This document shows, one piece after another, positions 1 to 64,000 of a stretch of DNA of 64,000 bases (positions within the stretch are counted from its first letter, which is position 1; every line of letters begins with the position of its first letter). The stretch lies in the NCBI GenBank assembly GCA_965217895.1, contig CBDCJV010000002.1, forward strand, positions 4,448,001 through 4,512,000, written 5' to 3'. Position numbers and translations under genes: made by a program. The notes beneath the pieces were generated by a model. It saw nothing but the letters and a program-made list of their open reading frames with translations. It was not told the DNA's origin and searched no databases. Source of the stretch: Waterburya sp. GTDB lineage: Bacteria > Cyanobacteriota > Cyanobacteriia > Cyanobacteriales > Xenococcaceae.

Positions 1-60
1 ATCGCTTTTATTTTTTAACTATATTACCAACTTGCGATCGCTCGGCTGTTGAACTCACGT
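1..60 (-). mobile_element. Probable terminus of an IS982-family element extending off the left edge
   Basis: GAACTCACGT at 51-60 is the reverse complement of ACGTGAGTTC, the same terminal motif as the IS982 end at 63602. Confidence 0.45.
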
Positions 61-202
61 TCTTTTAGGAAACTGAGGTAGAAATGCCTTTTTTTCTTAA
101 TTTATACTAGACATAAAAAATAAAATACAAAAATGTTTGATTAATATTTTTGAGCTAATGAAATCAGCTATTTTATTGCTAAAAATTTGTCTAATAGACA
201 GT

Positions 203-244
203 CTCTAGATAGATAACCTTTAGATAGATAAACCTTAGATAGAT
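203..244 (+). promoter_or_regulatory. Three TAGATAGAT repeats at 15-bp period upstream of the stress-gene cluster
   Basis: Copies at 206, 221 and 236; related CTN3GATAGA at 4306 and 4652, also upstream of genes. Confidence 0.5.
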
Positions 245-441
245 GTTTTTTATCTAGAAAAATGCAAACATTATGAGCGTGAATAAAAATAAATTTCTTG
301 CATGAATAAAATGTTAGTTTTCTTATCTTTTGGTTAGATAATTGACAATCATTTGTGTAAGAAGTCTAATCGCTAATTTTAACTTGAGTCAATTAAATGA
401 TTCAAATTAGCTTAAGGCATAAATAAATCAAGGAGAAAACT

Positions 442-1443
442 ATGGATAATTACAATAACATGGATAATCATAAGAAATTTTATAAACGTGCTTCTGGACT
501 ATTTTATAGTCGCGACGAAGCAGAAGCAGCAGTTCGCGCTCTTAAAGATGATGGTTATGATATGGATCATGTATCTGTCATTGCTAGAGATGCCGATCAA
601 ATAAGCGGACACGAAACTACTGAGCATGTTGGTAATAAAGCTGATGATGGTGCTGCTACTGGAATAGTAACAGGTGGTGCTTTAGGTGGTATCGGTGGAC
701 TATTGGTTGGTCTAGGAACACTAGCAATTCCTGGTATTGGACCAATCTTACTAGCAGGCGCAGGAGCGACAACTCTGGCAACTACGTTGGCTGGTGCGGG
801 TATTGGTGCTGTTGCGGGTGGTCTGATTGGAGGTTTAGTTGGTCTGGGTATTCCTGAAGAAAAGGCAAAAATATACAATGATCGTGTAAAGGGAGGAAGC
901 TTCCTAGTCATAGTTAACGGCACAGCAGCAGAAATTGCCCGTGCAAAACCAATCATGGAACATCATGGTGTAGAAGAATTTGGCATTTACGATGTCCCAG
1001 GCGCAAGACCCACTGCTGTTACTGATGTAGATGAAGATATTAGAACTAGAACCGATGTAGCCGACCACGACAAAATTAGACTATACGAAGAACGCTTGAT
1101 GGTGAACAAACAGCGCACTAAAGCTGGGGATGTTTCTATTGGTAAGCGAGTAGAAACCGAAACCGCTAGGGTTGATGTTCCTGTAGAGAAAGAGCGTATC
1201 GTTATTGAACGCACAGATGCTACCTCTGGCAGAGCTGTTGCTCCTGGTACTGCTAACTTTACTGGTAACGAAGTAGCTAAAGTGGATCTTTACGAAGAAA
1301 CTGCCGACATTAAAAAGCAAGCTTTTGTTCGTGAAGAGGTCAATGTTCGCAAAGAAGTAGATACAGAAACTGTCCAAGCCAGAGAAACTGTTCGTCGTGA
1401 AGAATTAGAGGTAGACTCAGACGGCGATGTTATTGAGCGTTAA
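442..1443 (+). CDS. General stress protein, YflT-like N-terminus plus YsnF/AvaK (DUF2382) domain
   Basis: Gly-rich GAATG..LAIPGIGP segment; C-terminal LYEERL/VPVEKE/VREEV/VRREEL motifs; AAGGAG RBS. Confidence 0.85.
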   Translation: MDNYNNMDNHKKFYKRASGLFYSRDEAEAAVRALKDDGYDMDHVSVIARDADQISGHETTEHVGNKADDGAATGIVTGGALGGIGGLLVGLGTLAIPGIGPILLAGAGATTLATTLAGAGIGAVAGGLIGGLVGLGIPEEKAKIYNDRVKGGSFLVIVNGTAAEIARAKPIMEHHGVEEFGIYDVPGARPTAVTDVDEDIRTRTDVADHDKIRLYEERLMVNKQRTKAGDVSIGKRVETETARVDVPVEKERIVIERTDATSGRAVAPGTANFTGNEVAKVDLYEETADIKKQAFVREEVNVRKEVDTETVQARETVRREELEVDSDGDVIER

Positions 1444-1724
1444 CTGTAACAGACATTGAGCGTTAATTAGCAAGAAAAAGGCGATTAATGTTCAAGACCC
1501 GACGGCAAATTTTCTAGGCAATCTCTAATCTGTCAAAGATGAAGTACATAAGATTAAATGTGCAGCTATATAATTTTCTATCTAGTTGTTACATTTTTGA
1601 AAATAATTTATATGTCTGTATTTTTAGTCTTTTAGCTTGATACCTTGGCAATTTATCGATTTGATGATGATACTTTCGCCACAGTCAGTCAATAAAATCA
1701 ATTATCCATAAGCGAGACAACACA

Positions 1725-2180
1725 ATGAATAAACTAACAACATTTTTAATAGGTGGTATTTTACTTTTCGGCGCAGTCGGCTGTGATGTAGCTCGAACTA
1801 GTGCTGATGCTCCTACTTCGGTCAACGGTAAAGTCGAAGACCCTGGACAGGTAAAGGATACCAAAGAAGACGCTACCAACGAAATTCGCCAAAAGCAGCT
1901 AGATTCTGACATCCGCGCCAGAGAGCAACGTAATGATATAGCAGGCAACCAGGGAAAAAGAGACGATTCTGATATCGAAAGTGAAATTAGAGCAAAACTA
2001 GAGGCTAATATACCTCGCTCTAAACTAACTGTACAAGCAGACAATGGAAATGTAGTTATTGCAGGAACTGTTCCTAATGATAAAGAATACTCAACCATCA
2101 AACCATTAGCTCAAAAAATTACGGGAGTTAACAATGTAAATATAGATAACGTAAAAGTAGTACCTGGACCAGAATCATAG
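1725..2180 (+). CDS. BON-domain lipoprotein
   Basis: Lipobox-like AVGC; BON-like LTVQADNGNVVIAGTV...ITGVNNV. Confidence 0.8.
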   Translation: MNKLTTFLIGGILLFGAVGCDVARTSADAPTSVNGKVEDPGQVKDTKEDATNEIRQKQLDSDIRAREQRNDIAGNQGKRDDSDIESEIRAKLEANIPRSKLTVQADNGNVVIAGTVPNDKEYSTIKPLAQKITGVNNVNIDNVKVVPGPES

Positions 2181-2341
2181 ATTTAGTCTTTAGTTAATTC
2201 CTGACTCGTCAGATACGATAGCCAAGCTTAAAAGTTATACAAGTAATTTACTATGTAAGAAAACAACTGTTTAGCAAACAAAATGAGTTGGCATCAGTCT
2301 CTGACGAGTTTTTTGCTTAATTTGCTTTTAAATAACTCATC

Positions 2342-2875
2342 ATGTTTAGTGATTTCAACCCATTTTTAGAAATACTGATAACGAGTCCCATAGCATACGT
2401 AGCAATTATCATTATGCTACGAGTGTCAGGCAAACGAACTTTATCTAAATGGAATTCTTTTGACTTTGTAGTCACCATTGCTTTTGGTTCAGTTTTAGCC
2501 AGTATACTTATATCTACTAAAGTTAATTTTGTCAAAGGAATTTTGGCATTTGCCCTGCTAGTATTATTTCAATACGTTGTTACCTGGATTTCGGTGCGCT
2601 CTTCAATTATCCAAAAATTGATTAAAGCAGAACCAGCAATGCTGCTTTATCGAGGAGAAATGCAGCATGAGGTCATGAAACAAGAGCGTATCACTGAGGG
2701 AGAAATATTAGCGGCTTTACGCAGTAATGGTTTATCGGCAATAGAAGACGCTGATGCGGTAATCTTAGAAACAGATGGAAGCTTTAGCGTTATTCAAAAT
2801 CTTAACGACAGTTCTGCTTCTGCTTTAAAAGATGTTCGAGAATTTGACCGTACCAAAATGGCTCGTGCTAATTAA
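2342..2875 (+). CDS. DUF421/YetF-family membrane protein
   Basis: GKRTLSKWNSFDFVVTIAFGS and ILETDGSFSVI motifs. Confidence 0.85.
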   Translation: MFSDFNPFLEILITSPIAYVAIIIMLRVSGKRTLSKWNSFDFVVTIAFGSVLASILISTKVNFVKGILAFALLVLFQYVVTWISVRSSIIQKLIKAEPAMLLYRGEMQHEVMKQERITEGEILAALRSNGLSAIEDADAVILETDGSFSVIQNLNDSSASALKDVREFDRTKMARAN

Positions 2876-2905
2876 AAATTTAAAAATGCTGATTATAACT
2901 GTTGA

Positions 2906-3628
2906 TTGCTTAAAATAATGAAACTTTGGCTATATTACCTTTTTTGCTTTTTTGGTATTATTCTTATACGTTACTTTTTGGTTGCAGGTGGAACTTACTG
3001 GCTGTTCTATTCTTCTAACCACAAATCTTTGGTTAAAAGTTCTATAAATCTTAAATCCCCAAGTCGCAAGTTAATCAAACAAGATATCACCTTATCTATT
3101 ATTACGGCGATCGCCCTAGCTATTTGTGCTGCCATAATAATGACTATTTATGATTCTGGTGCTACTCGTTTGTATTGGTCAGTTGACAAATATGGGGTAT
3201 GGTATTTAATTGCTAGTTTTCTGGGAGTGATTTTGCTACAGGATACCTGTTTCTATTTTTTTCATCGCGGATTCCATCATCCCCGATTATTTAACTGGCT
3301 GCATCGGGGACATCATCACTCCAAGCATCCAACACCCTGGACATCTTTTGCCCTTGATTTTCCTGAAGCACTTATTCAAGGACTGTTTTTAGTGGCGGTG
3401 GTTTTTATAATCCCACTCCATTTTGGTGTTTTGGCTTTATTACTAATCACTATGACTATTTGGGCATTGGTTAATCATCTTGGTTTTGAGCTATTCCCTA
3501 AATTTCCTCAGCATTGGCTAGGCAAATGGTTGATTAGTTCGGATCATCATTCTTTTCATCATCGCCATTATGCTCGACATTACGGACTTTACTTTACCTT
3601 TTGGGATCGTCTACTAGGTACTAACTAA
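2906..3628 (+). CDS. Sterol desaturase / fatty acid hydroxylase family protein
   Basis: His boxes HRGFH, HRGHH, HHSFHH; YGLYFTFWDRL. Confidence 0.85.
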   Translation: MLKIMKLWLYYLFCFFGIILIRYFLVAGGTYWLFYSSNHKSLVKSSINLKSPSRKLIKQDITLSIITAIALAICAAIIMTIYDSGATRLYWSVDKYGVWYLIASFLGVILLQDTCFYFFHRGFHHPRLFNWLHRGHHHSKHPTPWTSFALDFPEALIQGLFLVAVVFIIPLHFGVLALLLITMTIWALVNHLGFELFPKFPQHWLGKWLISSDHHSFHHRHYARHYGLYFTFWDRLLGTN

Positions 3629-3675
3629 AGGTAATAAATTTTTTTATTTAATACAATCTGAGGGTATTTAAAACA

Positions 3676-4224
3676 ATGGATAATTTTTCTAAGGATGAAG
3701 CTGTACAAACTGACTTTTACAACAACGATGTAGACAAAATACAGGCAGAAATACGAGAAACCCATCAAATTTCTCTGCTAGAAGAGAAATTAATCGTCAA
3801 ACGTCGCAAGCTCAAAGTTGGGGAAGTGATTGTTCGCAAAGAAGTAGAAACGCGAATGATACATCTGCCAATTCGTCGTGAAAAGCTAATTATAGAAAAA
3901 GTAGGCGCAACCAATGAACACCTAACAGAGGTTGATTTAGGAGAAGGGAAAATCAACGGCGTTAAGTTTAGTGAGTTGAGCAATACGGATGATATTTACC
4001 AAGTACAAAGTGGTTTTATTTCTCTAGAGGCGGTTAAACAGCTATTAGCGAAGATTGATAGTTATCAAGATCGGAATGAATTAGGCGATTGGGCTAATAC
4101 TCAGCCGAAGAATCGCCCTAATTCTAAAAATGTTAAAGTGCGCCTAGAGATAATTACCGATAATTCTCAATCTCAACAAACTTTTCAAGATCTTTGCGAT
4201 TCTCTGGATAGTTCTTTTAACTAA
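3676..4224 (+). CDS. YsnF/AvaK (DUF2382) domain protein
   Basis: LLEEKLIVKRRKLKVGEVIVRKEVET...IRREKL. Confidence 0.75.
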   Translation: MDNFSKDEAVQTDFYNNDVDKIQAEIRETHQISLLEEKLIVKRRKLKVGEVIVRKEVETRMIHLPIRREKLIIEKVGATNEHLTEVDLGEGKINGVKFSELSNTDDIYQVQSGFISLEAVKQLLAKIDSYQDRNELGDWANTQPKNRPNSKNVKVRLEIITDNSQSQQTFQDLCDSLDSSFN

Positions 4225-4406
4225 GTAAAAGTCCTTATTAACTAATAGTAAAAAATTGAAAGCAATAGTATTTATAGTTAACACTATAAATACTGTTCAT
4301 TACATCTATTGATAGATGTTTTCGCTTTATCTTATTATTAAGATAAACAGTGTGAAAAGGATTAATCATCCTTAAAAAAACCAATTAAGCTTTAGCTATT
4401 TACATA

Positions 4407-4568
4407 ATGCAATACCAAACAACTATAGGATGGTCACTTATTACTTCGGGATTGACTACACTCGTACTTAAAGTTCTCCCTGGCAACTCACTTTGGTGGG
4501 GAATTGGATTTCTAATTATTGGTGGTGTTGTGCTTTTCTTACGCAAAAGCGATGTTGCCAGTACTTAG
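4407..4568 (+). CDS. Small two-TM membrane protein, 53 aa (MQYQTTIGWSLITSGLTTLVLKVLPGNSLWWGIGFLIIGGVVLFLRKSDVAST)
   Basis: Manual translation, below ORF-track cutoff; two hydrophobic segments; preceded by the CTN3GATAGA motif. Confidence 0.6.
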   Translation: MQYQTTIGWSLITSGLTTLVLKVLPGNSLWWGIGFLIIGGVVLFLRKSDVAST

Positions 4569-4718
4569 ATTTATTGCATCAATTGTGTTTTTAAACCGCA
4601 TTTTCTTAGAAAATGCAGTTTAATATTTAGGCTAATTAAACATAAATCAACCTCATGATAGATAGAGATAAAGTAAACCAATTATTTAAACTTAAAGTAA
4701 TTAGATAGTTTTTATTTC

Positions 4719-6245
4719 TTGAATATCATGACAACTTTATTAGGGAAACCTATTTCCTTTTGGTTAGATTCTACTGCCAAAACAAGCTTTCCTAAAATGG
4801 AAAACGTTACCGTTGATGTTGCTATTATTGGCGCAGGCATTACAGGTATTACCGCAGCATATTTACTCAAAAAAGCGGGGAAAACCGTCGCCCTAATTGA
4901 AGCAGAACACATAGCAGCCAGTGCTAGTGGACACACCACTGCTAAAGTTACCTCTCTACATCAGCTTATTTATGCAGATCTGATTGATAAAATCGGTGAA
5001 GATAAAGCTAGACTCTATGGTGAATCAAATCAGGCTGGGGTTGAGTTTGTTGCTTCAACGGTACAAGAAGAGGAAATAGACTGCGATTTTCAACGCAACG
5101 ATACTTATAGCTTTGCTGAGAAAAAAGACAATTTAGACAAGGTTCAAAAAGAATATGATGCAGCAGTTAAGTTAGGTCTTCCTGCTCATTTTGTCAGTGA
5201 CACTACCCTGCCTTTTGAGATTGCAGGTGCGGTCAAGTTTACCAATCAGGCTCAATTTCATGTTCGCAAGTATCTTCTACACCTAGCTAATACTATTCCT
5301 GGAGATGGCAGCTATATTTTTGAAGATAGTCGAGTGCAAAGTGTAGAAGAGGGAACACCCTGTACGGTATCTGCCAACAATACCACTTTGCAGGCGACTG
5401 AGGTACTGCTGACAACTCATTTGCCAATTATGGATCAGGGGCTGTTTTTTGCTAAAACTTATCCCCAACGTTCTTATATTGTTGGTGCCAAAATTAATCA
5501 AGAAAAAGCACCCAAAGGAATGTATATTGGTGTGGGCAAAAACTATCACTCAATTCGTACTACTCCTACCGAAGATGGAGGCTTGCTACTGTTGATTGGT
5601 GGTGGTGGTCATAAAGTTGGAGAAAAAAGCGAAACAGAAGAATCTTATCAAGAATTAGAAAGCTACGCCCATTCTCATTTTGGCATCGACAAAATCGACT
5701 ATCGTTGGTCAACTCAGGATTATAAATCTTTTGACCGACTTCCCTATATTGGCAAGTTGACTCCTGCAAACGAGCATATTTATGTAGCCACAGGCTTTAG
5801 TCTTTGGGGGATGAGCAAAGGCACAATGGCAGGAATACTTTTAGCAGATTTAGTACAGGGAAAAGAAAATCCTTGGGCAGATTTATACGATTCTCTTAGA
5901 GCAACACCTTTTGTAACAACTGAATCGATTAAAAATAATCTTGATGTGGGAATGCATTGGGTAGGAGATCGGCTTAAAGGTATCCAAAACTGGTCTACCG
6001 ATGATGTCAAACCTGGTGAGGGAAAAATAATTACTCTCAAAGGTGAAAAAGTTGGAGTTTATAAAGATGAAGCGGGTAAAGTAACCGCAGTCAACGCTAC
6101 CTGTCCTCATCTCGGCTGCATTGTTAACTGGAACAGTGCCGAAAAAAGCTGGGACTGTCCTTGTCATGGTGGACGTTTTACCTATGAAGGGAAGCTAATT
6201 CAAGCTCCTCCAGTCAAGGACTTGGAGCAAAAAGTTTTGTCTTAA
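4719..6245 (+). CDS. FAD-dependent oxidoreductase with C-terminal Rieske domain (YhfW-like)
   Basis: IIGAGITG Rossmann motif; CPHLGC and WDCPCHG Rieske motifs; true start probably the ATG at 4728. Confidence 0.9.
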   Translation: MNIMTTLLGKPISFWLDSTAKTSFPKMENVTVDVAIIGAGITGITAAYLLKKAGKTVALIEAEHIAASASGHTTAKVTSLHQLIYADLIDKIGEDKARLYGESNQAGVEFVASTVQEEEIDCDFQRNDTYSFAEKKDNLDKVQKEYDAAVKLGLPAHFVSDTTLPFEIAGAVKFTNQAQFHVRKYLLHLANTIPGDGSYIFEDSRVQSVEEGTPCTVSANNTTLQATEVLLTTHLPIMDQGLFFAKTYPQRSYIVGAKINQEKAPKGMYIGVGKNYHSIRTTPTEDGGLLLLIGGGGHKVGEKSETEESYQELESYAHSHFGIDKIDYRWSTQDYKSFDRLPYIGKLTPANEHIYVATGFSLWGMSKGTMAGILLADLVQGKENPWADLYDSLRATPFVTTESIKNNLDVGMHWVGDRLKGIQNWSTDDVKPGEGKIITLKGEKVGVYKDEAGKVTAVNATCPHLGCIVNWNSAEKSWDCPCHGGRFTYEGKLIQAPPVKDLEQKVLS

Positions 6246-6389
6246 ATTGATTCTTTGATTGACTATGAGAAATCTGGGTGAGTCGTCAGGCTTACCTTAT
6301 AGCTGTTTAAAGCGATCGCTTTAAACAGCTAAAAAAATAGAGATGCTTTAGTCAAACATCCCTACAAAACAGAAATAAATCTTTTAGTG

Positions 6390-7013
6390 TTAATTAATCA
6401 GATATACCAAGACAAATAACACTAACCAAATTACATCAACAAAGTGCCAATATATTTCTGCTGCCTCTACGCCAAAATGGCTGCTGCTAGAATAGTGTCC
6501 TTCTTCGCGCGATCGCCATAAGACACAGAGAATTAACAAGACACCTGTCAATACGTGCAAACCGTGAAATCCAGTTAAGACATAAAAGCAACTGGCTAAT
6601 AGGTTAGTGGTTAAACCAAACTCAGCATGAGAATACTCATATATTTGTCCAGCTAAGAACACCGCGCCCATAGCTGCGGTGATGCCGAACCAAGTCTGTA
6701 AACCTTTAACGTCGTTATTTTTAAGAGCAGTTTGTCCTCGGTGCATTACAAAACTACTGGCTACGAGAATCGAAGTATTTATAATGGGGATTAGCAGCTC
6801 AAACTCTTCCATTCCCTCAGGAGGCCAGACTGGCATAATCGCTCGATAAATGAGCAACGCAGCAAAAAAACCGATGAAGGTCATGCTATCGGAAACCAGA
6901 AAGATGTACAGACCAAACATTCGATGATCGGGATGTCCGTGATGTCCATGGTCTGCTTCTTGTTCTGAGGCGATTGCTATTTGTGATTTATTGTCTACTG
7001 TTGAACCTTGCAT
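6390..7013 (-). CDS. ctaE: Cytochrome c oxidase subunit III
   Basis: TGFHGLHV and YWHFVD motifs; operon with ctaC and ctaD. Confidence 0.95.
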   Translation of the reverse strand: MQGSTVDNKSQIAIASEQEADHGHHGHPDHRMFGLYIFLVSDSMTFIGFFAALLIYRAIMPVWPPEGMEEFELLIPIINTSILVASSFVMHRGQTALKNNDVKGLQTWFGITAAMGAVFLAGQIYEYSHAEFGLTTNLLASCFYVLTGFHGLHVLTGVLLILCVLWRSREEGHYSSSSHFGVEAAEIYWHFVDVIWLVLFVLVYLIN

Positions 7014-7167
7014 ATTAAATAAATTGGTTTTGTTCTAATTGATTGGTTAAGACAGTTATTAGTTGTTAGTTATTAGTCAGGAGAAAAGGAAATTAGGTTT
7101 GAAGAAAAGACAAATCACTTTGCTACTGTTTCTTTCCTCATTCCTTATCCCTTATCTCTCATCCTTC

Positions 7168-8850
7168 TTACCGCCTTTCTGCCGTTACGGCTGCCAACAT
7201 ATCTTCAACATCTTCATCTCCATCGATACTTTCAGTGTCTACACCATAATCATAAGGTCCTGCCCATAAGACAGGCTCTTCTTCAAAGTTTTCAATAATT
7301 GGTGGGGAAGCAGTTTGCCATTCTAAAGTTAAAGCACGCCAAGGGTTGCGACCAGCTTTTTTGCCTTTATACAAACTCCAAACAATATTGATAATGAAGG
7401 GGAAGGTAGATAATGCCAGAATATATGACCCAATAGTACAGACCATGTTGAGAGTCTGAAACTGAGGATCGTAAAGGGCAATACGACGGTTCATACCCTG
7501 TAAGCCCAATTGGTGCATGGGTAAAAAAGTAATGTTAAAGCCAATAAAGGTCATAATAAAGTGAATTTGACCCAGGGTTTCATTAACCATCCGCCCAGTC
7601 ATTTTCGGAAACCAATGATAGACCGCTGCAAACAAGCCAAATACCGAACCGCCAAAGAGAACATAGTGGAAGTGAGCCACAATAAAATATGTGTCATGGA
7701 CGTGAATGTCAAACGGCACAGCAGCCAACATTACTCCACTTAAGCCACCAATTAAGAAAGACGAAAGAAAACCAACTGCAAAAATAAAGGCACTATTGAG
7801 ACTAAGTTTTCCACCCCAAATAGTCGCACACCAGCTAAATACCTTAATCCCTGTAGGTACGGCAATAATCATAGTGGTTGCCATAAAAAACATCCGCAAC
7901 CAACCAGGAGTTCCACTAGAGAACATATGGTGCGCCCAGACAATTAAGCCTAAAAAACTAATTGCCAAACTAGAATAGGCGATCGCCCGATAGCCGAAGA
8001 CTGGTTTACGGGCATGAACTGGCAAAATTTCAGAAATTGCGCCAAAAAAGGGCAAAATCATAATATATACCGCAGGATGGGAATAGAACCAGAACATATG
8101 CTGGTAAACTATCGGATCTCCACCTCCCGCAGGATTGAAAAATGCCGTACCTGCAAGCAGATCGAAAGAAAGCAAGATTAATGCCGCCCCTAATACCGGA
8201 GTACCAATCAAGATCAAGCCTGAAGTTGCCAACATTGACCAGCAAAACAAAGGCATACTGTGAATGTCCATATCAGGCATCCGCATTAGCAGGATAGTAG
8301 TGACAAAGTTAATTGCCCCCAACATTGAAGATGTTCCCAAGATCAAAATGCTGAGAATCCAAATCTCTTCTCCTGATTTACCGCTTACCAAACTCAAAGG
8401 TGGATAAGAAGTCCAGCCAGCTTGAGGCGCACCGTTAAAGAAGCTACTCAGTAATAAAATACCGCCTGGGGGAATCATCCAGAATGCCACGGCATTAAGA
8501 CGGGGAAATGCCATATCTTCTGCCCCAATCATCAGCGGAATCAAATAATTAGCAAATGCTGCCCCCGCAGGAATAATCCACAAAAACAACATAATTGTGC
8601 CGTGCATCGTCAAAAGCTGATTGTAAAATTCGGGTTGCACAAAATCAGGGTCGGGAGTAGAAAGTTCAGTCCGCATTACCTCGGCTAATGCGCCACCTAT
8701 AAAGTAGAAAAGGAAAGCGGTAGTTAGATATTGAATACCAATTACTTTGTGATCGGTACTAAAGCCAAAGTAGTCCTGCCACTTTCTTTGAGGATGTTCA
8801 TTCTGCTCTGGAGAAGTTGTAGGAGCATTTCTTTCTAGTGTTGTACTCAT
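7168..8850 (-). CDS. ctaD: Cytochrome c oxidase subunit I
   Basis: TDHKVIGIQY, WFYSHPAVY, VWAHHMF and HFHYV motifs. Confidence 0.97.
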   Translation of the reverse strand: MSTTLERNAPTTSPEQNEHPQRKWQDYFGFSTDHKVIGIQYLTTAFLFYFIGGALAEVMRTELSTPDPDFVQPEFYNQLLTMHGTIMLFLWIIPAGAAFANYLIPLMIGAEDMAFPRLNAVAFWMIPPGGILLLSSFFNGAPQAGWTSYPPLSLVSGKSGEEIWILSILILGTSSMLGAINFVTTILLMRMPDMDIHSMPLFCWSMLATSGLILIGTPVLGAALILLSFDLLAGTAFFNPAGGGDPIVYQHMFWFYSHPAVYIMILPFFGAISEILPVHARKPVFGYRAIAYSSLAISFLGLIVWAHHMFSSGTPGWLRMFFMATTMIIAVPTGIKVFSWCATIWGGKLSLNSAFIFAVGFLSSFLIGGLSGVMLAAVPFDIHVHDTYFIVAHFHYVLFGGSVFGLFAAVYHWFPKMTGRMVNETLGQIHFIMTFIGFNITFLPMHQLGLQGMNRRIALYDPQFQTLNMVCTIGSYILALSTFPFIINIVWSLYKGKKAGRNPWRALTLEWQTASPPIIENFEEEPVLWAGPYDYGVDTESIDGDEDVEDMLAAVTAERR

Positions 8851-8897
8851 TTTTTACGGTTGGAAAGTCTGAATTTATCTGTTTTAAGAGCTATTAG

Positions 8898-8971
8898 CCC
8901 TTCGGGTTCGGCAGTTGCTCATGGGACAAAGGCTTTAGCCGCATGTGACCCCCAAGACCGCACTGCCTCAC
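8898..8971. repeat. Small dispersed repeat-like element with a nested 21-bp unit, set in TAGCTTT heptamer repeats
   Basis: GGCAGT...ACTGCC inverted pair; inner ACAAAGGCTTTAGCCGCATGT at 8926-8946 is 17/21 identical to 53336-53356. Confidence 0.55.
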
Positions 8972-9039
8972 TATCAGCTTTTAGCTTTTAGCTTTTTAAA
9001 TAATTGCTTGTAAGTTGGGTTAGCAAGCTATTTCAAATT

Positions 9040-10008
9040 TCACTTGCTACTTGAGCGAAGCGTTATTAAGGCATCGGCATCTATTCCCATATCTTTAGCA
9101 TAGGGTGCTAAAAATTCGGCATCAGAACTAGATGCAGGAGTCATGGCTACGGATTTATTGCTGTCACTATTCATAGCAAAAGTATTTTCCTGAATCCACT
9201 TTTGATAGTTCTCTTGAGTTTCTACATAAAGCTGAGTTTTCATTCCGCCATGATATGCGCCACAAAGTTCGGCACAAACGACAGGATATTGCCCGACTTT
9301 ATTAGGTGTAAAGACCAACTTGGTTTCTCTACCAGGAATTACGTCCTGCTTGATTCTAAATTCAGGCAGCCAGAAGGCATGAATTACGTCGCCCGCCGTC
9401 ATATTTAGGGCTACAGGGCGATCGACAGGAACGTGTATTTCTCCTGAAATTACGCCACTTTCTGGGTAGGTAAATATCCAGGCGTACTGAATACCATTGA
9501 CCTTTACTTCTAGAGGGTCTACACCTTGATCCGAGTCAGGAGAAACGCCTAAACCTAAAGCTATATTTTGCCTACTCGGATCTAAAGCCACTAATTCTGA
9601 ATGATGATGAGCATGGGCTAACTGAGGGCCAGAATCTCCTGCTGCCATGGGATCTAATCCCCCCATGCGGTTGTATATTTCAAAACTGTAAATGGAGAGA
9701 ATAAAAACAATTACCGTAGGTATGGCAGTCCAGACAATCTCTAGAGGAACATTGCCCTCGATCGGAGGACCATCAGTGGTATCGCCTTTTTGGCGACGAA
9801 ATTTAAATAGGGAGTAAACTAATACCCCTTCTACTAAAAGAAATAAACCAGTAGCAATGGTCATCATAAAGTTAAAGAGTTCATCCACGTCTCCTGCATC
9901 ACTAGATGCTGCTACAGGAAGAAGTCCATGATTTTGTCCGTACCACAGACTGATTAAAGTCATCGCAATTCCTGCGATGAGAGTGATTATGTTACCAGGA
10001 ATATTCAC
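9040..10008 (-). CDS. ctaC: Cytochrome c oxidase subunit II
   Basis: DVIHAFW and CuA motif CAELCGAYHGGM; GTG start. Confidence 0.95.
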   Translation of the reverse strand: MNIPGNIITLIAGIAMTLISLWYGQNHGLLPVAASSDAGDVDELFNFMMTIATGLFLLVEGVLVYSLFKFRRQKGDTTDGPPIEGNVPLEIVWTAIPTVIVFILSIYSFEIYNRMGGLDPMAAGDSGPQLAHAHHHSELVALDPSRQNIALGLGVSPDSDQGVDPLEVKVNGIQYAWIFTYPESGVISGEIHVPVDRPVALNMTAGDVIHAFWLPEFRIKQDVIPGRETKLVFTPNKVGQYPVVCAELCGAYHGGMKTQLYVETQENYQKWIQENTFAMNSDSNKSVAMTPASSSDAEFLAPYAKDMGIDADALITLRSSSK

Positions 10009-10519
10009 GTTTATAGATTTTGGGTAGTGTTTTCAAAAATTAGGACTAGCTGATTATTTCTCAGGGTTATATTTATAATTTACGACTTATGGATGGAAAT
10101 TGTTGATGGAAATAATACTAAAATTTCAACTACTTAATATTTTTCTGTCTACTTATTAGGTTAAATCAAATTACTGGCGGATAGGCAAAGATAAAGCTTA
10201 AGTTTCTAATATTGAACCCAATTCTTTATCTTTTATTTGGGATCGGTTAAATTCTTAGCTACGGGCATAGTCTATAAGTTTGCTTTTGTCAGAAAAATTT
10301 TATTTTTTCTTTATAAAGAACAGCCTTTATCAGAAAAATTCCTAACTCAATCTGAAGAATATCTAAAATGATCAACCTATTATAAAAAGGTCGCTAGAGT
10401 ATTAGTAGAGGAAAGTAAGATAAGACCTAAGAAAAAATAATAGTTCATAGTTTAAATTTTAAACGAACACTCTTATAAGTTTAGTAAAGTTTTTTTCCAT
10501 TTAGTTAGTCAAGTGTGCT

Positions 10520-11443
10520 ATGACAGAATCAACTTTTCAACCACAAACCAGCAACAGAAAAGACCTCCCGAAACCCCAAGTCTGGATTCGCCGTTTAGTT
10601 TGGAAAATTGCGATCGCCACACTACTTTTGATGGCGGTTGGTAGTGCCACTAGGGTGATGAACGCGGGATTAGCTTGTCCAGACTGGCCTTTGTGCTATG
10701 GTCAGCTTGTGCCAGCCCGACAGATGAACCTCCAGGTATTTTTAGAATGGTTTCATCGTTTAGATGCTGCTTTGATTGGAATTAGTGCGATCGCCTTATC
10801 TGGTTTATCCTGGTGGTATCGTCGCCTATTGCCAAAATGGCTGCCTTGGGCTGCTACTTTTGCCCTATTTCTGATTGTTTTTCAGGGTATTTTAGGCGGT
10901 CTTACAGTTACTCAACTGTTACGCTTTGATATTGTTACAGCACATCTAGGCACAGCACTATTATTCTTTACAACCCTAATCATTATGGGAACTGCACTGC
11001 TACCTTATCAGGGAACAAAAACCGCAGGAAAGCTAAGTTGGTTAGGCTTGAGCGCAACAGCTTTAGTTTATCTGCAAAGTATTTTAGGAGGTTTAGTTGG
11101 CTCTCGTTGGGCATTGCATCAGTGTTTTGGCGGTTCTCAACTGTGTAACATCATGAATGCCCATATTTTAGGAGTTGTTCCCCCTACTTTGGCAACCATT
11201 GCGCTGGTTTGGTTTGCCAAGAAAACTCCTGGCTTACATAAAAATCTGCGTATCTTAGCCAACGCAGCAGCAGCCCTAGTCAGTCTGCAAATTTTACTGG
11301 GGTTTGCTACGTTCAAACTGCACCTTCAGGTTGAGCCTTTAACAGTTACTCATCAGGCGGTAGGTGCGAGTTTATTAGGAGTATTAGTTGCTTTTACGGT
11401 ACTAGCTATACGAGATCAAAAAGAACAGGCGATCGCTCAATAA
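10520..11443 (+). CDS. ctaA: Heme A synthase (COX15/CtaA)
   Basis: AGLACPDWPLCYG and EWFHR motifs. Confidence 0.93.
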   Translation: MTESTFQPQTSNRKDLPKPQVWIRRLVWKIAIATLLLMAVGSATRVMNAGLACPDWPLCYGQLVPARQMNLQVFLEWFHRLDAALIGISAIALSGLSWWYRRLLPKWLPWAATFALFLIVFQGILGGLTVTQLLRFDIVTAHLGTALLFFTTLIIMGTALLPYQGTKTAGKLSWLGLSATALVYLQSILGGLVGSRWALHQCFGGSQLCNIMNAHILGVVPPTLATIALVWFAKKTPGLHKNLRILANAAAALVSLQILLGFATFKLHLQVEPLTVTHQAVGASLLGVLVAFTVLAIRDQKEQAIAQ

Positions 11444-11503
11444 AATCAAAAATACTTTACACTACTTTACACATAGTCACAATAAACTAAAGGAAAAATC
11501 ATA

Positions 11504-12448
11504 ATGACAGGGACAAGTCTAGCCCGCCAAAATCAAAATTTAGCTGAAGTAGTCAAAAGCTATTATCAGCTAACCAAACCCCGTATCATTCCCTTGCTGC
11601 TAATCACTACGGCTGCATCAATGTGGATTGCTTCTGAGGGCAGAGTAGACCCAATTTTACTATTAGTTACTTTATTAGGGGGTACATTAGCAGCAGCTTC
11701 GGCTCAAGTACTCAACTGCATCTACGACCAAGATATTGACTACACCATGACTCGGACACGCAAGCGTCCGATTCCTTCAGGTAAGGTGCAGCCTCGTCAT
11801 GCTCTAATTTTTGCTGCCGTATTAGGCATACTTTCATTTTCTTTGCTAACTTTGTTTGCCAATTTATTGGCAGCATTATTGGCAATGTCTGGCATTATCT
11901 TTTATATGCTCATTTATACCCATTGGCTAAAGCGACACACGACTCAAAACATTGTGATTGGTGGTGCTGCGGGGTCAATTCCACCTTTAGTTGGTTGGGC
12001 TGCGGTCACAGGCAGCTTGGGCTTTACTCCCTGGCTCTTGTTTGGCATTATCTTTCTGTGGACTCCTCCTCATTTTTGGGCTTTGGCACTGATGATCAAA
12101 GAAGACTATGCCGAAGTGGGAATACCAATGTTGCCTGTAGTTAAAGGTGAGGAAGAAACTGTTAAGCAAATCTGGGTTTATACTTTGTTGGTATTTCCCT
12201 GTAGCCTGTTGTTAATGTATCCTGTAGGTAATTTAGGCATTGTCTATGGCGCGATCGCAACTTATCTCGGCTACCAGTTTATCTACAAGGCTTGGGAATT
12301 AAAACAAGATCCAACTAGCAATCAGTTAGCGCGGGGAATGTTTAAATATTCCATCTTATATATGATGCTGTTGTGCGTAGGAATGATTATTGACACTTTG
12401 CCTCTGACTCACAAGCTAATAGGCATGGTGTTTACCTGCGGTGGATAA
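11504..12448 (+). CDS. ctaB: Protoheme IX farnesyltransferase
   Basis: LTKPRII, YDQDID..MTRTRKRPIPSG and WTPPHFWAL motifs. Confidence 0.95.
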   Translation: MTGTSLARQNQNLAEVVKSYYQLTKPRIIPLLLITTAASMWIASEGRVDPILLLVTLLGGTLAAASAQVLNCIYDQDIDYTMTRTRKRPIPSGKVQPRHALIFAAVLGILSFSLLTLFANLLAALLAMSGIIFYMLIYTHWLKRHTTQNIVIGGAAGSIPPLVGWAAVTGSLGFTPWLLFGIIFLWTPPHFWALALMIKEDYAEVGIPMLPVVKGEEETVKQIWVYTLLVFPCSLLLMYPVGNLGIVYGAIATYLGYQFIYKAWELKQDPTSNQLARGMFKYSILYMMLLCVGMIIDTLPLTHKLIGMVFTCGG

Positions 12449-12603
12449 TTTTGAAACTATCTAGTGTGGATCGATAATATGCCATTAGAATTAAAGAGCT
12501 TTGATTATATTTTTTCCACACTACACTGTAGTATTTGAATTGATGGATTATAAATTACTCCTTATCAAGCTATTTACCTAAAAAATTAGAATGCATCTCA
12601 GCT

Positions 12604-12633
12604 AAAAGCCCCAACAAATAAGTTGGGGCTTTT
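12604..12633. terminator. Bidirectional intrinsic terminator
   Basis: AAAAGCCCCAAC-loop-GTTGGGGCTTTT between convergent genes. Confidence 0.75.
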
Positions 12634-12749
12634 GACTTAAGATTTAATTTCAAGAAGGACGTTCAGCCTTGACTAACTTTTACTATTTTTTTTATTTAAA
12701 ATGTCAATCTCAACTGAAAGTTAGAAAGTATTAACAATTAACATAATAG

Positions 12750-13091
12750 CTAGTTTGTATCGAAATGGTCAGCGAGAGTTCTTACACTACGTAAATAACC
12801 TTGATCGTTGAGAGTAGCTTCTGATAGCCTACCTGTCGAAATGGCAGCTTTAACTAGATCTCTAGATTGTAATTTGTTAGTTTTGATTGCGCCAATAAAT
12901 CTGCTACCAGAAGGAATTCTTTGATTTGTAAAACGACCTTGATAGGCTGCTGATACTAAATTAGACGGACTAATTTCGACGCTATTACGTGCCTGTTGAC
13001 TATTGATAACAACGTTTTCTTGAGCCAATAAGGGGGCAGAAAAACCTAAAGTTGCTAATATTGATAAAGTAATAATTGAAGATAGTTTCAT
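12750..13091 (-). CDS. Secreted hypothetical protein
   Basis: Signal-peptide-like N-terminus; 113 aa. Confidence 0.7.
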   Translation of the reverse strand: MKLSSIITLSILATLGFSAPLLAQENVVINSQQARNSVEISPSNLVSAAYQGRFTNQRIPSGSRFIGAIKTNKLQSRDLVKAAISTGRLSEATLNDQGYLRSVRTLADHFDTN

Positions 13092-13362
13092 GATTTTGTA
13101 GCCTATAAATTAGTTTTAGCTTTGAATCATTTTTTACTTGATTCAATTACTATATTGAGCTGGATAACTTAGATGATGATGAGGGAGATCTAAAGCACCA
13201 ATAAGATATTGTTTCAAAAAACTAACCAATAAATCAGCAAATATTAATTCTGTCCGTTTATAATTTATTTGACTAAACCGTTTTTTGAGAAAGCGAAAGA
13301 AATTAACTCTTTACTAGTCTCTTTTTTATTAATCGCAAATTACAGACAAAAATACTCATATC

Positions 13363-13902
13363 TTGGTATTTATGCTTGAGTCTGATTTAATTGTTCTACA
13401 AAAATATACTATTGAAGATATTCCTTTGCTATTTGAAGCTATTAAAATTTCAGTAGATCGTGTTTATCCTTGGCTACCCTGGTGTCATCCTAACTATACA
13501 ATTGCCGAAACCGAAGCATGGATAAAAACAAGACCTCAGCGTTGGAATGAGGGTAAAGAATTTGGTTTTAGTATCCGCGATCGCCAAGGTAAAATAGTTG
13601 GTGGTTGTGGAATAGGTATTAGATCACCTTGGTGCGGTAACTTAGGTTACTGGCTAAGGACTGGATATACAGGTAAAGGATACGCAATAGAAGCAACCAA
13701 ACTTGTAGCTGAATTTGGCATTCGACAGTTAAAGTTAAAGCGCATTGAAATTGTCGCTTCAGTAGAAAATATTCCCAGTCAGAAAGTTGCAGAAAGAGCA
13801 GGTGCTTACAAGGAAGGAATGAGCAGAAACAGGCTATTAATTCACGATAAATTTCATGATGCAGTAGTTTATTCTTTTATTCAAGATGATAACGACCGAT
13901 AG
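13363..13902 (+). CDS. GNAT acetyltransferase, RimJ/RimL family
   Basis: GNLGYWL...GKGYAIEA and NIPSQKVAERAG motifs. Confidence 0.9.
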   Translation: MVFMLESDLIVLQKYTIEDIPLLFEAIKISVDRVYPWLPWCHPNYTIAETEAWIKTRPQRWNEGKEFGFSIRDRQGKIVGGCGIGIRSPWCGNLGYWLRTGYTGKGYAIEATKLVAEFGIRQLKLKRIEIVASVENIPSQKVAERAGAYKEGMSRNRLLIHDKFHDAVVYSFIQDDNDR

Positions 13903-14011
13903 AATTTAAGACCTTGGCGAATCAAGGTATGATTTCACTCACTTTAAATTTAACAAAATCTTCGATTCTGATTTAAAGTTGTTTGATTGAAGCGAGTAGA
14001 ATATAAATTTT

Positions 14012-14839
14012 GTGTGGAGATACAGCTTGGAGTGTAAACCATTCATTAAATGGGTAGGGGGAAAAAGAAAATTACTGCCTGAGTTAGAAAAACGCCTTCC
14101 TCAAGATTTTAAAACTTATTTTGAACCTTTCATGGGTGGAGCAGCTTTATTTTGGCAGACAAAGCCTAAAAAAGCAGTATTGCTAGATATTAATCAAGAA
14201 CTAGTCAATACTTATCAATGCGTACAGCAGAATGTTGAAGCTTTGATTCTAGATTTGCAGCAGCACTACTATGATAAAAAATATTACTATCAGATTCGCC
14301 AAGGCGATCGCCTTGCTGAATATTCCAATTGGACAGACATTCAACGAGCCAGTCGCTTTATTTATCTCAATAAAACCTGCTTTAATGGTTTGTATCGAGT
14401 CAATTCTAAGGGTCAATATAATGTTCCTTTTGGAAAATATAAAAATCCCCAAATTGTCGATCGGCAGAATTTGCGCACCTGTAGTCAAGCACTACAGCAA
14501 ACAGAAATACTCATGGGTTCATTCTTGTCTATAGAGTCTAAGATTACAGCTCAAGATTTTGTTTACTTCGATCCGCCTTATATTCCTCTCAACGCTACTT
14601 CTAGCTTTACCAGCTATAGCAAAGAAGGTTTTGATATCCAAATGCAGATTGCACTGCGCGATCTCTGCTGTCGATTAAATACAAGAGGAGTTAGATTTAT
14701 GCTGTCTAATTCTTCTGCACCTCTAGTCTTAGATCTTTACAGTGAATTCAGAGTAGAGTTAGTTGATGTACCGCGATCTATCAACTCAAAAGGAGATAAA
14801 AGGGGAAAGATAAAAGAAGTTTTAGTTACTAATTATTGA
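14012..14839 (+). CDS. Dam-family DNA adenine methyltransferase
   Basis: KWVGGK, EPFMGG, FNGLYRVN and DPPY motifs. Confidence 0.92.
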   Translation: MWRYSLECKPFIKWVGGKRKLLPELEKRLPQDFKTYFEPFMGGAALFWQTKPKKAVLLDINQELVNTYQCVQQNVEALILDLQQHYYDKKYYYQIRQGDRLAEYSNWTDIQRASRFIYLNKTCFNGLYRVNSKGQYNVPFGKYKNPQIVDRQNLRTCSQALQQTEILMGSFLSIESKITAQDFVYFDPPYIPLNATSSFTSYSKEGFDIQMQIALRDLCCRLNTRGVRFMLSNSSAPLVLDLYSEFRVELVDVPRSINSKGDKRGKIKEVLVTNY

Positions 14840-14861
14840 TCGCGATCAATTTTCAACCGCA

Positions 14862-15761
14862 CTATTGTTGTTTCATCCAGTTAATACACTGCTGTAATTG
14901 TTTTTTGGTGGTATCAACATCACTATGATAACGACGACCATGACCAGGCAGAACCCATTCAAAAGAGTAATTCGCTAGTTTTTCCATGGATTTAATTTGT
15001 TCTGACCAAGAATACCAACAGAAGCGACGAAAAGCATAAAGATTTTCCAGGTATGGCGACCAGGCTAAATGATCTCCTGTAAATAAAAACTTGTTTTTAT
15101 AGAGTAAAACAGTGTGTCCTTGACTATGACCAGGAACAGGAATAATTAAAATGTCTGGAGTTAGCTCAACTGTATCAGTGCCAGATAGCTGAATTTCAAC
15201 TTCTTGAGTAGATGGTTTTATGTCGTCTGAATGTAAAATTCTCTGGCAATTAAAATGCTGTCGGAATTTTTGATGATCTGCCACATCATCTTGATGGGTA
15301 AGATACAAATATTCAATACCGCCTAGATCTTCTAAACGTTTTACCAGAGGCGGTGCAAATCGAGGTGAATCAATTAGGATATTGCCTTCTGGTCTTTGAA
15401 TGAAATAGCTAGCAGCACCATAAGAAGCTTCAGCATGATATCCACAGTGATAAACATTATCTTCTACCAGCAAAGGAAATGTCTGTTGAACTTGTTTTAT
15501 ATCTGTTGGCTTATCTACTGTACCAATAGAAGCGGTAGGGCAAGATAGTAAAGCCTGCATTGCCAGCAGTTTATCTACCGTAGTTTCTGGTTGATGATAT
15601 ACGGCAGAGGAGGATGATTGACGATTGAATACATCTGCTGCCATCCAACGACAAGTATCACAATCAATACAGCTAGAGTCCACATAAAAATTACCGTCAA
15701 TATTTTCTTTTCTTCTTTGTTGTAAAGTAGCCATAGTATAATGTTGTGCCTCAAATTTCAA
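14862..15761 (-). CDS. MBL-fold metallo-hydrolase with N-terminal ferredoxin-like domain
   Basis: CIDCDTC, THQDDVADH, PGHSQGH and PGHG motifs. Confidence 0.85.
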   Translation of the reverse strand: MKFEAQHYTMATLQQRRKENIDGNFYVDSSCIDCDTCRWMAADVFNRQSSSSAVYHQPETTVDKLLAMQALLSCPTASIGTVDKPTDIKQVQQTFPLLVEDNVYHCGYHAEASYGAASYFIQRPEGNILIDSPRFAPPLVKRLEDLGGIEYLYLTHQDDVADHQKFRQHFNCQRILHSDDIKPSTQEVEIQLSGTDTVELTPDILIIPVPGHSQGHTVLLYKNKFLFTGDHLAWSPYLENLYAFRRFCWYSWSEQIKSMEKLANYSFEWVLPGHGRRYHSDVDTTKKQLQQCINWMKQQ

Positions 15762-15924
15762 ATAGAGATATGGACATTATTTACAGGCATATCTCTTTTA
15801 TTTAAAGATCTAAATATTCTTTCATTTTATCTAATAAAGCTAAATTAATTGACTAACTAACGAAAGATAATTTCAGTGCCTAAAGAATGTAACATTGTTT
15901 TAGTAAGGCATAGAGAATAGATAG

Positions 15925-16794
15925 ATGGTTATGTCATCAGTTAAAACCAACAAGCAAATAACAAACTTATCCTTTTCTAAAATCTGGTTATGGTTAGGTG
16001 TTTTATTAATTTTGCTCTTTTTTTCTGCACCTATCATTTGGCAGATACTGACTTCTGTAAAGCTAAATAAAGATATCTCGGCAATTCCCAATGTCTATTT
16101 ACCTAGTAAGATTACCTGGGAACACTACACCGAACTGTTTAAGCGTCGTCCCTTTTTGACCTATATTTTTAATAGTGCCTTGGTAGCAAGTATTTCAACT
16201 ATTTTGTGTCTTGTCTTTGGTTCTCCAGCAGCTTATGCTTTGGCACGAATGAATTTAAAAGGGGAAAAGCTGATTTTGACTGGAGTTTTAATTGTTACTT
16301 TATTTCCCTATGTATTATTATTTTTAGGACTATTAGAAATAGTCAAAATTGTTGGTTTAGGAAACAATTACTTAGCTTTAATTATTCCTTACACTGCTAT
16401 TAATCTACCTCTAACTATTTTGGTAATGAGAAGCTTTTTTCAACAGCTACCTAAAGAGCTAGAAGACGCGGCGAAGATGGACGGCTTTAAAACCTTGGGA
16501 ATGTTGACGAATATAGTATTGCCCATGACTTTACCAGCATTGGCAACCACTGGTATTTTGACTTTTATCTTCGCTTGGAATGAATATATTTTTGCTTTAA
16601 CTTTTATCACCGAAGAAGCAAAAAAAACGATTCCTGTAGCTACAGCGCAGCTTGGAGGCGCAACTTTATTTGATATTCCCTATGGACCGATCGCCGCAGC
16701 TACAGTTTTGGGTACTCTACCATTAGTGATTCTTGTCTTAATTTTTCAGCGTCAAATTGTACAAGGACTAACGGCAGGTGCAGTAAAAGGTTAA
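15925..16794 (+). CDS. Carbohydrate ABC transporter permease
   Basis: EAA-type motif LPKELEDAAKMDG; AWNEY; GLTAGAVKG. Confidence 0.92.
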   Translation: MVMSSVKTNKQITNLSFSKIWLWLGVLLILLFFSAPIIWQILTSVKLNKDISAIPNVYLPSKITWEHYTELFKRRPFLTYIFNSALVASISTILCLVFGSPAAYALARMNLKGEKLILTGVLIVTLFPYVLLFLGLLEIVKIVGLGNNYLALIIPYTAINLPLTILVMRSFFQQLPKELEDAAKMDGFKTLGMLTNIVLPMTLPALATTGILTFIFAWNEYIFALTFITEEAKKTIPVATAQLGGATLFDIPYGPIAAATVLGTLPLVILVLIFQRQIVQGLTAGAVKG

Positions 16795-16866
16795 ACAGTA
16801 GAAATGACAAGTTAAACATTGTTCATATCTGCCAAAAAATAATTTTAATTAATGAATTAGCCCCTA

Positions 16867-17226
16867 ATGTATATCTCAGAAAGTGATAAGGCAATAATTC
16901 GTCAGTTAGTAGAAAAACAGCTACAGGCATTTCAACAGGGTGACGATGAAATAGCTTTTTCTTTAACCAGTCCAACTATTCAAGAGAAATTTGAGCAAGA
17001 TGATTTTATGACAATGGTAAAAAAGAAATATCATGCCATTGTCAAACCAAGATCGATTATGTTTCGCGGGTTTACCCTAGTCAACAACTTTCCAGCGTTG
17101 GTATCAATAATTATGGCTCAAAACGGAGAGGTGACTCAAGGGGTTTTTGTTGTCCAACATCAAAAAGACTATAGTTGGCGCATTTACGGTTATGAATTGA
17201 TTTCTGTTAATGAGAAAATAATTTAG
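16867..17226 (+). CDS. DUF4864-like protein
   Basis: QLQAFQQGD..AFSLTSPTIQ..F pattern. Confidence 0.7.
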   Translation: MYISESDKAIIRQLVEKQLQAFQQGDDEIAFSLTSPTIQEKFEQDDFMTMVKKKYHAIVKPRSIMFRGFTLVNNFPALVSIIMAQNGEVTQGVFVVQHQKDYSWRIYGYELISVNEKII

Positions 17227-17366
17227 ATTAATACAACGAAAGTGAGGAATACAAAATTTTGCCTGAAATGCAGTCAAAACATCTTTTTAATGCCTTAACT
17301 GCATTTCAATATATTTGCTGATAGAATTACTGAACCAAACTAGCAAATTACAATTTAGAAATCAGT

Positions 17367-18440
17367 TTAAACAATCGACATAGTGGGAGATACAATTTCT
17401 TTCTGGTCATCTGAAGGCTGCCAAATCTTACCATCTAGAGCCATTTGTTCAATCAAGCTTGCTAGGCGTAGAGCTTTTAAAGCTTGCTCCCCGCCAACGG
17501 AAGGGCGATCGCCTCCACGAATACAGTTAACAAAATGTTCGATTTCAGCATAAATAGGTTCAGTATTGCTGGTATAAACTTTTTCAGTAATACCGTCTTG
17601 CTTATAGAGTTTTTGTTGTTCGGGTTGCAGATTAGGCTGTTGATGGCGATGAATTAGGATTTCGTTTTTGAGAAAATCAGTTTCAATTAAAGAATGCTGA
17701 CAGTGTGCTGATAAACAGCGAATTTTGCGGTGAGTAACCTTAGAAGCTGTCAAAGTTGCGACTACACCATTGGCAAAACCAAGATTAGCCGTTACGTAAT
17801 CTAGGTTTCTCGAACTATTAGAAGTATTTCCACTAGCAGTTAGCCTAATCACTGGAGAAGCGGATAGTTCTAGAAGCAAGTCTATATCGTGAATCATTAA
17901 ATCCAACACTACAGAAACATCGTTCGCCCGATTAGAATAGGGACTCATACGACGAGCCTCAAGAGCTAGAATATTTTCAGTTTGGATTACTTTACTTAGC
18001 TCACAAAAGGCAGGATTAAACCTTTCGATGTGTCCAACTTGCAAAATACAGCCAGTCTCAGCAGCTAAATTCACCAAAGACTCAGCTTCAGTAATTGAAG
18101 CAGCAATGGGCTTTTCAATCAAAACATGAACTCCAGCCTTGAGACAGTTGCTTCCTACCTCGTGATGAGCTTTAGTGGGAACAGCTATACAAACTGCATC
18201 CACGTCAGGCAACATTTCTGCATAATTTTCATAAAAATGAGTTTGATAGCGACTAGCAATTTCAATGCCTCTTGCTAAATTACAGTCAGATACTCCTACC
18301 AGTTCAGTATCCTTCAATAAGCTCAGGATACGCACATGGTGTTGTCCCATATTGCCTACGCCAATAACACCTATTCTTAAAGGCTGTGGCTGATTTTTAA
18401 ACCCGCTATTTAGCGATCGCCCAGATAATTTATATTGCAC
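17367..18440 (-). CDS. Gfo/Idh/MocA oxidoreductase
   Basis: IGVGNMG, EKPIA, GHIERFNPA and DLMIHDID motifs. Confidence 0.92.
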   Translation of the reverse strand: MQYKLSGRSLNSGFKNQPQPLRIGVIGVGNMGQHHVRILSLLKDTELVGVSDCNLARGIEIASRYQTHFYENYAEMLPDVDAVCIAVPTKAHHEVGSNCLKAGVHVLIEKPIAASITEAESLVNLAAETGCILQVGHIERFNPAFCELSKVIQTENILALEARRMSPYSNRANDVSVVLDLMIHDIDLLLELSASPVIRLTASGNTSNSSRNLDYVTANLGFANGVVATLTASKVTHRKIRCLSAHCQHSLIETDFLKNEILIHRHQQPNLQPEQQKLYKQDGITEKVYTSNTEPIYAEIEHFVNCIRGGDRPSVGGEQALKALRLASLIEQMALDGKIWQPSDDQKEIVSPTMSIV

Positions 18441-18759
18441 TTTATTTAGATAAACTCCTCCACCAATGAGTTGATCAACGGTCAGAGCAGGCTCCGCCCT
18501 AAACGGACGGAGTAATCTCTGACTAGTAAAACTGATATTTCAATTGCTACATAATCATCCAGATATTATCACAGAGATATTCATTGTGAATAACTTAGAA
18601 AATTGTCAAGCAAATTTCTAATCCTACTGTATGCGTGTATCTTAATAGATCTTCATAGTTTCTACCAATAACTATTTAAGAAGACTTCTCGCTGTGGCAA
18701 TTTTTTTTCCGTCTACAGCAACACTTTAGAATTTAAACAATAAGAAGGTTGAGCAAGAG

Positions 18760-19659
18760 CTAGGCTTTAGCCTCATACAGAATTTGATCTGACTGGATAA
18801 CAAAATCGCGATCTAACCAAACCAAGGATATTTTTTGAACTCTTCCTCGGTCAAGTGAAACTAGAGAAAAATTGCGCTTTACACCTTCAGGGCTTTTGAC
18901 TATGCGAGGAACACAGGCAGAATTCAAATAGACAGTATTGTCTCTAACTTCGGTTACAGTTCGTTGTTGAGCGGGGGGATGTTTAAGATGGTGGTGCATA
19001 TGTCCAAAAGTCACTAGGGGAATGGATTTGCCTAGGTTTTGAACTTCGGCGATCGCTTTGGTAAAATCAGGATCGCCATAATCCCCTCCCTCTGACTTCC
19101 AGTCTCGACCACAAATTGATTGTGGTTTGTCTCCTAAACCATAGGGACCATTATGTCCCATAAAAAGCAAAGTATTGTGTTGAGAATTTTGAGCAGAAGC
19201 GACAATTTGTCGGCTTGACTCTTCAAAACTTCTTATCTGATAGCGATCGCTATAAAACTGGCTGTTTCTCCAGGTAGAGCCTCCCCAGCTAAAGGGACGA
19301 CTACCCACCACCGATAAATTAAATTGAGGAAAATCTAGCCCAGAAAAACCAACATGAGCTTTGCCCAATAATTCTAGCTGCTGCTGCACCCGATCTTCTT
19401 GAGAGCGATCATAAGGAGCTTTTTGTCTACCCCAAGAGGAAGCACTATACCAAGCATCATGATTGCCCATGATTACGGCTTTAGGTAGCTTAACCGCTGC
19501 AATTTGGCGGACTACCTCTACTGCTTCGTTACCAAAATCGCCGACAAACAAAACCAAATCAACACCAAGATGTTCTAGTGCCAATTCATCTTGTTCATCC
19601 CATAAATCGTGGACATCTCCCACTACGGCTATGGTTATTCTTTCTTTTACCTGCGCCAT
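18760..19659 (-). CDS. Metallophosphoesterase (TIGR04168-like)
   Basis: GDVH, GDFGNE, GNHD and GHMH motifs. Confidence 0.85.
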   Translation of the reverse strand: MAQVKERITIAVVGDVHDLWDEQDELALEHLGVDLVLFVGDFGNEAVEVVRQIAAVKLPKAVIMGNHDAWYSASSWGRQKAPYDRSQEDRVQQQLELLGKAHVGFSGLDFPQFNLSVVGSRPFSWGGSTWRNSQFYSDRYQIRSFEESSRQIVASAQNSQHNTLLFMGHNGPYGLGDKPQSICGRDWKSEGGDYGDPDFTKAIAEVQNLGKSIPLVTFGHMHHHLKHPPAQQRTVTEVRDNTVYLNSACVPRIVKSPEGVKRNFSLVSLDRGRVQKISLVWLDRDFVIQSDQILYEAKA

Positions 19660-19698
19660 TCAAACAAGATATAAATTATTGAATTAATACCGATTACT

Positions 19699-19727
19699 GT
19701 ACGGGAGAACGGCCGTTCGCCCCTAAC
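19699..19727. repeat. REP-like palindrome
   Basis: GTACGGGAGAACGGCCGTTCGCCCCTAAC; related longer copy at 26493-26535. Confidence 0.6.
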
Positions 19728-19753
19728 TTATTAATTATTTAATTCGGCAAAAA

Positions 19754-20728
19754 CTAAACTGCCCCACTATTTTTATTAAAGACGATCAAAATTGTTTTAA
19801 AAATTAGCTTGAGATCGTATTGCAAATTCCAGTTGTGCTGATATTTTAGATCTAGCTTAATCACATCTTCAAAATTGCGTACCTGAGAACGACCATTTAC
19901 CTGCCATTCTCCTGTCATTCCAGGCTTGACATCTAATCTCTGCCACTCTGGTATTTGATATGTTTCTACTTCTTCTGGAGTTGGAGGGCGAGTACCGACC
20001 AGACTCATATCTCCTTTTAGAACATTCCAAAACTGCGGAAGCTCATCGAGGCTAGTACGGCGCAAGAAGTGACCAATCTTAGTAATGCGCGGGTCATTAT
20101 CGTTTTTAAAAAAAGCTCCACTAGCTTGATTTTCAACCTGCCTTTTCATTGCTTCAGCGTTGGTATACATCGAGCGAAATTTCCAAATTTGAAACTTTTT
20201 GCCCATCCAGCCACAGCGAGTCTGTTTAAATAGTATAGAACCAGGGCTGCTAAGTTTAATGGCGATCGCAATAGGCAAAAAAATGATGATCGTAATCATC
20301 AACCCCACCAATGCTCCCCCAATATCTATAATTCTTTTGACTATAGATCTTACGGAAGGATGAGTTTCTAGATGTTCTTTGGTTGACCATGCTGCTGAAG
20401 ATTTTATGTTCAGTACGTCAACCAAACCCGTCATCGCTAGAGTAGCCATCACTGGAGGCTGAACTGATTCTAAAGCCAATTCAATGTCTTTTTCTTGAGC
20501 AGACTTCAAACTAGCAATAAGTGCGCCAATGCCACTGCTATCGATAAATTTAGTTTTGCTAAAGTCGAGAATTATTTGCTGACGAGCAATTTTTTGCTGT
20601 AATAAGTTGCTGACAGTTTGCTTGAAGGCTATGGCTTCTAAAACTGTCAGGCGTTCAGGTAGTTGTACGATCGCATTGTCCTGAAGAAAGGACTGGGAAA
20701 ACCGAATATCCGGTGTCTCATCAATCAT
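19754..20728 (-). CDS. STAS (anti-sigma antagonist) domain fused to a bacterial sugar transferase
   Basis: [17 protein letters not shown] (STAS); [13 protein letters not shown] and KPGMTG (sugar transferase). Confidence 0.9.
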
Positions 20729-21023
20729 TAATTCTCAATTTTGGTTATCAGCAAAAGTAATTTATTTGTTAGATGGAGACAAAAGTATTTGAGAAAGTCA
20801 GATAGACTTCAGACCGTACGGTCATCCTATTTTAGTTTAACCATTATTATACAGACTGTGCTTTCTAATTCATTTGGCAGGCTCAACTCAAATATTATGA
20901 ATAATACCAATAATCATCCATATATTCTTGGCTTAATTTTACACTTGATTTAACTATCTTGCTTAAAAGTGAAATCTATTGGCAAAAATATGAGTTCGAG
21001 CTTAGTTTTACTTTAATTCAAAT

Positions 21024-21683
21024 TTAAAGTCTATTCTCTCTTCTGCCGATCGGCTCTCTTCCCTCTTGTGTCCTAGCTTTTTCTCTAGTTGCACTGCGAC
21101 GTAAAGCCTGTAAACGCTCTTCGTATTTTTTTCTTTTGCGACGACTAGGGGTCATTTCAATCAGGGTTTTCAAAGCACTACCCAAGCTTTTATAGGCATT
21201 AGGTAAAGAATAACCAAAACGAGTAGCTAAAGCGATCGCTTTTTCATCAGCTTCGATGGCTTCGGTAAGCGTCTTTTCGCTACTGTTTTTTTGCCAGAGA
21301 CGATATCCTGAGATACCACACAAAGACATAGCCAAAAGCAATAATAAGCCATCCTGTACCCATAACTCCCCAACAGCACCACCCAAGCCAATAGCCAAAG
21401 CCGCCATTTCCCATCCTTCTTTAGGAATAGTATCGTTTTGTACCCTAGCCACCTCATGCCAAAATAGCAAATTACGCTGATCGATTGCTAGACTATCCCA
21501 TTTAGCTAAATCTATCTGAATTTCAATTTCGTCTTTACCAATTTCTTCGCTACGGACGATAGGAGGATTGACTTCCGTTGAGCCTTCAACAATTACCCAA
21601 CTTTGTAATTCAGGAGGAAGCAGGGTTTTAAGACGACGCAGTTCATTGATTTCTGCCCTAGCGGAGGAGGTTGCATAACTCAT
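21024..21683 (-). CDS. DUF3318-like conserved cyanobacterial protein
   Basis: ELRRLKTLLPPELQSWV and LLFWHEVAR motifs. Confidence 0.75.
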   Translation of the reverse strand: MSYATSSARAEINELRRLKTLLPPELQSWVIVEGSTEVNPPIVRSEEIGKDEIEIQIDLAKWDSLAIDQRNLLFWHEVARVQNDTIPKEGWEMAALAIGLGGAVGELWVQDGLLLLLAMSLCGISGYRLWQKNSSEKTLTEAIEADEKAIALATRFGYSLPNAYKSLGSALKTLIEMTPSRRKRKKYEERLQALRRSATREKARTQEGREPIGRRENRL

Positions 21684-21802
21684 ACTTTTACCAAATTAAT
21701 AGTTTAATTTTTAGCAATTTTTCAAGTGTACTCACTTTTTATCATATCTAAATTTAATTATTCATTTAAAATACTTAAGTTATTAAGAGATTTACGATAT
21801 GC

Positions 21803-22840
21803 TTGAAACTTAATAAATATTTGGGATTGGGAATTAATAAATATACTATGTCCGCGTCAAGCAAAAAATATTTAAAATATGCTTCTTTTCTAGGTGCTGG
21901 ACTTATATTAAGCCTCATTACTTTGGGGTTCGATCGTAATTCAGCGGCAGCTTTATCTCCAGACATATTGGCTCAAGGGAGTGAAGCGGCAGGGGGGATC
22001 GCCCAAGTAAATTTGTTTCAGGCGATCGTTTTAGGTTTCGTTCAAGGAGCAACAGAATTTATTCCCATTAGTAGTACGGCACACCTAAAAGCCGTTCCCG
22101 TTTTTTTGGGCTGGGACGATCCTGGAGTGGCTTTTTCTGCTGTAATTCAGCTTGGTAGCTTGGCTGCGGTTTTATCTTATTTTTGGTCGGATATTAGTCA
22201 AATTACCAGAGGCATGATTAGGGCAGTTCGTACCAAAAATTATGATTCTCAAGATTTTTGCTTAGCCGTAGGAATTGCCATCGGCACTGTGCCAATTGTG
22301 CTTTTAGGTTTAATCTTAAAACTTTTTGAACCGCCATTTTATGAAAATATTCTTAGAAGTATGCCCTCAATTGCCATTGTCTCGATTGTCATGGCTTTAT
22401 TCCTGGCTTTAGCAGAAAGCGTCGGTAATCAAAAACGTAATTTCCAAGATTTAAAGCTTAAAGACGGTATTTTGTTGGGTTGCGCTCAAGCACTAGCAAT
22501 TATACCTGGGGTGTCTCGCTCAGGTTCAACCCTGACGGCTGGTTTGTTTAATAATTTAGAGCGGGCAACGGCAGCTAAATTTTCTTTTTTACTAGGTATT
22601 CCTGCGATCGCCCTATCTGGGCTAGTAGAATTAAAGGATATGGTCAGTTCTGGTGCAGCAAGCTCTGGGCTAATTCCTTTGGTGGCTGGGTTAATATCTT
22701 CGACAATATTTTCTTATTTAGCGATCGCCTGGCTGCTTAAATTCTTACAAAGAAGAAGTACCTGGGTGTTTGTTTGGTATAGATTGGGATTTGGGGTGTT
22801 TATCTTAGCTGCTGTGGCTCTGGGCTGGATTAAGGGATAA
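21803..22840 (+). CDS. uppP: Undecaprenyl-diphosphate phosphatase
   Basis: QGATEFIPISSTAH and PGVSRSGST motifs. Confidence 0.95.
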   Translation: MKLNKYLGLGINKYTMSASSKKYLKYASFLGAGLILSLITLGFDRNSAAALSPDILAQGSEAAGGIAQVNLFQAIVLGFVQGATEFIPISSTAHLKAVPVFLGWDDPGVAFSAVIQLGSLAAVLSYFWSDISQITRGMIRAVRTKNYDSQDFCLAVGIAIGTVPIVLLGLILKLFEPPFYENILRSMPSIAIVSIVMALFLALAESVGNQKRNFQDLKLKDGILLGCAQALAIIPGVSRSGSTLTAGLFNNLERATAAKFSFLLGIPAIALSGLVELKDMVSSGAASSGLIPLVAGLISSTIFSYLAIAWLLKFLQRRSTWVFVWYRLGFGVFILAAVALGWIKG

Positions 22841-22916
22841 GGGATAAATGTTAATAATTATTGTCCTACTATTTATGCTACTATATCGTAGACAATTATA
22901 CTTTACAAGCTAAGTT

Positions 22917-23162
22917 ATGGCTAAAATATCCATTTATTTAGACGATCATCTGGTAGAAGATTTAGATGATTTAGTTGAGAATAGTCCAAATTTAATCAAA
23001 CGTAATCGTAGCGAATTATTTAACTATTTACTCAAACAAGAAGCTATCAAACAGAAAAGAGCAGCAATGTTAGACGCAGCAGCAGCAGTAGATGACTTAA
23101 ATCTTGGCTGGAGTGAGGAGGAACAAAATTGCGCGATTATCGATGTGGAAGTATCTGGTTAG
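22917..23162 (+). CDS. Ribbon-helix-helix antitoxin
   Basis: KISIYLDD..NRSELF RHH pattern; overlaps the downstream PemK/MazF gene. Confidence 0.75.
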   Translation: MAKISIYLDDHLVEDLDDLVENSPNLIKRNRSELFNYLLKQEAIKQKRAAMLDAAAAVDDLNLGWSEEEQNCAIIDVEVSG

Positions 23163-23491
23163 TAAGTTTCGAGCCTTCAGTGAGAACCGAGATTAATAAA
23201 ACTAGACCTACTTTAATTATTTCTCCAACAGATTTCAACCAAGTTAGATCTAAAGTAACATTATTACCTATTTCTTCAGCCGTGGTTAGAGCTAAAAAAA
23301 TAGCTTCCGTGGTTGTTCGAGTTAAAGCAACTTCGGTAAATGGACTGAATTCGGACAGTACTATAATTGCCATTGAACCAAGTACCTTTGATAAAACAAG
23401 ATTGATTAAATATTTGGGTGATTTAGAATCAAGTTATCTAAATGAAGTTAAAGATATTTTAAAGTTTTATCTTGATTTATTTATTCTTTAA
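23129..23491 (+). CDS. PemK/MazF-family toxin
   Basis: GSIWLVSFEP..EINKTRPTLIIS...LPISS motif. Confidence 0.9.
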   Translation: MRDYRCGSIWLVSFEPSVRTEINKTRPTLIISPTDFNQVRSKVTLLPISSAVVRAKKIASVVVRVKATSVNGLNSDSTIIAIEPSTFDKTRLIKYLGDLESSYLNEVKDILKFYLDLFIL

Positions 23492-23499
23492 AGAAATTC

Positions 23500-23623
23500 G
23501 CGATCGCCTGGCTGCTTAAATTCTTACAAAGAATGAAGTACCTGGGTGTTTGTTTGGTATAGATTAGGATTTGGAGTCTTTATTCTGGTTGCCTTGGCTT
23601 TGGGATGGATTGATAATGTATAA
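23500..23623 (+). pseudogene. Duplicated 3' end of uppP, frameshifted, beginning at a HIP1 site
   Basis: Direct repeat of 22721-22840; near-identical for about 65 nt with a 1-nt insertion, then diverged. Confidence 0.9.
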
Positions 23624-23688
23624 GGGATGAAGGACGAGAGCGGAAGAATAATTGGTTGCGTTGTTTATCAAAACAACCAATCACATCT

Positions 23689-24855
23689 TTAAATTGGTAG
23701 CTTTGTATTTTCGAGAATAGCTTGATTTAAATTAACTCCGTTAAGATTGGCTTTTGACAAGTCAGTGTTGGTTAAATTGGCATAAGATAAGCTTGCACCA
23801 CTAAGATCTGCATTCTCAAAATTAACTCCTCTCAAATCAGTCCCGCTAAAGTTACATCCTCGTAAGCTACTATTGGCAAAATTAGCTCCTCTGAGTTTGG
23901 CATCATGAAAATCTGTACCATCTAAGCCAAGGTTAATCAGTTTTGCACCATTCATATCAGAGTAAGTAAATGCACAGTCGATGATTTTAGCTTCGGTCAG
24001 ATCTATTCCATCAAGATACATACAGGTATTATCTGGTTTTATGCCAATAATTGTTGCTCTATGTAGAATAGCTCCTTCTAGATGAACATTAGCGTACAAG
24101 TCTCTATCCCAGCGACCTTTTTCATAGATAAGAGTGGCTTCAGTAAGATTAGCCCCGTTTAAATTAGCAGATGTAATTCTTGCTCCAGTCAAGTTAGCAC
24201 CACTAAGATCTGCACCACTAAGATGAGCTTCGGCTAAATTGGTAAAACTCAAATCGGCATTAGTCAAGGAAACACCCGCAGTTATCAAATAAGCTCCTGC
24301 TGCTTGAGGATCGAATCCTGAAGGAAATACAGTGTGTGAATCATACAAAGCTCCTTTTAAATTGGCATATTCAAAATTAGAATTACTTAAATCCAAATAC
24401 AATCGAGATTCACGGGCATTGTAGCCTCTTAAGTTTGCCTTACTGAGGTTTGCTTGCTGAAAACTAACGTTTTGGAGTAATTTTACTTGGCTAAAATCTG
24501 CCCCTTCTAAATTAGCTCGCTCAAAATTGGTATTTACTAGTTGGCTTTCATAAAATCTAGCTTGAGTGAGGTTAGCTTCAGTAAAATTGGTATTGGTCAA
24601 GTCATTGTTTTGTAGATTTGCTTTGTGCAGCTTGGAATTTTTTAGTGATGCCCTAGTCAGGTTACAGTTATATATTTGGCAATCGATCAAATCTAAGTTT
24701 TCTAAAACAGCATCAGATAAATTGAACCCTGATAAATGAGCTGGTGAATTGAATTTAACTTGAGTTAAATCCGATCCAATCAAAATTTCGCGTTCTTTTG
24801 GATCATTTATCGATAACAATTGATTAAATGTATTGGTATTAATAATTTGCTTCAT
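23689..24855 (-). CDS. Pentapeptide repeat protein
   Basis: Many A(N/D)LxG/A(N/D)Fx repeats. Confidence 0.92.
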   Translation of the reverse strand: MKQIINTNTFNQLLSINDPKEREILIGSDLTQVKFNSPAHLSGFNLSDAVLENLDLIDCQIYNCNLTRASLKNSKLHKANLQNNDLTNTNFTEANLTQARFYESQLVNTNFERANLEGADFSQVKLLQNVSFQQANLSKANLRGYNARESRLYLDLSNSNFEYANLKGALYDSHTVFPSGFDPQAAGAYLITAGVSLTNADLSFTNLAEAHLSGADLSGANLTGARITSANLNGANLTEATLIYEKGRWDRDLYANVHLEGAILHRATIIGIKPDNTCMYLDGIDLTEAKIIDCAFTYSDMNGAKLINLGLDGTDFHDAKLRGANFANSSLRGCNFSGTDLRGVNFENADLSGASLSYANLTNTDLSKANLNGVNLNQAILENTKLPI

Positions 24856-25038
24856 ATTGCTTTTGGTGATTTAAAGTTAGAAAATAAACTCCTGAGTAGT
24901 GAAGTATGGTTTGGTAACTATATTTTATCTTGTATTAAAACTGTAATAATATTTTCCTAGATAATGCGATTAAGCTGATGCTGTAAGATGCGATCGCAAC
25001 TTCCATCAAATGTTTATTCTTGATATCATCAAGCTATT

Positions 25039-26373
25039 ATGAGTCGAGCTACTGTTCAACCAGCCAAAATAAGTGGTGTATTGCCAGATTCAATCGCCGA
25101 AGAGATTGGGTTTGAAGTTGGTGATGCGATCGTTTCGATTAATCAAACCCAGCCACGGGATCTAATTGACTATCGTTTCTTGTGTAGCGATGAGTATTTA
25201 GAGTTAGAAGTAGTTGATGCTACGGGCAATACTCATCAGATTGAAATAGAGAAAGATTACGACGACGATTTAGGTTTAGAATTTGAAACGGCTTTATTTG
25301 ATGGTCTAATTCAGTGTAATAATCATTGTCCATTTTGCTTTATCGATCAGCAGCCGACTGGTAAACGCCAAAGCCTTTATTTTAAAGATGACGATTACCG
25401 TCTCAGCTTTCTTTATGGTAGCTATCTTACTCTTACCAATCTGACAGATAAAGAATGGCGACGGATCGAACAGATGCGCCTTTCTCCTTTGTATGTCTCG
25501 GTACACGCCAGCGAGCCAGAAGTTAGAACTCGTTTGCTCAAAAATAATCGCGCTGGTTTAATCATGTCCCAGTTAAAGTGGTTTCAACAGAGACGGTTAC
25601 AGATACACGCTCAGGTAGTAGTATGTCCTGACATCAATGATGGAATACACTTGGAAAAAACCGTTTTAGATTTAGCCTCTTTTCATCAGGGAGATATCCC
25701 CGCAGTAGCTTCGGTGGCAGTAGTTCCCGTCGGCTTAACTAAGTTTCGTCCTTTAAAAGATGAGTTAATACCGATAAGTCAAGCTAAAGCCGTGGAAGTT
25801 ATCGAACAGGTACAGCAGCTACAGCAAAAGTTTAACCAGCAGTTTGGCAGTAACTTTGTCTGGTTAGCCGACGAATGGTTTTTAATTGCCCGCCAAGATG
25901 TTCCCGCAGAATCTCACTATGAAGATTATCCCCAAATTGGCAATGGTGTTGGTTCAATTCGTTTATTTCTTAAGCAATTTCAAGCCACGGCTAGAAAGAT
26001 GTTACCCAAAGCGATTAATCCGCCTCGTCGTTTTACCTGGGTGGTGGGTAATGCAGTCGAACAAGCATTTAAACCTCTAGTGGAACAGCTTAATGCAGTT
26101 AAAGGGTTAGAAATTAATTTGGTTGCTCTAAATAGCCTGTATTGGGGACAAGAGATTACCGTTACAGGCTTGTTGACAGGACAGGATTTACTGGCAGGTT
26201 TGAAGGAAAAAGATATAGGAGAGGGAATTTTGCTACCTTCTTTGATGCTTAAACACGACGATACAAAGTTTTTGGACGATATGACAGTTGCAGATGTTGC
26301 TCGCCAGTTGAAAGTGGCAATTTTTCCCGTCAGTGGTGTTAAGGAATTGATTGATCGGTGTCTCATCACCTGA
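25039..26373 (+). CDS. PDZ plus radical-SAM-like protein (TIGR03279/DUF512)
   Basis: CNNHCPFCFIDQ and KDDDYRLSFLYGSYLTLTN motifs. Confidence 0.9.
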   Translation: MSRATVQPAKISGVLPDSIAEEIGFEVGDAIVSINQTQPRDLIDYRFLCSDEYLELEVVDATGNTHQIEIEKDYDDDLGLEFETALFDGLIQCNNHCPFCFIDQQPTGKRQSLYFKDDDYRLSFLYGSYLTLTNLTDKEWRRIEQMRLSPLYVSVHASEPEVRTRLLKNNRAGLIMSQLKWFQQRRLQIHAQVVVCPDINDGIHLEKTVLDLASFHQGDIPAVASVAVVPVGLTKFRPLKDELIPISQAKAVEVIEQVQQLQQKFNQQFGSNFVWLADEWFLIARQDVPAESHYEDYPQIGNGVGSIRLFLKQFQATARKMLPKAINPPRRFTWVVGNAVEQAFKPLVEQLNAVKGLEINLVALNSLYWGQEITVTGLLTGQDLLAGLKEKDIGEGILLPSLMLKHDDTKFLDDMTVADVARQLKVAIFPVSGVKELIDRCLIT

Positions 26374-26541
26374 TTACTTTTGCGCTTTATCCAACAAATT
26401 AGCAATTTTATCTATCAATTAAGCCTGTTTCAATTAGCTGATGATAATCTTCTACCGTCCACTTGTATCGAGTTTTCATTCTGATTACTAATGTACGGGC
26501 GAACGGCCCTAAAGGGTGTGGTAGTCGCCCCTAACTAATTA

Positions 26542-26919
26542 CTAATTGCACTTTTGACACAACCCAAAAAACTCTAGGGTATGATAATAGACCTTGAATG
26601 TATGAGACTTTTCAAGCTGTTTTTCTAAGTCGTGTACAGGACATTCATCAATGGCAATAGACACGCCACAATTAACGCAGGTAAGATGATGGCGATCGCT
26701 TTTAATTGGACTATATACAGATTCCCCGTTAGCTAAAGCCCTTACCTGGACTTCTCCCTGAATTTTCAAAGCCTCCAAAGAGCGATAAACCGTTGCCAAA
26801 CCCATATCTTGTTCGCGATTGCGTAATTCGATATAAAGATCCTGAGCCGAAATAGAACGTTTTAGACTCTGAAGGACTTCCATTATTCGCTCTTGAGAAC
26901 GAGTGCGTTGGGCTTTCAT
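26542..26919 (-). CDS. Fur-family regulator (Zur-like)
   Basis: GLATVYRSL, HHLTCVNCG and GLCQKC motifs. Confidence 0.9.
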   Translation of the reverse strand: MKAQRTRSQERIMEVLQSLKRSISAQDLYIELRNREQDMGLATVYRSLEALKIQGEVQVRALANGESVYSPIKSDRHHLTCVNCGVSIAIDECPVHDLEKQLEKSHTFKVYYHTLEFFGLCQKCN

Positions 26920-27065
26920 AATTGTTTATATCGAATTTAGATATATAGATATCTATTTTACTGGGCAAAGATAGAAATTGAATTTTGAATTTGGTTATCT
27001 CGAACCATCTACACTATAAAATCAAGAAGGCGATCAAGCTTTTCGTAATCATCAACGGTAATTCT

Positions 27066-27332
27066 ATGGCGACCAAATATCACGCTCGTATCTATGTTAC
27101 TCTTCGATCTTCAGTACTCGATCCAGCAGGTACGGCGGTAGAATCAGGACTAAGGCAAATGGGATATACCGAAGTAGAATCTGTCAGAATTGGTAAGTAT
27201 ATTGAATTGCAGTTAAGTGCAGCTAACGAGGATGAGGCAAAACAGCATTTAGATCAAATGTGCGATCGCCTGTTGGCAAATACGGTAATTGAAAATTATT
27301 GCTTTGAACTAACTGAACTAGCTACGGCGTAA
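27066..27332 (+). CDS. purS: Phosphoribosylformylglycinamidine synthase subunit PurS
   Basis: VLDPAG, VRIGKY and LLANTVIENY motifs; start moved to the ATG at 27066. Confidence 0.93.
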   Translation: MATKYHARIYVTLRSSVLDPAGTAVESGLRQMGYTEVESVRIGKYIELQLSAANEDEAKQHLDQMCDRLLANTVIENYCFELTELATA

Positions 27333-27353
27333 GATCATCACAGGAGTAAATAA

Positions 27354-28046
27354 ATGAAGTTTGGGGTTATAGTATTTCCTGGTTCAAATTGCGATCGCGA
27401 TATTTCTACGGTAACTAAAGGGTTACTAAATGCACCAACTCGCATGGTGTGGCATCAAGAAACGGATATTGCAGATTTGGATGTAGTAGTTTTACCTGGA
27501 GGCTTTAGCTACGGTGATTATCTACGCTGTGGGGCGATCGCGCAATTTTCTCCCGTAATGAACAGTATCATCGAACACGCTAAACAAGGTAAATATGTCT
27601 TGGGGATCTGTAATGGTTTTCAGGTGCTAACGGAAGTAGGCTTATTGCCAGGGGCATTAATTCGCAATCGTGGTCTACATTTTATCTGCGATCGCGTTCC
27701 CATTCAGCTTGAACGTAACGATCTAATCTGGACAAAAGGTTATCAAGCTCAACAAGTAATTACCTTACCTATTGCCCACGGTGAGGGCTGCTATTTTGCC
27801 GATGAGGATACGCTGAAGACTTTAGAAGATAATAATCAGGTAGTATTTCGCTACTGTAGTGCAGCAGGAGAAATAAACGCTGACCATAATTTCAATGGTT
27901 CAATGAATAATATAGCAGGGATTGTTAACCAACAGGGCAATGTATTAGGCATGATGCCTCATCCTGAAAGGGCTGCTGACAAAGCGATCGGCGGTACGGA
28001 TGGTTTGGCTATGTTTGAGGGGTTACTGAATTTCGCTACTGCTTAG
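27354..28046 (+). CDS. purQ: Phosphoribosylformylglycinamidine synthase subunit PurQ
   Basis: [24 protein letters not shown] and MMPHPER motifs. Confidence 0.97.
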
Positions 28047-28086
28047 TAAGATGTAATTCAAGCTAAATTTTACCAGGAAAATCACC

Positions 28087-28995
28087 ATGAATATCGAACA
28101 GTTAAACGCAGATTACGGCATCGCTAACAAAGTTCAGTTTATTGAGGGCAAAGGTGGTTTTCCTATCATTAAAGTCAACAATGAATATGCTAAAGCCTCT
28201 ATTTCAGTTTACGCAGGTCAAGTACTATCTTTTCAACCTGTAGATCAGGCTGAAGACATAATGTTTTTTAGCAGCAAAGCCTATCACCAAGAAGGTAAGG
28301 CAATGAAAGGCGGTACACCAATATGTTGGCCCTGGTTTGGACCAGATCCAGAAGATAAAGGACGTTCTAGCCATGGTTTTGTACGCAATCGCCTGTGGCA
28401 GATGCGAGAAGTAGTCAGCACTCAAGATGGTGCTACTAAAGTCACATTAGGGCTAACAGATACAGCCGAGACTAGAGCAATCTGGGATTATGAATTTGAT
28501 TTTGCGATCGCCATTACCGTTGGGAAGTCTTTAACCGTCGAATTAATTACCTGCAATACAGCAGACAAGACATTTTCTATCACTCAAGCTTTGCACACTT
28601 ACTTCAAAGTGGGAGATATTAGTCAAGTGCAGGTGCTAGGTTTGGCAGGCAATGATTATATCGATAAGGTTGATAATGGTAAACACAAAACCCAATCTGG
28701 CGAAGTGGCTTTTGATCAAGAGTGCGATCGCATTTATCTAAACGTGCAGCCAGAATTAACTATTAATGACGCTGCATTAGGAAGACAGATTAAGATTACT
28801 GCTACCAATAGCAAAACAGCAATTGTCTGGAATCCTTGGGCAACTAGTTCGGCAAATATGGCTGACTTAGAAGACCATGACTATCAAAATTTTGTCTGTG
28901 TAGAAACTGCTAATGCGGCTAACGAAATAATTGAAGTGGCTGCGGATAGTGAATACAAGATAACTGCCAACTACGCAGTAACTAAATCTGCATAG
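28087..28995 (+). CDS. D-hexose-6-phosphate mutarotase family protein
   Basis: GGTPICWPWFG, HGFVR, ALHTYF, VWNPW and FVCVE motifs. Confidence 0.92.
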   Translation: MNIEQLNADYGIANKVQFIEGKGGFPIIKVNNEYAKASISVYAGQVLSFQPVDQAEDIMFFSSKAYHQEGKAMKGGTPICWPWFGPDPEDKGRSSHGFVRNRLWQMREVVSTQDGATKVTLGLTDTAETRAIWDYEFDFAIAITVGKSLTVELITCNTADKTFSITQALHTYFKVGDISQVQVLGLAGNDYIDKVDNGKHKTQSGEVAFDQECDRIYLNVQPELTINDAALGRQIKITATNSKTAIVWNPWATSSANMADLEDHDYQNFVCVETANAANEIIEVAADSEYKITANYAVTKSA

Positions 28996-29100
28996 CGCAT
29001 TTTTAATGCCTGTATCAATTAACAGTCTAGTTCATCATCTCCGTGCTGAAGCAACGAAGATGATGATGATGTCTGAGGGACGATGAATATATAGTCGCTG

Positions 29101-29274
29101 CTATGAGGTTTCACCGCAGCCACAGTCTGACATTTTACAACTTTGATCGTTCACATGACCATTGGCACAGGCTTCACAACAATAATATTGGTCGCCTTTT
29201 TGAATTGCATTTTCTAAAGATATTTCACAATCACAGCGATCGCAGGAGCATTTTACTAAATTGGTAGTGGTCAT
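29101..29274 (-). CDS. smtA: Prokaryotic metallothionein, 57 aa
   Basis: Manual translation MTTTNLVKCSCDRCDCEISLENAIQKGDQYYCCEACANGHVNDQSCKMSDCGCGETS; not in the ORF track. Confidence 0.9.
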   Translation of the reverse strand: MTTTNLVKCSCDRCDCEISLENAIQKGDQYYCCEACANGHVNDQSCKMSDCGCGETS

Positions 29275-29305
29275 GATGTTTTATCTAGTGAGGTTATAAA
29301 TTTAT

Positions 29306-29331
29306 TATATATGAACATATATTCAGATATT
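29306..29331. promoter_or_regulatory. SmtB/ArsR-type 12-2-12 operator of smtA
   Basis: Minus strand AATATCTGAATA-TA-TGTTCATATATA, with a TGAA...TTCA core. Confidence 0.7.
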
Positions 29332-29411
29332 GAAATCTTGGAAATTATTTATTCTATTATTGCAAATTAGACATTCAGTTTGCTATATTGGTTTAGCGCA
29401 ACAAAAAGCGA

Positions 29412-29484
29412 GCCAGGATAGCTCAGGTGGTAGAGCAGAGGACTGAAAATCCTCGTGTCGGCAGTTCAAGTCTGCCTCCCGGCA
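29412..29484 (+). tRNA. trnF: tRNA-Phe(GAA)
   Basis: 73 nt, GCCAGGATAGCTCAG...CTGAAAA...GGCAGTTCAAGTCTGCCTCCCGGCA; CCA not encoded; A4:C69 acceptor-stem mismatch. Confidence 0.97.
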
Positions 29485-29486
29485 TT

Positions 29487-29637
29487 TGTACATTCAATAA
29501 TTAAGTGTCGTTGTTCACACATTGTTGTCGTTATTAACAATTTAATGTCGCAAACTAACAAATTGTTGTGGTGAAGTAATAAATCAAACTGTTCACATAA
29601 TAATTGTCGCAATTAGAGCTTTAAAGATATTGTCTGT
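29487..29637 (+). repeat. CAST tRNA-proximal (left) end with tandem TnsB-binding sites
   Basis: Repeated ~20-bp units ending in TGTCG near 29507, 29527, 29547 and 29605. Confidence 0.85.
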
Positions 29638-29811
29638 TAAGGTGATTTCCAGCAAACATTATACCCACAAGAAAGCAACAGTATTCTGAAGTTGACGGAT
29701 GCAAGTGGGTATGGTCTTTCTTGGAAATCACCTAAGACGGGTATTCTTTCTACGTACTTTGTTTATATTATCTTTATTAGCCTAATAGTGAAATAACATT
29801 AGCTAGAGAGG

Positions 29812-29847
29812 TTTTCAGTCCTCTGCTCCTTTCAACCCTTCCCAAAG
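29812..29847 (-). CRISPR. Delocalised homing crRNA: truncated repeat plus 17-nt spacer against tRNA-Phe
   Basis: Minus strand CTTTGGGAAGGGTTGAAAG-GAGCAGAGGACTGAAAA; spacer identical to 29433-29449, which follows GTA at 29430-29432. Confidence 0.95.
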
Positions 29848-29912
29848 GCTAATATTGTAGTGATTGAATTATATTTGATGCTAATTATAGTTATATCTCA
29901 AAAAAGTTTAAG

Positions 29913-30115
29913 TTTTTAAACTCTTACGCTTAAGAAAGATCAAAGCAAGCAATACAAAAGTAAATAAAATTAGTAAAGCGACTAGAGTAATTGGTTGCTC
30001 ATATCTCTTTCAAACCCTCCCACTTCGGGAAGGTCAAAGCAACTATGGGGGCATTTGTATTACAGACCCAGATTAAACCTTTCAAACCCTCCCACTTCGG
30101 GAAGGTCAAAGCAAC
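29913..30115 (-). CRISPR. V-K mini array: two intact 37-nt repeats GTTGCTTTGACCTTCCCGAAGTGGGAGGGTTTGAAAG, one 35-nt spacer, one degenerate repeat
   Basis: Repeats at 30007-30043 and 30079-30115; degenerate copy at 29913-29949 (26/37 identical). Confidence 0.92.
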
Positions 30116-30317
30116 ACTACCCGTCAAATCTCCTGTCGAACCATGCTTTCAATTTAAATTCTGCCAAAGGTCAAATATCTTCAATTTGGCAAACATAAAA
30201 TTACTGCATGATAAAGGTTTAATTTAGTTTATCTTCGCTACAACCTTTGAATGACAAGAGTTTTAAATATTTGTCGAACCTCTCAGGGATTTCGTCCGCG
30301 CTTAGGTTCAACAAAAA
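30116..30317 (-). promoter_or_regulatory. V-K array leader homologous to the type I-D leaders
   Basis: TTGTCGAACCTCTCAGGGATTTCGTCCGCGCTTAGGTTCAACAAA at 30271 matches 39916-39960 and the reverse complement of 48137-48181. Confidence 0.85.
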
Positions 30318-30320
30318 ATA

Positions 30321-30650
30321 ATTTGGGAAGGATTCCTCCGATGAAGGAGGTGATTCAGTAACTACCACTCCAGTAATCTGTATCCCGATTTTGGGACTAG
30401 TCTCAAGCTGTTCCTCATCTTTAAGACATACTTCTTATTGCTGGGAGCGCACCTGACCGTTAATATAGAGTTACGAGATTCTACATTAAGGCACTTTCCT
30501 ATCTACATTAGCGAGAACTAGAGATAGCAGCTTCAGAAGCGGGTACCTACCAGGGTCAGAAAGAAAAATTGTCTTCCGACAATCAAACTAACCCTATTTT
30601 TCGGCGGTGCAGAGGACTTATTCATAAGACATAAACCGCGACGCTATTAT
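30321..30650 (-). ncRNA. Cas12k tracrRNA (about 330 nt, ends approximate)
   Basis: V-K tracr motifs AGGGTTAGTTTG, CTTTCTGACCCTGGTAG, AGGTGCGCTCCCAGCAATAAG and ACTGAATCACC; 3' anti-repeat AATCCTTCCCAAA. Confidence 0.9.
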
Positions 30651-30694
30651 TGTTATTCTATTGTCAAGGTTCGATTGAAGACATTAATTATTAT

Positions 30695-32770
30695 TTAGAC
30701 AGCTTTTTCAAGTCGAGAATTATAAGCAATGATCGCAATATTTTTGGCTTGTTCTTGCTTGCTTCCACCTAAAGGCTGTCGCGATTTTTCTATGGGAATC
30801 CTTACAATACTGGCTTTTTGACTTATAAAGTCTGTCAAACGACCGTAGCTCCAATTATGGACATTAACTCGATATTGTTTAGCATATTTTTTTTGACCTT
30901 CTTTATAGCCTAAGATTCTCTTTTCTGCTCTGGCTTGAACTTCGCTTTGGGTAATTTCTCGAATCTGACTAACTTCGGGCAGAACAATACTGCTAACGTG
31001 AAAAGATCGAGCAAGTTCTACAATGGCATCGGCAAATAATCGATCTATATGTTTACCTAAATTTGACTCTCCAAAGTTACTAGGGGAATTTCGCTTCTGT
31101 GCTTTATGACGTTTAATAGATAGCCTTTGTTTTTCTTGTCTTTGACGATTCAGCAACTTATAATTTTTGCCCAACAATTGTTTTGCACTACGATAAGTTA
31201 AGACTCGACCGCTAATTACATCAACTACCGCTACTGTAGTAGGGTTTTCCAAACCTAAAGATACTCCCAGAATAATTGATGGATTTTCTTGGTATAAATC
31301 TTCATGAGGTCGATCTGGAAGATTTTGTAAGTTAGCTAATTGAGTCTGTTTTCTCTTAATATGCTTTTGTTGTTCCGAATCAAGATCGCCTTTTTCTTGA
31401 GTTTGAGCGATTGCTTTTTTTGAGCTATTAGTTTTCTGCTCTGCTATTAATACGGTACCTTCTTTTGACCATAATCTAGTATCTATTGAACATTGAAGGT
31501 AAAGTTTGTGATTATTCCAAGGCTGCTCTTTACTTAGTCGTGTTGTTAGTTGTCTATAACTATGAAGCATAGATAATGCTAGATTATAGTCTCGATCGAG
31601 AAACAGCAAAAGACAAGCACGACTAATCGTTTTCTTACTTTTATGTCGCTTTTGTTTTCCTTCTCTCCATAAAATTCGTCCAGATCTTAGACTAAAAAGT
31701 GCGCTAGATAATTCACTATCTCTAAGTCCGTCCTTTTTGTCTTGCTTACTTTTCTCTTTGAGTTTTTGGTCTTCTAAAAAACGCCGAAACCAATCTAACT
31801 GTCTAGTATCACAACGAATCTCAAACCTATGTTTGCCTAAACCATTAAACTGAACGGACAAATTTCCTTGCTCGTCTCCTAGCCAAGTTAAATCAGTGTT
31901 ACTTTCATAAGCTATGGGATAAGGAACAGCAAAAGATTTTCTTAAAAGGTTATCCTGCAAAGATCGAGCTTCAATGTTGCCTTCAGGTGCGTAATTATCG
32001 TTAATCTTTTCTAGAGTTTGATTCCAGAATCTATTTTGTAGGTCTCTTCCGTTAGGAAGACGACTTCTTAGTTGCTTTTGAAGGTTTTCGATTTCTATTT
32101 CTTTTTTACGTCGACGCAGCGCATACCCTTCTGGATCTTCGTCATCTTCGTTTTTTTCATCAATCTGGCAACCATTTTTGAGAAGATACACTATGGCGCA
32201 TTTGCTGGCACTATCAAGAGTTTCATCGTATCTGTCAAGCAAAGAATTAAAGATAGTAGAGCTTTTTTTCTTGGATTTAGTTTTTTTCCGTTTTTTATGC
32301 TTCTTTTTAGGATTGATTTTTTGTTTATCTATTTGCTGCTCGATTTGCTGAAGTATTTTGAGTGCCAGGAGTCTAATTTCTGCCAAATCTTTGCCAGACT
32401 CTGTTTCTAATTCGCGATCGCTTTTTAGAATTGTCAACCAGCGTTGTTTTCTTTCAATTCTCTGACGTAGTTTCTTCTGAACTTTTAGCCAGGATTTAAA
32501 CATATAGTGAACTAAGGCGATTGCTGAAGTGTAAAAGCGTCCTGGTTGATTGGCAAAAGGTTCTCGTTTTTTGAGCGGAGCGCATAGCTCTTTAATAGGT
32601 TCCTGTGGCAAAGTCCCTTTCTCAAACCACTCTTTAAAATCTTTATGATCGGGTACTTGAACTAATAATTCATTGATTAAGGGTGTATTTTTCAAGGTCA
32701 TTAATTCCCAAAGATATTTTAATGACTCTGATTTGGCTACTATTCGACATTCGATGGTTTTAACGCTCAT
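30695..32770 (-). CDS. cas12k: Type V-K effector Cas12k, 691 aa
   Basis: LWELM..KNTPLINELL, QPGRFYTSAI, inactive RuvC GVSLGLENP and YRVNVHNWSYGRL motifs. Confidence 0.96.
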   Translation of the reverse strand: MSVKTIECRIVAKSESLKYLWELMTLKNTPLINELLVQVPDHKDFKEWFEKGTLPQEPIKELCAPLKKREPFANQPGRFYTSAIALVHYMFKSWLKVQKKLRQRIERKQRWLTILKSDRELETESGKDLAEIRLLALKILQQIEQQIDKQKINPKKKHKKRKKTKSKKKSSTIFNSLLDRYDETLDSASKCAIVYLLKNGCQIDEKNEDDEDPEGYALRRRKKEIEIENLQKQLRSRLPNGRDLQNRFWNQTLEKINDNYAPEGNIEARSLQDNLLRKSFAVPYPIAYESNTDLTWLGDEQGNLSVQFNGLGKHRFEIRCDTRQLDWFRRFLEDQKLKEKSKQDKKDGLRDSELSSALFSLRSGRILWREGKQKRHKSKKTISRACLLLFLDRDYNLALSMLHSYRQLTTRLSKEQPWNNHKLYLQCSIDTRLWSKEGTVLIAEQKTNSSKKAIAQTQEKGDLDSEQQKHIKRKQTQLANLQNLPDRPHEDLYQENPSIILGVSLGLENPTTVAVVDVISGRVLTYRSAKQLLGKNYKLLNRQRQEKQRLSIKRHKAQKRNSPSNFGESNLGKHIDRLFADAIVELARSFHVSSIVLPEVSQIREITQSEVQARAEKRILGYKEGQKKYAKQYRVNVHNWSYGRLTDFISQKASIVRIPIEKSRQPLGGSKQEQAKNIAIIAYNSRLEKAV

Positions 32771-32883
32771 GAAATTAGCTCACCTATTAATACAAGCTTA
32801 TTAATATAATAGGCGATCGCTAAACTAAAATTAATAATTTTTAGTCCCAAAACGCGAGTATTTTGTTTTTCTTAACAGTCTGA

Positions 32884-33099
32884 TTAAAAGATTATTTTCT
32901 TAATTTGATTCAACTGATCTGCCAAGCTAAGAGTTCGTAAAACGTGATCGGGATGTTTTTCAAATTTTTTGCCCCAATTGCCAACAGTTCTAGGGCTTAA
33001 GCCAGTAGCCTCTGCTAGAGCATTGAGACAAGCTTTTCTAAATCCTCTTTGTTCTGGGGATAATTCTACCCACTTTTGACAGTATTCCCAAGGGGTCAA
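32884..33099 (-). CDS. Small putative HTH protein upstream of cas12k
   Basis: LAEATGLSPRTVGNW HTH-like segment; TTG start uncertain. Confidence 0.6.
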   Translation of the reverse strand: MTPWEYCQKWVELSPEQRGFRKACLNALAEATGLSPRTVGNWGKKFEKHPDHVLRTLSLADQLNQIKKIIF

Positions 33100-33328
33100 T
33101 GTAGATAATTGAGCGCATCAGTTTTATCTTCAATCTTTTGTTTACCTATGTCTATAAATACTAAAAAGATAATTATATAAATAGTCATAGATCGTGACTA
33201 ATTATTACTCATGAATTATGATTACGCTAATTTAGTGAGTTATTGCGCTCTAAAAAGCATACTCAAGCTGGTTTGGCTCAAACTTTAAACTAGTAATGAA
33301 GCTAAAAGCGTATTTTGTCAGTTGAATA

Positions 33329-34285
33329 TTAGCTTTTGCAGTAGGTTTGGTAAGCTTTTTGAAATTCTGCTGCTATTGCATCTGCAAACCAATCGGGATT
33401 TAAAATCTCAGCATTAGAACCATATTGCATGATCCTTTGTCGAAACCAAAATAAACAATCTTCATTGGTTTTTATTTCTACCCATTCACGATCGCAATCA
33501 CTGTCTACTATTTGCTCGCGATCGCGACGAGGCTGATAGTTGCTCATGCCTTTACTAAGACGATATGTAATTGGTAATGTTGCAAACACAGTAGCAATCC
33601 ATTGGATTTGTGATGGCGGAAACACTCGAAGAATGCGATCTACTCTAAAAGGCTGATTTTTCTCTACCCAATGATTACGGTAATTCCAATTTGGAAGATA
33701 GGCAAAAAGATAAAGAACTCCATTGTGCAGTCTTAATTCCGAGCGATCTATATCCCAATTGTTTTCTTTGCCTTTGCTACTTCGATATCGAATTGAGTAC
33801 CGACACCCTTTATCAATTCTTTCTTGAAGTTGTGTCACAATCTTTTGAATTTTTGTTTCAGCATAGTCTACTGGAGGGCTAAAGTTAACTTTAAGATTAG
33901 GTAACTGCTTTCTATCATCTAAGTTGCCTATTCGTGCGATTTGTCCCGCTTTAGCGGAAAAACCCATGTCAGACAACATATAGGCTGCGGTGCATAATGC
34001 TTGTTGTTGTTGCTCGGAAAGAAGAAGGGGAAAACTAGATTCTAATAATTTATAAGGTTTGCTTGGCGCACTCTCTATTTTAAAACCACAATTTTTAAGC
34101 TTGCTAATGATTCTCGTTACTTTCTGTAAAGTATCTCCGTCTTCTTTTCCATATCTAGCAAGAAATTGACCCATTTCATCGGCTAATTCTGTTCTTTTTC
34201 TCGGTTTCTCTGCCAACAGCCTAATTATTTGAAGGACAAAAGCAACCTGGCTATATTCGTTATCATTTTTTGATGTCATATCCAA
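33329..34285 (-). CDS. WYL-domain transcriptional regulator of the I-D locus
   Basis: N-terminal wHTH; LYLFAY..FRVDRI WYL motif; divergent from cas3. Confidence 0.9.
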   Translation of the reverse strand: MDMTSKNDNEYSQVAFVLQIIRLLAEKPRKRTELADEMGQFLARYGKEDGDTLQKVTRIISKLKNCGFKIESAPSKPYKLLESSFPLLLSEQQQQALCTAAYMLSDMGFSAKAGQIARIGNLDDRKQLPNLKVNFSPPVDYAETKIQKIVTQLQERIDKGCRYSIRYRSSKGKENNWDIDRSELRLHNGVLYLFAYLPNWNYRNHWVEKNQPFRVDRILRVFPPSQIQWIATVFATLPITYRLSKGMSNYQPRRDREQIVDSDCDREWVEIKTNEDCLFWFRQRIMQYGSNAEILNPDWFADAIAAEFQKAYQTYCKS

Positions 34286-34375
34286 ATATTGGAGTGTATA
34301 AACTAAGAAAATAAATAGATTATACTAACGTAGATTATTTTTTAGTTTTTTTTTAAAAATGGAGTAGCTCTACAA

Positions 34376-34555
34376 ATGCCAACTGTAGAACAAGCTAAAC
34401 AAACTGTAATACTGTTGCATTGGATATCAACTTATTTTCAGCCAATTAATATTGCTAGATACGATCGCAAATATAAGACAATCTATATCTAAGTAGGTGA
34501 GACAGACAGCATTGCTTTAATTATTGAATTTAATGGTAGGTGGAAATTTGTCTAA
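34376..34555 (+). pseudogene. Inactivated first gene of a small two-gene pair (DUF6888-like by recall)
   Basis: MPTVEQAKQTVILLHWISTYFQPINIARYDRKYKTIYI*VGETDSIALIIEFNGRWKFV; in-frame TAA at 34490; paralog of 37869-38051. Confidence 0.75.
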
Positions 34556-34742
34556 ACCAATTACTGAAATGACCATAGCGGAATTAAAAAGCTGTTTATC
34601 TAAACATAGAAATGACGACGAAAAGTTCAGTCAGGCTATGGGCAAATTATTGAAAAAACTGCCAGATCGAGAAAGATGGAATCAACCTTTCGCCAGTCTA
34701 GAAGGTGCAGAACAGTTTTTTCAACAAAATCCTCTTCAATAG
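34548..34742 (+). CDS. Small helical protein (DUF6887-like by recall), putative antitoxin
   Basis: EMTIAELKSCLSKHRNDDE; TTG start overlaps the upstream stop exactly as in the paralogous pair. Confidence 0.7.
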   Translation: MSKPITEMTIAELKSCLSKHRNDDEKFSQAMGKLLKKLPDRERWNQPFASLEGAEQFFQQNPLQ

Positions 34743-34747
34743 TGGTA

Positions 34748-34799
34748 TTGTCATTTTCTGACTAGGTGATTTTCTAAATCGGGATTAAATTAGCAACAG
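34748..34799 (+). promoter_or_regulatory. cas3 promoter with GTCA-N5-TGAC inverted repeat
   Basis: 39/52 identical to 40048-40099 upstream of cas10d. Confidence 0.75.
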
Positions 34800-34830
34800 T
34801 TCATGCGAAAACTGTTGACTATGACTGAAT

Positions 34831-36927
34831 ATGAAAATAATTCTTAAGCCTTTATACTCAAAGCTAAATGTTGGGGTGCAAGGTTGCCCTGTAGGATGTC
34901 AAAGCACTTGTAAAGTAAAACCATATTTAGCTTGCGATAGTGAATGTCCGCTATCTTCTCATCAAGCACAAACTTATAAACACATAACTCAATCGGATGC
35001 AGATATTATCTTCAACACTTCTGCAACGGGTGATGGTAAGTCTTTAGCTGCTTACTTACCTGGATTGCTAAATAGCCAATTTCGGACAATGGGCTTGTAT
35101 CCAACAATTGAATTAGTAGAAGATCAAACCAAACAGCAAAAGGAATATCATACTCGTTTCGATCTCGATCCTATGTATCGAATAGATCGTCTTTATGGCA
35201 TGGAATTAAGCCGTAGGATAAAAGAACAAGACACAGATCGCTTCAATGTTTTGCTGCAATCCATAGAACAAAAGCCAGTTATTTTAACTAATCCCGATAT
35301 TTTCCATTTTATTACTCATTTTCGCTATCGCAATCCTGCTAGAAGTGCAGAAACTTTACCTTTTGCTTTAGCAGACTTTCCCGATCTTTGGGTGTTTGAT
35401 GAATTTCATATTTTTGGTTGTCACCAAGAAACAGCAGCATTAAACAGCATGGCTTTAATTCGACAAGCTTCCCCAAGAAAAAGAAAGTTTTTATTTACCT
35501 CGGCAACTCCCAGAGAAGATTTTATTCAACAACTCAAACAGGCTGATTTTAAGGTAGCAGAAGTCAAAGGAGAGTATAGCAGCGAAAACCAACCTGGATA
35601 CAGGCAAATTTTGCAGAAAGTCGAACTGGAATTTGTTCGCTTAGAAAAAGATACCAATACACTAGATTGGCTGTGTCAGAATAGCGATCGCCTTGGCACA
35701 AGTCTGGAAGCAGAAACAAGAGGTAGAGGCTTAGTTATTGTTAATTCTGTTGCTTTGGCAGGTAAAGCAGTAGCAAGATTAGAAGGATTATTACCTGATG
35801 TGATTGTCAAAGAAATTAGCGGAAGATGCGATCGCCAGGAAAAAGACGAAACGCGAAAACAATTAGAAAATGAGAATAAACCTGTCTTAGTAGTTGGGAC
35901 ATCGGCGGTTGATGTGGGAGTGGACTTCAAGATTCACTTACTAATCTGTGAGGGTAGCGACTCAGCAACAGTCATTCAACGTTTGGGACGATTAGGTCGT
36001 CATGCAGGGTTTAATAACTATCAGGCTTATGTATTAATTAACAACCATGCTTCTCATATAATTCCACGTCTGGAAGAAGAGATTAAAGATATTATCACCA
36101 GAGAACAATTAACCAAAGCTATTGAGTATGCTTTTAGTCCACCACAACAGTTTACTCAATATCGCCATAAGTGGGGTGCATTGCAAGCACAAGGAATGTT
36201 AACTGAGATGATGCGAGAAAATCCCAAGGTAATGAAACTGACTAGCGATCGCGTTAAAGCAGACTTACAGTACATTTATGGGAATAAGCTAGAATCGGCG
36301 CGTAAATACTGGTATAAGTTAAGCCAGCAGGAAAACGAAGTAGATAAAGCAATACAGACAGAAATATTGCGTTTTCGCGGTGGTTCGACTTTACAAGCTG
36401 CGGTGTGGGATGGCAAAAGATTTTATCAATACGATCTGCTGCGGTTTTTACCCTATGCCCTTGTAGAAATAATCGATCGCGATACTTATATTGCTGCTGC
36501 TACCAAACACAATCACATTGAAGAAGAATTTAATAAGAAATATATTGATGTCTATGTGCGGGTAACTGACTGGTTAGATAAGCGTCAACCCATAGAAATT
36601 AAGTGTAATCGCTACAGTCATAAATTGGAAATAGGTAATTTGTTTTTAGGCGATCGTCTAACCATAACAGGACATCCTCAATCTGAAGTAGCTAATTGTT
36701 TAAATGGCAAGAAATTACTCAGTTTTTTGATTTATCTCGGTAAAAAAAGCCAGTGGGATGTGGCGCGGATTTTGAAATTGAGTCCTTTGTTTGGATTATA
36801 TTGTCTCACTGACGGATCGAGTAATAGTTACGCTTGTGCTTTCAATCAAGATGCGATGTTACTAGAAGCTTTAAAGTTTAACTTGCCTAGAGAATTGCGC
36901 GATCGCCCTAACTGTATAATTCTCTAG
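34831..36927 (+). CDS. cas3: Type I-D helicase Cas3' (no HD domain)
   Basis: ATGDGKS, DEFH, SAT and QRLGRLGRH helicase motifs. Confidence 0.93.
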   Translation: MKIILKPLYSKLNVGVQGCPVGCQSTCKVKPYLACDSECPLSSHQAQTYKHITQSDADIIFNTSATGDGKSLAAYLPGLLNSQFRTMGLYPTIELVEDQTKQQKEYHTRFDLDPMYRIDRLYGMELSRRIKEQDTDRFNVLLQSIEQKPVILTNPDIFHFITHFRYRNPARSAETLPFALADFPDLWVFDEFHIFGCHQETAALNSMALIRQASPRKRKFLFTSATPREDFIQQLKQADFKVAEVKGEYSSENQPGYRQILQKVELEFVRLEKDTNTLDWLCQNSDRLGTSLEAETRGRGLVIVNSVALAGKAVARLEGLLPDVIVKEISGRCDRQEKDETRKQLENENKPVLVVGTSAVDVGVDFKIHLLICEGSDSATVIQRLGRLGRHAGFNNYQAYVLINNHASHIIPRLEEEIKDIITREQLTKAIEYAFSPPQQFTQYRHKWGALQAQGMLTEMMRENPKVMKLTSDRVKADLQYIYGNKLESARKYWYKLSQQENEVDKAIQTEILRFRGGSTLQAAVWDGKRFYQYDLLRFLPYALVEIIDRDTYIAAATKHNHIEEEFNKKYIDVYVRVTDWLDKRQPIEIKCNRYSHKLEIGNLFLGDRLTITGHPQSEVANCLNGKKLLSFLIYLGKKSQWDVARILKLSPLFGLYCLTDGSSNSYACAFNQDAMLLEALKFNLPRELRDRPNCIIL

Positions 36928-37190
36928 CAATAATGATACCTACATTGTAAAAAGATAAGTTTGTCGGAACTGACTTGATACACCAGCCTATGTTCTTGTG
37001 TGATTCTTCTCGACCATCTTGAACCTGAAAAATATTTAAGGTGTTCTGGTTTACCAATTCCCTCAAAAGGATTTGCAATGGTAGCTTCGACTAAATTTAA
37101 AATGCGATCGCTTATCTTCTTGTCTTTCTTAAACCACCACCGTAAATCTTCTCTAAACTGGCGATCAAAAACTACTGCCCGATTAGTCAA
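36924..37190 (-). CDS. yoeB: Txe/YoeB-family toxin
   Basis: PFEGIGKPEHLK..WSRRITQEHRLVY...CRYHY. Confidence 0.93.
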   Translation of the reverse strand: MTNRAVVFDRQFREDLRWWFKKDKKISDRILNLVEATIANPFEGIGKPEHLKYFSGSRWSRRITQEHRLVYQVSSDKLIFLQCRYHYC

Positions 37191-37473
37191 TCTCTAATTC
37201 CTCACACAGTTGTTTTAAGGTTTGAGATTCTATCTCTTCTCCTTCTAGTCGATCTGCTCGTTCCATCGCAGCGAAGAGCTTTTGGGCATTAGCTGGGGAT
37301 TTTAATAAATGAAGAGTCTCCATCATGCTGGCAAGTTCTGAAGCTGCCAGGATAGCAACGTCTTCTTTTCCTGTTCTACTAACTATTATACAGCCACGAT
37401 CTTCGATAACTTCGTCGAGAACAGATGCTAGATTTTGGCGCAAGTTGGTATAGTTTGTCTGTTTGGCTAACAT
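37183..37473 (-). CDS. yefM: Phd/YefM-family antitoxin
   Basis: YTNLRQNLASVLDEV...ETLHLLKSPANA; GTAC operator-like repeats upstream. Confidence 0.92.
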   Translation of the reverse strand: MLAKQTNYTNLRQNLASVLDEVIEDRGCIIVSRTGKEDVAILAASELASMMETLHLLKSPANAQKLFAAMERADRLEGEEIESQTLKQLCEELEID

Positions 37474-37681
37474 ATTTGAGTACTTATATCTGTACTTATT
37501 ATAGCTCTTTTCAGTTAACAGTTATCAGTTAGCAGAAATCTAAAAATATAGAGTATTTCAGTCCCGCAATTGGGATTTTAAGGTTTTCAACGAGAAGGAA
37601 AGCGGATTATCTCTCAGCTTGATTGCGCGTTTCAGTCCCGTAATTGGGATTTCGTGGTTTTCAACCCACGAGTAGCTAGTT

Positions 37682-37876
37682 TCAGATAACTTGAGAAATA
37701 AAGTCACTAATAAATTGCTTCTGTTCTTCCCAAGTCGCGTCTTTCGGAACTTCCTGCCAGTCAGATTTTTGAGCAAATAAGTTGTATGCTTTTTGCCATT
37801 CTTCATGATTGTCTTTGTTGTCTTTCATGTATTGGCTAAGTTGCTCAAGAGTCATGTTTTCAATTGTTTCAGACAA
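37682..37876 (-). CDS. Small helical protein (DUF6887-like by recall) inside the CRISPR array
   Basis: ENMTLEQLSQYMKDNKDNHEEWQKAY; GGAGG RBS before the TTG at 37876. Confidence 0.75.
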   Translation of the reverse strand: MSETIENMTLEQLSQYMKDNKDNHEEWQKAYNLFAQKSDWQEVPKDATWEEQKQFISDFISQVI

Positions 37877-38051
37877 ATTTGAACCTCCCGTTTTCATTTA
37901 TTATCATTTTAATCTGCTTATCTTTAAATCCTGCTTCTATGCGAATTAATCTGTCACCTTCAAAATATCGAAAAACTCTAATCGGCAAGCTTTTGGAAGT
38001 TAAAAATTCGCATAAAATACAGGCTCTTTGAGCTTGTTTGGCTGTAATCAT
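37869..38051 (-). CDS. 60-aa protein (DUF6888-like by recall) inside the CRISPR array
   Basis: MITAKQAQRACILCEFLT...INENGRFKFV; overlaps its partner; paralog at 34376. Confidence 0.75.
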   Translation of the reverse strand: MITAKQAQRACILCEFLTSKSLPIRVFRYFEGDRLIRIEAGFKDKQIKMIINENGRFKFV

Positions 38052-40047
38052 ACATATTTAATTATCTAGGTGCATTTGTTTGTTAAAACTCTCTACCTCT
38101 TAGTTTTCTGAGGTATTACGCCGTTAGTTTGTTTCGATAGTTTCAGTCCCGCAATTGAGATTTTGAGCTTTTCAACATTTTAAAGAGAAACAAGAAGAAT
38201 AGCCAAAATCTTGTTTCAGTCCCGTAATTGGGATTCTAAGGTTTTCAACGATATGGGTCTACTATTCAAATAGCAGAAGGAGACTAGTTTCAGTCCCGTA
38301 ATTGGGATTCTAAGGTTTTCAACACAGGTAGGTCAACGGTAGCTGAGTCATTGCGATCGCCGTTTCAGTCCCGTAATTGGGATTTTGAGGTTTTCAACCT
38401 AGCCAGGCAATATTTCCCAATCTAATAACAGTCCGTTTCAGTCCCGTAATTGGGATTTTGAGGTTTTCAACCGTGCATAACCAGCGCATTGACGCATCAA
38501 CGTTTTTGTTTCAGTCCCGTAATTGGGATTTTGAGGTTTTCAACTCCAAAGATTTTCTCAAGCAAGTGGAATCGGGTAACTGTTTCAGTCCCGTAATTGG
38601 GATTTTGAGGTTTTCAACAGCAATATTAACGATATTGTGATCGGGTTTATTGGCTCGTTTCAGTCCCGTAATTGGGATTTTGAGGTTTTCAACGTTAAAT
38701 TATTAGCTAGTTACGGAGTGCGATCGGTTTCAGTCCCGTAATTGGGATTTTGAGGTTTTCAACTTATCTCAGCCGTGGCGTTTGTCCCTTGTTCGTTGGT
38801 TTCAGTCCCGTAATTGGGATTTTGAGGTTTTCAACCAGAAGATGCTGTTCCTTTAGGCGATGCCAGTAAAAGTTTCAGTCCCGTAATTGGGATTTTGAGG
38901 TTTTCAACAAGTAGTAAGTAAAGATCTGAACTCATTACTCATGTTTCAGTCCCGTAATTGGGATTTTGAGGTTTTCAACAAAGCGGGTTCCCTAATAAAG
39001 ACCCGCTTTAACTTTGTTTCAGTCCCGTAATTGGGATTTTGAGGTTTTCAACCGTGACTGCGATCGCGGCAATTATGAAATTATTTAGTTTCAGTCCCGT
39101 AATTGGGATTTTGAGGTTTTCAACGTAGTTTACTGGTAGCTCACTCCTTACTAGTAGTCGTTTCAGTCCCGTAATTGGGATTTTGAGGTTTTCAACCGCG
39201 GTCAAATCAAAGCTCTTATAAGCTCGTGTTGTTTCAGTCCCGTAATTGGGATTTTGAGGTTTTCAACCATTCAGGAACAGCAGCTATACAGTCGTTTTCA
39301 GTTTCAGTCCCGTAATTGGGATTTTGAGGTTTTCAACAGCTATAGGTCTACGAACATAAAGCTCTCCCTATTGTTTCAGTCCCGTAATTGGGATTTTGAG
39401 GTTTTCAACTGCTAGCCATTCAAAAGCAAGCTTATAATGCAGATGTTTCAGTCCCGTAATTGGGATTTTGAGGTTTTCAACGTAGATGTGCGGGGCGTTT
39501 ACAGGCAAATGGGAAGGTTTCAGTCCCGTAATTGGGATTTTGAGGTTTTCAACCCTTAACGCTAGCGGGAACAGCAAACGCTTCTGGTTTCAGTCCCGTA
39601 ATTGGGATTTTGAGGTTTTCAACAATCATCCTAATGGAATTTACATACCAGTAATTATGTTTCAGTCCCGTAATTGGGATTTTGAGGTTTTCAACTTTCT
39701 GTGAAAATCATTGTGGAAGGTTGTAAATTTGTTGTTTCAGTCCCGTAATTGGGATTTTGAGGTTTTCAACTCCGCCACTCGAAACCATTATAAACAGAAG
39801 CTTTGACAATCAAAATTGTCGAACCTTTAATTTTTAGTTTCAAATCGAAAATTGAAATACGCATAATACAAACAGACAATTCCAGAAAGTATTTAATTAT
39901 CTAGGTTCTAGAATTTTGTCGAACCTCCCAGGGATTACGCCCAAGCTTAGGCTCATCAAAAAAAATATTTTCTGAATTGATATTAAAGCAACTATGATAA
40001 TGTGTCGAGCAAAATTGAAACAAAACTTTAACTAAAAAACTGAGTTG

Positions 40048-40099
40048 TTGTCATTTTTTGACTACGGCATTTCAAAAATCGGTCGTATATTGGGAACAG
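40048..40099 (+). promoter_or_regulatory. cas10d operon promoter with GTCA-N5-TGAC repeat
   Basis: Homologous to 34748-34799; TATATT -10-like hexamer. Confidence 0.75.
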
Positions 40100-40151
40100 C
40101 AAAAAACAAATCTACAAAAACCTGTTTACTGATGACTGATAGCTGAAAAAG

Positions 40152-43046
40152 ATGACTACATTATTACAAAATCTGCTGCTGGAAACTTTGCCCGCAGACA
40201 TAGATCTGATTCTACACAATTACATAGAAAACATATTACCTGCCTTAGAAAGAGAATTTTCTGCTGCGCCAGCAATGGGAGGGGATGAGGAGATAACTTA
40301 TCAAACTTTGCTAAAAACTGGTGATAAGTATGCACAAGAAAGATCTCAAGACTGGTCAAAAAAAGGCGATCAAAATCTATGCGTTCACGTACTTAATGCC
40401 TTACTTACTGCTTGGAATTTAATACCTTATCTCAATTCTAATCTTGCACTATCCGAAGTTGAAAAAGAGTTGTTGTGTCTGGGAATAACTTTACATGACT
40501 ATGATAAGCACTGTCGTCACCAGGGAATTAAACCGCCTCATGCTGCGGAAGTATCGGAAATAATCGAAACTTGTGGTCAGTTGGGTAAAAAACTAAATTT
40601 CGGGGCTTTTTGGAAAGAATGGCAAAGCTATCTCCCAGAAATCGCGTTCTTGGCACAAAATACTCACGCAAAACACGGAACAAACTTAAATTCTGCTAAT
40701 TGGGGGCAATTTAAACACGATTCTCGCCGTCTGAAAAATCCTTTGCGCTATCTAGTAGCTTTTGGCGATGTGGCAGTACACTTGGGCGATCCTGGGGATA
40801 TTGCTACTCAAACTGCTGGCGATCGCTTGCGAGAGCATTTGAAGAGTTTGCAGATAAAAGAAAAGCTAGTTTATCATCGCTTGCGAGATACTTTGGGCAT
40901 CCTGACTAATGCGATTCATAATGCTACGGTTTTGTTTGCTAAAGATTTAGATTGGCAACCTTTACTTTTTTTTGCTCAAGGTGTAGTTTATCTTGCACCA
41001 GCAGACTATGAAACGCCAGAAAAAGAAGAGTTATCAGAATTTATTTGGCAACAGGTTCGCAGTGCACTAGGTAGCAAAATGCTTGGAGGCGAAATAGGTT
41101 TTAAACGAGATGGCAAAGGTTTAAAAGTTGCGCCTCAAACTTTAGAGTTTTTTCAACCTGGGGAATTAATTAGAAAGCTTCCTGAAGTAGTAGAAACAAA
41201 AGTTAGAAATGAAAATAATCCTGCTACTCCTAAAAGGTTGGATACTTTAAATTTAGATAAAACAGAAAAAGAGCGATTAAACAAGGTAGCAAATCTTAGA
41301 TGCGATCGCCTGGCTGAATTGATAATTTTAATTCAAAAGGAATTTTTAGCTAATAGCCCTGAATTTATTGACTGGATTTTAAATTATTTAGGATTAGCAG
41401 ATAAAATAACTCCCGAACAAACTCAAATACAAGCAGGGGGAGTAAATCGCGGTTGGTATTATACTGCTGCTCACTATATTGCTAATAATCCTACTTTAGA
41501 CGACCAACAAGTACAAGAAAAACTAGAAAAATTAGTTCAAGAGTTAGCAGATTGGGCAGAAGAAAATAATTTATTACCCGAACATCATAGCCATACAGAA
41601 GCAATTTTCTATGACTATCTAAATCAGTATTTAGAAGTACAAGGATGGGAATATACTAATAATTCTTTTGCAGCAGAATTTAATAATTATCAACTTGCCA
41701 AAACTAAACAAGCCAAAGTTCCTATTTGTTCACTAAGTTCTGGGGAGTTTGCATCAGAAGATCAGCTTGATTCTGTAGTCTTATTTAAACCCCAGCAATA
41801 TAGTAATAAAAATGCTTTGGGAAGTGGCAGAATTAAGCGCGGAATCTCTAAAATATGGTCGCTAGAAATGTTGTTACGTCAGGCATTTTGGTCGGCTAGT
41901 TCGGGAAAATTTGCCGATTTACAACCAGTATTTTTATATATCTTTCCTGCTTATCTTTATTCTCCACAAGTAGTTGGGGCAATCAAATTATTATGCGATC
42001 GCCTGAATAACATTAATCTTTGGGATATTCGTAAAACTTGGATTAATAACAATATGGATATCTTTGCTTTGAGTAGCTGGAATTGGCTAAAAGATATCGA
42101 AGCTGGAGGACAAAGTGAAGCTAGATATGAATCTTCTCAATTGCCCTTTATGGCGACAATCTTTACCACTACCAGGGGAAAAACTACTACTGATGCCTGG
42201 GTGCAACCTACATTTTTGGCTTTAGCCTTGCCTATGTTATTAGGAGTCAGAGTTATTACGACAGATAGCTTTGTTCCTCCATATAACAGTGATAGTGACT
42301 TCAAAGCTTCGGTAATCTTAGACCAACCAGGGGGATTTTATAACCTATTAGGTTTACCAACTTCTTTACGCATTCAGCAGTTAGAACCTGCTTTAGAAAA
42401 ATTACTAATTGCTTGTAGTATTCACCTCGATACTCGTAGTTCTCCACCTGATGCTAAATGGCAAGCATTTAATAGCACCACACAAGAACTAAAAAGTGAT
42501 GTTTTAAATATCTTTGCTCTAGCTTTTGAAGGATTACGAAGAGATAGTAGAGATAAGCTTTCAACAGAAGAAATTAACCGCTATATTACCTATGCCGAAA
42601 AATGGTCGCAAGGAGATTTATTAATGACAGAAAAACTTTCAGTAACCAAAAAAATTACCGAACAATACTATCAGTTTTATCATGTTGGCGCGAATGAATC
42701 TAGCCACTCGATATTATTACCTTTCACTAAAGCTTTAGAACAAATACTTGCTGTTCCTGACTACTTTGATGATGAAGAACTAGTCTTGCAAGGAACAGGA
42801 GAAATAAAAAGAGCTTTAGACAGACAAAAAATATATAAACGCCCTCTGATGAAAGACAAAACAGTTGACTACACAACCAGACAACAACAAGAAGAAACAT
42901 CAATTGAAACCTTTATGACTACCTGTGTTAAGGAACTATTCGGCAAAATGTGTAAGGGCGATCGCGCTTTATTACAACAGTATCAAAACCGTTTTAAATC
43001 AGGGGTGATTATTTACTATCAAAAATTAGCCCGCGATAGTAAGTAA
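40152..43046 (+). CDS. cas10d: Cas10d/Csc3 with N-terminal HD nuclease
   Basis: DQNLCVHVLN, LHDYDK and FKPQQYSNKN motifs; I-D gene order. Confidence 0.93.
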   Translation: MTTLLQNLLLETLPADIDLILHNYIENILPALEREFSAAPAMGGDEEITYQTLLKTGDKYAQERSQDWSKKGDQNLCVHVLNALLTAWNLIPYLNSNLALSEVEKELLCLGITLHDYDKHCRHQGIKPPHAAEVSEIIETCGQLGKKLNFGAFWKEWQSYLPEIAFLAQNTHAKHGTNLNSANWGQFKHDSRRLKNPLRYLVAFGDVAVHLGDPGDIATQTAGDRLREHLKSLQIKEKLVYHRLRDTLGILTNAIHNATVLFAKDLDWQPLLFFAQGVVYLAPADYETPEKEELSEFIWQQVRSALGSKMLGGEIGFKRDGKGLKVAPQTLEFFQPGELIRKLPEVVETKVRNENNPATPKRLDTLNLDKTEKERLNKVANLRCDRLAELIILIQKEFLANSPEFIDWILNYLGLADKITPEQTQIQAGGVNRGWYYTAAHYIANNPTLDDQQVQEKLEKLVQELADWAEENNLLPEHHSHTEAIFYDYLNQYLEVQGWEYTNNSFAAEFNNYQLAKTKQAKVPICSLSSGEFASEDQLDSVVLFKPQQYSNKNALGSGRIKRGISKIWSLEMLLRQAFWSASSGKFADLQPVFLYIFPAYLYSPQVVGAIKLLCDRLNNINLWDIRKTWINNNMDIFALSSWNWLKDIEAGGQSEARYESSQLPFMATIFTTTRGKTTTDAWVQPTFLALALPMLLGVRVITTDSFVPPYNSDSDFKASVILDQPGGFYNLLGLPTSLRIQQLEPALEKLLIACSIHLDTRSSPPDAKWQAFNSTTQELKSDVLNIFALAFEGLRRDSRDKLSTEEINRYITYAEKWSQGDLLMTEKLSVTKKITEQYYQFYHVGANESSHSILLPFTKALEQILAVPDYFDDEELVLQGTGEIKRALDRQKIYKRPLMKDKTVDYTTRQQQEETSIETFMTTCVKELFGKMCKGDRALLQQYQNRFKSGVIIYYQKLARDSK
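42624..43046 (+). CDS. cas11d: Cas11d small subunit, internally translated from cas10d (140 aa)
   Basis: AAGGAG at 42610-42615 precedes an in-frame ATG at 42624; internal Cas11d translation is established for type I-D. Confidence 0.75.
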   Translation: MTEKLSVTKKITEQYYQFYHVGANESSHSILLPFTKALEQILAVPDYFDDEELVLQGTGEIKRALDRQKIYKRPLMKDKTVDYTTRQQQEETSIETFMTTCVKELFGKMCKGDRALLQQYQNRFKSGVIIYYQKLARDSK

Positions 43047-43091
43047 ACAGTTATCAGTTTTATATCACAAGTAATCCAAGTATTTTGCATT

Positions 43092-44096
43092 ATGAATATT
43101 CTTTCTGAAATCAAATCTCTCTTCAATCCCGCTTTTCCTCGTCTTGCAGGTGGTAAATATATCCATTTTATAATGCTACGACACACCCAATCTTTTCCTG
43201 TTTTTCAAACTGATGGAATATTAAATACTGTTCGCACTCAAGCAGGCATAGAAAACACAAACAAAATTAGTCGTTTGGTACAGTTTAAACGCAAACAAAC
43301 TACTCCAGAGAGATTAACTGGTAGAGAATTACTGCGCTCTTTAAATATTACCAATGCCGATAAAGCAGCCGATTGTTACTGTGAATATAATGGCGATAAA
43401 TCTTGCAAGCAATGTCCCGATTGTATTATTTATGGTTTTGCGATCGGTGATAGCGGTTCAGAACGTTCTAAAGTGTATTCCGATTCGGGTTTTTCTCTAA
43501 CTCCTTATGATGAAAATTCCCGTCGTAGTTTTACTTTTAATGCCCCCTTTGAAGGAGGAACGATGAGTGAAGCTGGTCAAATGCGAAGTGCGATTAATCA
43601 ACTAGATCATATCTTACCAGAAGTTACTTTTCCTACTGTAGAAACTTTAAAAGATGTGACCCAAGAAGCTTTTATATATGTACTTGGTAACTTATTAAGA
43701 ACTAAACGCTATGGCGCACAGGAATCTCGAACAGGTACAGTCAAAAATCATCTATTAGGTATTGTATTTTGTGATGGGGAAATCTTTAGTAATCTTCAGT
43801 TTACTCAGGCATTATATGATGTTCTAAAAACCAAAAATCTTCTCGATGGAAATATCGGCGATCTAAAAATTGAAGCAGAACAAGTTATTAACAATTTATT
43901 GGAACAAGAATTAGTGTGTAAAAATAAAACAATTTTTGGCTCGGAATTAGAACAATTAGTTGCTGAAGTAAGTAATATTTACCAAAACCAGGAAACTCTA
44001 CAAAATACTCTAAATACGTTAAGCGAACAAACCAAAACCTATTCTACGGAATATGGTGCCAATGTAGACAATAAAAAGAAAAGTAAAAAGAAATAA
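43092..44096 (+). CDS. cas7: Cas7d/Csc2
   Basis: FKRKQTTPERLTGRELLR, CPDCIIYGFAIG and RYGAQESRTG motifs. Confidence 0.93.
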   Translation: MNILSEIKSLFNPAFPRLAGGKYIHFIMLRHTQSFPVFQTDGILNTVRTQAGIENTNKISRLVQFKRKQTTPERLTGRELLRSLNITNADKAADCYCEYNGDKSCKQCPDCIIYGFAIGDSGSERSKVYSDSGFSLTPYDENSRRSFTFNAPFEGGTMSEAGQMRSAINQLDHILPEVTFPTVETLKDVTQEAFIYVLGNLLRTKRYGAQESRTGTVKNHLLGIVFCDGEIFSNLQFTQALYDVLKTKNLLDGNIGDLKIEAEQVINNLLEQELVCKNKTIFGSELEQLVAEVSNIYQNQETLQNTLNTLSEQTKTYSTEYGANVDNKKKSKKK

Positions 44097-44125
44097 ATAG
44101 TCTACTGATAACTAATAACTGTTGT

Positions 44126-44866
44126 ATGAATCTCCCACATTTTTATCTATGTCATTTGACATTACACGATAATGTTTTCTTTGCTAGTAGGGAAATGGGT
44201 ACTCTTTATGAAACAGAGAAGTATCTCCATAATTGGGCATTAACCTATGCTTTATTTGAAGTTACGCATATTCCTAAACCCTACCGAATGCAAGGAAATC
44301 TAGCCCAAAAACCTGTTTATCTAGAGCGCGATCGCGAACAAAATTTAGTTCAATTAAACGATCTTGGAATTTATGTTTTTCCTGCATTACCGATAACTTG
44401 GTCTTACCAAATTAATACTTTTAAAGCTGCCCAAGTTGCCTATTACGGAAAGTCAAAACAATTTGGGGCAAAAGGAGCAGATCGTAACTATCCTATTAAT
44501 TATGGCAGAGCCAAAGAATTAGCAGTCGGTAGCATTTATTGCACATATATTATAAGTAAAGACAAGATTAACATTCCGCAATGGATTAGGTTGGGAAAAT
44601 GGTCATCTAAAATAAAAATTGAAGTTGAACCATTAGAAATTTCAAATATCAAATCTAGATCTGGCACTTTTATTTGTCGCCATCCTCTAAACCCCATCGA
44701 TCTACCTTTATCAACTCAGCTATTGCTGTATAACCGCATAGTGATGCCCCCATCAAGTCTAGTTTCTCAAGCACAACTAGAGGGAGATTTCTGGGAATTA
44801 CCAGACACCAAATTACCTAGAGGAACAAAATATGGACAGTCTGTACTGTCTCAAGCTAATAGTTAA
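44126..44866 (+). CDS. cas5: Cas5d/Csc1
   Basis: FFASREMG, LHNWALTYA and WIRLGKW motifs. Confidence 0.92.
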   Translation: MNLPHFYLCHLTLHDNVFFASREMGTLYETEKYLHNWALTYALFEVTHIPKPYRMQGNLAQKPVYLERDREQNLVQLNDLGIYVFPALPITWSYQINTFKAAQVAYYGKSKQFGAKGADRNYPINYGRAKELAVGSIYCTYIISKDKINIPQWIRLGKWSSKIKIEVEPLEISNIKSRSGTFICRHPLNPIDLPLSTQLLLYNRIVMPPSSLVSQAQLEGDFWELPDTKLPRGTKYGQSVLSQANS

Positions 44867-44878
44867 TAGTTTTGAAAT

Positions 44879-45676
44879 ATGGTTTCTAATTTAGACTCAT
44901 TGCATTCTACTGTTGTTAGTCTTGCTGTAGAAGATAATAGTAAGATACCATCAGGTTTAAATCGAGCTATTCACGCTCAAGTTTTAGCATGGTTGCAACA
45001 AGGAAATCCAGAAATATCTGCTTTAATTCATAATAGTCAGCGATCGCCTTTGAGTATTTCGGAACTAATTAAAAAAACCAATTCTCCAATTACTAAGTCA
45101 AGACATTGCCAAGAGACTAATCGGCTATTCTTTAGAGTCAATTTTTTGCAAGGGTATCTTCTGCCAATTCTATTAAAAGGGATGGAAACAGAAAAAAAGA
45201 TATCTTTGGCAGATCATAAGTTCATTCTAATTGGTGTAGATTCCCTACCTGGTGTAGATTCTCAAGCACGATTGACTACATACAAAGAAGTAGTAGAGAG
45301 TAGCAAACCTTGTGGTGAAATTAATCTCAAACTGATTTCTCCCACAAGTTTTAAACACAATGGCTGCATTCAACCATTTCCCTTACCAGAATTAGTTTTT
45401 AATAATCTACTTCGTCGTTGGAATACCTTTGCACCAGCAGAATATCATTTTCCCAAAGTTGATTGGCAAGGAATGACCGCAGCTTACAATCTCAAAACCG
45501 AAGTTATTAAAAAAGAAGTTACCGAAATAGGCTCTGTCGGTTGGGTTAAATACAAATTTAAGGATGAAAAAAAAGTCAAAATAGCTACTATATTAGCCAA
45601 TTTTGCCAACTTCTCAGGGATAGGACGCAAAACATCATTAGGCATGGGTCAGACCCAATTTAAGCCCAAAATTTAA
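44879..45676 (+). CDS. cas6: Cas6 endoribonuclease
   Basis: SPTSF, PLPELVF and G-rich loop GIGRKTSLGMG. Confidence 0.93.
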   Translation: MVSNLDSLHSTVVSLAVEDNSKIPSGLNRAIHAQVLAWLQQGNPEISALIHNSQRSPLSISELIKKTNSPITKSRHCQETNRLFFRVNFLQGYLLPILLKGMETEKKISLADHKFILIGVDSLPGVDSQARLTTYKEVVESSKPCGEINLKLISPTSFKHNGCIQPFPLPELVFNNLLRRWNTFAPAEYHFPKVDWQGMTAAYNLKTEVIKKEVTEIGSVGWVKYKFKDEKKVKIATILANFANFSGIGRKTSLGMGQTQFKPKI

Positions 45677-45695
45677 TCTCAAAAATATCAAAAAA

Positions 45696-46286
45696 ATGAA
45701 TGAAAATTATTTACCTCTAGCGTATCTCAATGCCTGGGAATATTGCCCACGCCGTTTTTACATCGAATACGAATTAGGAGAAATGGCAGACAACGAATAT
45801 ATCCTTCAAGGTCGCCATATTCATCGCAACGTAGATGTTGAAGGCACACATCAAGAAGAGAATATTACAACCCATCGCCATCAATGGGTGTGGAGCGATC
45901 GCCTGAAAGTTAACGGCGTAATCGATGCGGTAGAAGAAAAAAAGGGTGAATTAATCCCTATAGAATACAAAAAAGGTCGCCAAGGAAGACATCTCAACGA
46001 CCATTTTCAACTTTGTGCTGCTGCTTTATGTATTGAAGAAAGAATCCATAAAACTATCGCTTATGGAGAAATCTTTTACTACGGCAATCGTCGCCGACAG
46101 AAAGTAGAGTTTACGCCTCAATTACGGCAAATGACAGAACAGGCGATCGCTTCGGCACTCGCTACTACAAAAGAAAAAATGCCACCACCCATTAATAACA
46201 GCAAAAAATGTCAGGCTTGCAGCCTCAAAAATATCTGTCTTCCCCAGGAAATTAAATATTTGCTTAAAGAAAAGTCTCTTAACTAA
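45696..46286 (+). CDS. cas4: Cas4
   Basis: YCPRR, GVID, EYKKG, QLCA and CQACSLKNIC motifs. Confidence 0.95.
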   Translation: MNENYLPLAYLNAWEYCPRRFYIEYELGEMADNEYILQGRHIHRNVDVEGTHQEENITTHRHQWVWSDRLKVNGVIDAVEEKKGELIPIEYKKGRQGRHLNDHFQLCAAALCIEERIHKTIAYGEIFYYGNRRRQKVEFTPQLRQMTEQAIASALATTKEKMPPPINNSKKCQACSLKNICLPQEIKYLLKEKSLN

Positions 46287-46314
46287 CAACAAACTATCAA
46301 GTCTCAGAAAAAAA

Positions 46315-46737
46315 ATGACTGAACCAATTTCCGAAATTATCACATACACTATTTTTGTCTCGACTGTCTTCGGTACAGTGTTTGGTGCAGTTTTTTACCT
46401 CCCATACCGCATTGAAAAACCCAAAAAAATTCTCAGACAACTTAAATATCTTTCAGGTCGAAGTAGCAATAATGGATGTATTACAGTATTCGATCTAGCT
46501 ACCGAAGCAGAAATAAATCCCAAAGAAGCCAAAAAAGCTTTAGATGAATACATTCAAGAACTTGAGGGAGAAAAATTAGTTTCTGCCAAAGGAGAAGTTT
46601 ATTATGTCTTTCCTCGCGGAGACAAAATCTTTAAAGAAGAAACCCAATTGCAGCTAGAAAGTGCTACTGACAGAAAAATTAATCGCTTAGAAGAACAAAT
46701 AACCAAACTTCAAAAACAACTTGAATCCGATAAATAA
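46315..46737 (+). CDS. Hypothetical membrane-anchored protein (TM, wHTH-like region, coiled coil)
   Basis: Hydrophobic N-terminus; ITVFDLATEAEINPKEAKKALD; C-terminal heptads. Confidence 0.7.
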   Translation: MTEPISEIITYTIFVSTVFGTVFGAVFYLPYRIEKPKKILRQLKYLSGRSSNNGCITVFDLATEAEINPKEAKKALDEYIQELEGEKLVSAKGEVYYVFPRGDKIFKEETQLQLESATDRKINRLEEQITKLQKQLESDK

Positions 46738-46752
46738 ACTCTAATAACTTCT

Positions 46753-46812
46753 GGTGGGCAAAAATAATAGGTGTTCAACAAAAAACAAAGCCATATATTT
46801 TGCCCACCCTAC
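46753..46812. repeat. REP-like inverted repeat upstream of cas1
   Basis: GGTGGGCAAAA...TTTTGCCCACCCTAC. Confidence 0.6.
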
Positions 46813-46830
46813 AACTGATAACTAAAAAAA

Positions 46831-47808
46831 ATGTCTGTTTTATATATAACTCAACCCGATGCCATCATTAACAAAGCTCAAGAAGCATTTAAAATTGCCC
46901 TCAAACAAGAAGATGGCACTTGGAAAAAGCGATCGCTGCCAGCCCAAACTATCGAACAAATAGTATTAATGGGCAATCCCCAGATTACGGGAGATGCTCT
47001 TACCTATGCCTTAAATTTAGGAATGCCAGTCCATTATTTAACTTATTTTGGCAAATATATAGGTTCGGCTTTACCTGGATATTCTCGCAATGGTCAACTG
47101 AGACTGGCTCAATTTGAATTATATCGAGACATGGAAAAACGCTTGGAATTAGTCAAAGCTATTGTCAAAGCCAAAATTCACAATCAAAGATCGCTTCTCT
47201 ATCAACACGGACAAAAAGACGATCCTCTTAAACTACGTAAGTCAGCAGTAAAAGAACAAAGGACTATAGACCAGGTTAGAGGCATAGAAGGAATAGCAGC
47301 TAAAGAATATTTTAGCTATTGGAATAATATTCTCAAGCATGGCTGGACTTTTCCTGGGCGTAAACGTCGTCCTCCAAGCGATCCTGTTAATGCTTTACTT
47401 AGTTTTGCTTATGGATTACTACGAGTTCAAGTAACCGCAGCGACTCATATTGTCGGTTTAGACCCCTACATTGGCTATCTTCACGAAGTTCATCACGGTC
47501 AACCAGCAATGGTTTTAGATCTGATGGAAGAATTCAGACCTTTAGTAGCCGATAGTTTAGTTATTTCCATTATTAACAATCGAGAAATTAAACGGTCAGA
47601 ATTTACCGAAAGTCTTGGCGCATATCGTCTATCTGATGAAGGTCGTAAGAAATTCCTTCAAGCCTTTGAACGAAAAATGAACGATGAATTCAAGCATCAT
47701 GTCTTTGGCTATCGTTGTTCCTACCGTCGAGCAATTGAATTACAGGCTCGTCTTTTGGGTCGTCATTTACAAGAAAAAGTAGCTTATAAGCCTCTGAAAC
47801 TAAGGTAA
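46831..47808 (+). CDS. cas1: Cas1 (type I-D)
   Basis: RGIEG, DPVNALLSFAY, GYLH and LDLMEEFRP motifs. Confidence 0.96.
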   Translation: MSVLYITQPDAIINKAQEAFKIALKQEDGTWKKRSLPAQTIEQIVLMGNPQITGDALTYALNLGMPVHYLTYFGKYIGSALPGYSRNGQLRLAQFELYRDMEKRLELVKAIVKAKIHNQRSLLYQHGQKDDPLKLRKSAVKEQRTIDQVRGIEGIAAKEYFSYWNNILKHGWTFPGRKRRPPSDPVNALLSFAYGLLRVQVTAATHIVGLDPYIGYLHEVHHGQPAMVLDLMEEFRPLVADSLVISIINNREIKRSEFTESLGAYRLSDEGRKKFLQAFERKMNDEFKHHVFGYRCSYRRAIELQARLLGRHLQEKVAYKPLKLR

Positions 47809-47831
47809 CAGTCAACATTTATCAGATTTTC

Positions 47832-48125
47832 ATGAGTCAGTTACTATATTTAATTATTTACGATCTGCCGAATACTAAGCCAGGAAATAAACGTCGCACC
47901 AGATTACACGATTTACTTTGTGGCTATGGCAAATGGACACAATATAGTGTTTTTGAATGTTTTCTGACCAATATGCAGTTTGTCAAGTTGCAGCATCAAA
48001 TTGAGAATCTGATTAAACCTGAAACTGATTCGGTAAGAATTTATGTTTTAAATGCTACTGCTATAAAAAAAGCGATCGCTTACGGTTCTCAAAAACCAGA
48101 ATATGAGGATACAATCATTTTGTAG
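47832..48125 (+). CDS. cas2: Cas2
   Basis: IIYDL, QYSVFEC and DSVRIY motifs. Confidence 0.96.
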   Translation: MSQLLYLIIYDLPNTKPGNKRRTRLHDLLCGYGKWTQYSVFECFLTNMQFVKLQHQIENLIKPETDSVRIYVLNATAIKKAIAYGSQKPEYEDTIIL

Positions 48126-48326
48126 TCGAATTATTTTCTGTCGAACTCAAGCGCGGGCGTAATCCCTGAAAGGTTTGACAAAACTCTAGAACCTTCACAA
48201 TTCAACACTTTGAGCAGTTTGCTTTTTGTATTATGCGTATTTCATTTAGTGATTGGAAGCGAATTTTGGGAGGCTCGTCAGTTTCAGTTGTCAAAGGCAT
48301 TGATTATAATTGTTTCGGGTGGCGGA

Positions 48327-48949
48327 GTCGCTAACCTATTAATCCCAAGTGCGGGACTGAAACGTAATATTCTCGTTATAGTTTTTACGCACCTCCAAGG
48401 TCGCTAACCTATTAATCCCAAGTGCGGGACTGAAACATTAAAATTAATCCTTGAGTTTTTTCGTCTAGTTGTCGCTAACCTATTAATCCCAAGTGCGTGA
48501 CTGAAACGTAACATCATCAATCGGCAGTGTTTTGGTAAACTGTCGCTAACCTATTAATCCCAAGTGCGGGACTGAAACATATCAAGTAGCTTTCTAATAA
48601 TTTCTACCGCGTCGGGTCGCTAACCTATTAATCCCAAGTGCGGGACTGAAACATAACGGGTACTATTCTCAGCAATACAATTATCAGCATGTCGCTAACC
48701 TATTAATCCCAAGTGCGGGACTGAAACCAGCAGATGGGGGCGTGACAAACACGATGAAGTTTAGGTCGCTAACCTATTAATCCCAAGTGCGGGACTGAAA
48801 CATTAATTTTAATACCTGTAAATAAAATAAAACTTTAACAGTCGCTAACCTATTAATCCCAAGTGCGGGACTGAAACATATATCCTGTATTCCCCACTAG
48901 GAATGTGGTAATGTCGCTAACCTATTAATCTCAACTGCGGGACCGAAAC
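48327..48949 (+). CRISPR. Type I-D array 2: 9 repeats GTCGCTAACCTATTAATCCCAAGTGCGGGACTGAAAC, 8 spacers
   Basis: Repeats at 48327, 48400, 48471, 48542, 48616, 48691, 48765, 48841 and 48913 (last degenerate); leader at 48130-48326. Confidence 0.97.
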
Positions 48950-49049
48950 GGAAGCTTATCCCAGTCGGCGAAACAATACTCTGCTCAAATTTCGTTTTTT
49001 TCGATCTATTATCAATTCTAAAAAATTGGTAGTATTAAATCGATCAATG

Positions 49050-49334
49050 TTAATAATTCCATTGTCGTACCATTCCCAAACCAAAACCTAACAACTGTAC
49101 TTCCACAATCCACATATCCTCATCGATAGAGAAAACAAACTTGTTAGCGAAACTAATTCTGATATTTCTGCTTGGAATTCCCAAAGAATCTCTTTCCTGC
49201 TGCCAGATAACGAAATCTGCAGTAAGCAAATTGAACTGGAAATAGTCATGGTATTTAGACTGAAATCGACGCTCAAATATTTTGATTAAAGACATATCAT
49301 TTTCTAAAACAACTATTGGTACTAGTCCCACCAA
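49050..49334 (-). CDS. Hypothetical protein
   Basis: ORF overlapping the stop of the upstream gene; no motif recognised. Confidence 0.35.
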   Translation of the reverse strand: MVGLVPIVVLENDMSLIKIFERRFQSKYHDYFQFNLLTADFVIWQQERDSLGIPSRNIRISFANKFVFSIDEDMWIVEVQLLGFGLGMVRQWNY

Positions 49335-49876
49335 TAAGCAACAACGACTGCATCCAGACGTTCGAGGTTGGATTGGTTGAGTACACTTTTCTCTTTCTTT
49401 GCCAAGCTTTCTCTTAATCTAAACTGAGTGTAATAACCGTATTCTTCGTTATGGCGATCGATAACCTCTACAGAATCGGCTCGCCATTTTTTACCCAAAT
49501 CTATCAACTGCGTCACCAATGTCTCCTGGTTTTCAGTCAAGACATATAACGTATCAGCAGGATAGGGAATAAATTGAATCATACTAGTTTCGGGCAAAGG
49601 GCGATAGTTAGCCAATGCCAGTAAGGTAGTAACCAAATTAGCAAAGCTTAATCCTCCTTCATCTGGAGGAGCATAAATGGCTTTGGCGAAGAGAAAGCTA
49701 TGCCACAAGTCTAAATTATGAGATAAATCAGTAATTACTTCTTCGCCATTAAACTCATTAAACCGACGTTGCCAAACTAAAGCACTCAATAGCTCTTGGG
49801 GAGAGTATGAGGTAGCGATATTTTGAATTTTGTTAGTGTCTAGCATAGATAAATTGCTCGATCGCGCAGCCGACAA
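49322..49876 (-). CDS. Hypothetical protein (C-terminal YWWD)
   Basis: 184-aa ORF; start uncertain. Confidence 0.6.
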   Translation of the reverse strand: MSAARSSNLSMLDTNKIQNIATSYSPQELLSALVWQRRFNEFNGEEVITDLSHNLDLWHSFLFAKAIYAPPDEGGLSFANLVTTLLALANYRPLPETSMIQFIPYPADTLYVLTENQETLVTQLIDLGKKWRADSVEVIDRHNEEYGYYTQFRLRESLAKKEKSVLNQSNLERLDAVVVAYWWD

Positions 49877-50153
49877 AATCGTCCTATAGGGATTCTAGTA
49901 ACTCATATAATGGGTGAAACTTATCGTTTGGTAATCTCTTGAAGGTTTTTAACCGTTAGTATGAGTGCTAAGATTTCGGCTATAGTTGACATACTGAATC
50001 AAATACCTCAAATTTTGTGGTCATATCAATATAATGCCGAAATTTGGTCATCGAAACGAACACCTGACGTTAGTGTGACAATTAAAGAGCGTCGTTAATA
50101 AGGGATTTGTTGGCAGTAGCCATAACTTTCAAAGGTGCAGATCCATAGTCAGC

Positions 50154-52736
50154 TTACAATCTCGGATCGACAGGTTCGCTTTCTAAAGCTAATACTCCAA
50201 AAACACATTCATGAACCTGCCTCAACGGTGCCTTAGAAACAAAACCTTCTAAAGCTTCAATCCCCAATGCAAATTCTCTCAATGCCAGCGATCGCTTCTT
50301 TGATAACCCCCTTTGCTTTAAAGATGTTAAATTTTCTGGTAGTGAATATTCCAAACCGTAGATAATTCTCAGATATTCCGCACCGCGACACTTGACCGCA
50401 GGCTGAACCAACTTGTTACCGTTGCGAGTAATAAAGTTTATCGGCTTAACTACCATACCTTCCCCACCAGCAAGTGTCAGTTCTTGCCACCACTTAATAC
50501 CCCCTCGGCATTCGGCTTCGTTGTTGAGATCGATAGCTTTGTAGTTAGTTGCTAATAATATTTCCGAATCACCCTCAGAGATCTCCGCAATTTGTTCCAG
50601 ATGCCAGATATGAGTTTTATCGGTATGAACCTTGCCTTCGGTTGCCAAAATATGGAACGGTGCTAATTTGAGATCCTCGATCTTATTTACCGACCAACAG
50701 TATTGACGATAGGCATTAACATACTTCTCTGCTAAATCTTGTTTCTGTTGATACTGAGATAATAGAGAACCAACATCGATACCTCTATTACTTGCCTGTT
50801 GCAAACAGTCAACCGTCGCACTCAATCCTTGGTTAGCTGCTACTCCTACAGGAACGTACTGCTGCTTGAGTAGTTCCCGTGCCTTTGCCGACCAGGGCAT
50901 CAATTCGCAGTCGAGACAAACCCAATCTGTATCTAAATTGTTCCAGAAGTTGCTGTCAGTCAGAGCCGTATTGAGGCGAGTTAGTAATGCGCTTTCTAGT
51001 GCTTCGCGAGCGAAAAAGCGTCTACCCGTTCGGGTGTAGCAAATCCCAAAACTACTATCTTCAAGACCGAATCTTTTAGCAGCAGCTTGAGAATCTCGAC
51101 AAACAATAACTACAGCGCGAGAACCCATGTGCTTTTCTTCACAAATAACCGTTTCAACTCCCTGTTTTCGGTAATAGTCAAAAGCTTCTATGGGATGTTC
51201 CAACAAGTTAGGTAATTTAGAAGTTGCTACGGGAGACATGGTAGGTGGTAGATAGATCAGCCACTTGGGATTGACCGCAAAGCGACTCATCACTTCTAAA
51301 GCAGCAGTTGCTTGTGATTCTCGGATGGTAATCTGGCGGTTGAGTTTGGTAGCAATAAAACGCTTGCCCGTAACATCGGCAATATCTAACACATCGTCTT
51401 GCTTTTGTTGGAGGCTGAAATTATTGGTTTCGGCATCTAAAGGCTTGATGGGTTGGCAGTAAACCCTAGCTGCTTCGACGCTAACTGACTCTCGTTCGGA
51501 ATAGCGCAGGGCGGTTAATTTACCGCCAAAGACACAGCCCGTATCAATATCGACAGTGTTATTTAGCCATTGCGCCTCGACTACAGGAACGTGTCCGTAA
51601 ACTACCAGACTGTTTCCTCGATATTCTGATGCCCATTCATAGCGTACTGGCAATCCAAAGCTGTCTATTTCTCCTGTAGTTTCGCCATAGAGAGCAAAAT
51701 TACGAACGTAAGCCGAACCTCTACCCTGTAATTCTTCTCGCAGTCCTGCATGAGCCACTACTAAGCGTCCTTCATCTAAAACATAGTGACTGATTAGAGA
51801 ACGTAGAAAAGTTTGAATCTCTTCGGTTGCTGCCTGATGCTGTTTTAGAGGCATGGCTTCGATCTCGGCTAAGGTATTTTCCAAACCATGATTGATTTTT
51901 ACTTTCTTGCCATTGAGCTTTCGCATTAATTTGTTTTCGTGATTGCCCAGAATACAAAGTGCAGAATCTGCAACCATCATGTTGTGTACCAGCTTGAGGG
52001 TATCTAGAACGCGAGAGCCTCGATCTACTAAATCTCCAAGGAATAGGGCTTTGCGACCTTGGGGGTGGGTATAGGTAGGAAACTGCCAGAAGGGGTGAGT
52101 TATGGCGTTACTTTCATTAGCAACATAACCAAGTTCGCCTAATAACTTTTCCAACTCATCACAACAACCGTGAACGTCTCCGATGATATCGAAAGGACCA
52201 TACTCGTGTTTGCGGTTAGTCCACATCAACTGTCGTTCCACTTCAACAGTATCGATTTCTGCTTCTGAAGAGAGAGTATAGATAAAGCGAAAGCCTTCTC
52301 GTTTGAGGTTGCGGAGCGATCGCTTCAAACTGTTAACCTGATTGCGAACTACATGACTACCAAACTGGCGATCTGGTCTTTGTCGATTGCGCTGCTGACA
52401 AATAGACTCAGGCGCGTCTAAAACTATGGCAACGGCAAAACAATGATACTGTTTGGCTAGCTTTAATAATGGTTTGCGGCTTTCGGGTTGGACGTTAGTA
52501 GCATCGATAACCGTCAGTCTTCCTGCTGCCAAGCGTTTGGCTAAAATGTAGTGCAATACGTCAAAGGCATCTTTAGTAGCAGCTTGGTCGGTTTCGTCGT
52601 CGGAGACTACACCGCGAAAATAGTCTGATGAGAGTATTTCTGTCTCTTTAAAATGGGTGCGAGCAAAGGTAGACTTACCAGAACCCGATGCGCCAATTAA
52701 GACGATTAACGATAGTTCGGGAAAGGTTAGTTTCAT
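50154..52736 (-). CDS. pnkp: Polynucleotide kinase-phosphatase-ligase (bacterial Pnkp)
   Basis: GASGSGKS kinase; GDVHG, GDLVDRG and GNHE phosphatase; EEKHMGSR ligase motif. Confidence 0.95.
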   Translation of the reverse strand: MKLTFPELSLIVLIGASGSGKSTFARTHFKETEILSSDYFRGVVSDDETDQAATKDAFDVLHYILAKRLAAGRLTVIDATNVQPESRKPLLKLAKQYHCFAVAIVLDAPESICQQRNRQRPDRQFGSHVVRNQVNSLKRSLRNLKREGFRFIYTLSSEAEIDTVEVERQLMWTNRKHEYGPFDIIGDVHGCCDELEKLLGELGYVANESNAITHPFWQFPTYTHPQGRKALFLGDLVDRGSRVLDTLKLVHNMMVADSALCILGNHENKLMRKLNGKKVKINHGLENTLAEIEAMPLKQHQAATEEIQTFLRSLISHYVLDEGRLVVAHAGLREELQGRGSAYVRNFALYGETTGEIDSFGLPVRYEWASEYRGNSLVVYGHVPVVEAQWLNNTVDIDTGCVFGGKLTALRYSERESVSVEAARVYCQPIKPLDAETNNFSLQQKQDDVLDIADVTGKRFIATKLNRQITIRESQATAALEVMSRFAVNPKWLIYLPPTMSPVATSKLPNLLEHPIEAFDYYRKQGVETVICEEKHMGSRAVVIVCRDSQAAAKRFGLEDSSFGICYTRTGRRFFAREALESALLTRLNTALTDSNFWNNLDTDWVCLDCELMPWSAKARELLKQQYVPVGVAANQGLSATVDCLQQASNRGIDVGSLLSQYQQKQDLAEKYVNAYRQYCWSVNKIEDLKLAPFHILATEGKVHTDKTHIWHLEQIAEISEGDSEILLATNYKAIDLNNEAECRGGIKWWQELTLAGGEGMVVKPINFITRNGNKLVQPAVKCRGAEYLRIIYGLEYSLPENLTSLKQRGLSKKRSLALREFALGIEALEGFVSKAPLRQVHECVFGVLALESEPVDPRL

Positions 52737-54187
52737 CTGACAAACACCCCCATACTAGTCGGCGCACCTACTTCTGGATCGACATCTCCAATACCGCTCA
52801 ACTCGACCTGGTAGTCAAACTTTTGAGCGACACGATTTGCCCAATCTTGAAACTCCTGTCGCGTCCATTCAAAGCGATGATCGCGGTGGCGTAGCTTACC
52901 TTCGACTAGAGTAAAACGGACATTGTATTCGATATTGGGTGTGGTCACAATAACTAATTTGGGTCGGGCAAATTCAAACAAGACTCTTTCTAAAGTAGCA
53001 AGGCGGTCTAAGTCGAGATGTTCGACTACTTCTATTAGTGTAGCTGCGTCGTAACCCGTAAAACGGCGATCGCGATAAACCAGCGACCCTTGAATTAGTT
53101 GAATCTTTCCCTGCTGATGTATCGGTAGTTCGTCGAGTCTTAACCTTTTGCTAGCTATTTCTAAAGCGCGATAGGAGACATCTACCCCCGTAATCTGTTT
53201 AATATTTGGTTCTTTGAGCAAATACTGTAACAGTTTGCCTTCACCACAACCGAGGTCGATAACCCGCTTTACGTTGTAATTTTTCAAGGTAGCGGTAACT
53301 GTTCCTAATCGCTGTTGGTTGAGCGTGGGATAGGCACAAAGGACTTGTCCGCATGTACTTGTTTCCGCATCTAGAACCACGCTGTTGAGACTAATTGGTT
53401 TTTCGAGTGCTGTTTCTTGACGCTCGTCTTCCGTATCTGTTACCTCAACATCTTTACCGTCTTCTTCGGTTAACCTTTCTAAAGCAATTCGAGTTAGTAG
53501 TTTTCTGCGTTTGAGATATCGCTGGGTAATTTTATCTCGAATGGGATGATCGTTGAGCCAGCTTTTTCCATATCGCAGTAGTTTTTCGATTTCTGCTTCA
53601 CCTACCCAGTAGTGCTTATCCTCATCTAATACGGGAATTAAAACGTAAAGATGACTAAGTAAGTCGCTAAGTCTGACTGTATTAGTCAGAGTCGCGTCGA
53701 TATAAATGCTGTTAGAGTCTTCGGTATATGTTTCGTCGCCAGGTATTACTCGTCCTTCTACTTGATATCCCAAAGGCTCGAATAGTTGACGTAGAAAATT
53801 ATAACCACCAAGACAGGGCAAAACGGGTATATGTACGGTTAAGGGAATAGGCTGAGATACCAATTCTGGTAAGTTTTTACAGCGTCCTGCTAGTGCCGTG
53901 CGATAAACTTCGGCGATCGCCACACTGAGAAACGAAGATGCAACATAGGGGCGATCGTTAACGTAATGAGCTAGTGTTTGAGCTTGCCATGATTTGTTCC
54001 GAACTAATTCTACGGGATTAATGTCTAGAAGCAAGGCAGTGGTGCAGCGTTCTACGGTTGCCTCTGGATAGAATACATGTGCTTTACCAAACGATAGGGA
54101 AAAGGTCTGGCATTTATCGGGATGTTTGTGGAGTAAGTAACCCAAGTCTGTAGCGGGTTGATGGGTAGTAGTGATAGTCAACAGCAT
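52733..54187 (-). CDS. hen1: 3'-terminal RNA 2'-O-methyltransferase Hen1
   Basis: ATDLGYLLHKHP, DLGCGEG, EVVEH and RHRDHRFEW motifs; ATGA overlap with pnkp. Confidence 0.95.
   Translation of the reverse strand: MLLTITTTHQPATDLGYLLHKHPDKCQTFSLSFGKAHVFYPEATVERCTTALLLDINPVELVRNKSWQAQTLAHYVNDRPYVASSFLSVAIAEVYRTALAGRCKNLPELVSQPIPLTVHIPVLPCLGGYNFLRQLFEPLGYQVEGRVIPGDETYTEDSNSIYIDATLTNTVRLSDLLSHLYVLIPVLDEDKHYWVGEAEIEKLLRYGKSWLNDHPIRDKITQRYLKRRKLLTRIALERLTEEDGKDVEVTDTEDERQETALEKPISLNSVVLDAETSTCGQVLCAYPTLNQQRLGTVTATLKNYNVKRVIDLGCGEGKLLQYLLKEPNIKQITGVDVSYRALEIASKRLRLDELPIHQQGKIQLIQGSLVYRDRRFTGYDAATLIEVVEHLDLDRLATLERVLFEFARPKLVIVTTPNIEYNVRFTLVEGKLRHRDHRFEWTRQEFQDWANRVAQKFDYQVELSGIGDVDPEVGAPTSMGVFVR
53322..53383. 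repeat. In-frame small repeat insertion in hen1
   Basis: AGCGTGG...CCACGCT inverted ends flanked by GTTG direct repeats; 62+4=66 bp. Confidence 0.75.
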
Positions 54188-54249
54188 TTTAGTTATCTAT
54201 AAGGTATTGAAGTTCTTGCTTTGGGTTTAGGTAACAATACATTTCTCTT

Positions 54250-55641
54250 TCAGATCTCTACTAATGACGACTCGATATTTCTTTCCTGTTCGTCAGTTAG
54301 ATAATCTCGTTCGACATCAATAACTGATAGCGGTACATCTTCATTAATCTCTCTCAAAGAAGAATAAATATCCCATCTTTTGTCCTCCGATAAACCCCAA
54401 ACTACCAAAGTAATCTCCGACCAGTATGACAGCGGTTCGGGCTTAGTCAAATCGCCAATTACACCAATCCTACTAGGAGCAAAGCTTTCTCTGATAATTG
54501 CAGCAACCTCCCGTGCTTTTTGCCACCACTCGGTTTTACGCTGCTCATCTAGTCGTTCTAAATTCAATCTATTGAATAAAGCATCGCACCACACGGTAGG
54601 CGGTAACACCTTAATACTACTGGTCAAACCAAAAGTCATCAGCAGCATTCCGATGAGATTGCGAATGCCTGTTTTGCCACCAATATCTGGTTTGCCCTCG
54701 AAGAATTCAAATTTGGCTTCGGGACTCCAGCAAATATACTGCTCGAAACTAATAGGAGTAGGTTTTAACTGTATCTCAGGCTGAAACGGCAGTTCTCCCC
54801 AACCCAATCCATTCTCAGGGAAATGTATCTTGGAGCTGTCAGAACTCGGAGCAACTTCTAAGCGAAATAACTCTAGGTCGAATCTTGCTTCTTGCCAGAG
54901 TCGGTAAGTCAAGAATACTAAACCAGGTATGTTAGAAGGTCGGTAGCATCCGTCGAGTTCTAGCTGCTGCTGGTGAAACTTACCATCCAGGTTATGCCAA
55001 AATTCGATTTGTTCGTTTTGAGGATCGATTATCCAGTATTCTTTTACTTCACCCGCCTGATAGTAATCTTTTTTAGCTACCTTATCGGCATAGCTATGAC
55101 CAGGGAGAATCACTTCTATAACCAAATCGGCAGCGCCATCTAAATAGTAGGCTTTTAGCTGGTGTAAATGTTCGCGAGCGATAAATACGAGATCGGGAGT
55201 AAAGCCATTATCGCCGAGGCGCATCACAAAATCACGACCTAGAACCGTTCCTCCTAGAGATTCACCAATCTGCCAAAGTGCTGTAGTTAGCTTCTGCTGT
55301 AGCGAGTTATGGTCGTAGTTATTTTTGCCGTAACCCGCTGTCAAATCTTCTGCTCGGTATTCTATAGATATAGCGATCGCTTTTAAGTCGAGTAAAGTGC
55401 TACGTAGATCGTCTTCATTAATTTCTAATTGATCGAGTTCCATGCTGGCTGCTAAAGCTTTAATCCAGAGAGATATTGGAGCTAGAGCTACTGCTGCTTC
55501 TGCTCCCCAACCTTGAAGAACCTGTCGTAACAATAGACGACTGCCAACTATGGTGTTGCCGACAATCAGCTTGCCCTCGATGAGTTCTAGTTTACCTTCA
55601 GTGCCTCGGCGACAGAAATCGTTGAATAACTCAGAGTTCAT
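54250..55641 (-). CDS. Uma2 (DUF820) endonuclease-like protein with C-terminal degenerate nucleotidyltransferase-like domain
   Basis: PDLVFI..DLVIEVI..K..YY..GEVKEYWIIDP (Uma2); RIGVIGDL...SEITLVV resembles the MNT GS/DxD region. Confidence 0.75.
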   Translation of the reverse strand: MNSELFNDFCRRGTEGKLELIEGKLIVGNTIVGSRLLLRQVLQGWGAEAAVALAPISLWIKALAASMELDQLEINEDDLRSTLLDLKAIAISIEYRAEDLTAGYGKNNYDHNSLQQKLTTALWQIGESLGGTVLGRDFVMRLGDNGFTPDLVFIAREHLHQLKAYYLDGAADLVIEVILPGHSYADKVAKKDYYQAGEVKEYWIIDPQNEQIEFWHNLDGKFHQQQLELDGCYRPSNIPGLVFLTYRLWQEARFDLELFRLEVAPSSDSSKIHFPENGLGWGELPFQPEIQLKPTPISFEQYICWSPEAKFEFFEGKPDIGGKTGIRNLIGMLLMTFGLTSSIKVLPPTVWCDALFNRLNLERLDEQRKTEWWQKAREVAAIIRESFAPSRIGVIGDLTKPEPLSYWSEITLVVWGLSEDKRWDIYSSLREINEDVPLSVIDVERDYLTDEQERNIESSLVEI

Positions 55642-55668
55642 TTTTCGTATAGAGCCTGGGAAAATAAG

Positions 55669-56340
55669 TTATGAGTCGAGTTTTAGTTCGAGCTTGGTAG
55701 CTAACTGTCTTAAACTCTGTGCGATCGCGCTTTGTTTGGTATCGGCATAGGTCGATATAGGTCGAACCAAATCGATTCCGCTAATACTACAAGCCCAACG
55801 TCCATTTTCTTGCGGCAAAGCTGTGACCCGAATGGCTTCGTCAAAGAGGTCTACACTTTCTATTGCATAACTGCGACTGCTCTCAACACAATTAAACAAA
55901 TTGCTTTGCGGAAGAGTTTCGATTAGATGCGAGCGAAATGCTTCTGTGTCTACTGCTAAGTCTTGTAATAATTTAACAGCCACACCTTCACCTAAGTCTA
56001 AAATTCCCAGCATCAAATGTTCTGGCGCGATTATCGCATTGTTTTGGGTATAGTCGTCAGCCAAAGCAAAAATTCTTCTAACATTTGGAGTAAAGGGGAT
56101 TTCTGAAGCTACGAATCCCGCTCCTCTACCAATACGTGTCTCAATTCTCTCTTTCAAAACATCTGTGGTCAGAGCAACCGATGAGATATATATTGAGGCT
56201 TGATTGGTTTCTTCCTCTGAAATTCCCAACAGTAGTTGTTCGCTGCCAACGAAATTGTGTCCGAGACGACGAGACTCGATGTTTGACAGACTTATTACCT
56301 TGAGAGCTGCGACACTGAATTTGGCTTTAATCTCTCTCAT
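55669..56340 (-). CDS. Clp N-terminal-domain protein with possible HicB-like C-terminus
   Basis: ESRRLGHNFVGSEQLLLGI, PFTP and PEHLMLGIL; no AAA+ domain. Confidence 0.8.
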   Translation of the reverse strand: MREIKAKFSVAALKVISLSNIESRRLGHNFVGSEQLLLGISEEETNQASIYISSVALTTDVLKERIETRIGRGAGFVASEIPFTPNVRRIFALADDYTQNNAIIAPEHLMLGILDLGEGVAVKLLQDLAVDTEAFRSHLIETLPQSNLFNCVESSRSYAIESVDLFDEAIRVTALPQENGRWACSISGIDLVRPISTYADTKQSAIAQSLRQLATKLELKLDS

Positions 56341-56669
56341 CGGACTATATAAAAACTATTCTAATTAAGATTTTGGTAAAGGTTGAGTAAAATTCTTTGC
56401 TGTTTGAATTTTACATCAAACACAGTTGCTCTCTTTGATTGGATCTAACTGTTGAATGACCGACCAGTATAATTTCATCCTGCTTCTCCTAAAATCATTG
56501 CTTTTCTCAATTGAAAACAGTTTACCCAAAAAAGATTGGCGTAGCGAGTTTTTCAGCAGCATATCAGCAATTTACTAACGCGACTAAATATCTCATTGAA
56601 GTTATTATACGAATGTACTATTGATATCAGCAATCTGCAATTTTAAACGCTTTAATTAGTCAATTAGAA

Positions 56670-56810
56670 TTCACTTTCAAACAGAACACCATCTCGCCGT
56701 AGATCGTGTTCAAAATCTCTGCGCTGGGAAAAATATAGGTTAGTTTGAATATCTTTGAAAAATAACCTTGTTTTCTAACCCTGGTAACTGCCGGCTCTAA
56801 TGCTACGAGT
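56670..56810 (+). ncRNA. Second, truncated V-K tracrRNA-like sequence (5' half only)
   Basis: CTCTGCGCTGGGAAAAATATAGGTTAGTTTG and TTTCTAACCCTGGTAA parallel CTCTGCACCGCCGAAAAATAGGGTTAGTTTG and TTTCTGACCCTGGTAG of the main tracrRNA. Confidence 0.7.
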
Positions 56811-56855
56811 AGTTAAATTAGTAGGAATACTGAAAAAACTTTTTTAGCAATAAAC

Positions 56856-57383
56856 TTAATTGTTTATTTTATTTTGATGTCTAGCCATTTTCCTAAACTG
56901 CAAACCACAATGCTGACATTCGCCGATTTCCCACTGAGAAGGAATCAAAAAAGCAGTACCGCAGTTAATACATTTAGCTAAAAAACGAACGTTGTGGAGA
57001 TCGCATCCTCTTTTATCTTTAAACTGCCATTCAATTCGGTGATGGGGTTTTTCTTGATAACAAGCAGCACACAACAAAGTGGGCTTGCATTTCATCGTAA
57101 CTCCCTTTGGTGGAAACATTAGTCTCAGGCGATCGACATCCACCATTACTATCTCAGCCAAAGCTGCTAACTCTTGCTGAGTAGGAAAGGGATTGAAATA
57201 GAACTTTTCCCATCTTGCCAAAACCGCACCTAAACCTACTACCTCTCCCAAACCGCTAGCAGCAGAGAATCTATTACCCTTAGCCCGTCGAAAGCGGCCT
57301 AAAAAATGACTAATGCTTTCTCCTTCCAATGGTTCAACTTTGGTTAGCCAATAGTGATTATTTTCTCTTACTTTTTCTTTCAT
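56856..57383 (-). CDS. tniQ: TniQ
   Basis: PLEGESISHFLGRFRR, CAACY, CDLH, CINC and CQHC motifs. Confidence 0.95.
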   Translation of the reverse strand: MKEKVRENNHYWLTKVEPLEGESISHFLGRFRRAKGNRFSAASGLGEVVGLGAVLARWEKFYFNPFPTQQELAALAEIVMVDVDRLRLMFPPKGVTMKCKPTLLCAACYQEKPHHRIEWQFKDKRGCDLHNVRFLAKCINCGTAFLIPSQWEIGECQHCGLQFRKMARHQNKINN

Positions 57384-58224
57384 AAGACCATTTGGTTGAA
57401 GATATTACTTGCTTCAAAATTTCAAGATCGACTTTCTGATGACCCTGACGTAAAGATCTAATGGCAGCTTTACGCAAAACCATGTCTAATCTACCAACTA
57501 ATTTTTTCGTAGCTATTTTTAAATCACTAAATAATTTCCCTTTAGTAAGATTAGAGGGTTCGGGTAGCTGCAAAACATCTCTTTCCCAGATCGCTACCAT
57601 TTGTTTAAATTCCTTATCATCGAGGCGATCTAGTTCGTATTCTTCTAAGAAGCGATTCTCAACTTGCTCGTCGCGTTTAATTACTGCGTGCAAACGGTTT
57701 GTCGTACCTACCAGCAATACTGCTAAATTTAGCTCATCTTCATCGTAAACGTGTCTAAGATCGGAGAAGGTTTTTTGTTCGAGGTGGTTGGCTTCATCTA
57801 CAATCAACATTTCAACTTGATGAATTGCTAAGGCATCCAAAGTTCTTTCTCTAAGATCGGAAACATTTCCATTGGTGGGCTTATTCAATGCTTTGAGAAT
57901 TTTGATAAAAAATTCCCTAGAACCACAACTTACGGGAATTTGAATATAAACCACGGGTTTTATTCTTTTACCTTTGCCAGACTTAAATTTATTGTATCTT
58001 TCAGCAAAAGACTTGCAAGTCACTGTTTTACCCGAACGAGATTCACCCACCAAAAGTCCTGTACTCTTGGACATTAACAATTCATACATCCAGCTATGAC
58101 AATTTTTAACTCGCTTTAATTCAAGATAGGGTTGACGACTTAAGCGTTCTATTTCTGCTTGAATTTCGGCAGAAGGTGGTTCAAAGTCACCAAATTGATT
58201 AGCAATAGTTTGAGTGTTGGTCAT
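57358..58224 (-). CDS. tnsC: TnsC AAA+ ATPase
   Basis: GESRSGKT Walker A; IVDEA Walker B; RDEQVENRF. Confidence 0.95.
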   Translation of the reverse strand: MTNTQTIANQFGDFEPPSAEIQAEIERLSRQPYLELKRVKNCHSWMYELLMSKSTGLLVGESRSGKTVTCKSFAERYNKFKSGKGKRIKPVVYIQIPVSCGSREFFIKILKALNKPTNGNVSDLRERTLDALAIHQVEMLIVDEANHLEQKTFSDLRHVYDEDELNLAVLLVGTTNRLHAVIKRDEQVENRFLEEYELDRLDDKEFKQMVAIWERDVLQLPEPSNLTKGKLFSDLKIATKKLVGRLDMVLRKAAIRSLRQGHQKVDLEILKQVISSTKWSYERKSKRK

Positions 58225-58237
58225 TATTTCAGTTCAT

Positions 58238-59941
58238 TTAATCTTCTTCAAATAAATCGTCCATATATTGGACTTTTAATGGAGGTGGTAGTTCTAGTTC
58301 TTCATCGTTTACCTCCAAGTCCGTTACTTCTGGCTCGGCTATGTCTAGCTTCTCAACCAATGATTTAACAGGGTTTACAGTCTGATGGGCATTCTGGCGG
58401 CGTTGTTGAAGATTGCGAGCAGCAGTTTCTTCTACAAATTCTTCTCGATCTAACATTGCCAAAATAGCTTGATTATTAATTTCCTCACTTTCATCGCGAA
58501 GAGCTTGCTTAATAGCTCGAAGATGCCTGAGAGATAATGTCCTATCTTCAATCCCCTGCGCGTGAGCATAATCGAGAAACTGTTCTGTGGAGTCAGGAAG
58601 ATGTTCGTAAACTAGAATTGTCGTAATGTCTTGAGGATCGTAGCGTATGGAGATAATTTCTCCAGCCATGCTTTTCAAGTGTTCTGACTTGTATACTAAG
58701 CTTTCAAAATTAATCGTTCCATACTTTTGAACTTTTCGCCTTTCCTGTTTCATTAAAGCAATATCTAATTCTCGCTCATCAAAAAGATAAGGATCGAATA
58801 ATAGCCCTGCCTCCCAACGCTCCATTCGACTCTGGTTTTGGCTGCGAGCATCGGTTTTCTGGTTGTATTCGTCAACTATGTAGCGCACTAAAATTTGTTC
58901 TAAGTCTTCGATTGTCAGCAGAGCATTTTTATCTACATCTTTTGGTCTTTCTTGAACGTTTCTACCCGTATATCCTGGTAGTTCGCGCAAAACGCGATCG
59001 TTCAAACTACGAAAGAATCGCTCTACAATTCCACCGTCTGATGGTCTTCTTCTTAAAGCACCACTAAATTCTAGTTCTACCGCTACTTGTTCTGTTATGT
59101 GAATCGAACGAAAGTCTTTTCCGCCGTCGGTGTAGAAGTAGTTGGGTTTACCATAGCTAGTCCACTCGTTTTTTAGTTGATACTCCGAACTATAGTGTTT
59201 GGGAAAGATAGCGTGACGTAAAGCCAAAGCATCAATGTTAGAACTAGGCGCATCAAATCCTAGATAAAATCCCATCGGACAACGCGAATAGGAATCAATG
59301 ATAATTGTCAACCAAGGGCGATCCAATACTCCGTATTCATCTACCAATCTAACGTCCAATCTAGTATGGTCGCATTGCCAAACATCATTACTGCATTCTA
59401 CTTCTAACTCTCTACCGTCACGAGCCATGTGGGTTAATCTAGAGCCAGTATATCCAGCACTACGGGCTTTGAGTTTTTTCTGTTTTTCTTCTATAAAGCG
59501 ATCTAAGATGCGATAGACAGTCTGATGAGAAGGATATTCTTTTTTCTTCAATCCTTGTTGCAAAGCTCGCCCTTTAACTTTGAGAAATACTTGATGGCGA
59601 GTAATTCTTCTACCGTCTTTGTTGCCTTGTTTATAGGTTTCTAGAATAAAGTCTTCCCAATCTTCTCCAATACGATAATGACCTTTATCAGAACGGGTTT
59701 TGGTTAATCCCACTAATCCTTGCTCGCGATACTTCTTCAGCAGTCTTTCTACAGAGCGAATTGATATCCCTAATTTCTTTGCTGCTGCTTTTTTTCTCTT
59801 GCTGTAGGTAGCGCGATCGCATGGTTCAGTCAAACTTTGAATTATCTCCATCTTTAACCTAACGTCATCGGTTATTAAATCGTCAGATGGCAATCGATTT
59901 TTATTATTAGAGTGTGTATCTTCAGAGTTTTTGGTTAACAT
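58238..59941 (-). CDS. tnsB: TnsB DDE transposase
   Basis: WQCDHT, YTDGGKDF and GGIVERFF give an intact DDE triad. Confidence 0.96.
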   Translation of the reverse strand: MLTKNSEDTHSNNKNRLPSDDLITDDVRLKMEIIQSLTEPCDRATYSKRKKAAAKKLGISIRSVERLLKKYREQGLVGLTKTRSDKGHYRIGEDWEDFILETYKQGNKDGRRITRHQVFLKVKGRALQQGLKKKEYPSHQTVYRILDRFIEEKQKKLKARSAGYTGSRLTHMARDGRELEVECSNDVWQCDHTRLDVRLVDEYGVLDRPWLTIIIDSYSRCPMGFYLGFDAPSSNIDALALRHAIFPKHYSSEYQLKNEWTSYGKPNYFYTDGGKDFRSIHITEQVAVELEFSGALRRRPSDGGIVERFFRSLNDRVLRELPGYTGRNVQERPKDVDKNALLTIEDLEQILVRYIVDEYNQKTDARSQNQSRMERWEAGLLFDPYLFDERELDIALMKQERRKVQKYGTINFESLVYKSEHLKSMAGEIISIRYDPQDITTILVYEHLPDSTEQFLDYAHAQGIEDRTLSLRHLRAIKQALRDESEEINNQAILAMLDREEFVEETAARNLQQRRQNAHQTVNPVKSLVEKLDIAEPEVTDLEVNDEELELPPPLKVQYMDDLFEED

Positions 59942-60025
59942 GACCAGTACTGAAATTAATTGAATTAGAAATCAATTAATTCAAAATTACTATTTTGTTC
60001 AAATAGTACCAAAATTTTATCAAAT

Positions 60026-60265
60026 TTACGACACCTAATTTATTAAACTTTACAAGATCAGAAAAGCTTGCTCAGAAAAATATCCGACATATAAATATTG
60101 AAATAGTTGTGTTTACGACAAATAAATTGTGAAAACAACTAGAGAAAAGAAGAAACGGAAAAATAGTCTAAATAACAATACAATGCTTAAGCAGAAAGCT
60201 TTTGAGGATGTTTACCATAACGACATCATTTTTTTAAGTTGCGACATTTAATTATTGAATGTACA
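60026..60265 (-). repeat. CAST tnsB-proximal (right) end with TnsB-binding sites
   Basis: CGACA-containing units near 60030, 60085, 60116, 60221 and 60242; terminal TGAATGTACA. Confidence 0.88.
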
Positions 60266-60369
60266 ATAAGCGAATACAGCTTCCTCCAAAGGTTGCAAGT
60301 GGCATACTCAAAGCTCCAGCCGTTTTAAGTATTTCAATTGTTTGGGTATTTTTCAGTAAGTTAGAGCAA

Positions 60370-60391
60370 AAATTGGGTGTAAATTGGGTGT
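60370..60391 (+). repeat. Tandem AAATTGGGTGT direct repeat, candidate integrase arm site
   Basis: Two perfect 11-bp copies just upstream of the integrase. Confidence 0.5.
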
Positions 60392-60434
60392 AATTTTTAT
60401 TAGAGTTGAGATGTAATTACACTTAACTCCTGCA

Positions 60435-61592
60435 ATGCAATCCAAATCCTCTTCACGCAAATCCACTAAAGGTTCGGTAGTAGTTTTTAACTCTCACGAC
60501 CGCCTACAGTTACGTTTTCGTTTTGGTTGTAAGCGTCACTATATCTCTTTAGGTCTAGCCGATACTCTTATCAATCGAAGATTTGCCGAATTAAAAGCAG
60601 CAGAAATCGAACAAGATATTTTGAAAGAAAAATTTGATACCACTTTAGAAAAGTATAAATCGGCTTCTGAAAGAGAAAAAAATAATCTTTCTTCTGAAGA
60701 AACAAACCAGTCATTGCCGAATTTAGACGAACTATGGAAAAAATATAGTGAGTTTAAAAAACCCCAAGTCAGCCCCAGTACTTTTGCCAAAGATTTTAAA
60801 AGACATGGCAATCATATCTCCAATTTACCTACTCGCTCTTTAGATCAAGCATCGGTCATTCGCGATTGGCTATTAAAACACAAATCTGTTGATACGGCAA
60901 AGCGTTGTCTAACTCAAATAAAGGCTTGCTGTAAATGGTCAGTCAAAGAGAAGCTTCTAGAAGCCAATCCTTTTGATCAGATGACAATTACTTTACCCAA
61001 AGGAACGGATGAATATGCCGATATAAAACCCTTTTCTAGAGAAGAAAGAGATTTGATTATTCAAACTTTTGCTGGCGATCGCTATTATTCTTTCTATACT
61101 CCTTACGTTCAATTTTTGTTCTTGACTGGATGTAGACCCTCAGAAGCAATTGCTTTGCAATGGAAACACATAAATTTAAAAGCAGTCCAGTTTCGACAAT
61201 CTGTAGTTATTTCTGAAGAGGGGTTGGTATGTAAACAAGGATTAAAAACTCAGAAAAAAAGAGACTTTTCCATTAATTCTCAACTACAAGCAATTCTGGC
61301 ACAAATCAAACCAAATTCAGTACAACTAGACTCATTTATCTTTTCCAGTCCCAAGGGAAAATATTTAGACCATAGTAATTTTTCTAGCCGTGCATGGAAA
61401 TCAATCTTAGCGAAAGCCAATATTCCCTATCGAAAAAGTTATCAAACAAGACACACATTTATTACTATGTGCCTTGAAGCCCACTACAATAGTACGGTAA
61501 TCGGAAGGTGGACAGGAACTTCAGCCAAGATGATAGATAAGCATTATGGAGCTACTAACTTCGCTAATCTTGAACCACCAAATCTTTTATAA
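60435..61592 (+). CDS. Tyrosine recombinase/integrase with N-terminal arm-binding domain
   Basis: RLQLRF..KRHYISLGL N-terminus; TGCRPSEA, YQTRHTF and KHY catalytic region. Confidence 0.92.
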   Translation: MQSKSSSRKSTKGSVVVFNSHDRLQLRFRFGCKRHYISLGLADTLINRRFAELKAAEIEQDILKEKFDTTLEKYKSASEREKNNLSSEETNQSLPNLDELWKKYSEFKKPQVSPSTFAKDFKRHGNHISNLPTRSLDQASVIRDWLLKHKSVDTAKRCLTQIKACCKWSVKEKLLEANPFDQMTITLPKGTDEYADIKPFSREERDLIIQTFAGDRYYSFYTPYVQFLFLTGCRPSEAIALQWKHINLKAVQFRQSVVISEEGLVCKQGLKTQKKRDFSINSQLQAILAQIKPNSVQLDSFIFSSPKGKYLDHSNFSSRAWKSILAKANIPYRKSYQTRHTFITMCLEAHYNSTVIGRWTGTSAKMIDKHYGATNFANLEPPNLL

Positions 61593-61603
61593 ACTTAATT
61601 TTC

Positions 61604-63601
61604 TTAGACACTATTTTCCCAAGAGCAAGATATAGTTGTTATTTGGCTTAACTGCTCTAAATCTCTAGCTGGTAAAGCTAAAATCAATTTTTTCAAAATA
61701 TCTATTTGAGTCGAAGCTGGTGCAGATTCCCACAGTCCAATCCAATCCCATAAATCTAACACTCCGCTAAAGTTAAAGATCTCTGATGCCAAATCCTCTG
61801 TATTCGCTAGAGGTAAGTGTTCGGTAGCTATCCGCACCACCTCCGCATCAGGGGAGATTGAATTATTACTTTTGCTACTAAAAGATTTTATTAGGGTTTG
61901 TAATAATTCTCTAAACCTAGATATATATCCTTGAGAATAGCCTGTAAGCTTGGCTATGGCTTGCTGAGTAATCTTTTTACTCTCAGAATGCAGTTGAGCT
62001 ACTGCTCCTTTTAAAGCCATTTCCAACTTCTCGATTTTAGTCGCAGCATCAGGGGTAATATCGACTGCTTTGACTAACTCTACAGTCACATCTAAGGGAT
62101 AATCTCCCAAAATGTAAACTGTTAAATCCTCTCCCACTCGGCGATTGGCTCTTAATCTACCCCAACCTTGATGGAGATTAGCCAGTATCCGACGGCGCAC
62201 AAATCGATTAAATTGCTCGTCACTGCTAACTTTCATCTCAAAGTAAGGATTAATATCTGGAGGTAAGGAATTAGTTAACTTAAGAGGATATTTAACCTCT
62301 TGTGTACCAACTTCAGGCTGTCGTCTGTATAGACAGGTAAAAACAGCAGCTAAACTAGCTAGATTAGGACAGGGAATACCATCGAGAATTAAAGTGTTGA
62401 GGTTTTCAGCATCATTGACTCCGCGAGACTCAATAAACCAGCGAAAATCTTGCTCGGTAGCGTATCTCTTAAATCGAATTACTCCTGCATCGGGACTATC
62501 TTTAAGTAACTGCTTGATTACTACTTCTACCTGCTGCTGTTGGTAATCACCTCGATGCTGTCCCAAACGTCCCATTCCCGCTATTTGAACATACCTGATT
62601 TTAGCTCCAGAACTAGGTTTGACGGCTATATAGTCAATCTCGCTAATCTCAACACCCAACAACAAAGCAAGCTCTTCTATCGATCCCGTAGCGTCAAGAA
62701 AAATATTTTTTTTAACCGCATTGGCAATGTTTACCAGATGTTGATTGGGGGTAGTAATAGTTAGAGTACTTTTAGATAAAGTAATATATCCTACTTCTCC
62801 TTGTAAAATATCTAAAAAGGGCATTAGCCATTGCTTGAGAACATTATCGGTTATGTGTTGAGCAGTTTGAGCGTCAGAGTCATTAAACTTTTTCCTGACA
62901 GATGAGGGTAAATTATTAATATCTTCTCCATATTCAGCAGTGGGGTTAAGAACGCTTAAATCTGGCTCAATAGCATTGAGGATTGCTGTTTTATCTAGAT
63001 GTTCGGGTAAAGTAGGAAATTCCTGCATCAAAGCCTGATGATTCCAACCAAAGCGAGTAGGGGGTTTTGCTTTAAATAACCTGCCCAAAGTAGTAAGTAT
63101 TGGCTGTAGCTGATTCAAGACTTGGGGAGCTTCTAGCAGCAAATTAGCTGCCAATTTGAGTAGATCGTGTTGAGTTACCTTAATTTGCCGAGTATTGGTC
63201 AGAATAGATGTCCATTCATCCCAAATCAGGAGACTATCGCCATATTCTTTAAAATTATCTGGATGGGGCAAACTAAAGGGATGTGTCCGTATCAAAGCTT
63301 TTTGCAGTACTTCTTGTCGAGAGGATAAATAGCCAAATACATAACCACCTTTACAAGCTTCATACCAATTACAACCCCGACAAATCAATTCTGCGCTATC
63401 AGCACCATTTACTGAGGCATTTTTAAGAGCCGTTATAGTTTCAGTCCGACCACAATTAGCCATAATAGTCTTGCCATCATCGACTTTGGCTACTCTCAAT
63501 TTACCTCGGACATCTTTAGTTAATCCTCCATGCCTGCCATCGAGATAATCCCAATTGGCTAAAGTACTTGTACTGGGATTTCTAGGATCGCTAGTAATAT
63601 G
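61604..63601 (-). pseudogene. Large mobile-element protein (possibly helicase/replication-type), 5' part cut off by IS982
   Basis: WDE, LDAT and QGWGRLRA helicase-like motifs; C-terminal HTH; the ORF-track N-terminus is IS sequence. Confidence 0.6.
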
Positions 63602-64000
63602 ACGTGAGTTCGGGTTAAGCAGAAGCAGATAAAACGAAGTCATCAATGGCAATAGACGGTTTTTTAGAGCGATGGCGAGCTTGCAACTAAGCCAGCCAGC
63701 AAATTAACGACAAAGTTAGTAGGTGAACGATGACGAGAGTGTTCGATCTGGCTGATATGCTTTAACTGTTCAATCACAGATTCAACGATTGCTCTTTTTC
63801 GTAATAGTTGTTTGTCCAGCATCGTCATCAATCGATTGTTCATATTCTTCTTGAATTTAGTCACTAGTATGACGTTAGAAGCTCTCAGGTCGCGCGCTAA
63901 AGGTGCAGAAATGTAACCTTTGTCGCCAAAAAACTGACCAAACTGCCCTTGAAGTAATTCTTTAACAGGTTTACGGTCGTCAATATTTCCTTTTGTTAAA
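63602..64000 (-). mobile_element. IS982-family element (partial), transposase with C-terminal frameshift
   Basis: GNIDDRKP, FGDKGYIS, RKRAIVESV and QIEHSRHRS motifs; terminal ACGTGAGTTCG at 63602. Confidence 0.9.

Follow-up and report, generated by a model that had tools for sequence, protein, structure and literature searches.

The window, a 64,000-nt stretch of a Waterburya sp. genome (G000), carries a 30.8-kb type V-K CAST with ends at 29487 and 60265. These ends enclose an intact type I-D CRISPR-Cas locus comprising cas3′, cas10d, csc2, csc1, cas6, cas4, cas1 and cas2 as well as 31 spacers. The following features were assigned in and beside the element:

29412-29484, plus strand: tRNA-Phe(GAA), the attachment gene, outside the element
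29487-29615, plus strand: left end with the 24-bp inverted repeat and four TnsB-site-like motifs
29812-29843, minus strand: attachment guide, a truncated repeat (29829-29843) with a 17-nt spacer (29812-29828)
29913-30115, minus strand: V-K CRISPR array with intact 37-nt repeats at 30007-30043 and 30079-30115 and one 35-nt spacer
30116-30324, minus strand: V-K leader with an I-D-type distal motif (core at -188) and a proximal motif (-50)
30325-30694, minus strand: predicted tracrRNA region; bases 30325-30334 form an anti-repeat to the V-K repeat
30695-32770, minus strand: cas12k, 691 aa
32884-33099, minus strand: 71-aa ORF adjoining cas12k, 81-93% conserved in the clade
33329-34285, minus strand: WYL-WCX regulator of the cargo CRISPR locus
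34831-36927, plus strand: cas3′ (type I-D helicase; TIGR03158)
36924-37473, minus strand: YoeB-YefM toxin-antitoxin pair
37555-39770, minus strand: I-D array 1, 25 repeats and 23 spacers, with its leader at 39771-39960
40152-45676, plus strand: cas10d, csc2, csc1 and cas6
45696-48125, plus strand: adaptation module of cas4, a 140-aa ORF, cas1d and cas2
48126-48949, plus strand: I-D leader and array 2, 9 repeats and 8 spacers
49322-56340, minus strand: other cargo, namely a 184-aa ORF, the Pnkp and Hen1 RNA-repair pair, a Uma2-family nuclease and a Clp-N protein
56856-59941, minus strand: tniQ, tnsC and tnsB
60025-60265, minus strand: right end with the 24-bp inverted repeat and five TnsB-site-like motifs

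An inverted-repeat scan allowing up to 3 mismatches gave two matches in the window and none in 100 shuffles. The 24-bp terminal inverted repeat is present only at 29487-29510 (plus strand) and 60242-60265 (minus strand), with no internal copy, and clusters of TnsB-site-like motifs are confined to the flanks of both ends. Cas12k, TniQ, TnsC and TnsB direct insertion of the element to a position downstream of a GTN protospacer. In the window, the attachment protospacer (29433-29449) lies in the tRNA-Phe gene next to a GTA PAM (29430-29432), and the 17-nt attachment guide is identical to the tRNA-Phe sequence at 17/17 positions. The left end is 54 bp away, within the 50-66 bp downstream of a GTN-PAM tRNA guide target by which V-K CASTs were recognized.

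The RuvC-I position is catalytic in active Cas12. At this position the window Cas12k, aligned to ShCas12k, carries the same VSLG motif and is of the RuvC-inactivated type; it matches NF038191 with 827 bits (cut-off 150). The tnsB, tnsC and tniQ genes adjoin the right end, and all transposition genes are uninterrupted ORFs. TnsB is a stand-alone protein of 567 aa of the ShTnsB type that keeps three acidic motifs in alignment with ShTnsB, TnsC is of the TniB/AAA type, and a single TniQ of 175 aa is encoded. A tnsA gene is absent, as no TnsA family was found among the 28 ORFs scanned. The predicted tracrRNA region, located between cas12k and the V-K array, is 92-94% conserved in the clade and gave no family match in an Rfam search.

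The element resembles ShCAST (Tn7747) and AcCAST (Tn7746) in its Cas12k, predicted tracrRNA, 37-nt repeats and gene order, and also in the truncated repeat with a 17-nt tRNA guide, the GTN PAM and tnsB-tnsC-tniQ without tnsA. In contrast to these elements, its Cas12k carries an insertion of ~40 aa, a co-directional 71-aa ORF takes the place of the divergent CvkR/Arc gene, and a target-site duplication is missing. The 71-aa ORF matched no family and is a possible regulator; the 140-aa ORF of the adaptation module likewise received no assignment. Membership in the V-K subgroup V2 (PMC12416283) was rejected since the repeats show the V1 pattern at their 3′ end and the predicted tracrRNA has its anti-repeat at the 3′ end; the divergent Arc-like ORF of this subgroup, which is described with an Arc_2 regulator and an alternative tracrRNA, was not seen in the window. 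CyCAST (Tn7745; PMC10293859) is likewise a Tn7-like element with Cas1, Cas2, Cas4, Cas6, an HD-intact Cascade and Cas3′. There, however, the I-D Cascade selects the target with TnsAB, TniQ and TnsD, whereas in the window element Cas12k targets, TnsA and TnsD are lacking, and the cargo contributes the I-D locus as a second CRISPR system. Membership in the type I-D CASTs (McCAST, CyCAST) was rejected because TnsB is stand-alone, fused TnsAB and TnsD are missing and Cas12k is present.

All interference and adaptation genes of the I-D locus are uninterrupted ORFs. In Cas10d (TIGR03174) the HD motif is intact and the C-terminus is Cas11d-like, and Cas1d matches TIGR04093 with 409 bits (cut-off 385) and aligns end to end with the Cas1 of PDB 7cr6. 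The 24-bp repeats, the intact reading frames and the family matches bear out the first-pass annotation, which had described CAST inverted repeats enclosing an apparently intact I-D locus with cas4, cas1 and cas2. As in known type I-D systems, there is a full gene set, a WYL regulator, a GTN PAM and a long leader with two motifs. The locus differs from these systems in lying inside a transposon, in having two arrays with different repeats, and in that an array and a toxin-antitoxin pair lie between cas3′ and cas10d. A DUF6888-DUF6887 gene pair breaks up array 1 itself near 37666-38139. In the literature, V-K elements are described without adaptation genes, whereas the window element has cas4-cas1d-cas2 and a full interference module; adaptation genes between the V-K ends are a variant feature of this element. 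Defence systems and, rarely, a whole CRISPR system are also cargo of the Tn7-like transposons in PMC8649781, whose Table 1 gives complete CRISPR cargo of type III (two) and type I-B (one) and holds no V-K element with I-D cargo. In contrast to the elements of that table, the cargo integrase in the window fits the leader type of the element itself.

I-D Cascade-Cas3′ destroys GTN targets. Five of the 31 cargo spacers have traceable targets, and for four of these the best match has a GTN PAM; together with the GTA PAM of the attachment protospacer, this agrees with the earlier statement that both systems use GTN PAMs. Matches of the cargo spacers fall in a phage tail gene and in an integrase/endolysin element (prophage-like elements), while the spacers of array 1 gave only weak or repeat matches in phage and plasmid collections. 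The V-K array holds a single canonical spacer, compared to 31 in the cargo arrays, and has a degenerate repeat near 29913-29949. Its spacer has no exact match in viral contigs and no target in 60 family genomes at 3 mismatches. No expanded V-K array was found among the matches listed for contigs of four sequencing runs, and contigs drop rare variants.

The first-pass annotation had further proposed that the cargo Cas4-Cas1-Cas2 could write GTN-PAM spacers into the V-K array. I-D Cas1-2 requires leader motifs, and Cas4 selects GTN. The V-K leader of the window carries both the distal and the proximal motif of the cargo I-D leaders, at a spacing one helical turn off that of the cargo leaders, which makes writing in cis plausible. 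In addition, the cargo cas1 is the sole cas1 in this 99.9% complete genome. Judged from these sequence features, it seems likely that the cargo Cas4-Cas1-Cas2 can also write new targets into the transposon's own array. However, beyond the clade the leader motif is present in 21 of 29 V-K leaders; it also occurs in 35 of 45 Cas1d leaders and in the cargo-free sisters, and the compatibility therefore did not arise with the cargo. The idea itself has also been published: bioRxiv 10.1101/2021.02.06.429022 proposes host I-D Cas1-2-4 as a writer of V-K arrays in trans, on the grounds of the PAM, the length and ends of the repeats and a leader motif near -44. That hypothesis places the writer in the host, whereas the window has writer and array in cis; a distal motif that occurs in two phases, separated by one helical turn, adds to these grounds. 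I-D adaptation in trans is a proposed answer to how V-K transposons, which lack adaptation genes, gain spacers. With a cognate writer and a V-K leader on one element and no other Cas1 in the genome, the hypothesis becomes directly testable, and the window provides a natural cognate pair in which the two cargo leaders are built-in positive controls.

A survey of V-K CASTs for I-D cargo, as suggested in the first-pass annotation, found none in 49 other resolved V-K elements; the cargo is rare overall but recurrent in this one clade. G020 carries the same I-D cargo as the window, and in G017 and G443 its cas1-cas2 lineage is joined to I-A-like effectors. One Cas1 lineage (87-94%, FastTree support 1.0) runs through G000, G017 and G020, with a fragment in G443, and in all of them lies between the element ends typical of the clade. 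The cargo-bearing elements occupy two different tRNA sites: three of the four share the tRNA-Phe/purQ site, while G443 carries its cargo at tRNA-Lys and has a 17-nt guide of its own. Only 6 of the 61 family genomes have close Cas1d relatives, so such host adaptation may be scarce. A cas1 gene in G447, 21 kb from cas12k, was considered as a second capture and rejected since it lies outside that element.

The constancy of one Cas1 lineage across two effector types and two tRNA sites, the scarcity of its relatives and its status as the only Cas1 of the genome would fit a selected self-programming unit, in which cas4-cas1-cas2 is kept since it frees the transposon from host I-D for plasmid or phage targets. 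We consider this rather unlikely, as the adaptation genes and V-K arrays of the relatives argue against it. G017 and G020 carry a frameshift in cas4, G019 has lost cas1, and in G443 cas1 is reduced to a fragment. The four cargo-bearing elements have 1, 0, 0 and 5 V-K spacers, whereas cargo-free sisters have 5-6 and the median across 30 other V-K arrays is 4; in repeats, the cargo-bearing relatives have 1, 1 and 6, against 7 in cargo-free G445 and 6 in cargo-free G011. Among 74 spacers, none is common to V-K and cargo arrays, and the same Cas1 lineage occurs in G464, an assembly without the clade TnsB. A point on the other side comes from G017, where the cargo cas1 is the only full-length cas1 and the cas4 copies are broken. 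Two of its five V-K spacers are 42-43 nt long, lengths seen in 3 of 131 spacers of other V-K arrays, and one spacer matches its own chromosome at 42/42 positions, without a GTN PAM. Taken post hoc, this weakly hints that cis writing is real; the length fingerprint is blurred by G019, where cas4 is intact yet 3 of 21 spacers have at least 40 nt, and by a published length shift of 1 nt only. Of the proposed self-programming element, the sole Cas1, the shared leader motifs, the GTN PAMs and the recurrence in related elements held up, but the 1 versus 31 spacers, the longer cargo-free arrays, the breakage of cas4 and cas1 and the missing target-site duplications speak against it.

V-K arrays with 0-1 spacers in three of the four cargo-bearing elements would also be expected if Cas12k used the cargo-array crRNAs directly and the V-K array had shrunk as dispensable. 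ShCAST has been reported to transpose with I-D repeats (PMC11300857), although the assay described there has a high unguided background. We regard this explanation as very improbable: the anti-repeat pairs at -14.3 kcal/mol with the V-K repeat but at -6.6 with the cargo repeats, and the same crRNAs would presumably send Cascade-Cas3′ to destroy the target.

The window element has no 5-bp target-site duplication (GCATT on the left, ATAAG on the right). Such a duplication marks an insertion event and not V-K family identity. The TGT/ACA termini with their TnsB-site-like motifs are those that bear perfect 5-bp duplications in G011 and G438. Relative to a homologous site, ~13 bp are missing at the left flank, and the right flank aligns at 33/36 positions with sequence 10 nt past a second partial tRNA-Phe copy, which indicates a single site for both ends. 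The ~13 bp may have been lost in a later event, driven by the transposase or by recombination, and this loss would explain the missing duplication. Alternatively, the composite may never have moved in its present form, with halves from different insertions or an I-D block recombined into a resident element. Duplications are missing in all three cargo-bearing elements with both ends visible (G000, G017 and G443), less certainly in G017 and G443, whose end pairs lie on different contigs; identities are mosaic along the window element, and most of the cargo-bearing elements sit at one site. Against this, there are no internal ends, the transposition genes are intact, PAM-to-end distances of 54, 59 and 60 bp are as expected of separate insertions, and G443 has its cargo at another tRNA. 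An element that never moved as a unit is improbable.

We moderately favour, on sequence grounds, a reading of the window element as defence cargo with likely incidental cis adaptation. The host would retain the element for immunity, to which the Pnkp-Hen1, toxin-antitoxin and nuclease cargo also points; the cargo integrase would occasionally write into the V-K leader, and recombination may shuffle modules between sister elements. The window TnsB is nearest to cargo-free G445 (94%) and G011 (92%), while its I-D genes are nearest to G019. This mismatch was counted for the defence-cargo reading, as were the 31 versus 1 spacers, the prophage-like targets, the general leader motif, the longer cargo-free arrays, the right-flank match and the immunity genes that outlast the transposon in G019. 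Counted against it were the G017 spacer lengths and self-match and the constant cas1-cas2 lineage amid effectors swapped between I-D and I-A-like, which could mean that adaptation is what is kept; such effector/Cas1 swaps are common (48/160 and 51/160 Cas1 loci). It appears doubtful that the clade is an adaptation-autonomous V-K lineage with its own Cas4-Cas1-Cas2, a swapped interference module (I-D or I-A-like) and self-written GTN targets, which spreads immunity through the cyanobacterial family and leaves a defence locus after transposon decay. In this clade, whole class 1 immune systems travel on a V-K CAST, and there are relics in which immunity outlasts the transposon: G019 has lost cas12k, most of tnsB and cas1 but keeps intact cas3′-cas10d-csc2-csc1-cas6 (90-96% identical).

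A type V-K CAST with a complete type I-D cargo is real, rare and recurrent within one clade. A 24-bp terminal repeat starts at window position 29487 and its inverse copy ends at 60265; the window has no match to it beyond this pair, and 100 shuffles gave none. Four motifs resembling TnsB sites lie just inside the left end and five just before the right end, with no such cluster in the element interior. The layout in window coordinates is:

29412-29484: tRNA-Phe
29487: start of the left 24-bp terminal repeat
Inward of the left end: truncated repeat and 17-nt spacer
V-K array: two intact repeats and one 35-nt spacer; then leader, predicted tracrRNA, cas12k
After cas12k: WYL, cas3', yoeB-yefM, array 1 (25 repeats), cas10d, csc2, csc1, cas6
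After cas6: cas4, 140-aa ORF, cas1d, cas2, array 2 (9 repeats), pnkp-hen1
After pnkp-hen1: Uma2 nuclease, Clp-N protein, tniQ, tnsC, tnsB
60265: end of the inverse terminal repeat

The 17-nt spacer is tRNA-Phe sequence with a GTA PAM, 54 bp from the end. TnsB, Cas1, Cas10d and Cas12k could be aligned to solved homologues, and motifs are retained in all four. The statement of the first-pass annotation that the CAST inverted repeats enclose the I-D locus including cas4, cas1 and cas2 is confirmed by the unique end pair with all genes between.

Beside these genes, a 71-aa ORF without family match (32884-33099, same direction as cas12k) is 81-93% conserved in the clade and might represent a fourth kind of V-K regulator beside CvkR, Arc_1 and Arc_2. 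Array 1 is split by a DUF6888-DUF6887 pair (37666-38139), and another DUF6887 gene (34524-34742) lies ahead of cas3'; similar cassettes are dispersed across the family.

Apart from the missing target-site duplication and the presence of adaptation genes, the element shows the testable V-K features, and it is predicted to work like ShCAST. An assignment as type I-D CAST was rejected. The published CyCAST (PMC10293859) set the precedent of a Tn7-like element that encloses a complete I-D system; there Cascade is the selector, whereas here I-D is cargo. Complete CRISPR cargo is rare in the Tn7-like elements of Benler et al. (PMC8649781), with no I-D among the entries of Table 1. No V-K element with I-D cargo was found in full-text searches or in the accessible text of PMC9938897, PMC11656645 and PMC12416283, a literature mostly without subscription papers and without the bioRxiv element table.

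To estimate how common the cargo is, we drew evenly 401 genomes of the phylum, each at least 95% complete. Cas12k occurs in 44 and Cas1d in 85 of them (G000, the genome holding the window, counted); a count by hand finds Cas1d somewhere in 24 of the remaining 43 Cas12k genomes. The annotation had also proposed a survey for I-D cargo between V-K ends. In 68 Cas12k genomes we looked for TnsB and for Cas1 of any kind, dropping eight with fragmentary or short-contig cas12k and excluding by design the cargo-bearing G000, G017, G020 and G443. A tnsB lies within 100 kb on the same contig at 49 of 78 cas12k loci (40 of 60 genomes), the other 29 being unassignable, and none of the 49 has cas1 between cas12k and tnsB. 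Conversely, tnsC and tniQ lie near Cas1 at 2/160 Cas1 loci (flanks up to 10 kb), both from the window's clade. I-D cargo in V-K elements is thus rare overall, with recurrence inside the clade.

Cas1 at ≥87% identity is found in six of 61 family genomes (G000, G020, G017 and G464 in full, G443 and G014 in part; next best 46%). The G020 element sits at the same tRNA-Phe and shares the architecture found in the window; its cas12k and cas4 are broken, and a second V-K element cuts into its right end. G017 combines cas4-cas1d-cas2 with I-A-like genes (Cas8a, Cas5a, DevR/Csa2-type Cas7, fused Cas3), split over two contigs that both break at one insertion sequence. G443, assembled from three contigs with one putative join, carries the I-A-like cargo together with a cas1 fragment and cas2. 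It sits at tRNA-Lys and has a 17-nt guide of its own, a GTA PAM and 60-bp spacing. G019 keeps cas3' to cas6 plus cas4 (90-96% identity) between fragments of the 71-aa gene and tnsB, with an integrase cassette in place of cas1; in G005 a V-K repeat directly adjoins a cas3' fragment. The clade members G445 and G011 have no CRISPR cargo, and cas1 was not found in their assemblies (100% and 86% complete); G464 has the Cas1 lineage without clade TnsB in its assembly. Effector exchange beside Cas1d is ordinary, cas10d occurring at 48/160 and DevR-type Cas7 at 51/160 Cas1 loci; free-standing I-D systems with longer Cas10d occur in 6/61 family genomes.

The window's TnsB clusters with those of G445 and G011, which lack the cargo (support 94/98, unstarred), and its I-D genes are closest to G019, so the element is a mosaic. 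The array-2 leader (48126-48363 vs L002:11605-11842) is 99% identical to that of G020 and the repeat 100%, against 79-94% for neighbouring genes, which points to a recent exchange of this block. In two sequencing runs the window occurs together with a diverged copy whose spacer resembles that of G020, so G000 and G020 possibly live in the same habitat.

No 5-bp target-site duplication was found at the flanks. We consider a composite element improbable. The right flank agrees at 33/36 bases with sequence situated 10 nt past another, partial copy of tRNA-Phe (C2:2549277-2549228, on the same contig), which argues that both ends mark a single original site with ~13 bp lost on the left, where the gap to the tRNA is just 2 nt. 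This loss might have occurred if the same protospacer was targeted a second time, or through recombination between tandem insertions. Perfect duplications at identical termini in G011 and G438 validate the end definition. G017 and G443, the remaining cargo-bearing elements in which both ends can be seen, also lack duplications, though less certainly, as their end pairs lie on different contigs. PAM-to-end distances at tRNA-Phe across the clade (54, 59, 60 and 63 bp) spread as expected for separate insertions.

Just past the right end lies a tyrosine integrase with arm-like repeats (60266-61592). The partial tRNA-Phe copy, 1.96 Mb away and inverted, has the same arm-like repeat and flank (G000:C2:2548391-2549340), and after it come a further V-K-like end and a 3' fragment of cas12k. 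This points to a tRNA-Phe island that a rearrangement has divided and at whose boundary the CAST inserted. The G445 element (L011 near 7025) lies behind a partial tRNA-Phe copy without the PAM and the first bases of the guide target, a picture that displacement by an integrase island would give. G000 also holds a distant tnsB-like match (C2:2079337) and a second Tn7-like terminal-repeat pair, far apart (C2:127 and C2:3483340), with 3 mismatches to the element's end.

The annotation had further proposed that the cargo Cas4-Cas1-Cas2 could write V-K spacers. The cargo Cas1 is the only Cas1 in G000. According to Kieper et al. 2019 (PMC6607411), I-D acquisition needs a motif ~50 bp upstream and distal motifs. 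Counted from the first repeat, the distal core lies at -188 in the window's V-K leader and at -178 in the cargo leaders; the two kinds of leader share a related proximal motif, located at -50. With a motif derived from clade leaders and accepted at -177 to -182 or -188 to -193, the core was found in 35/45 unique Cas1d leaders (152 loci) and in 21/29 V-K leaders from beyond the clade (of 36 loci attempted). Among shuffles, where a match at any position was counted, the figures were 9/2250 and 6/1450. Natural leaders use either phase. The scored proximal pattern occurs in 33/45 and 21/29 of these leaders but in 0/17 clade leaders, whose own motif deviates. The window's V-K leader thus belongs to the I-D type, yet this is general and retained in cargo-free sisters. 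The two distances, one helical turn apart (window 30116-30324, 39771-39960, 48126-48326; comparison sequences L219-L258, L025-L184), point to a phased, DNA-bending integration mechanism.

The leader and the sole Cas1 speak for the proposal; the generality of the motifs and the short arrays speak against it, and the idea is not new, as I-D adaptation of V-K arrays is put forward in bioRxiv 10.1101/2021.02.06.429022 and repeated in the text of PMC9881144 and PMC11406308. The window's V-K array holds one spacer compared to 31 in the cargo arrays. Cargo-bearing G020, G443 and G017 have 0, 0 and 5 V-K spacers, cargo-free G445 and G011 have 6 and 5, and 30 outside V-K arrays have a median of 4. No spacer among 74 is common to V-K and cargo arrays. 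V-K arrays thus show little sign of self-programming, and a unit selected for it seems unlikely. A hint of cis writing comes from G017, whose sole full-length cas1 is the cargo copy and whose cas4 copies are broken: 2/5 of its V-K spacers measure 42-43 nt compared to 3/131 elsewhere (Fisher p 0.01, post hoc), and one (L005:7215-7256) is identical over 42/42 nt to the 3' end of a conserved gene on its own chromosome (L207 near 4038), where the flank is TAG and no GTN PAM is present. Cas4 loss is reported in PMC5896167 to abolish PAM selection and lengthen spacers, with a mode shift of just 1 nt. Cargo spacers of at least 40 nt make up 6/20 in arrays with broken cas4 and 0/31 in the window; 3/21 in G019, where cas4 is intact, blur this relation. 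We somewhat favour a defence cargo whose adaptation in cis is likely incidental, and the window element is the cleanest natural test of how V-K transposons obtain spacers.

Outside arrays, 5/31 cargo spacers were matched (≤6 mismatches; 277 sequences, several chosen for earlier matches). At the best match, four of these five traceable spacers have a GTN PAM and the fifth (4-5 mismatches) GCA or GGG. A phage tail gene is among the targets, as is a repeated element that encodes an integrase and an endolysin, and the cargo arrays appear to hold ordinary anti-phage memory. Direct use of cargo-type crRNAs by Cas12k is reported for ShCAST in PMC11300857; here the predicted tracrRNA anti-repeat pairs weakly with cargo repeats (-6.6 kcal/mol vs -14.3 with the V-K repeat), and such borrowing is very improbable. 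The clade V-K repeat (30079-30115) has a predicted strong hairpin (-14.6 kcal/mol) ending 8 nt from its 3' end, a layout like that of a Cas6 substrate, which the cargo Cas6 might cut. The small prophage-like element (integrase, M15 endolysin, unassigned genes), matched by two or three cargo spacers, recurs in several family genomes (L214, L269-L272), and G000's own copy (C2:3925874) has 5 mismatches and a GTG PAM.
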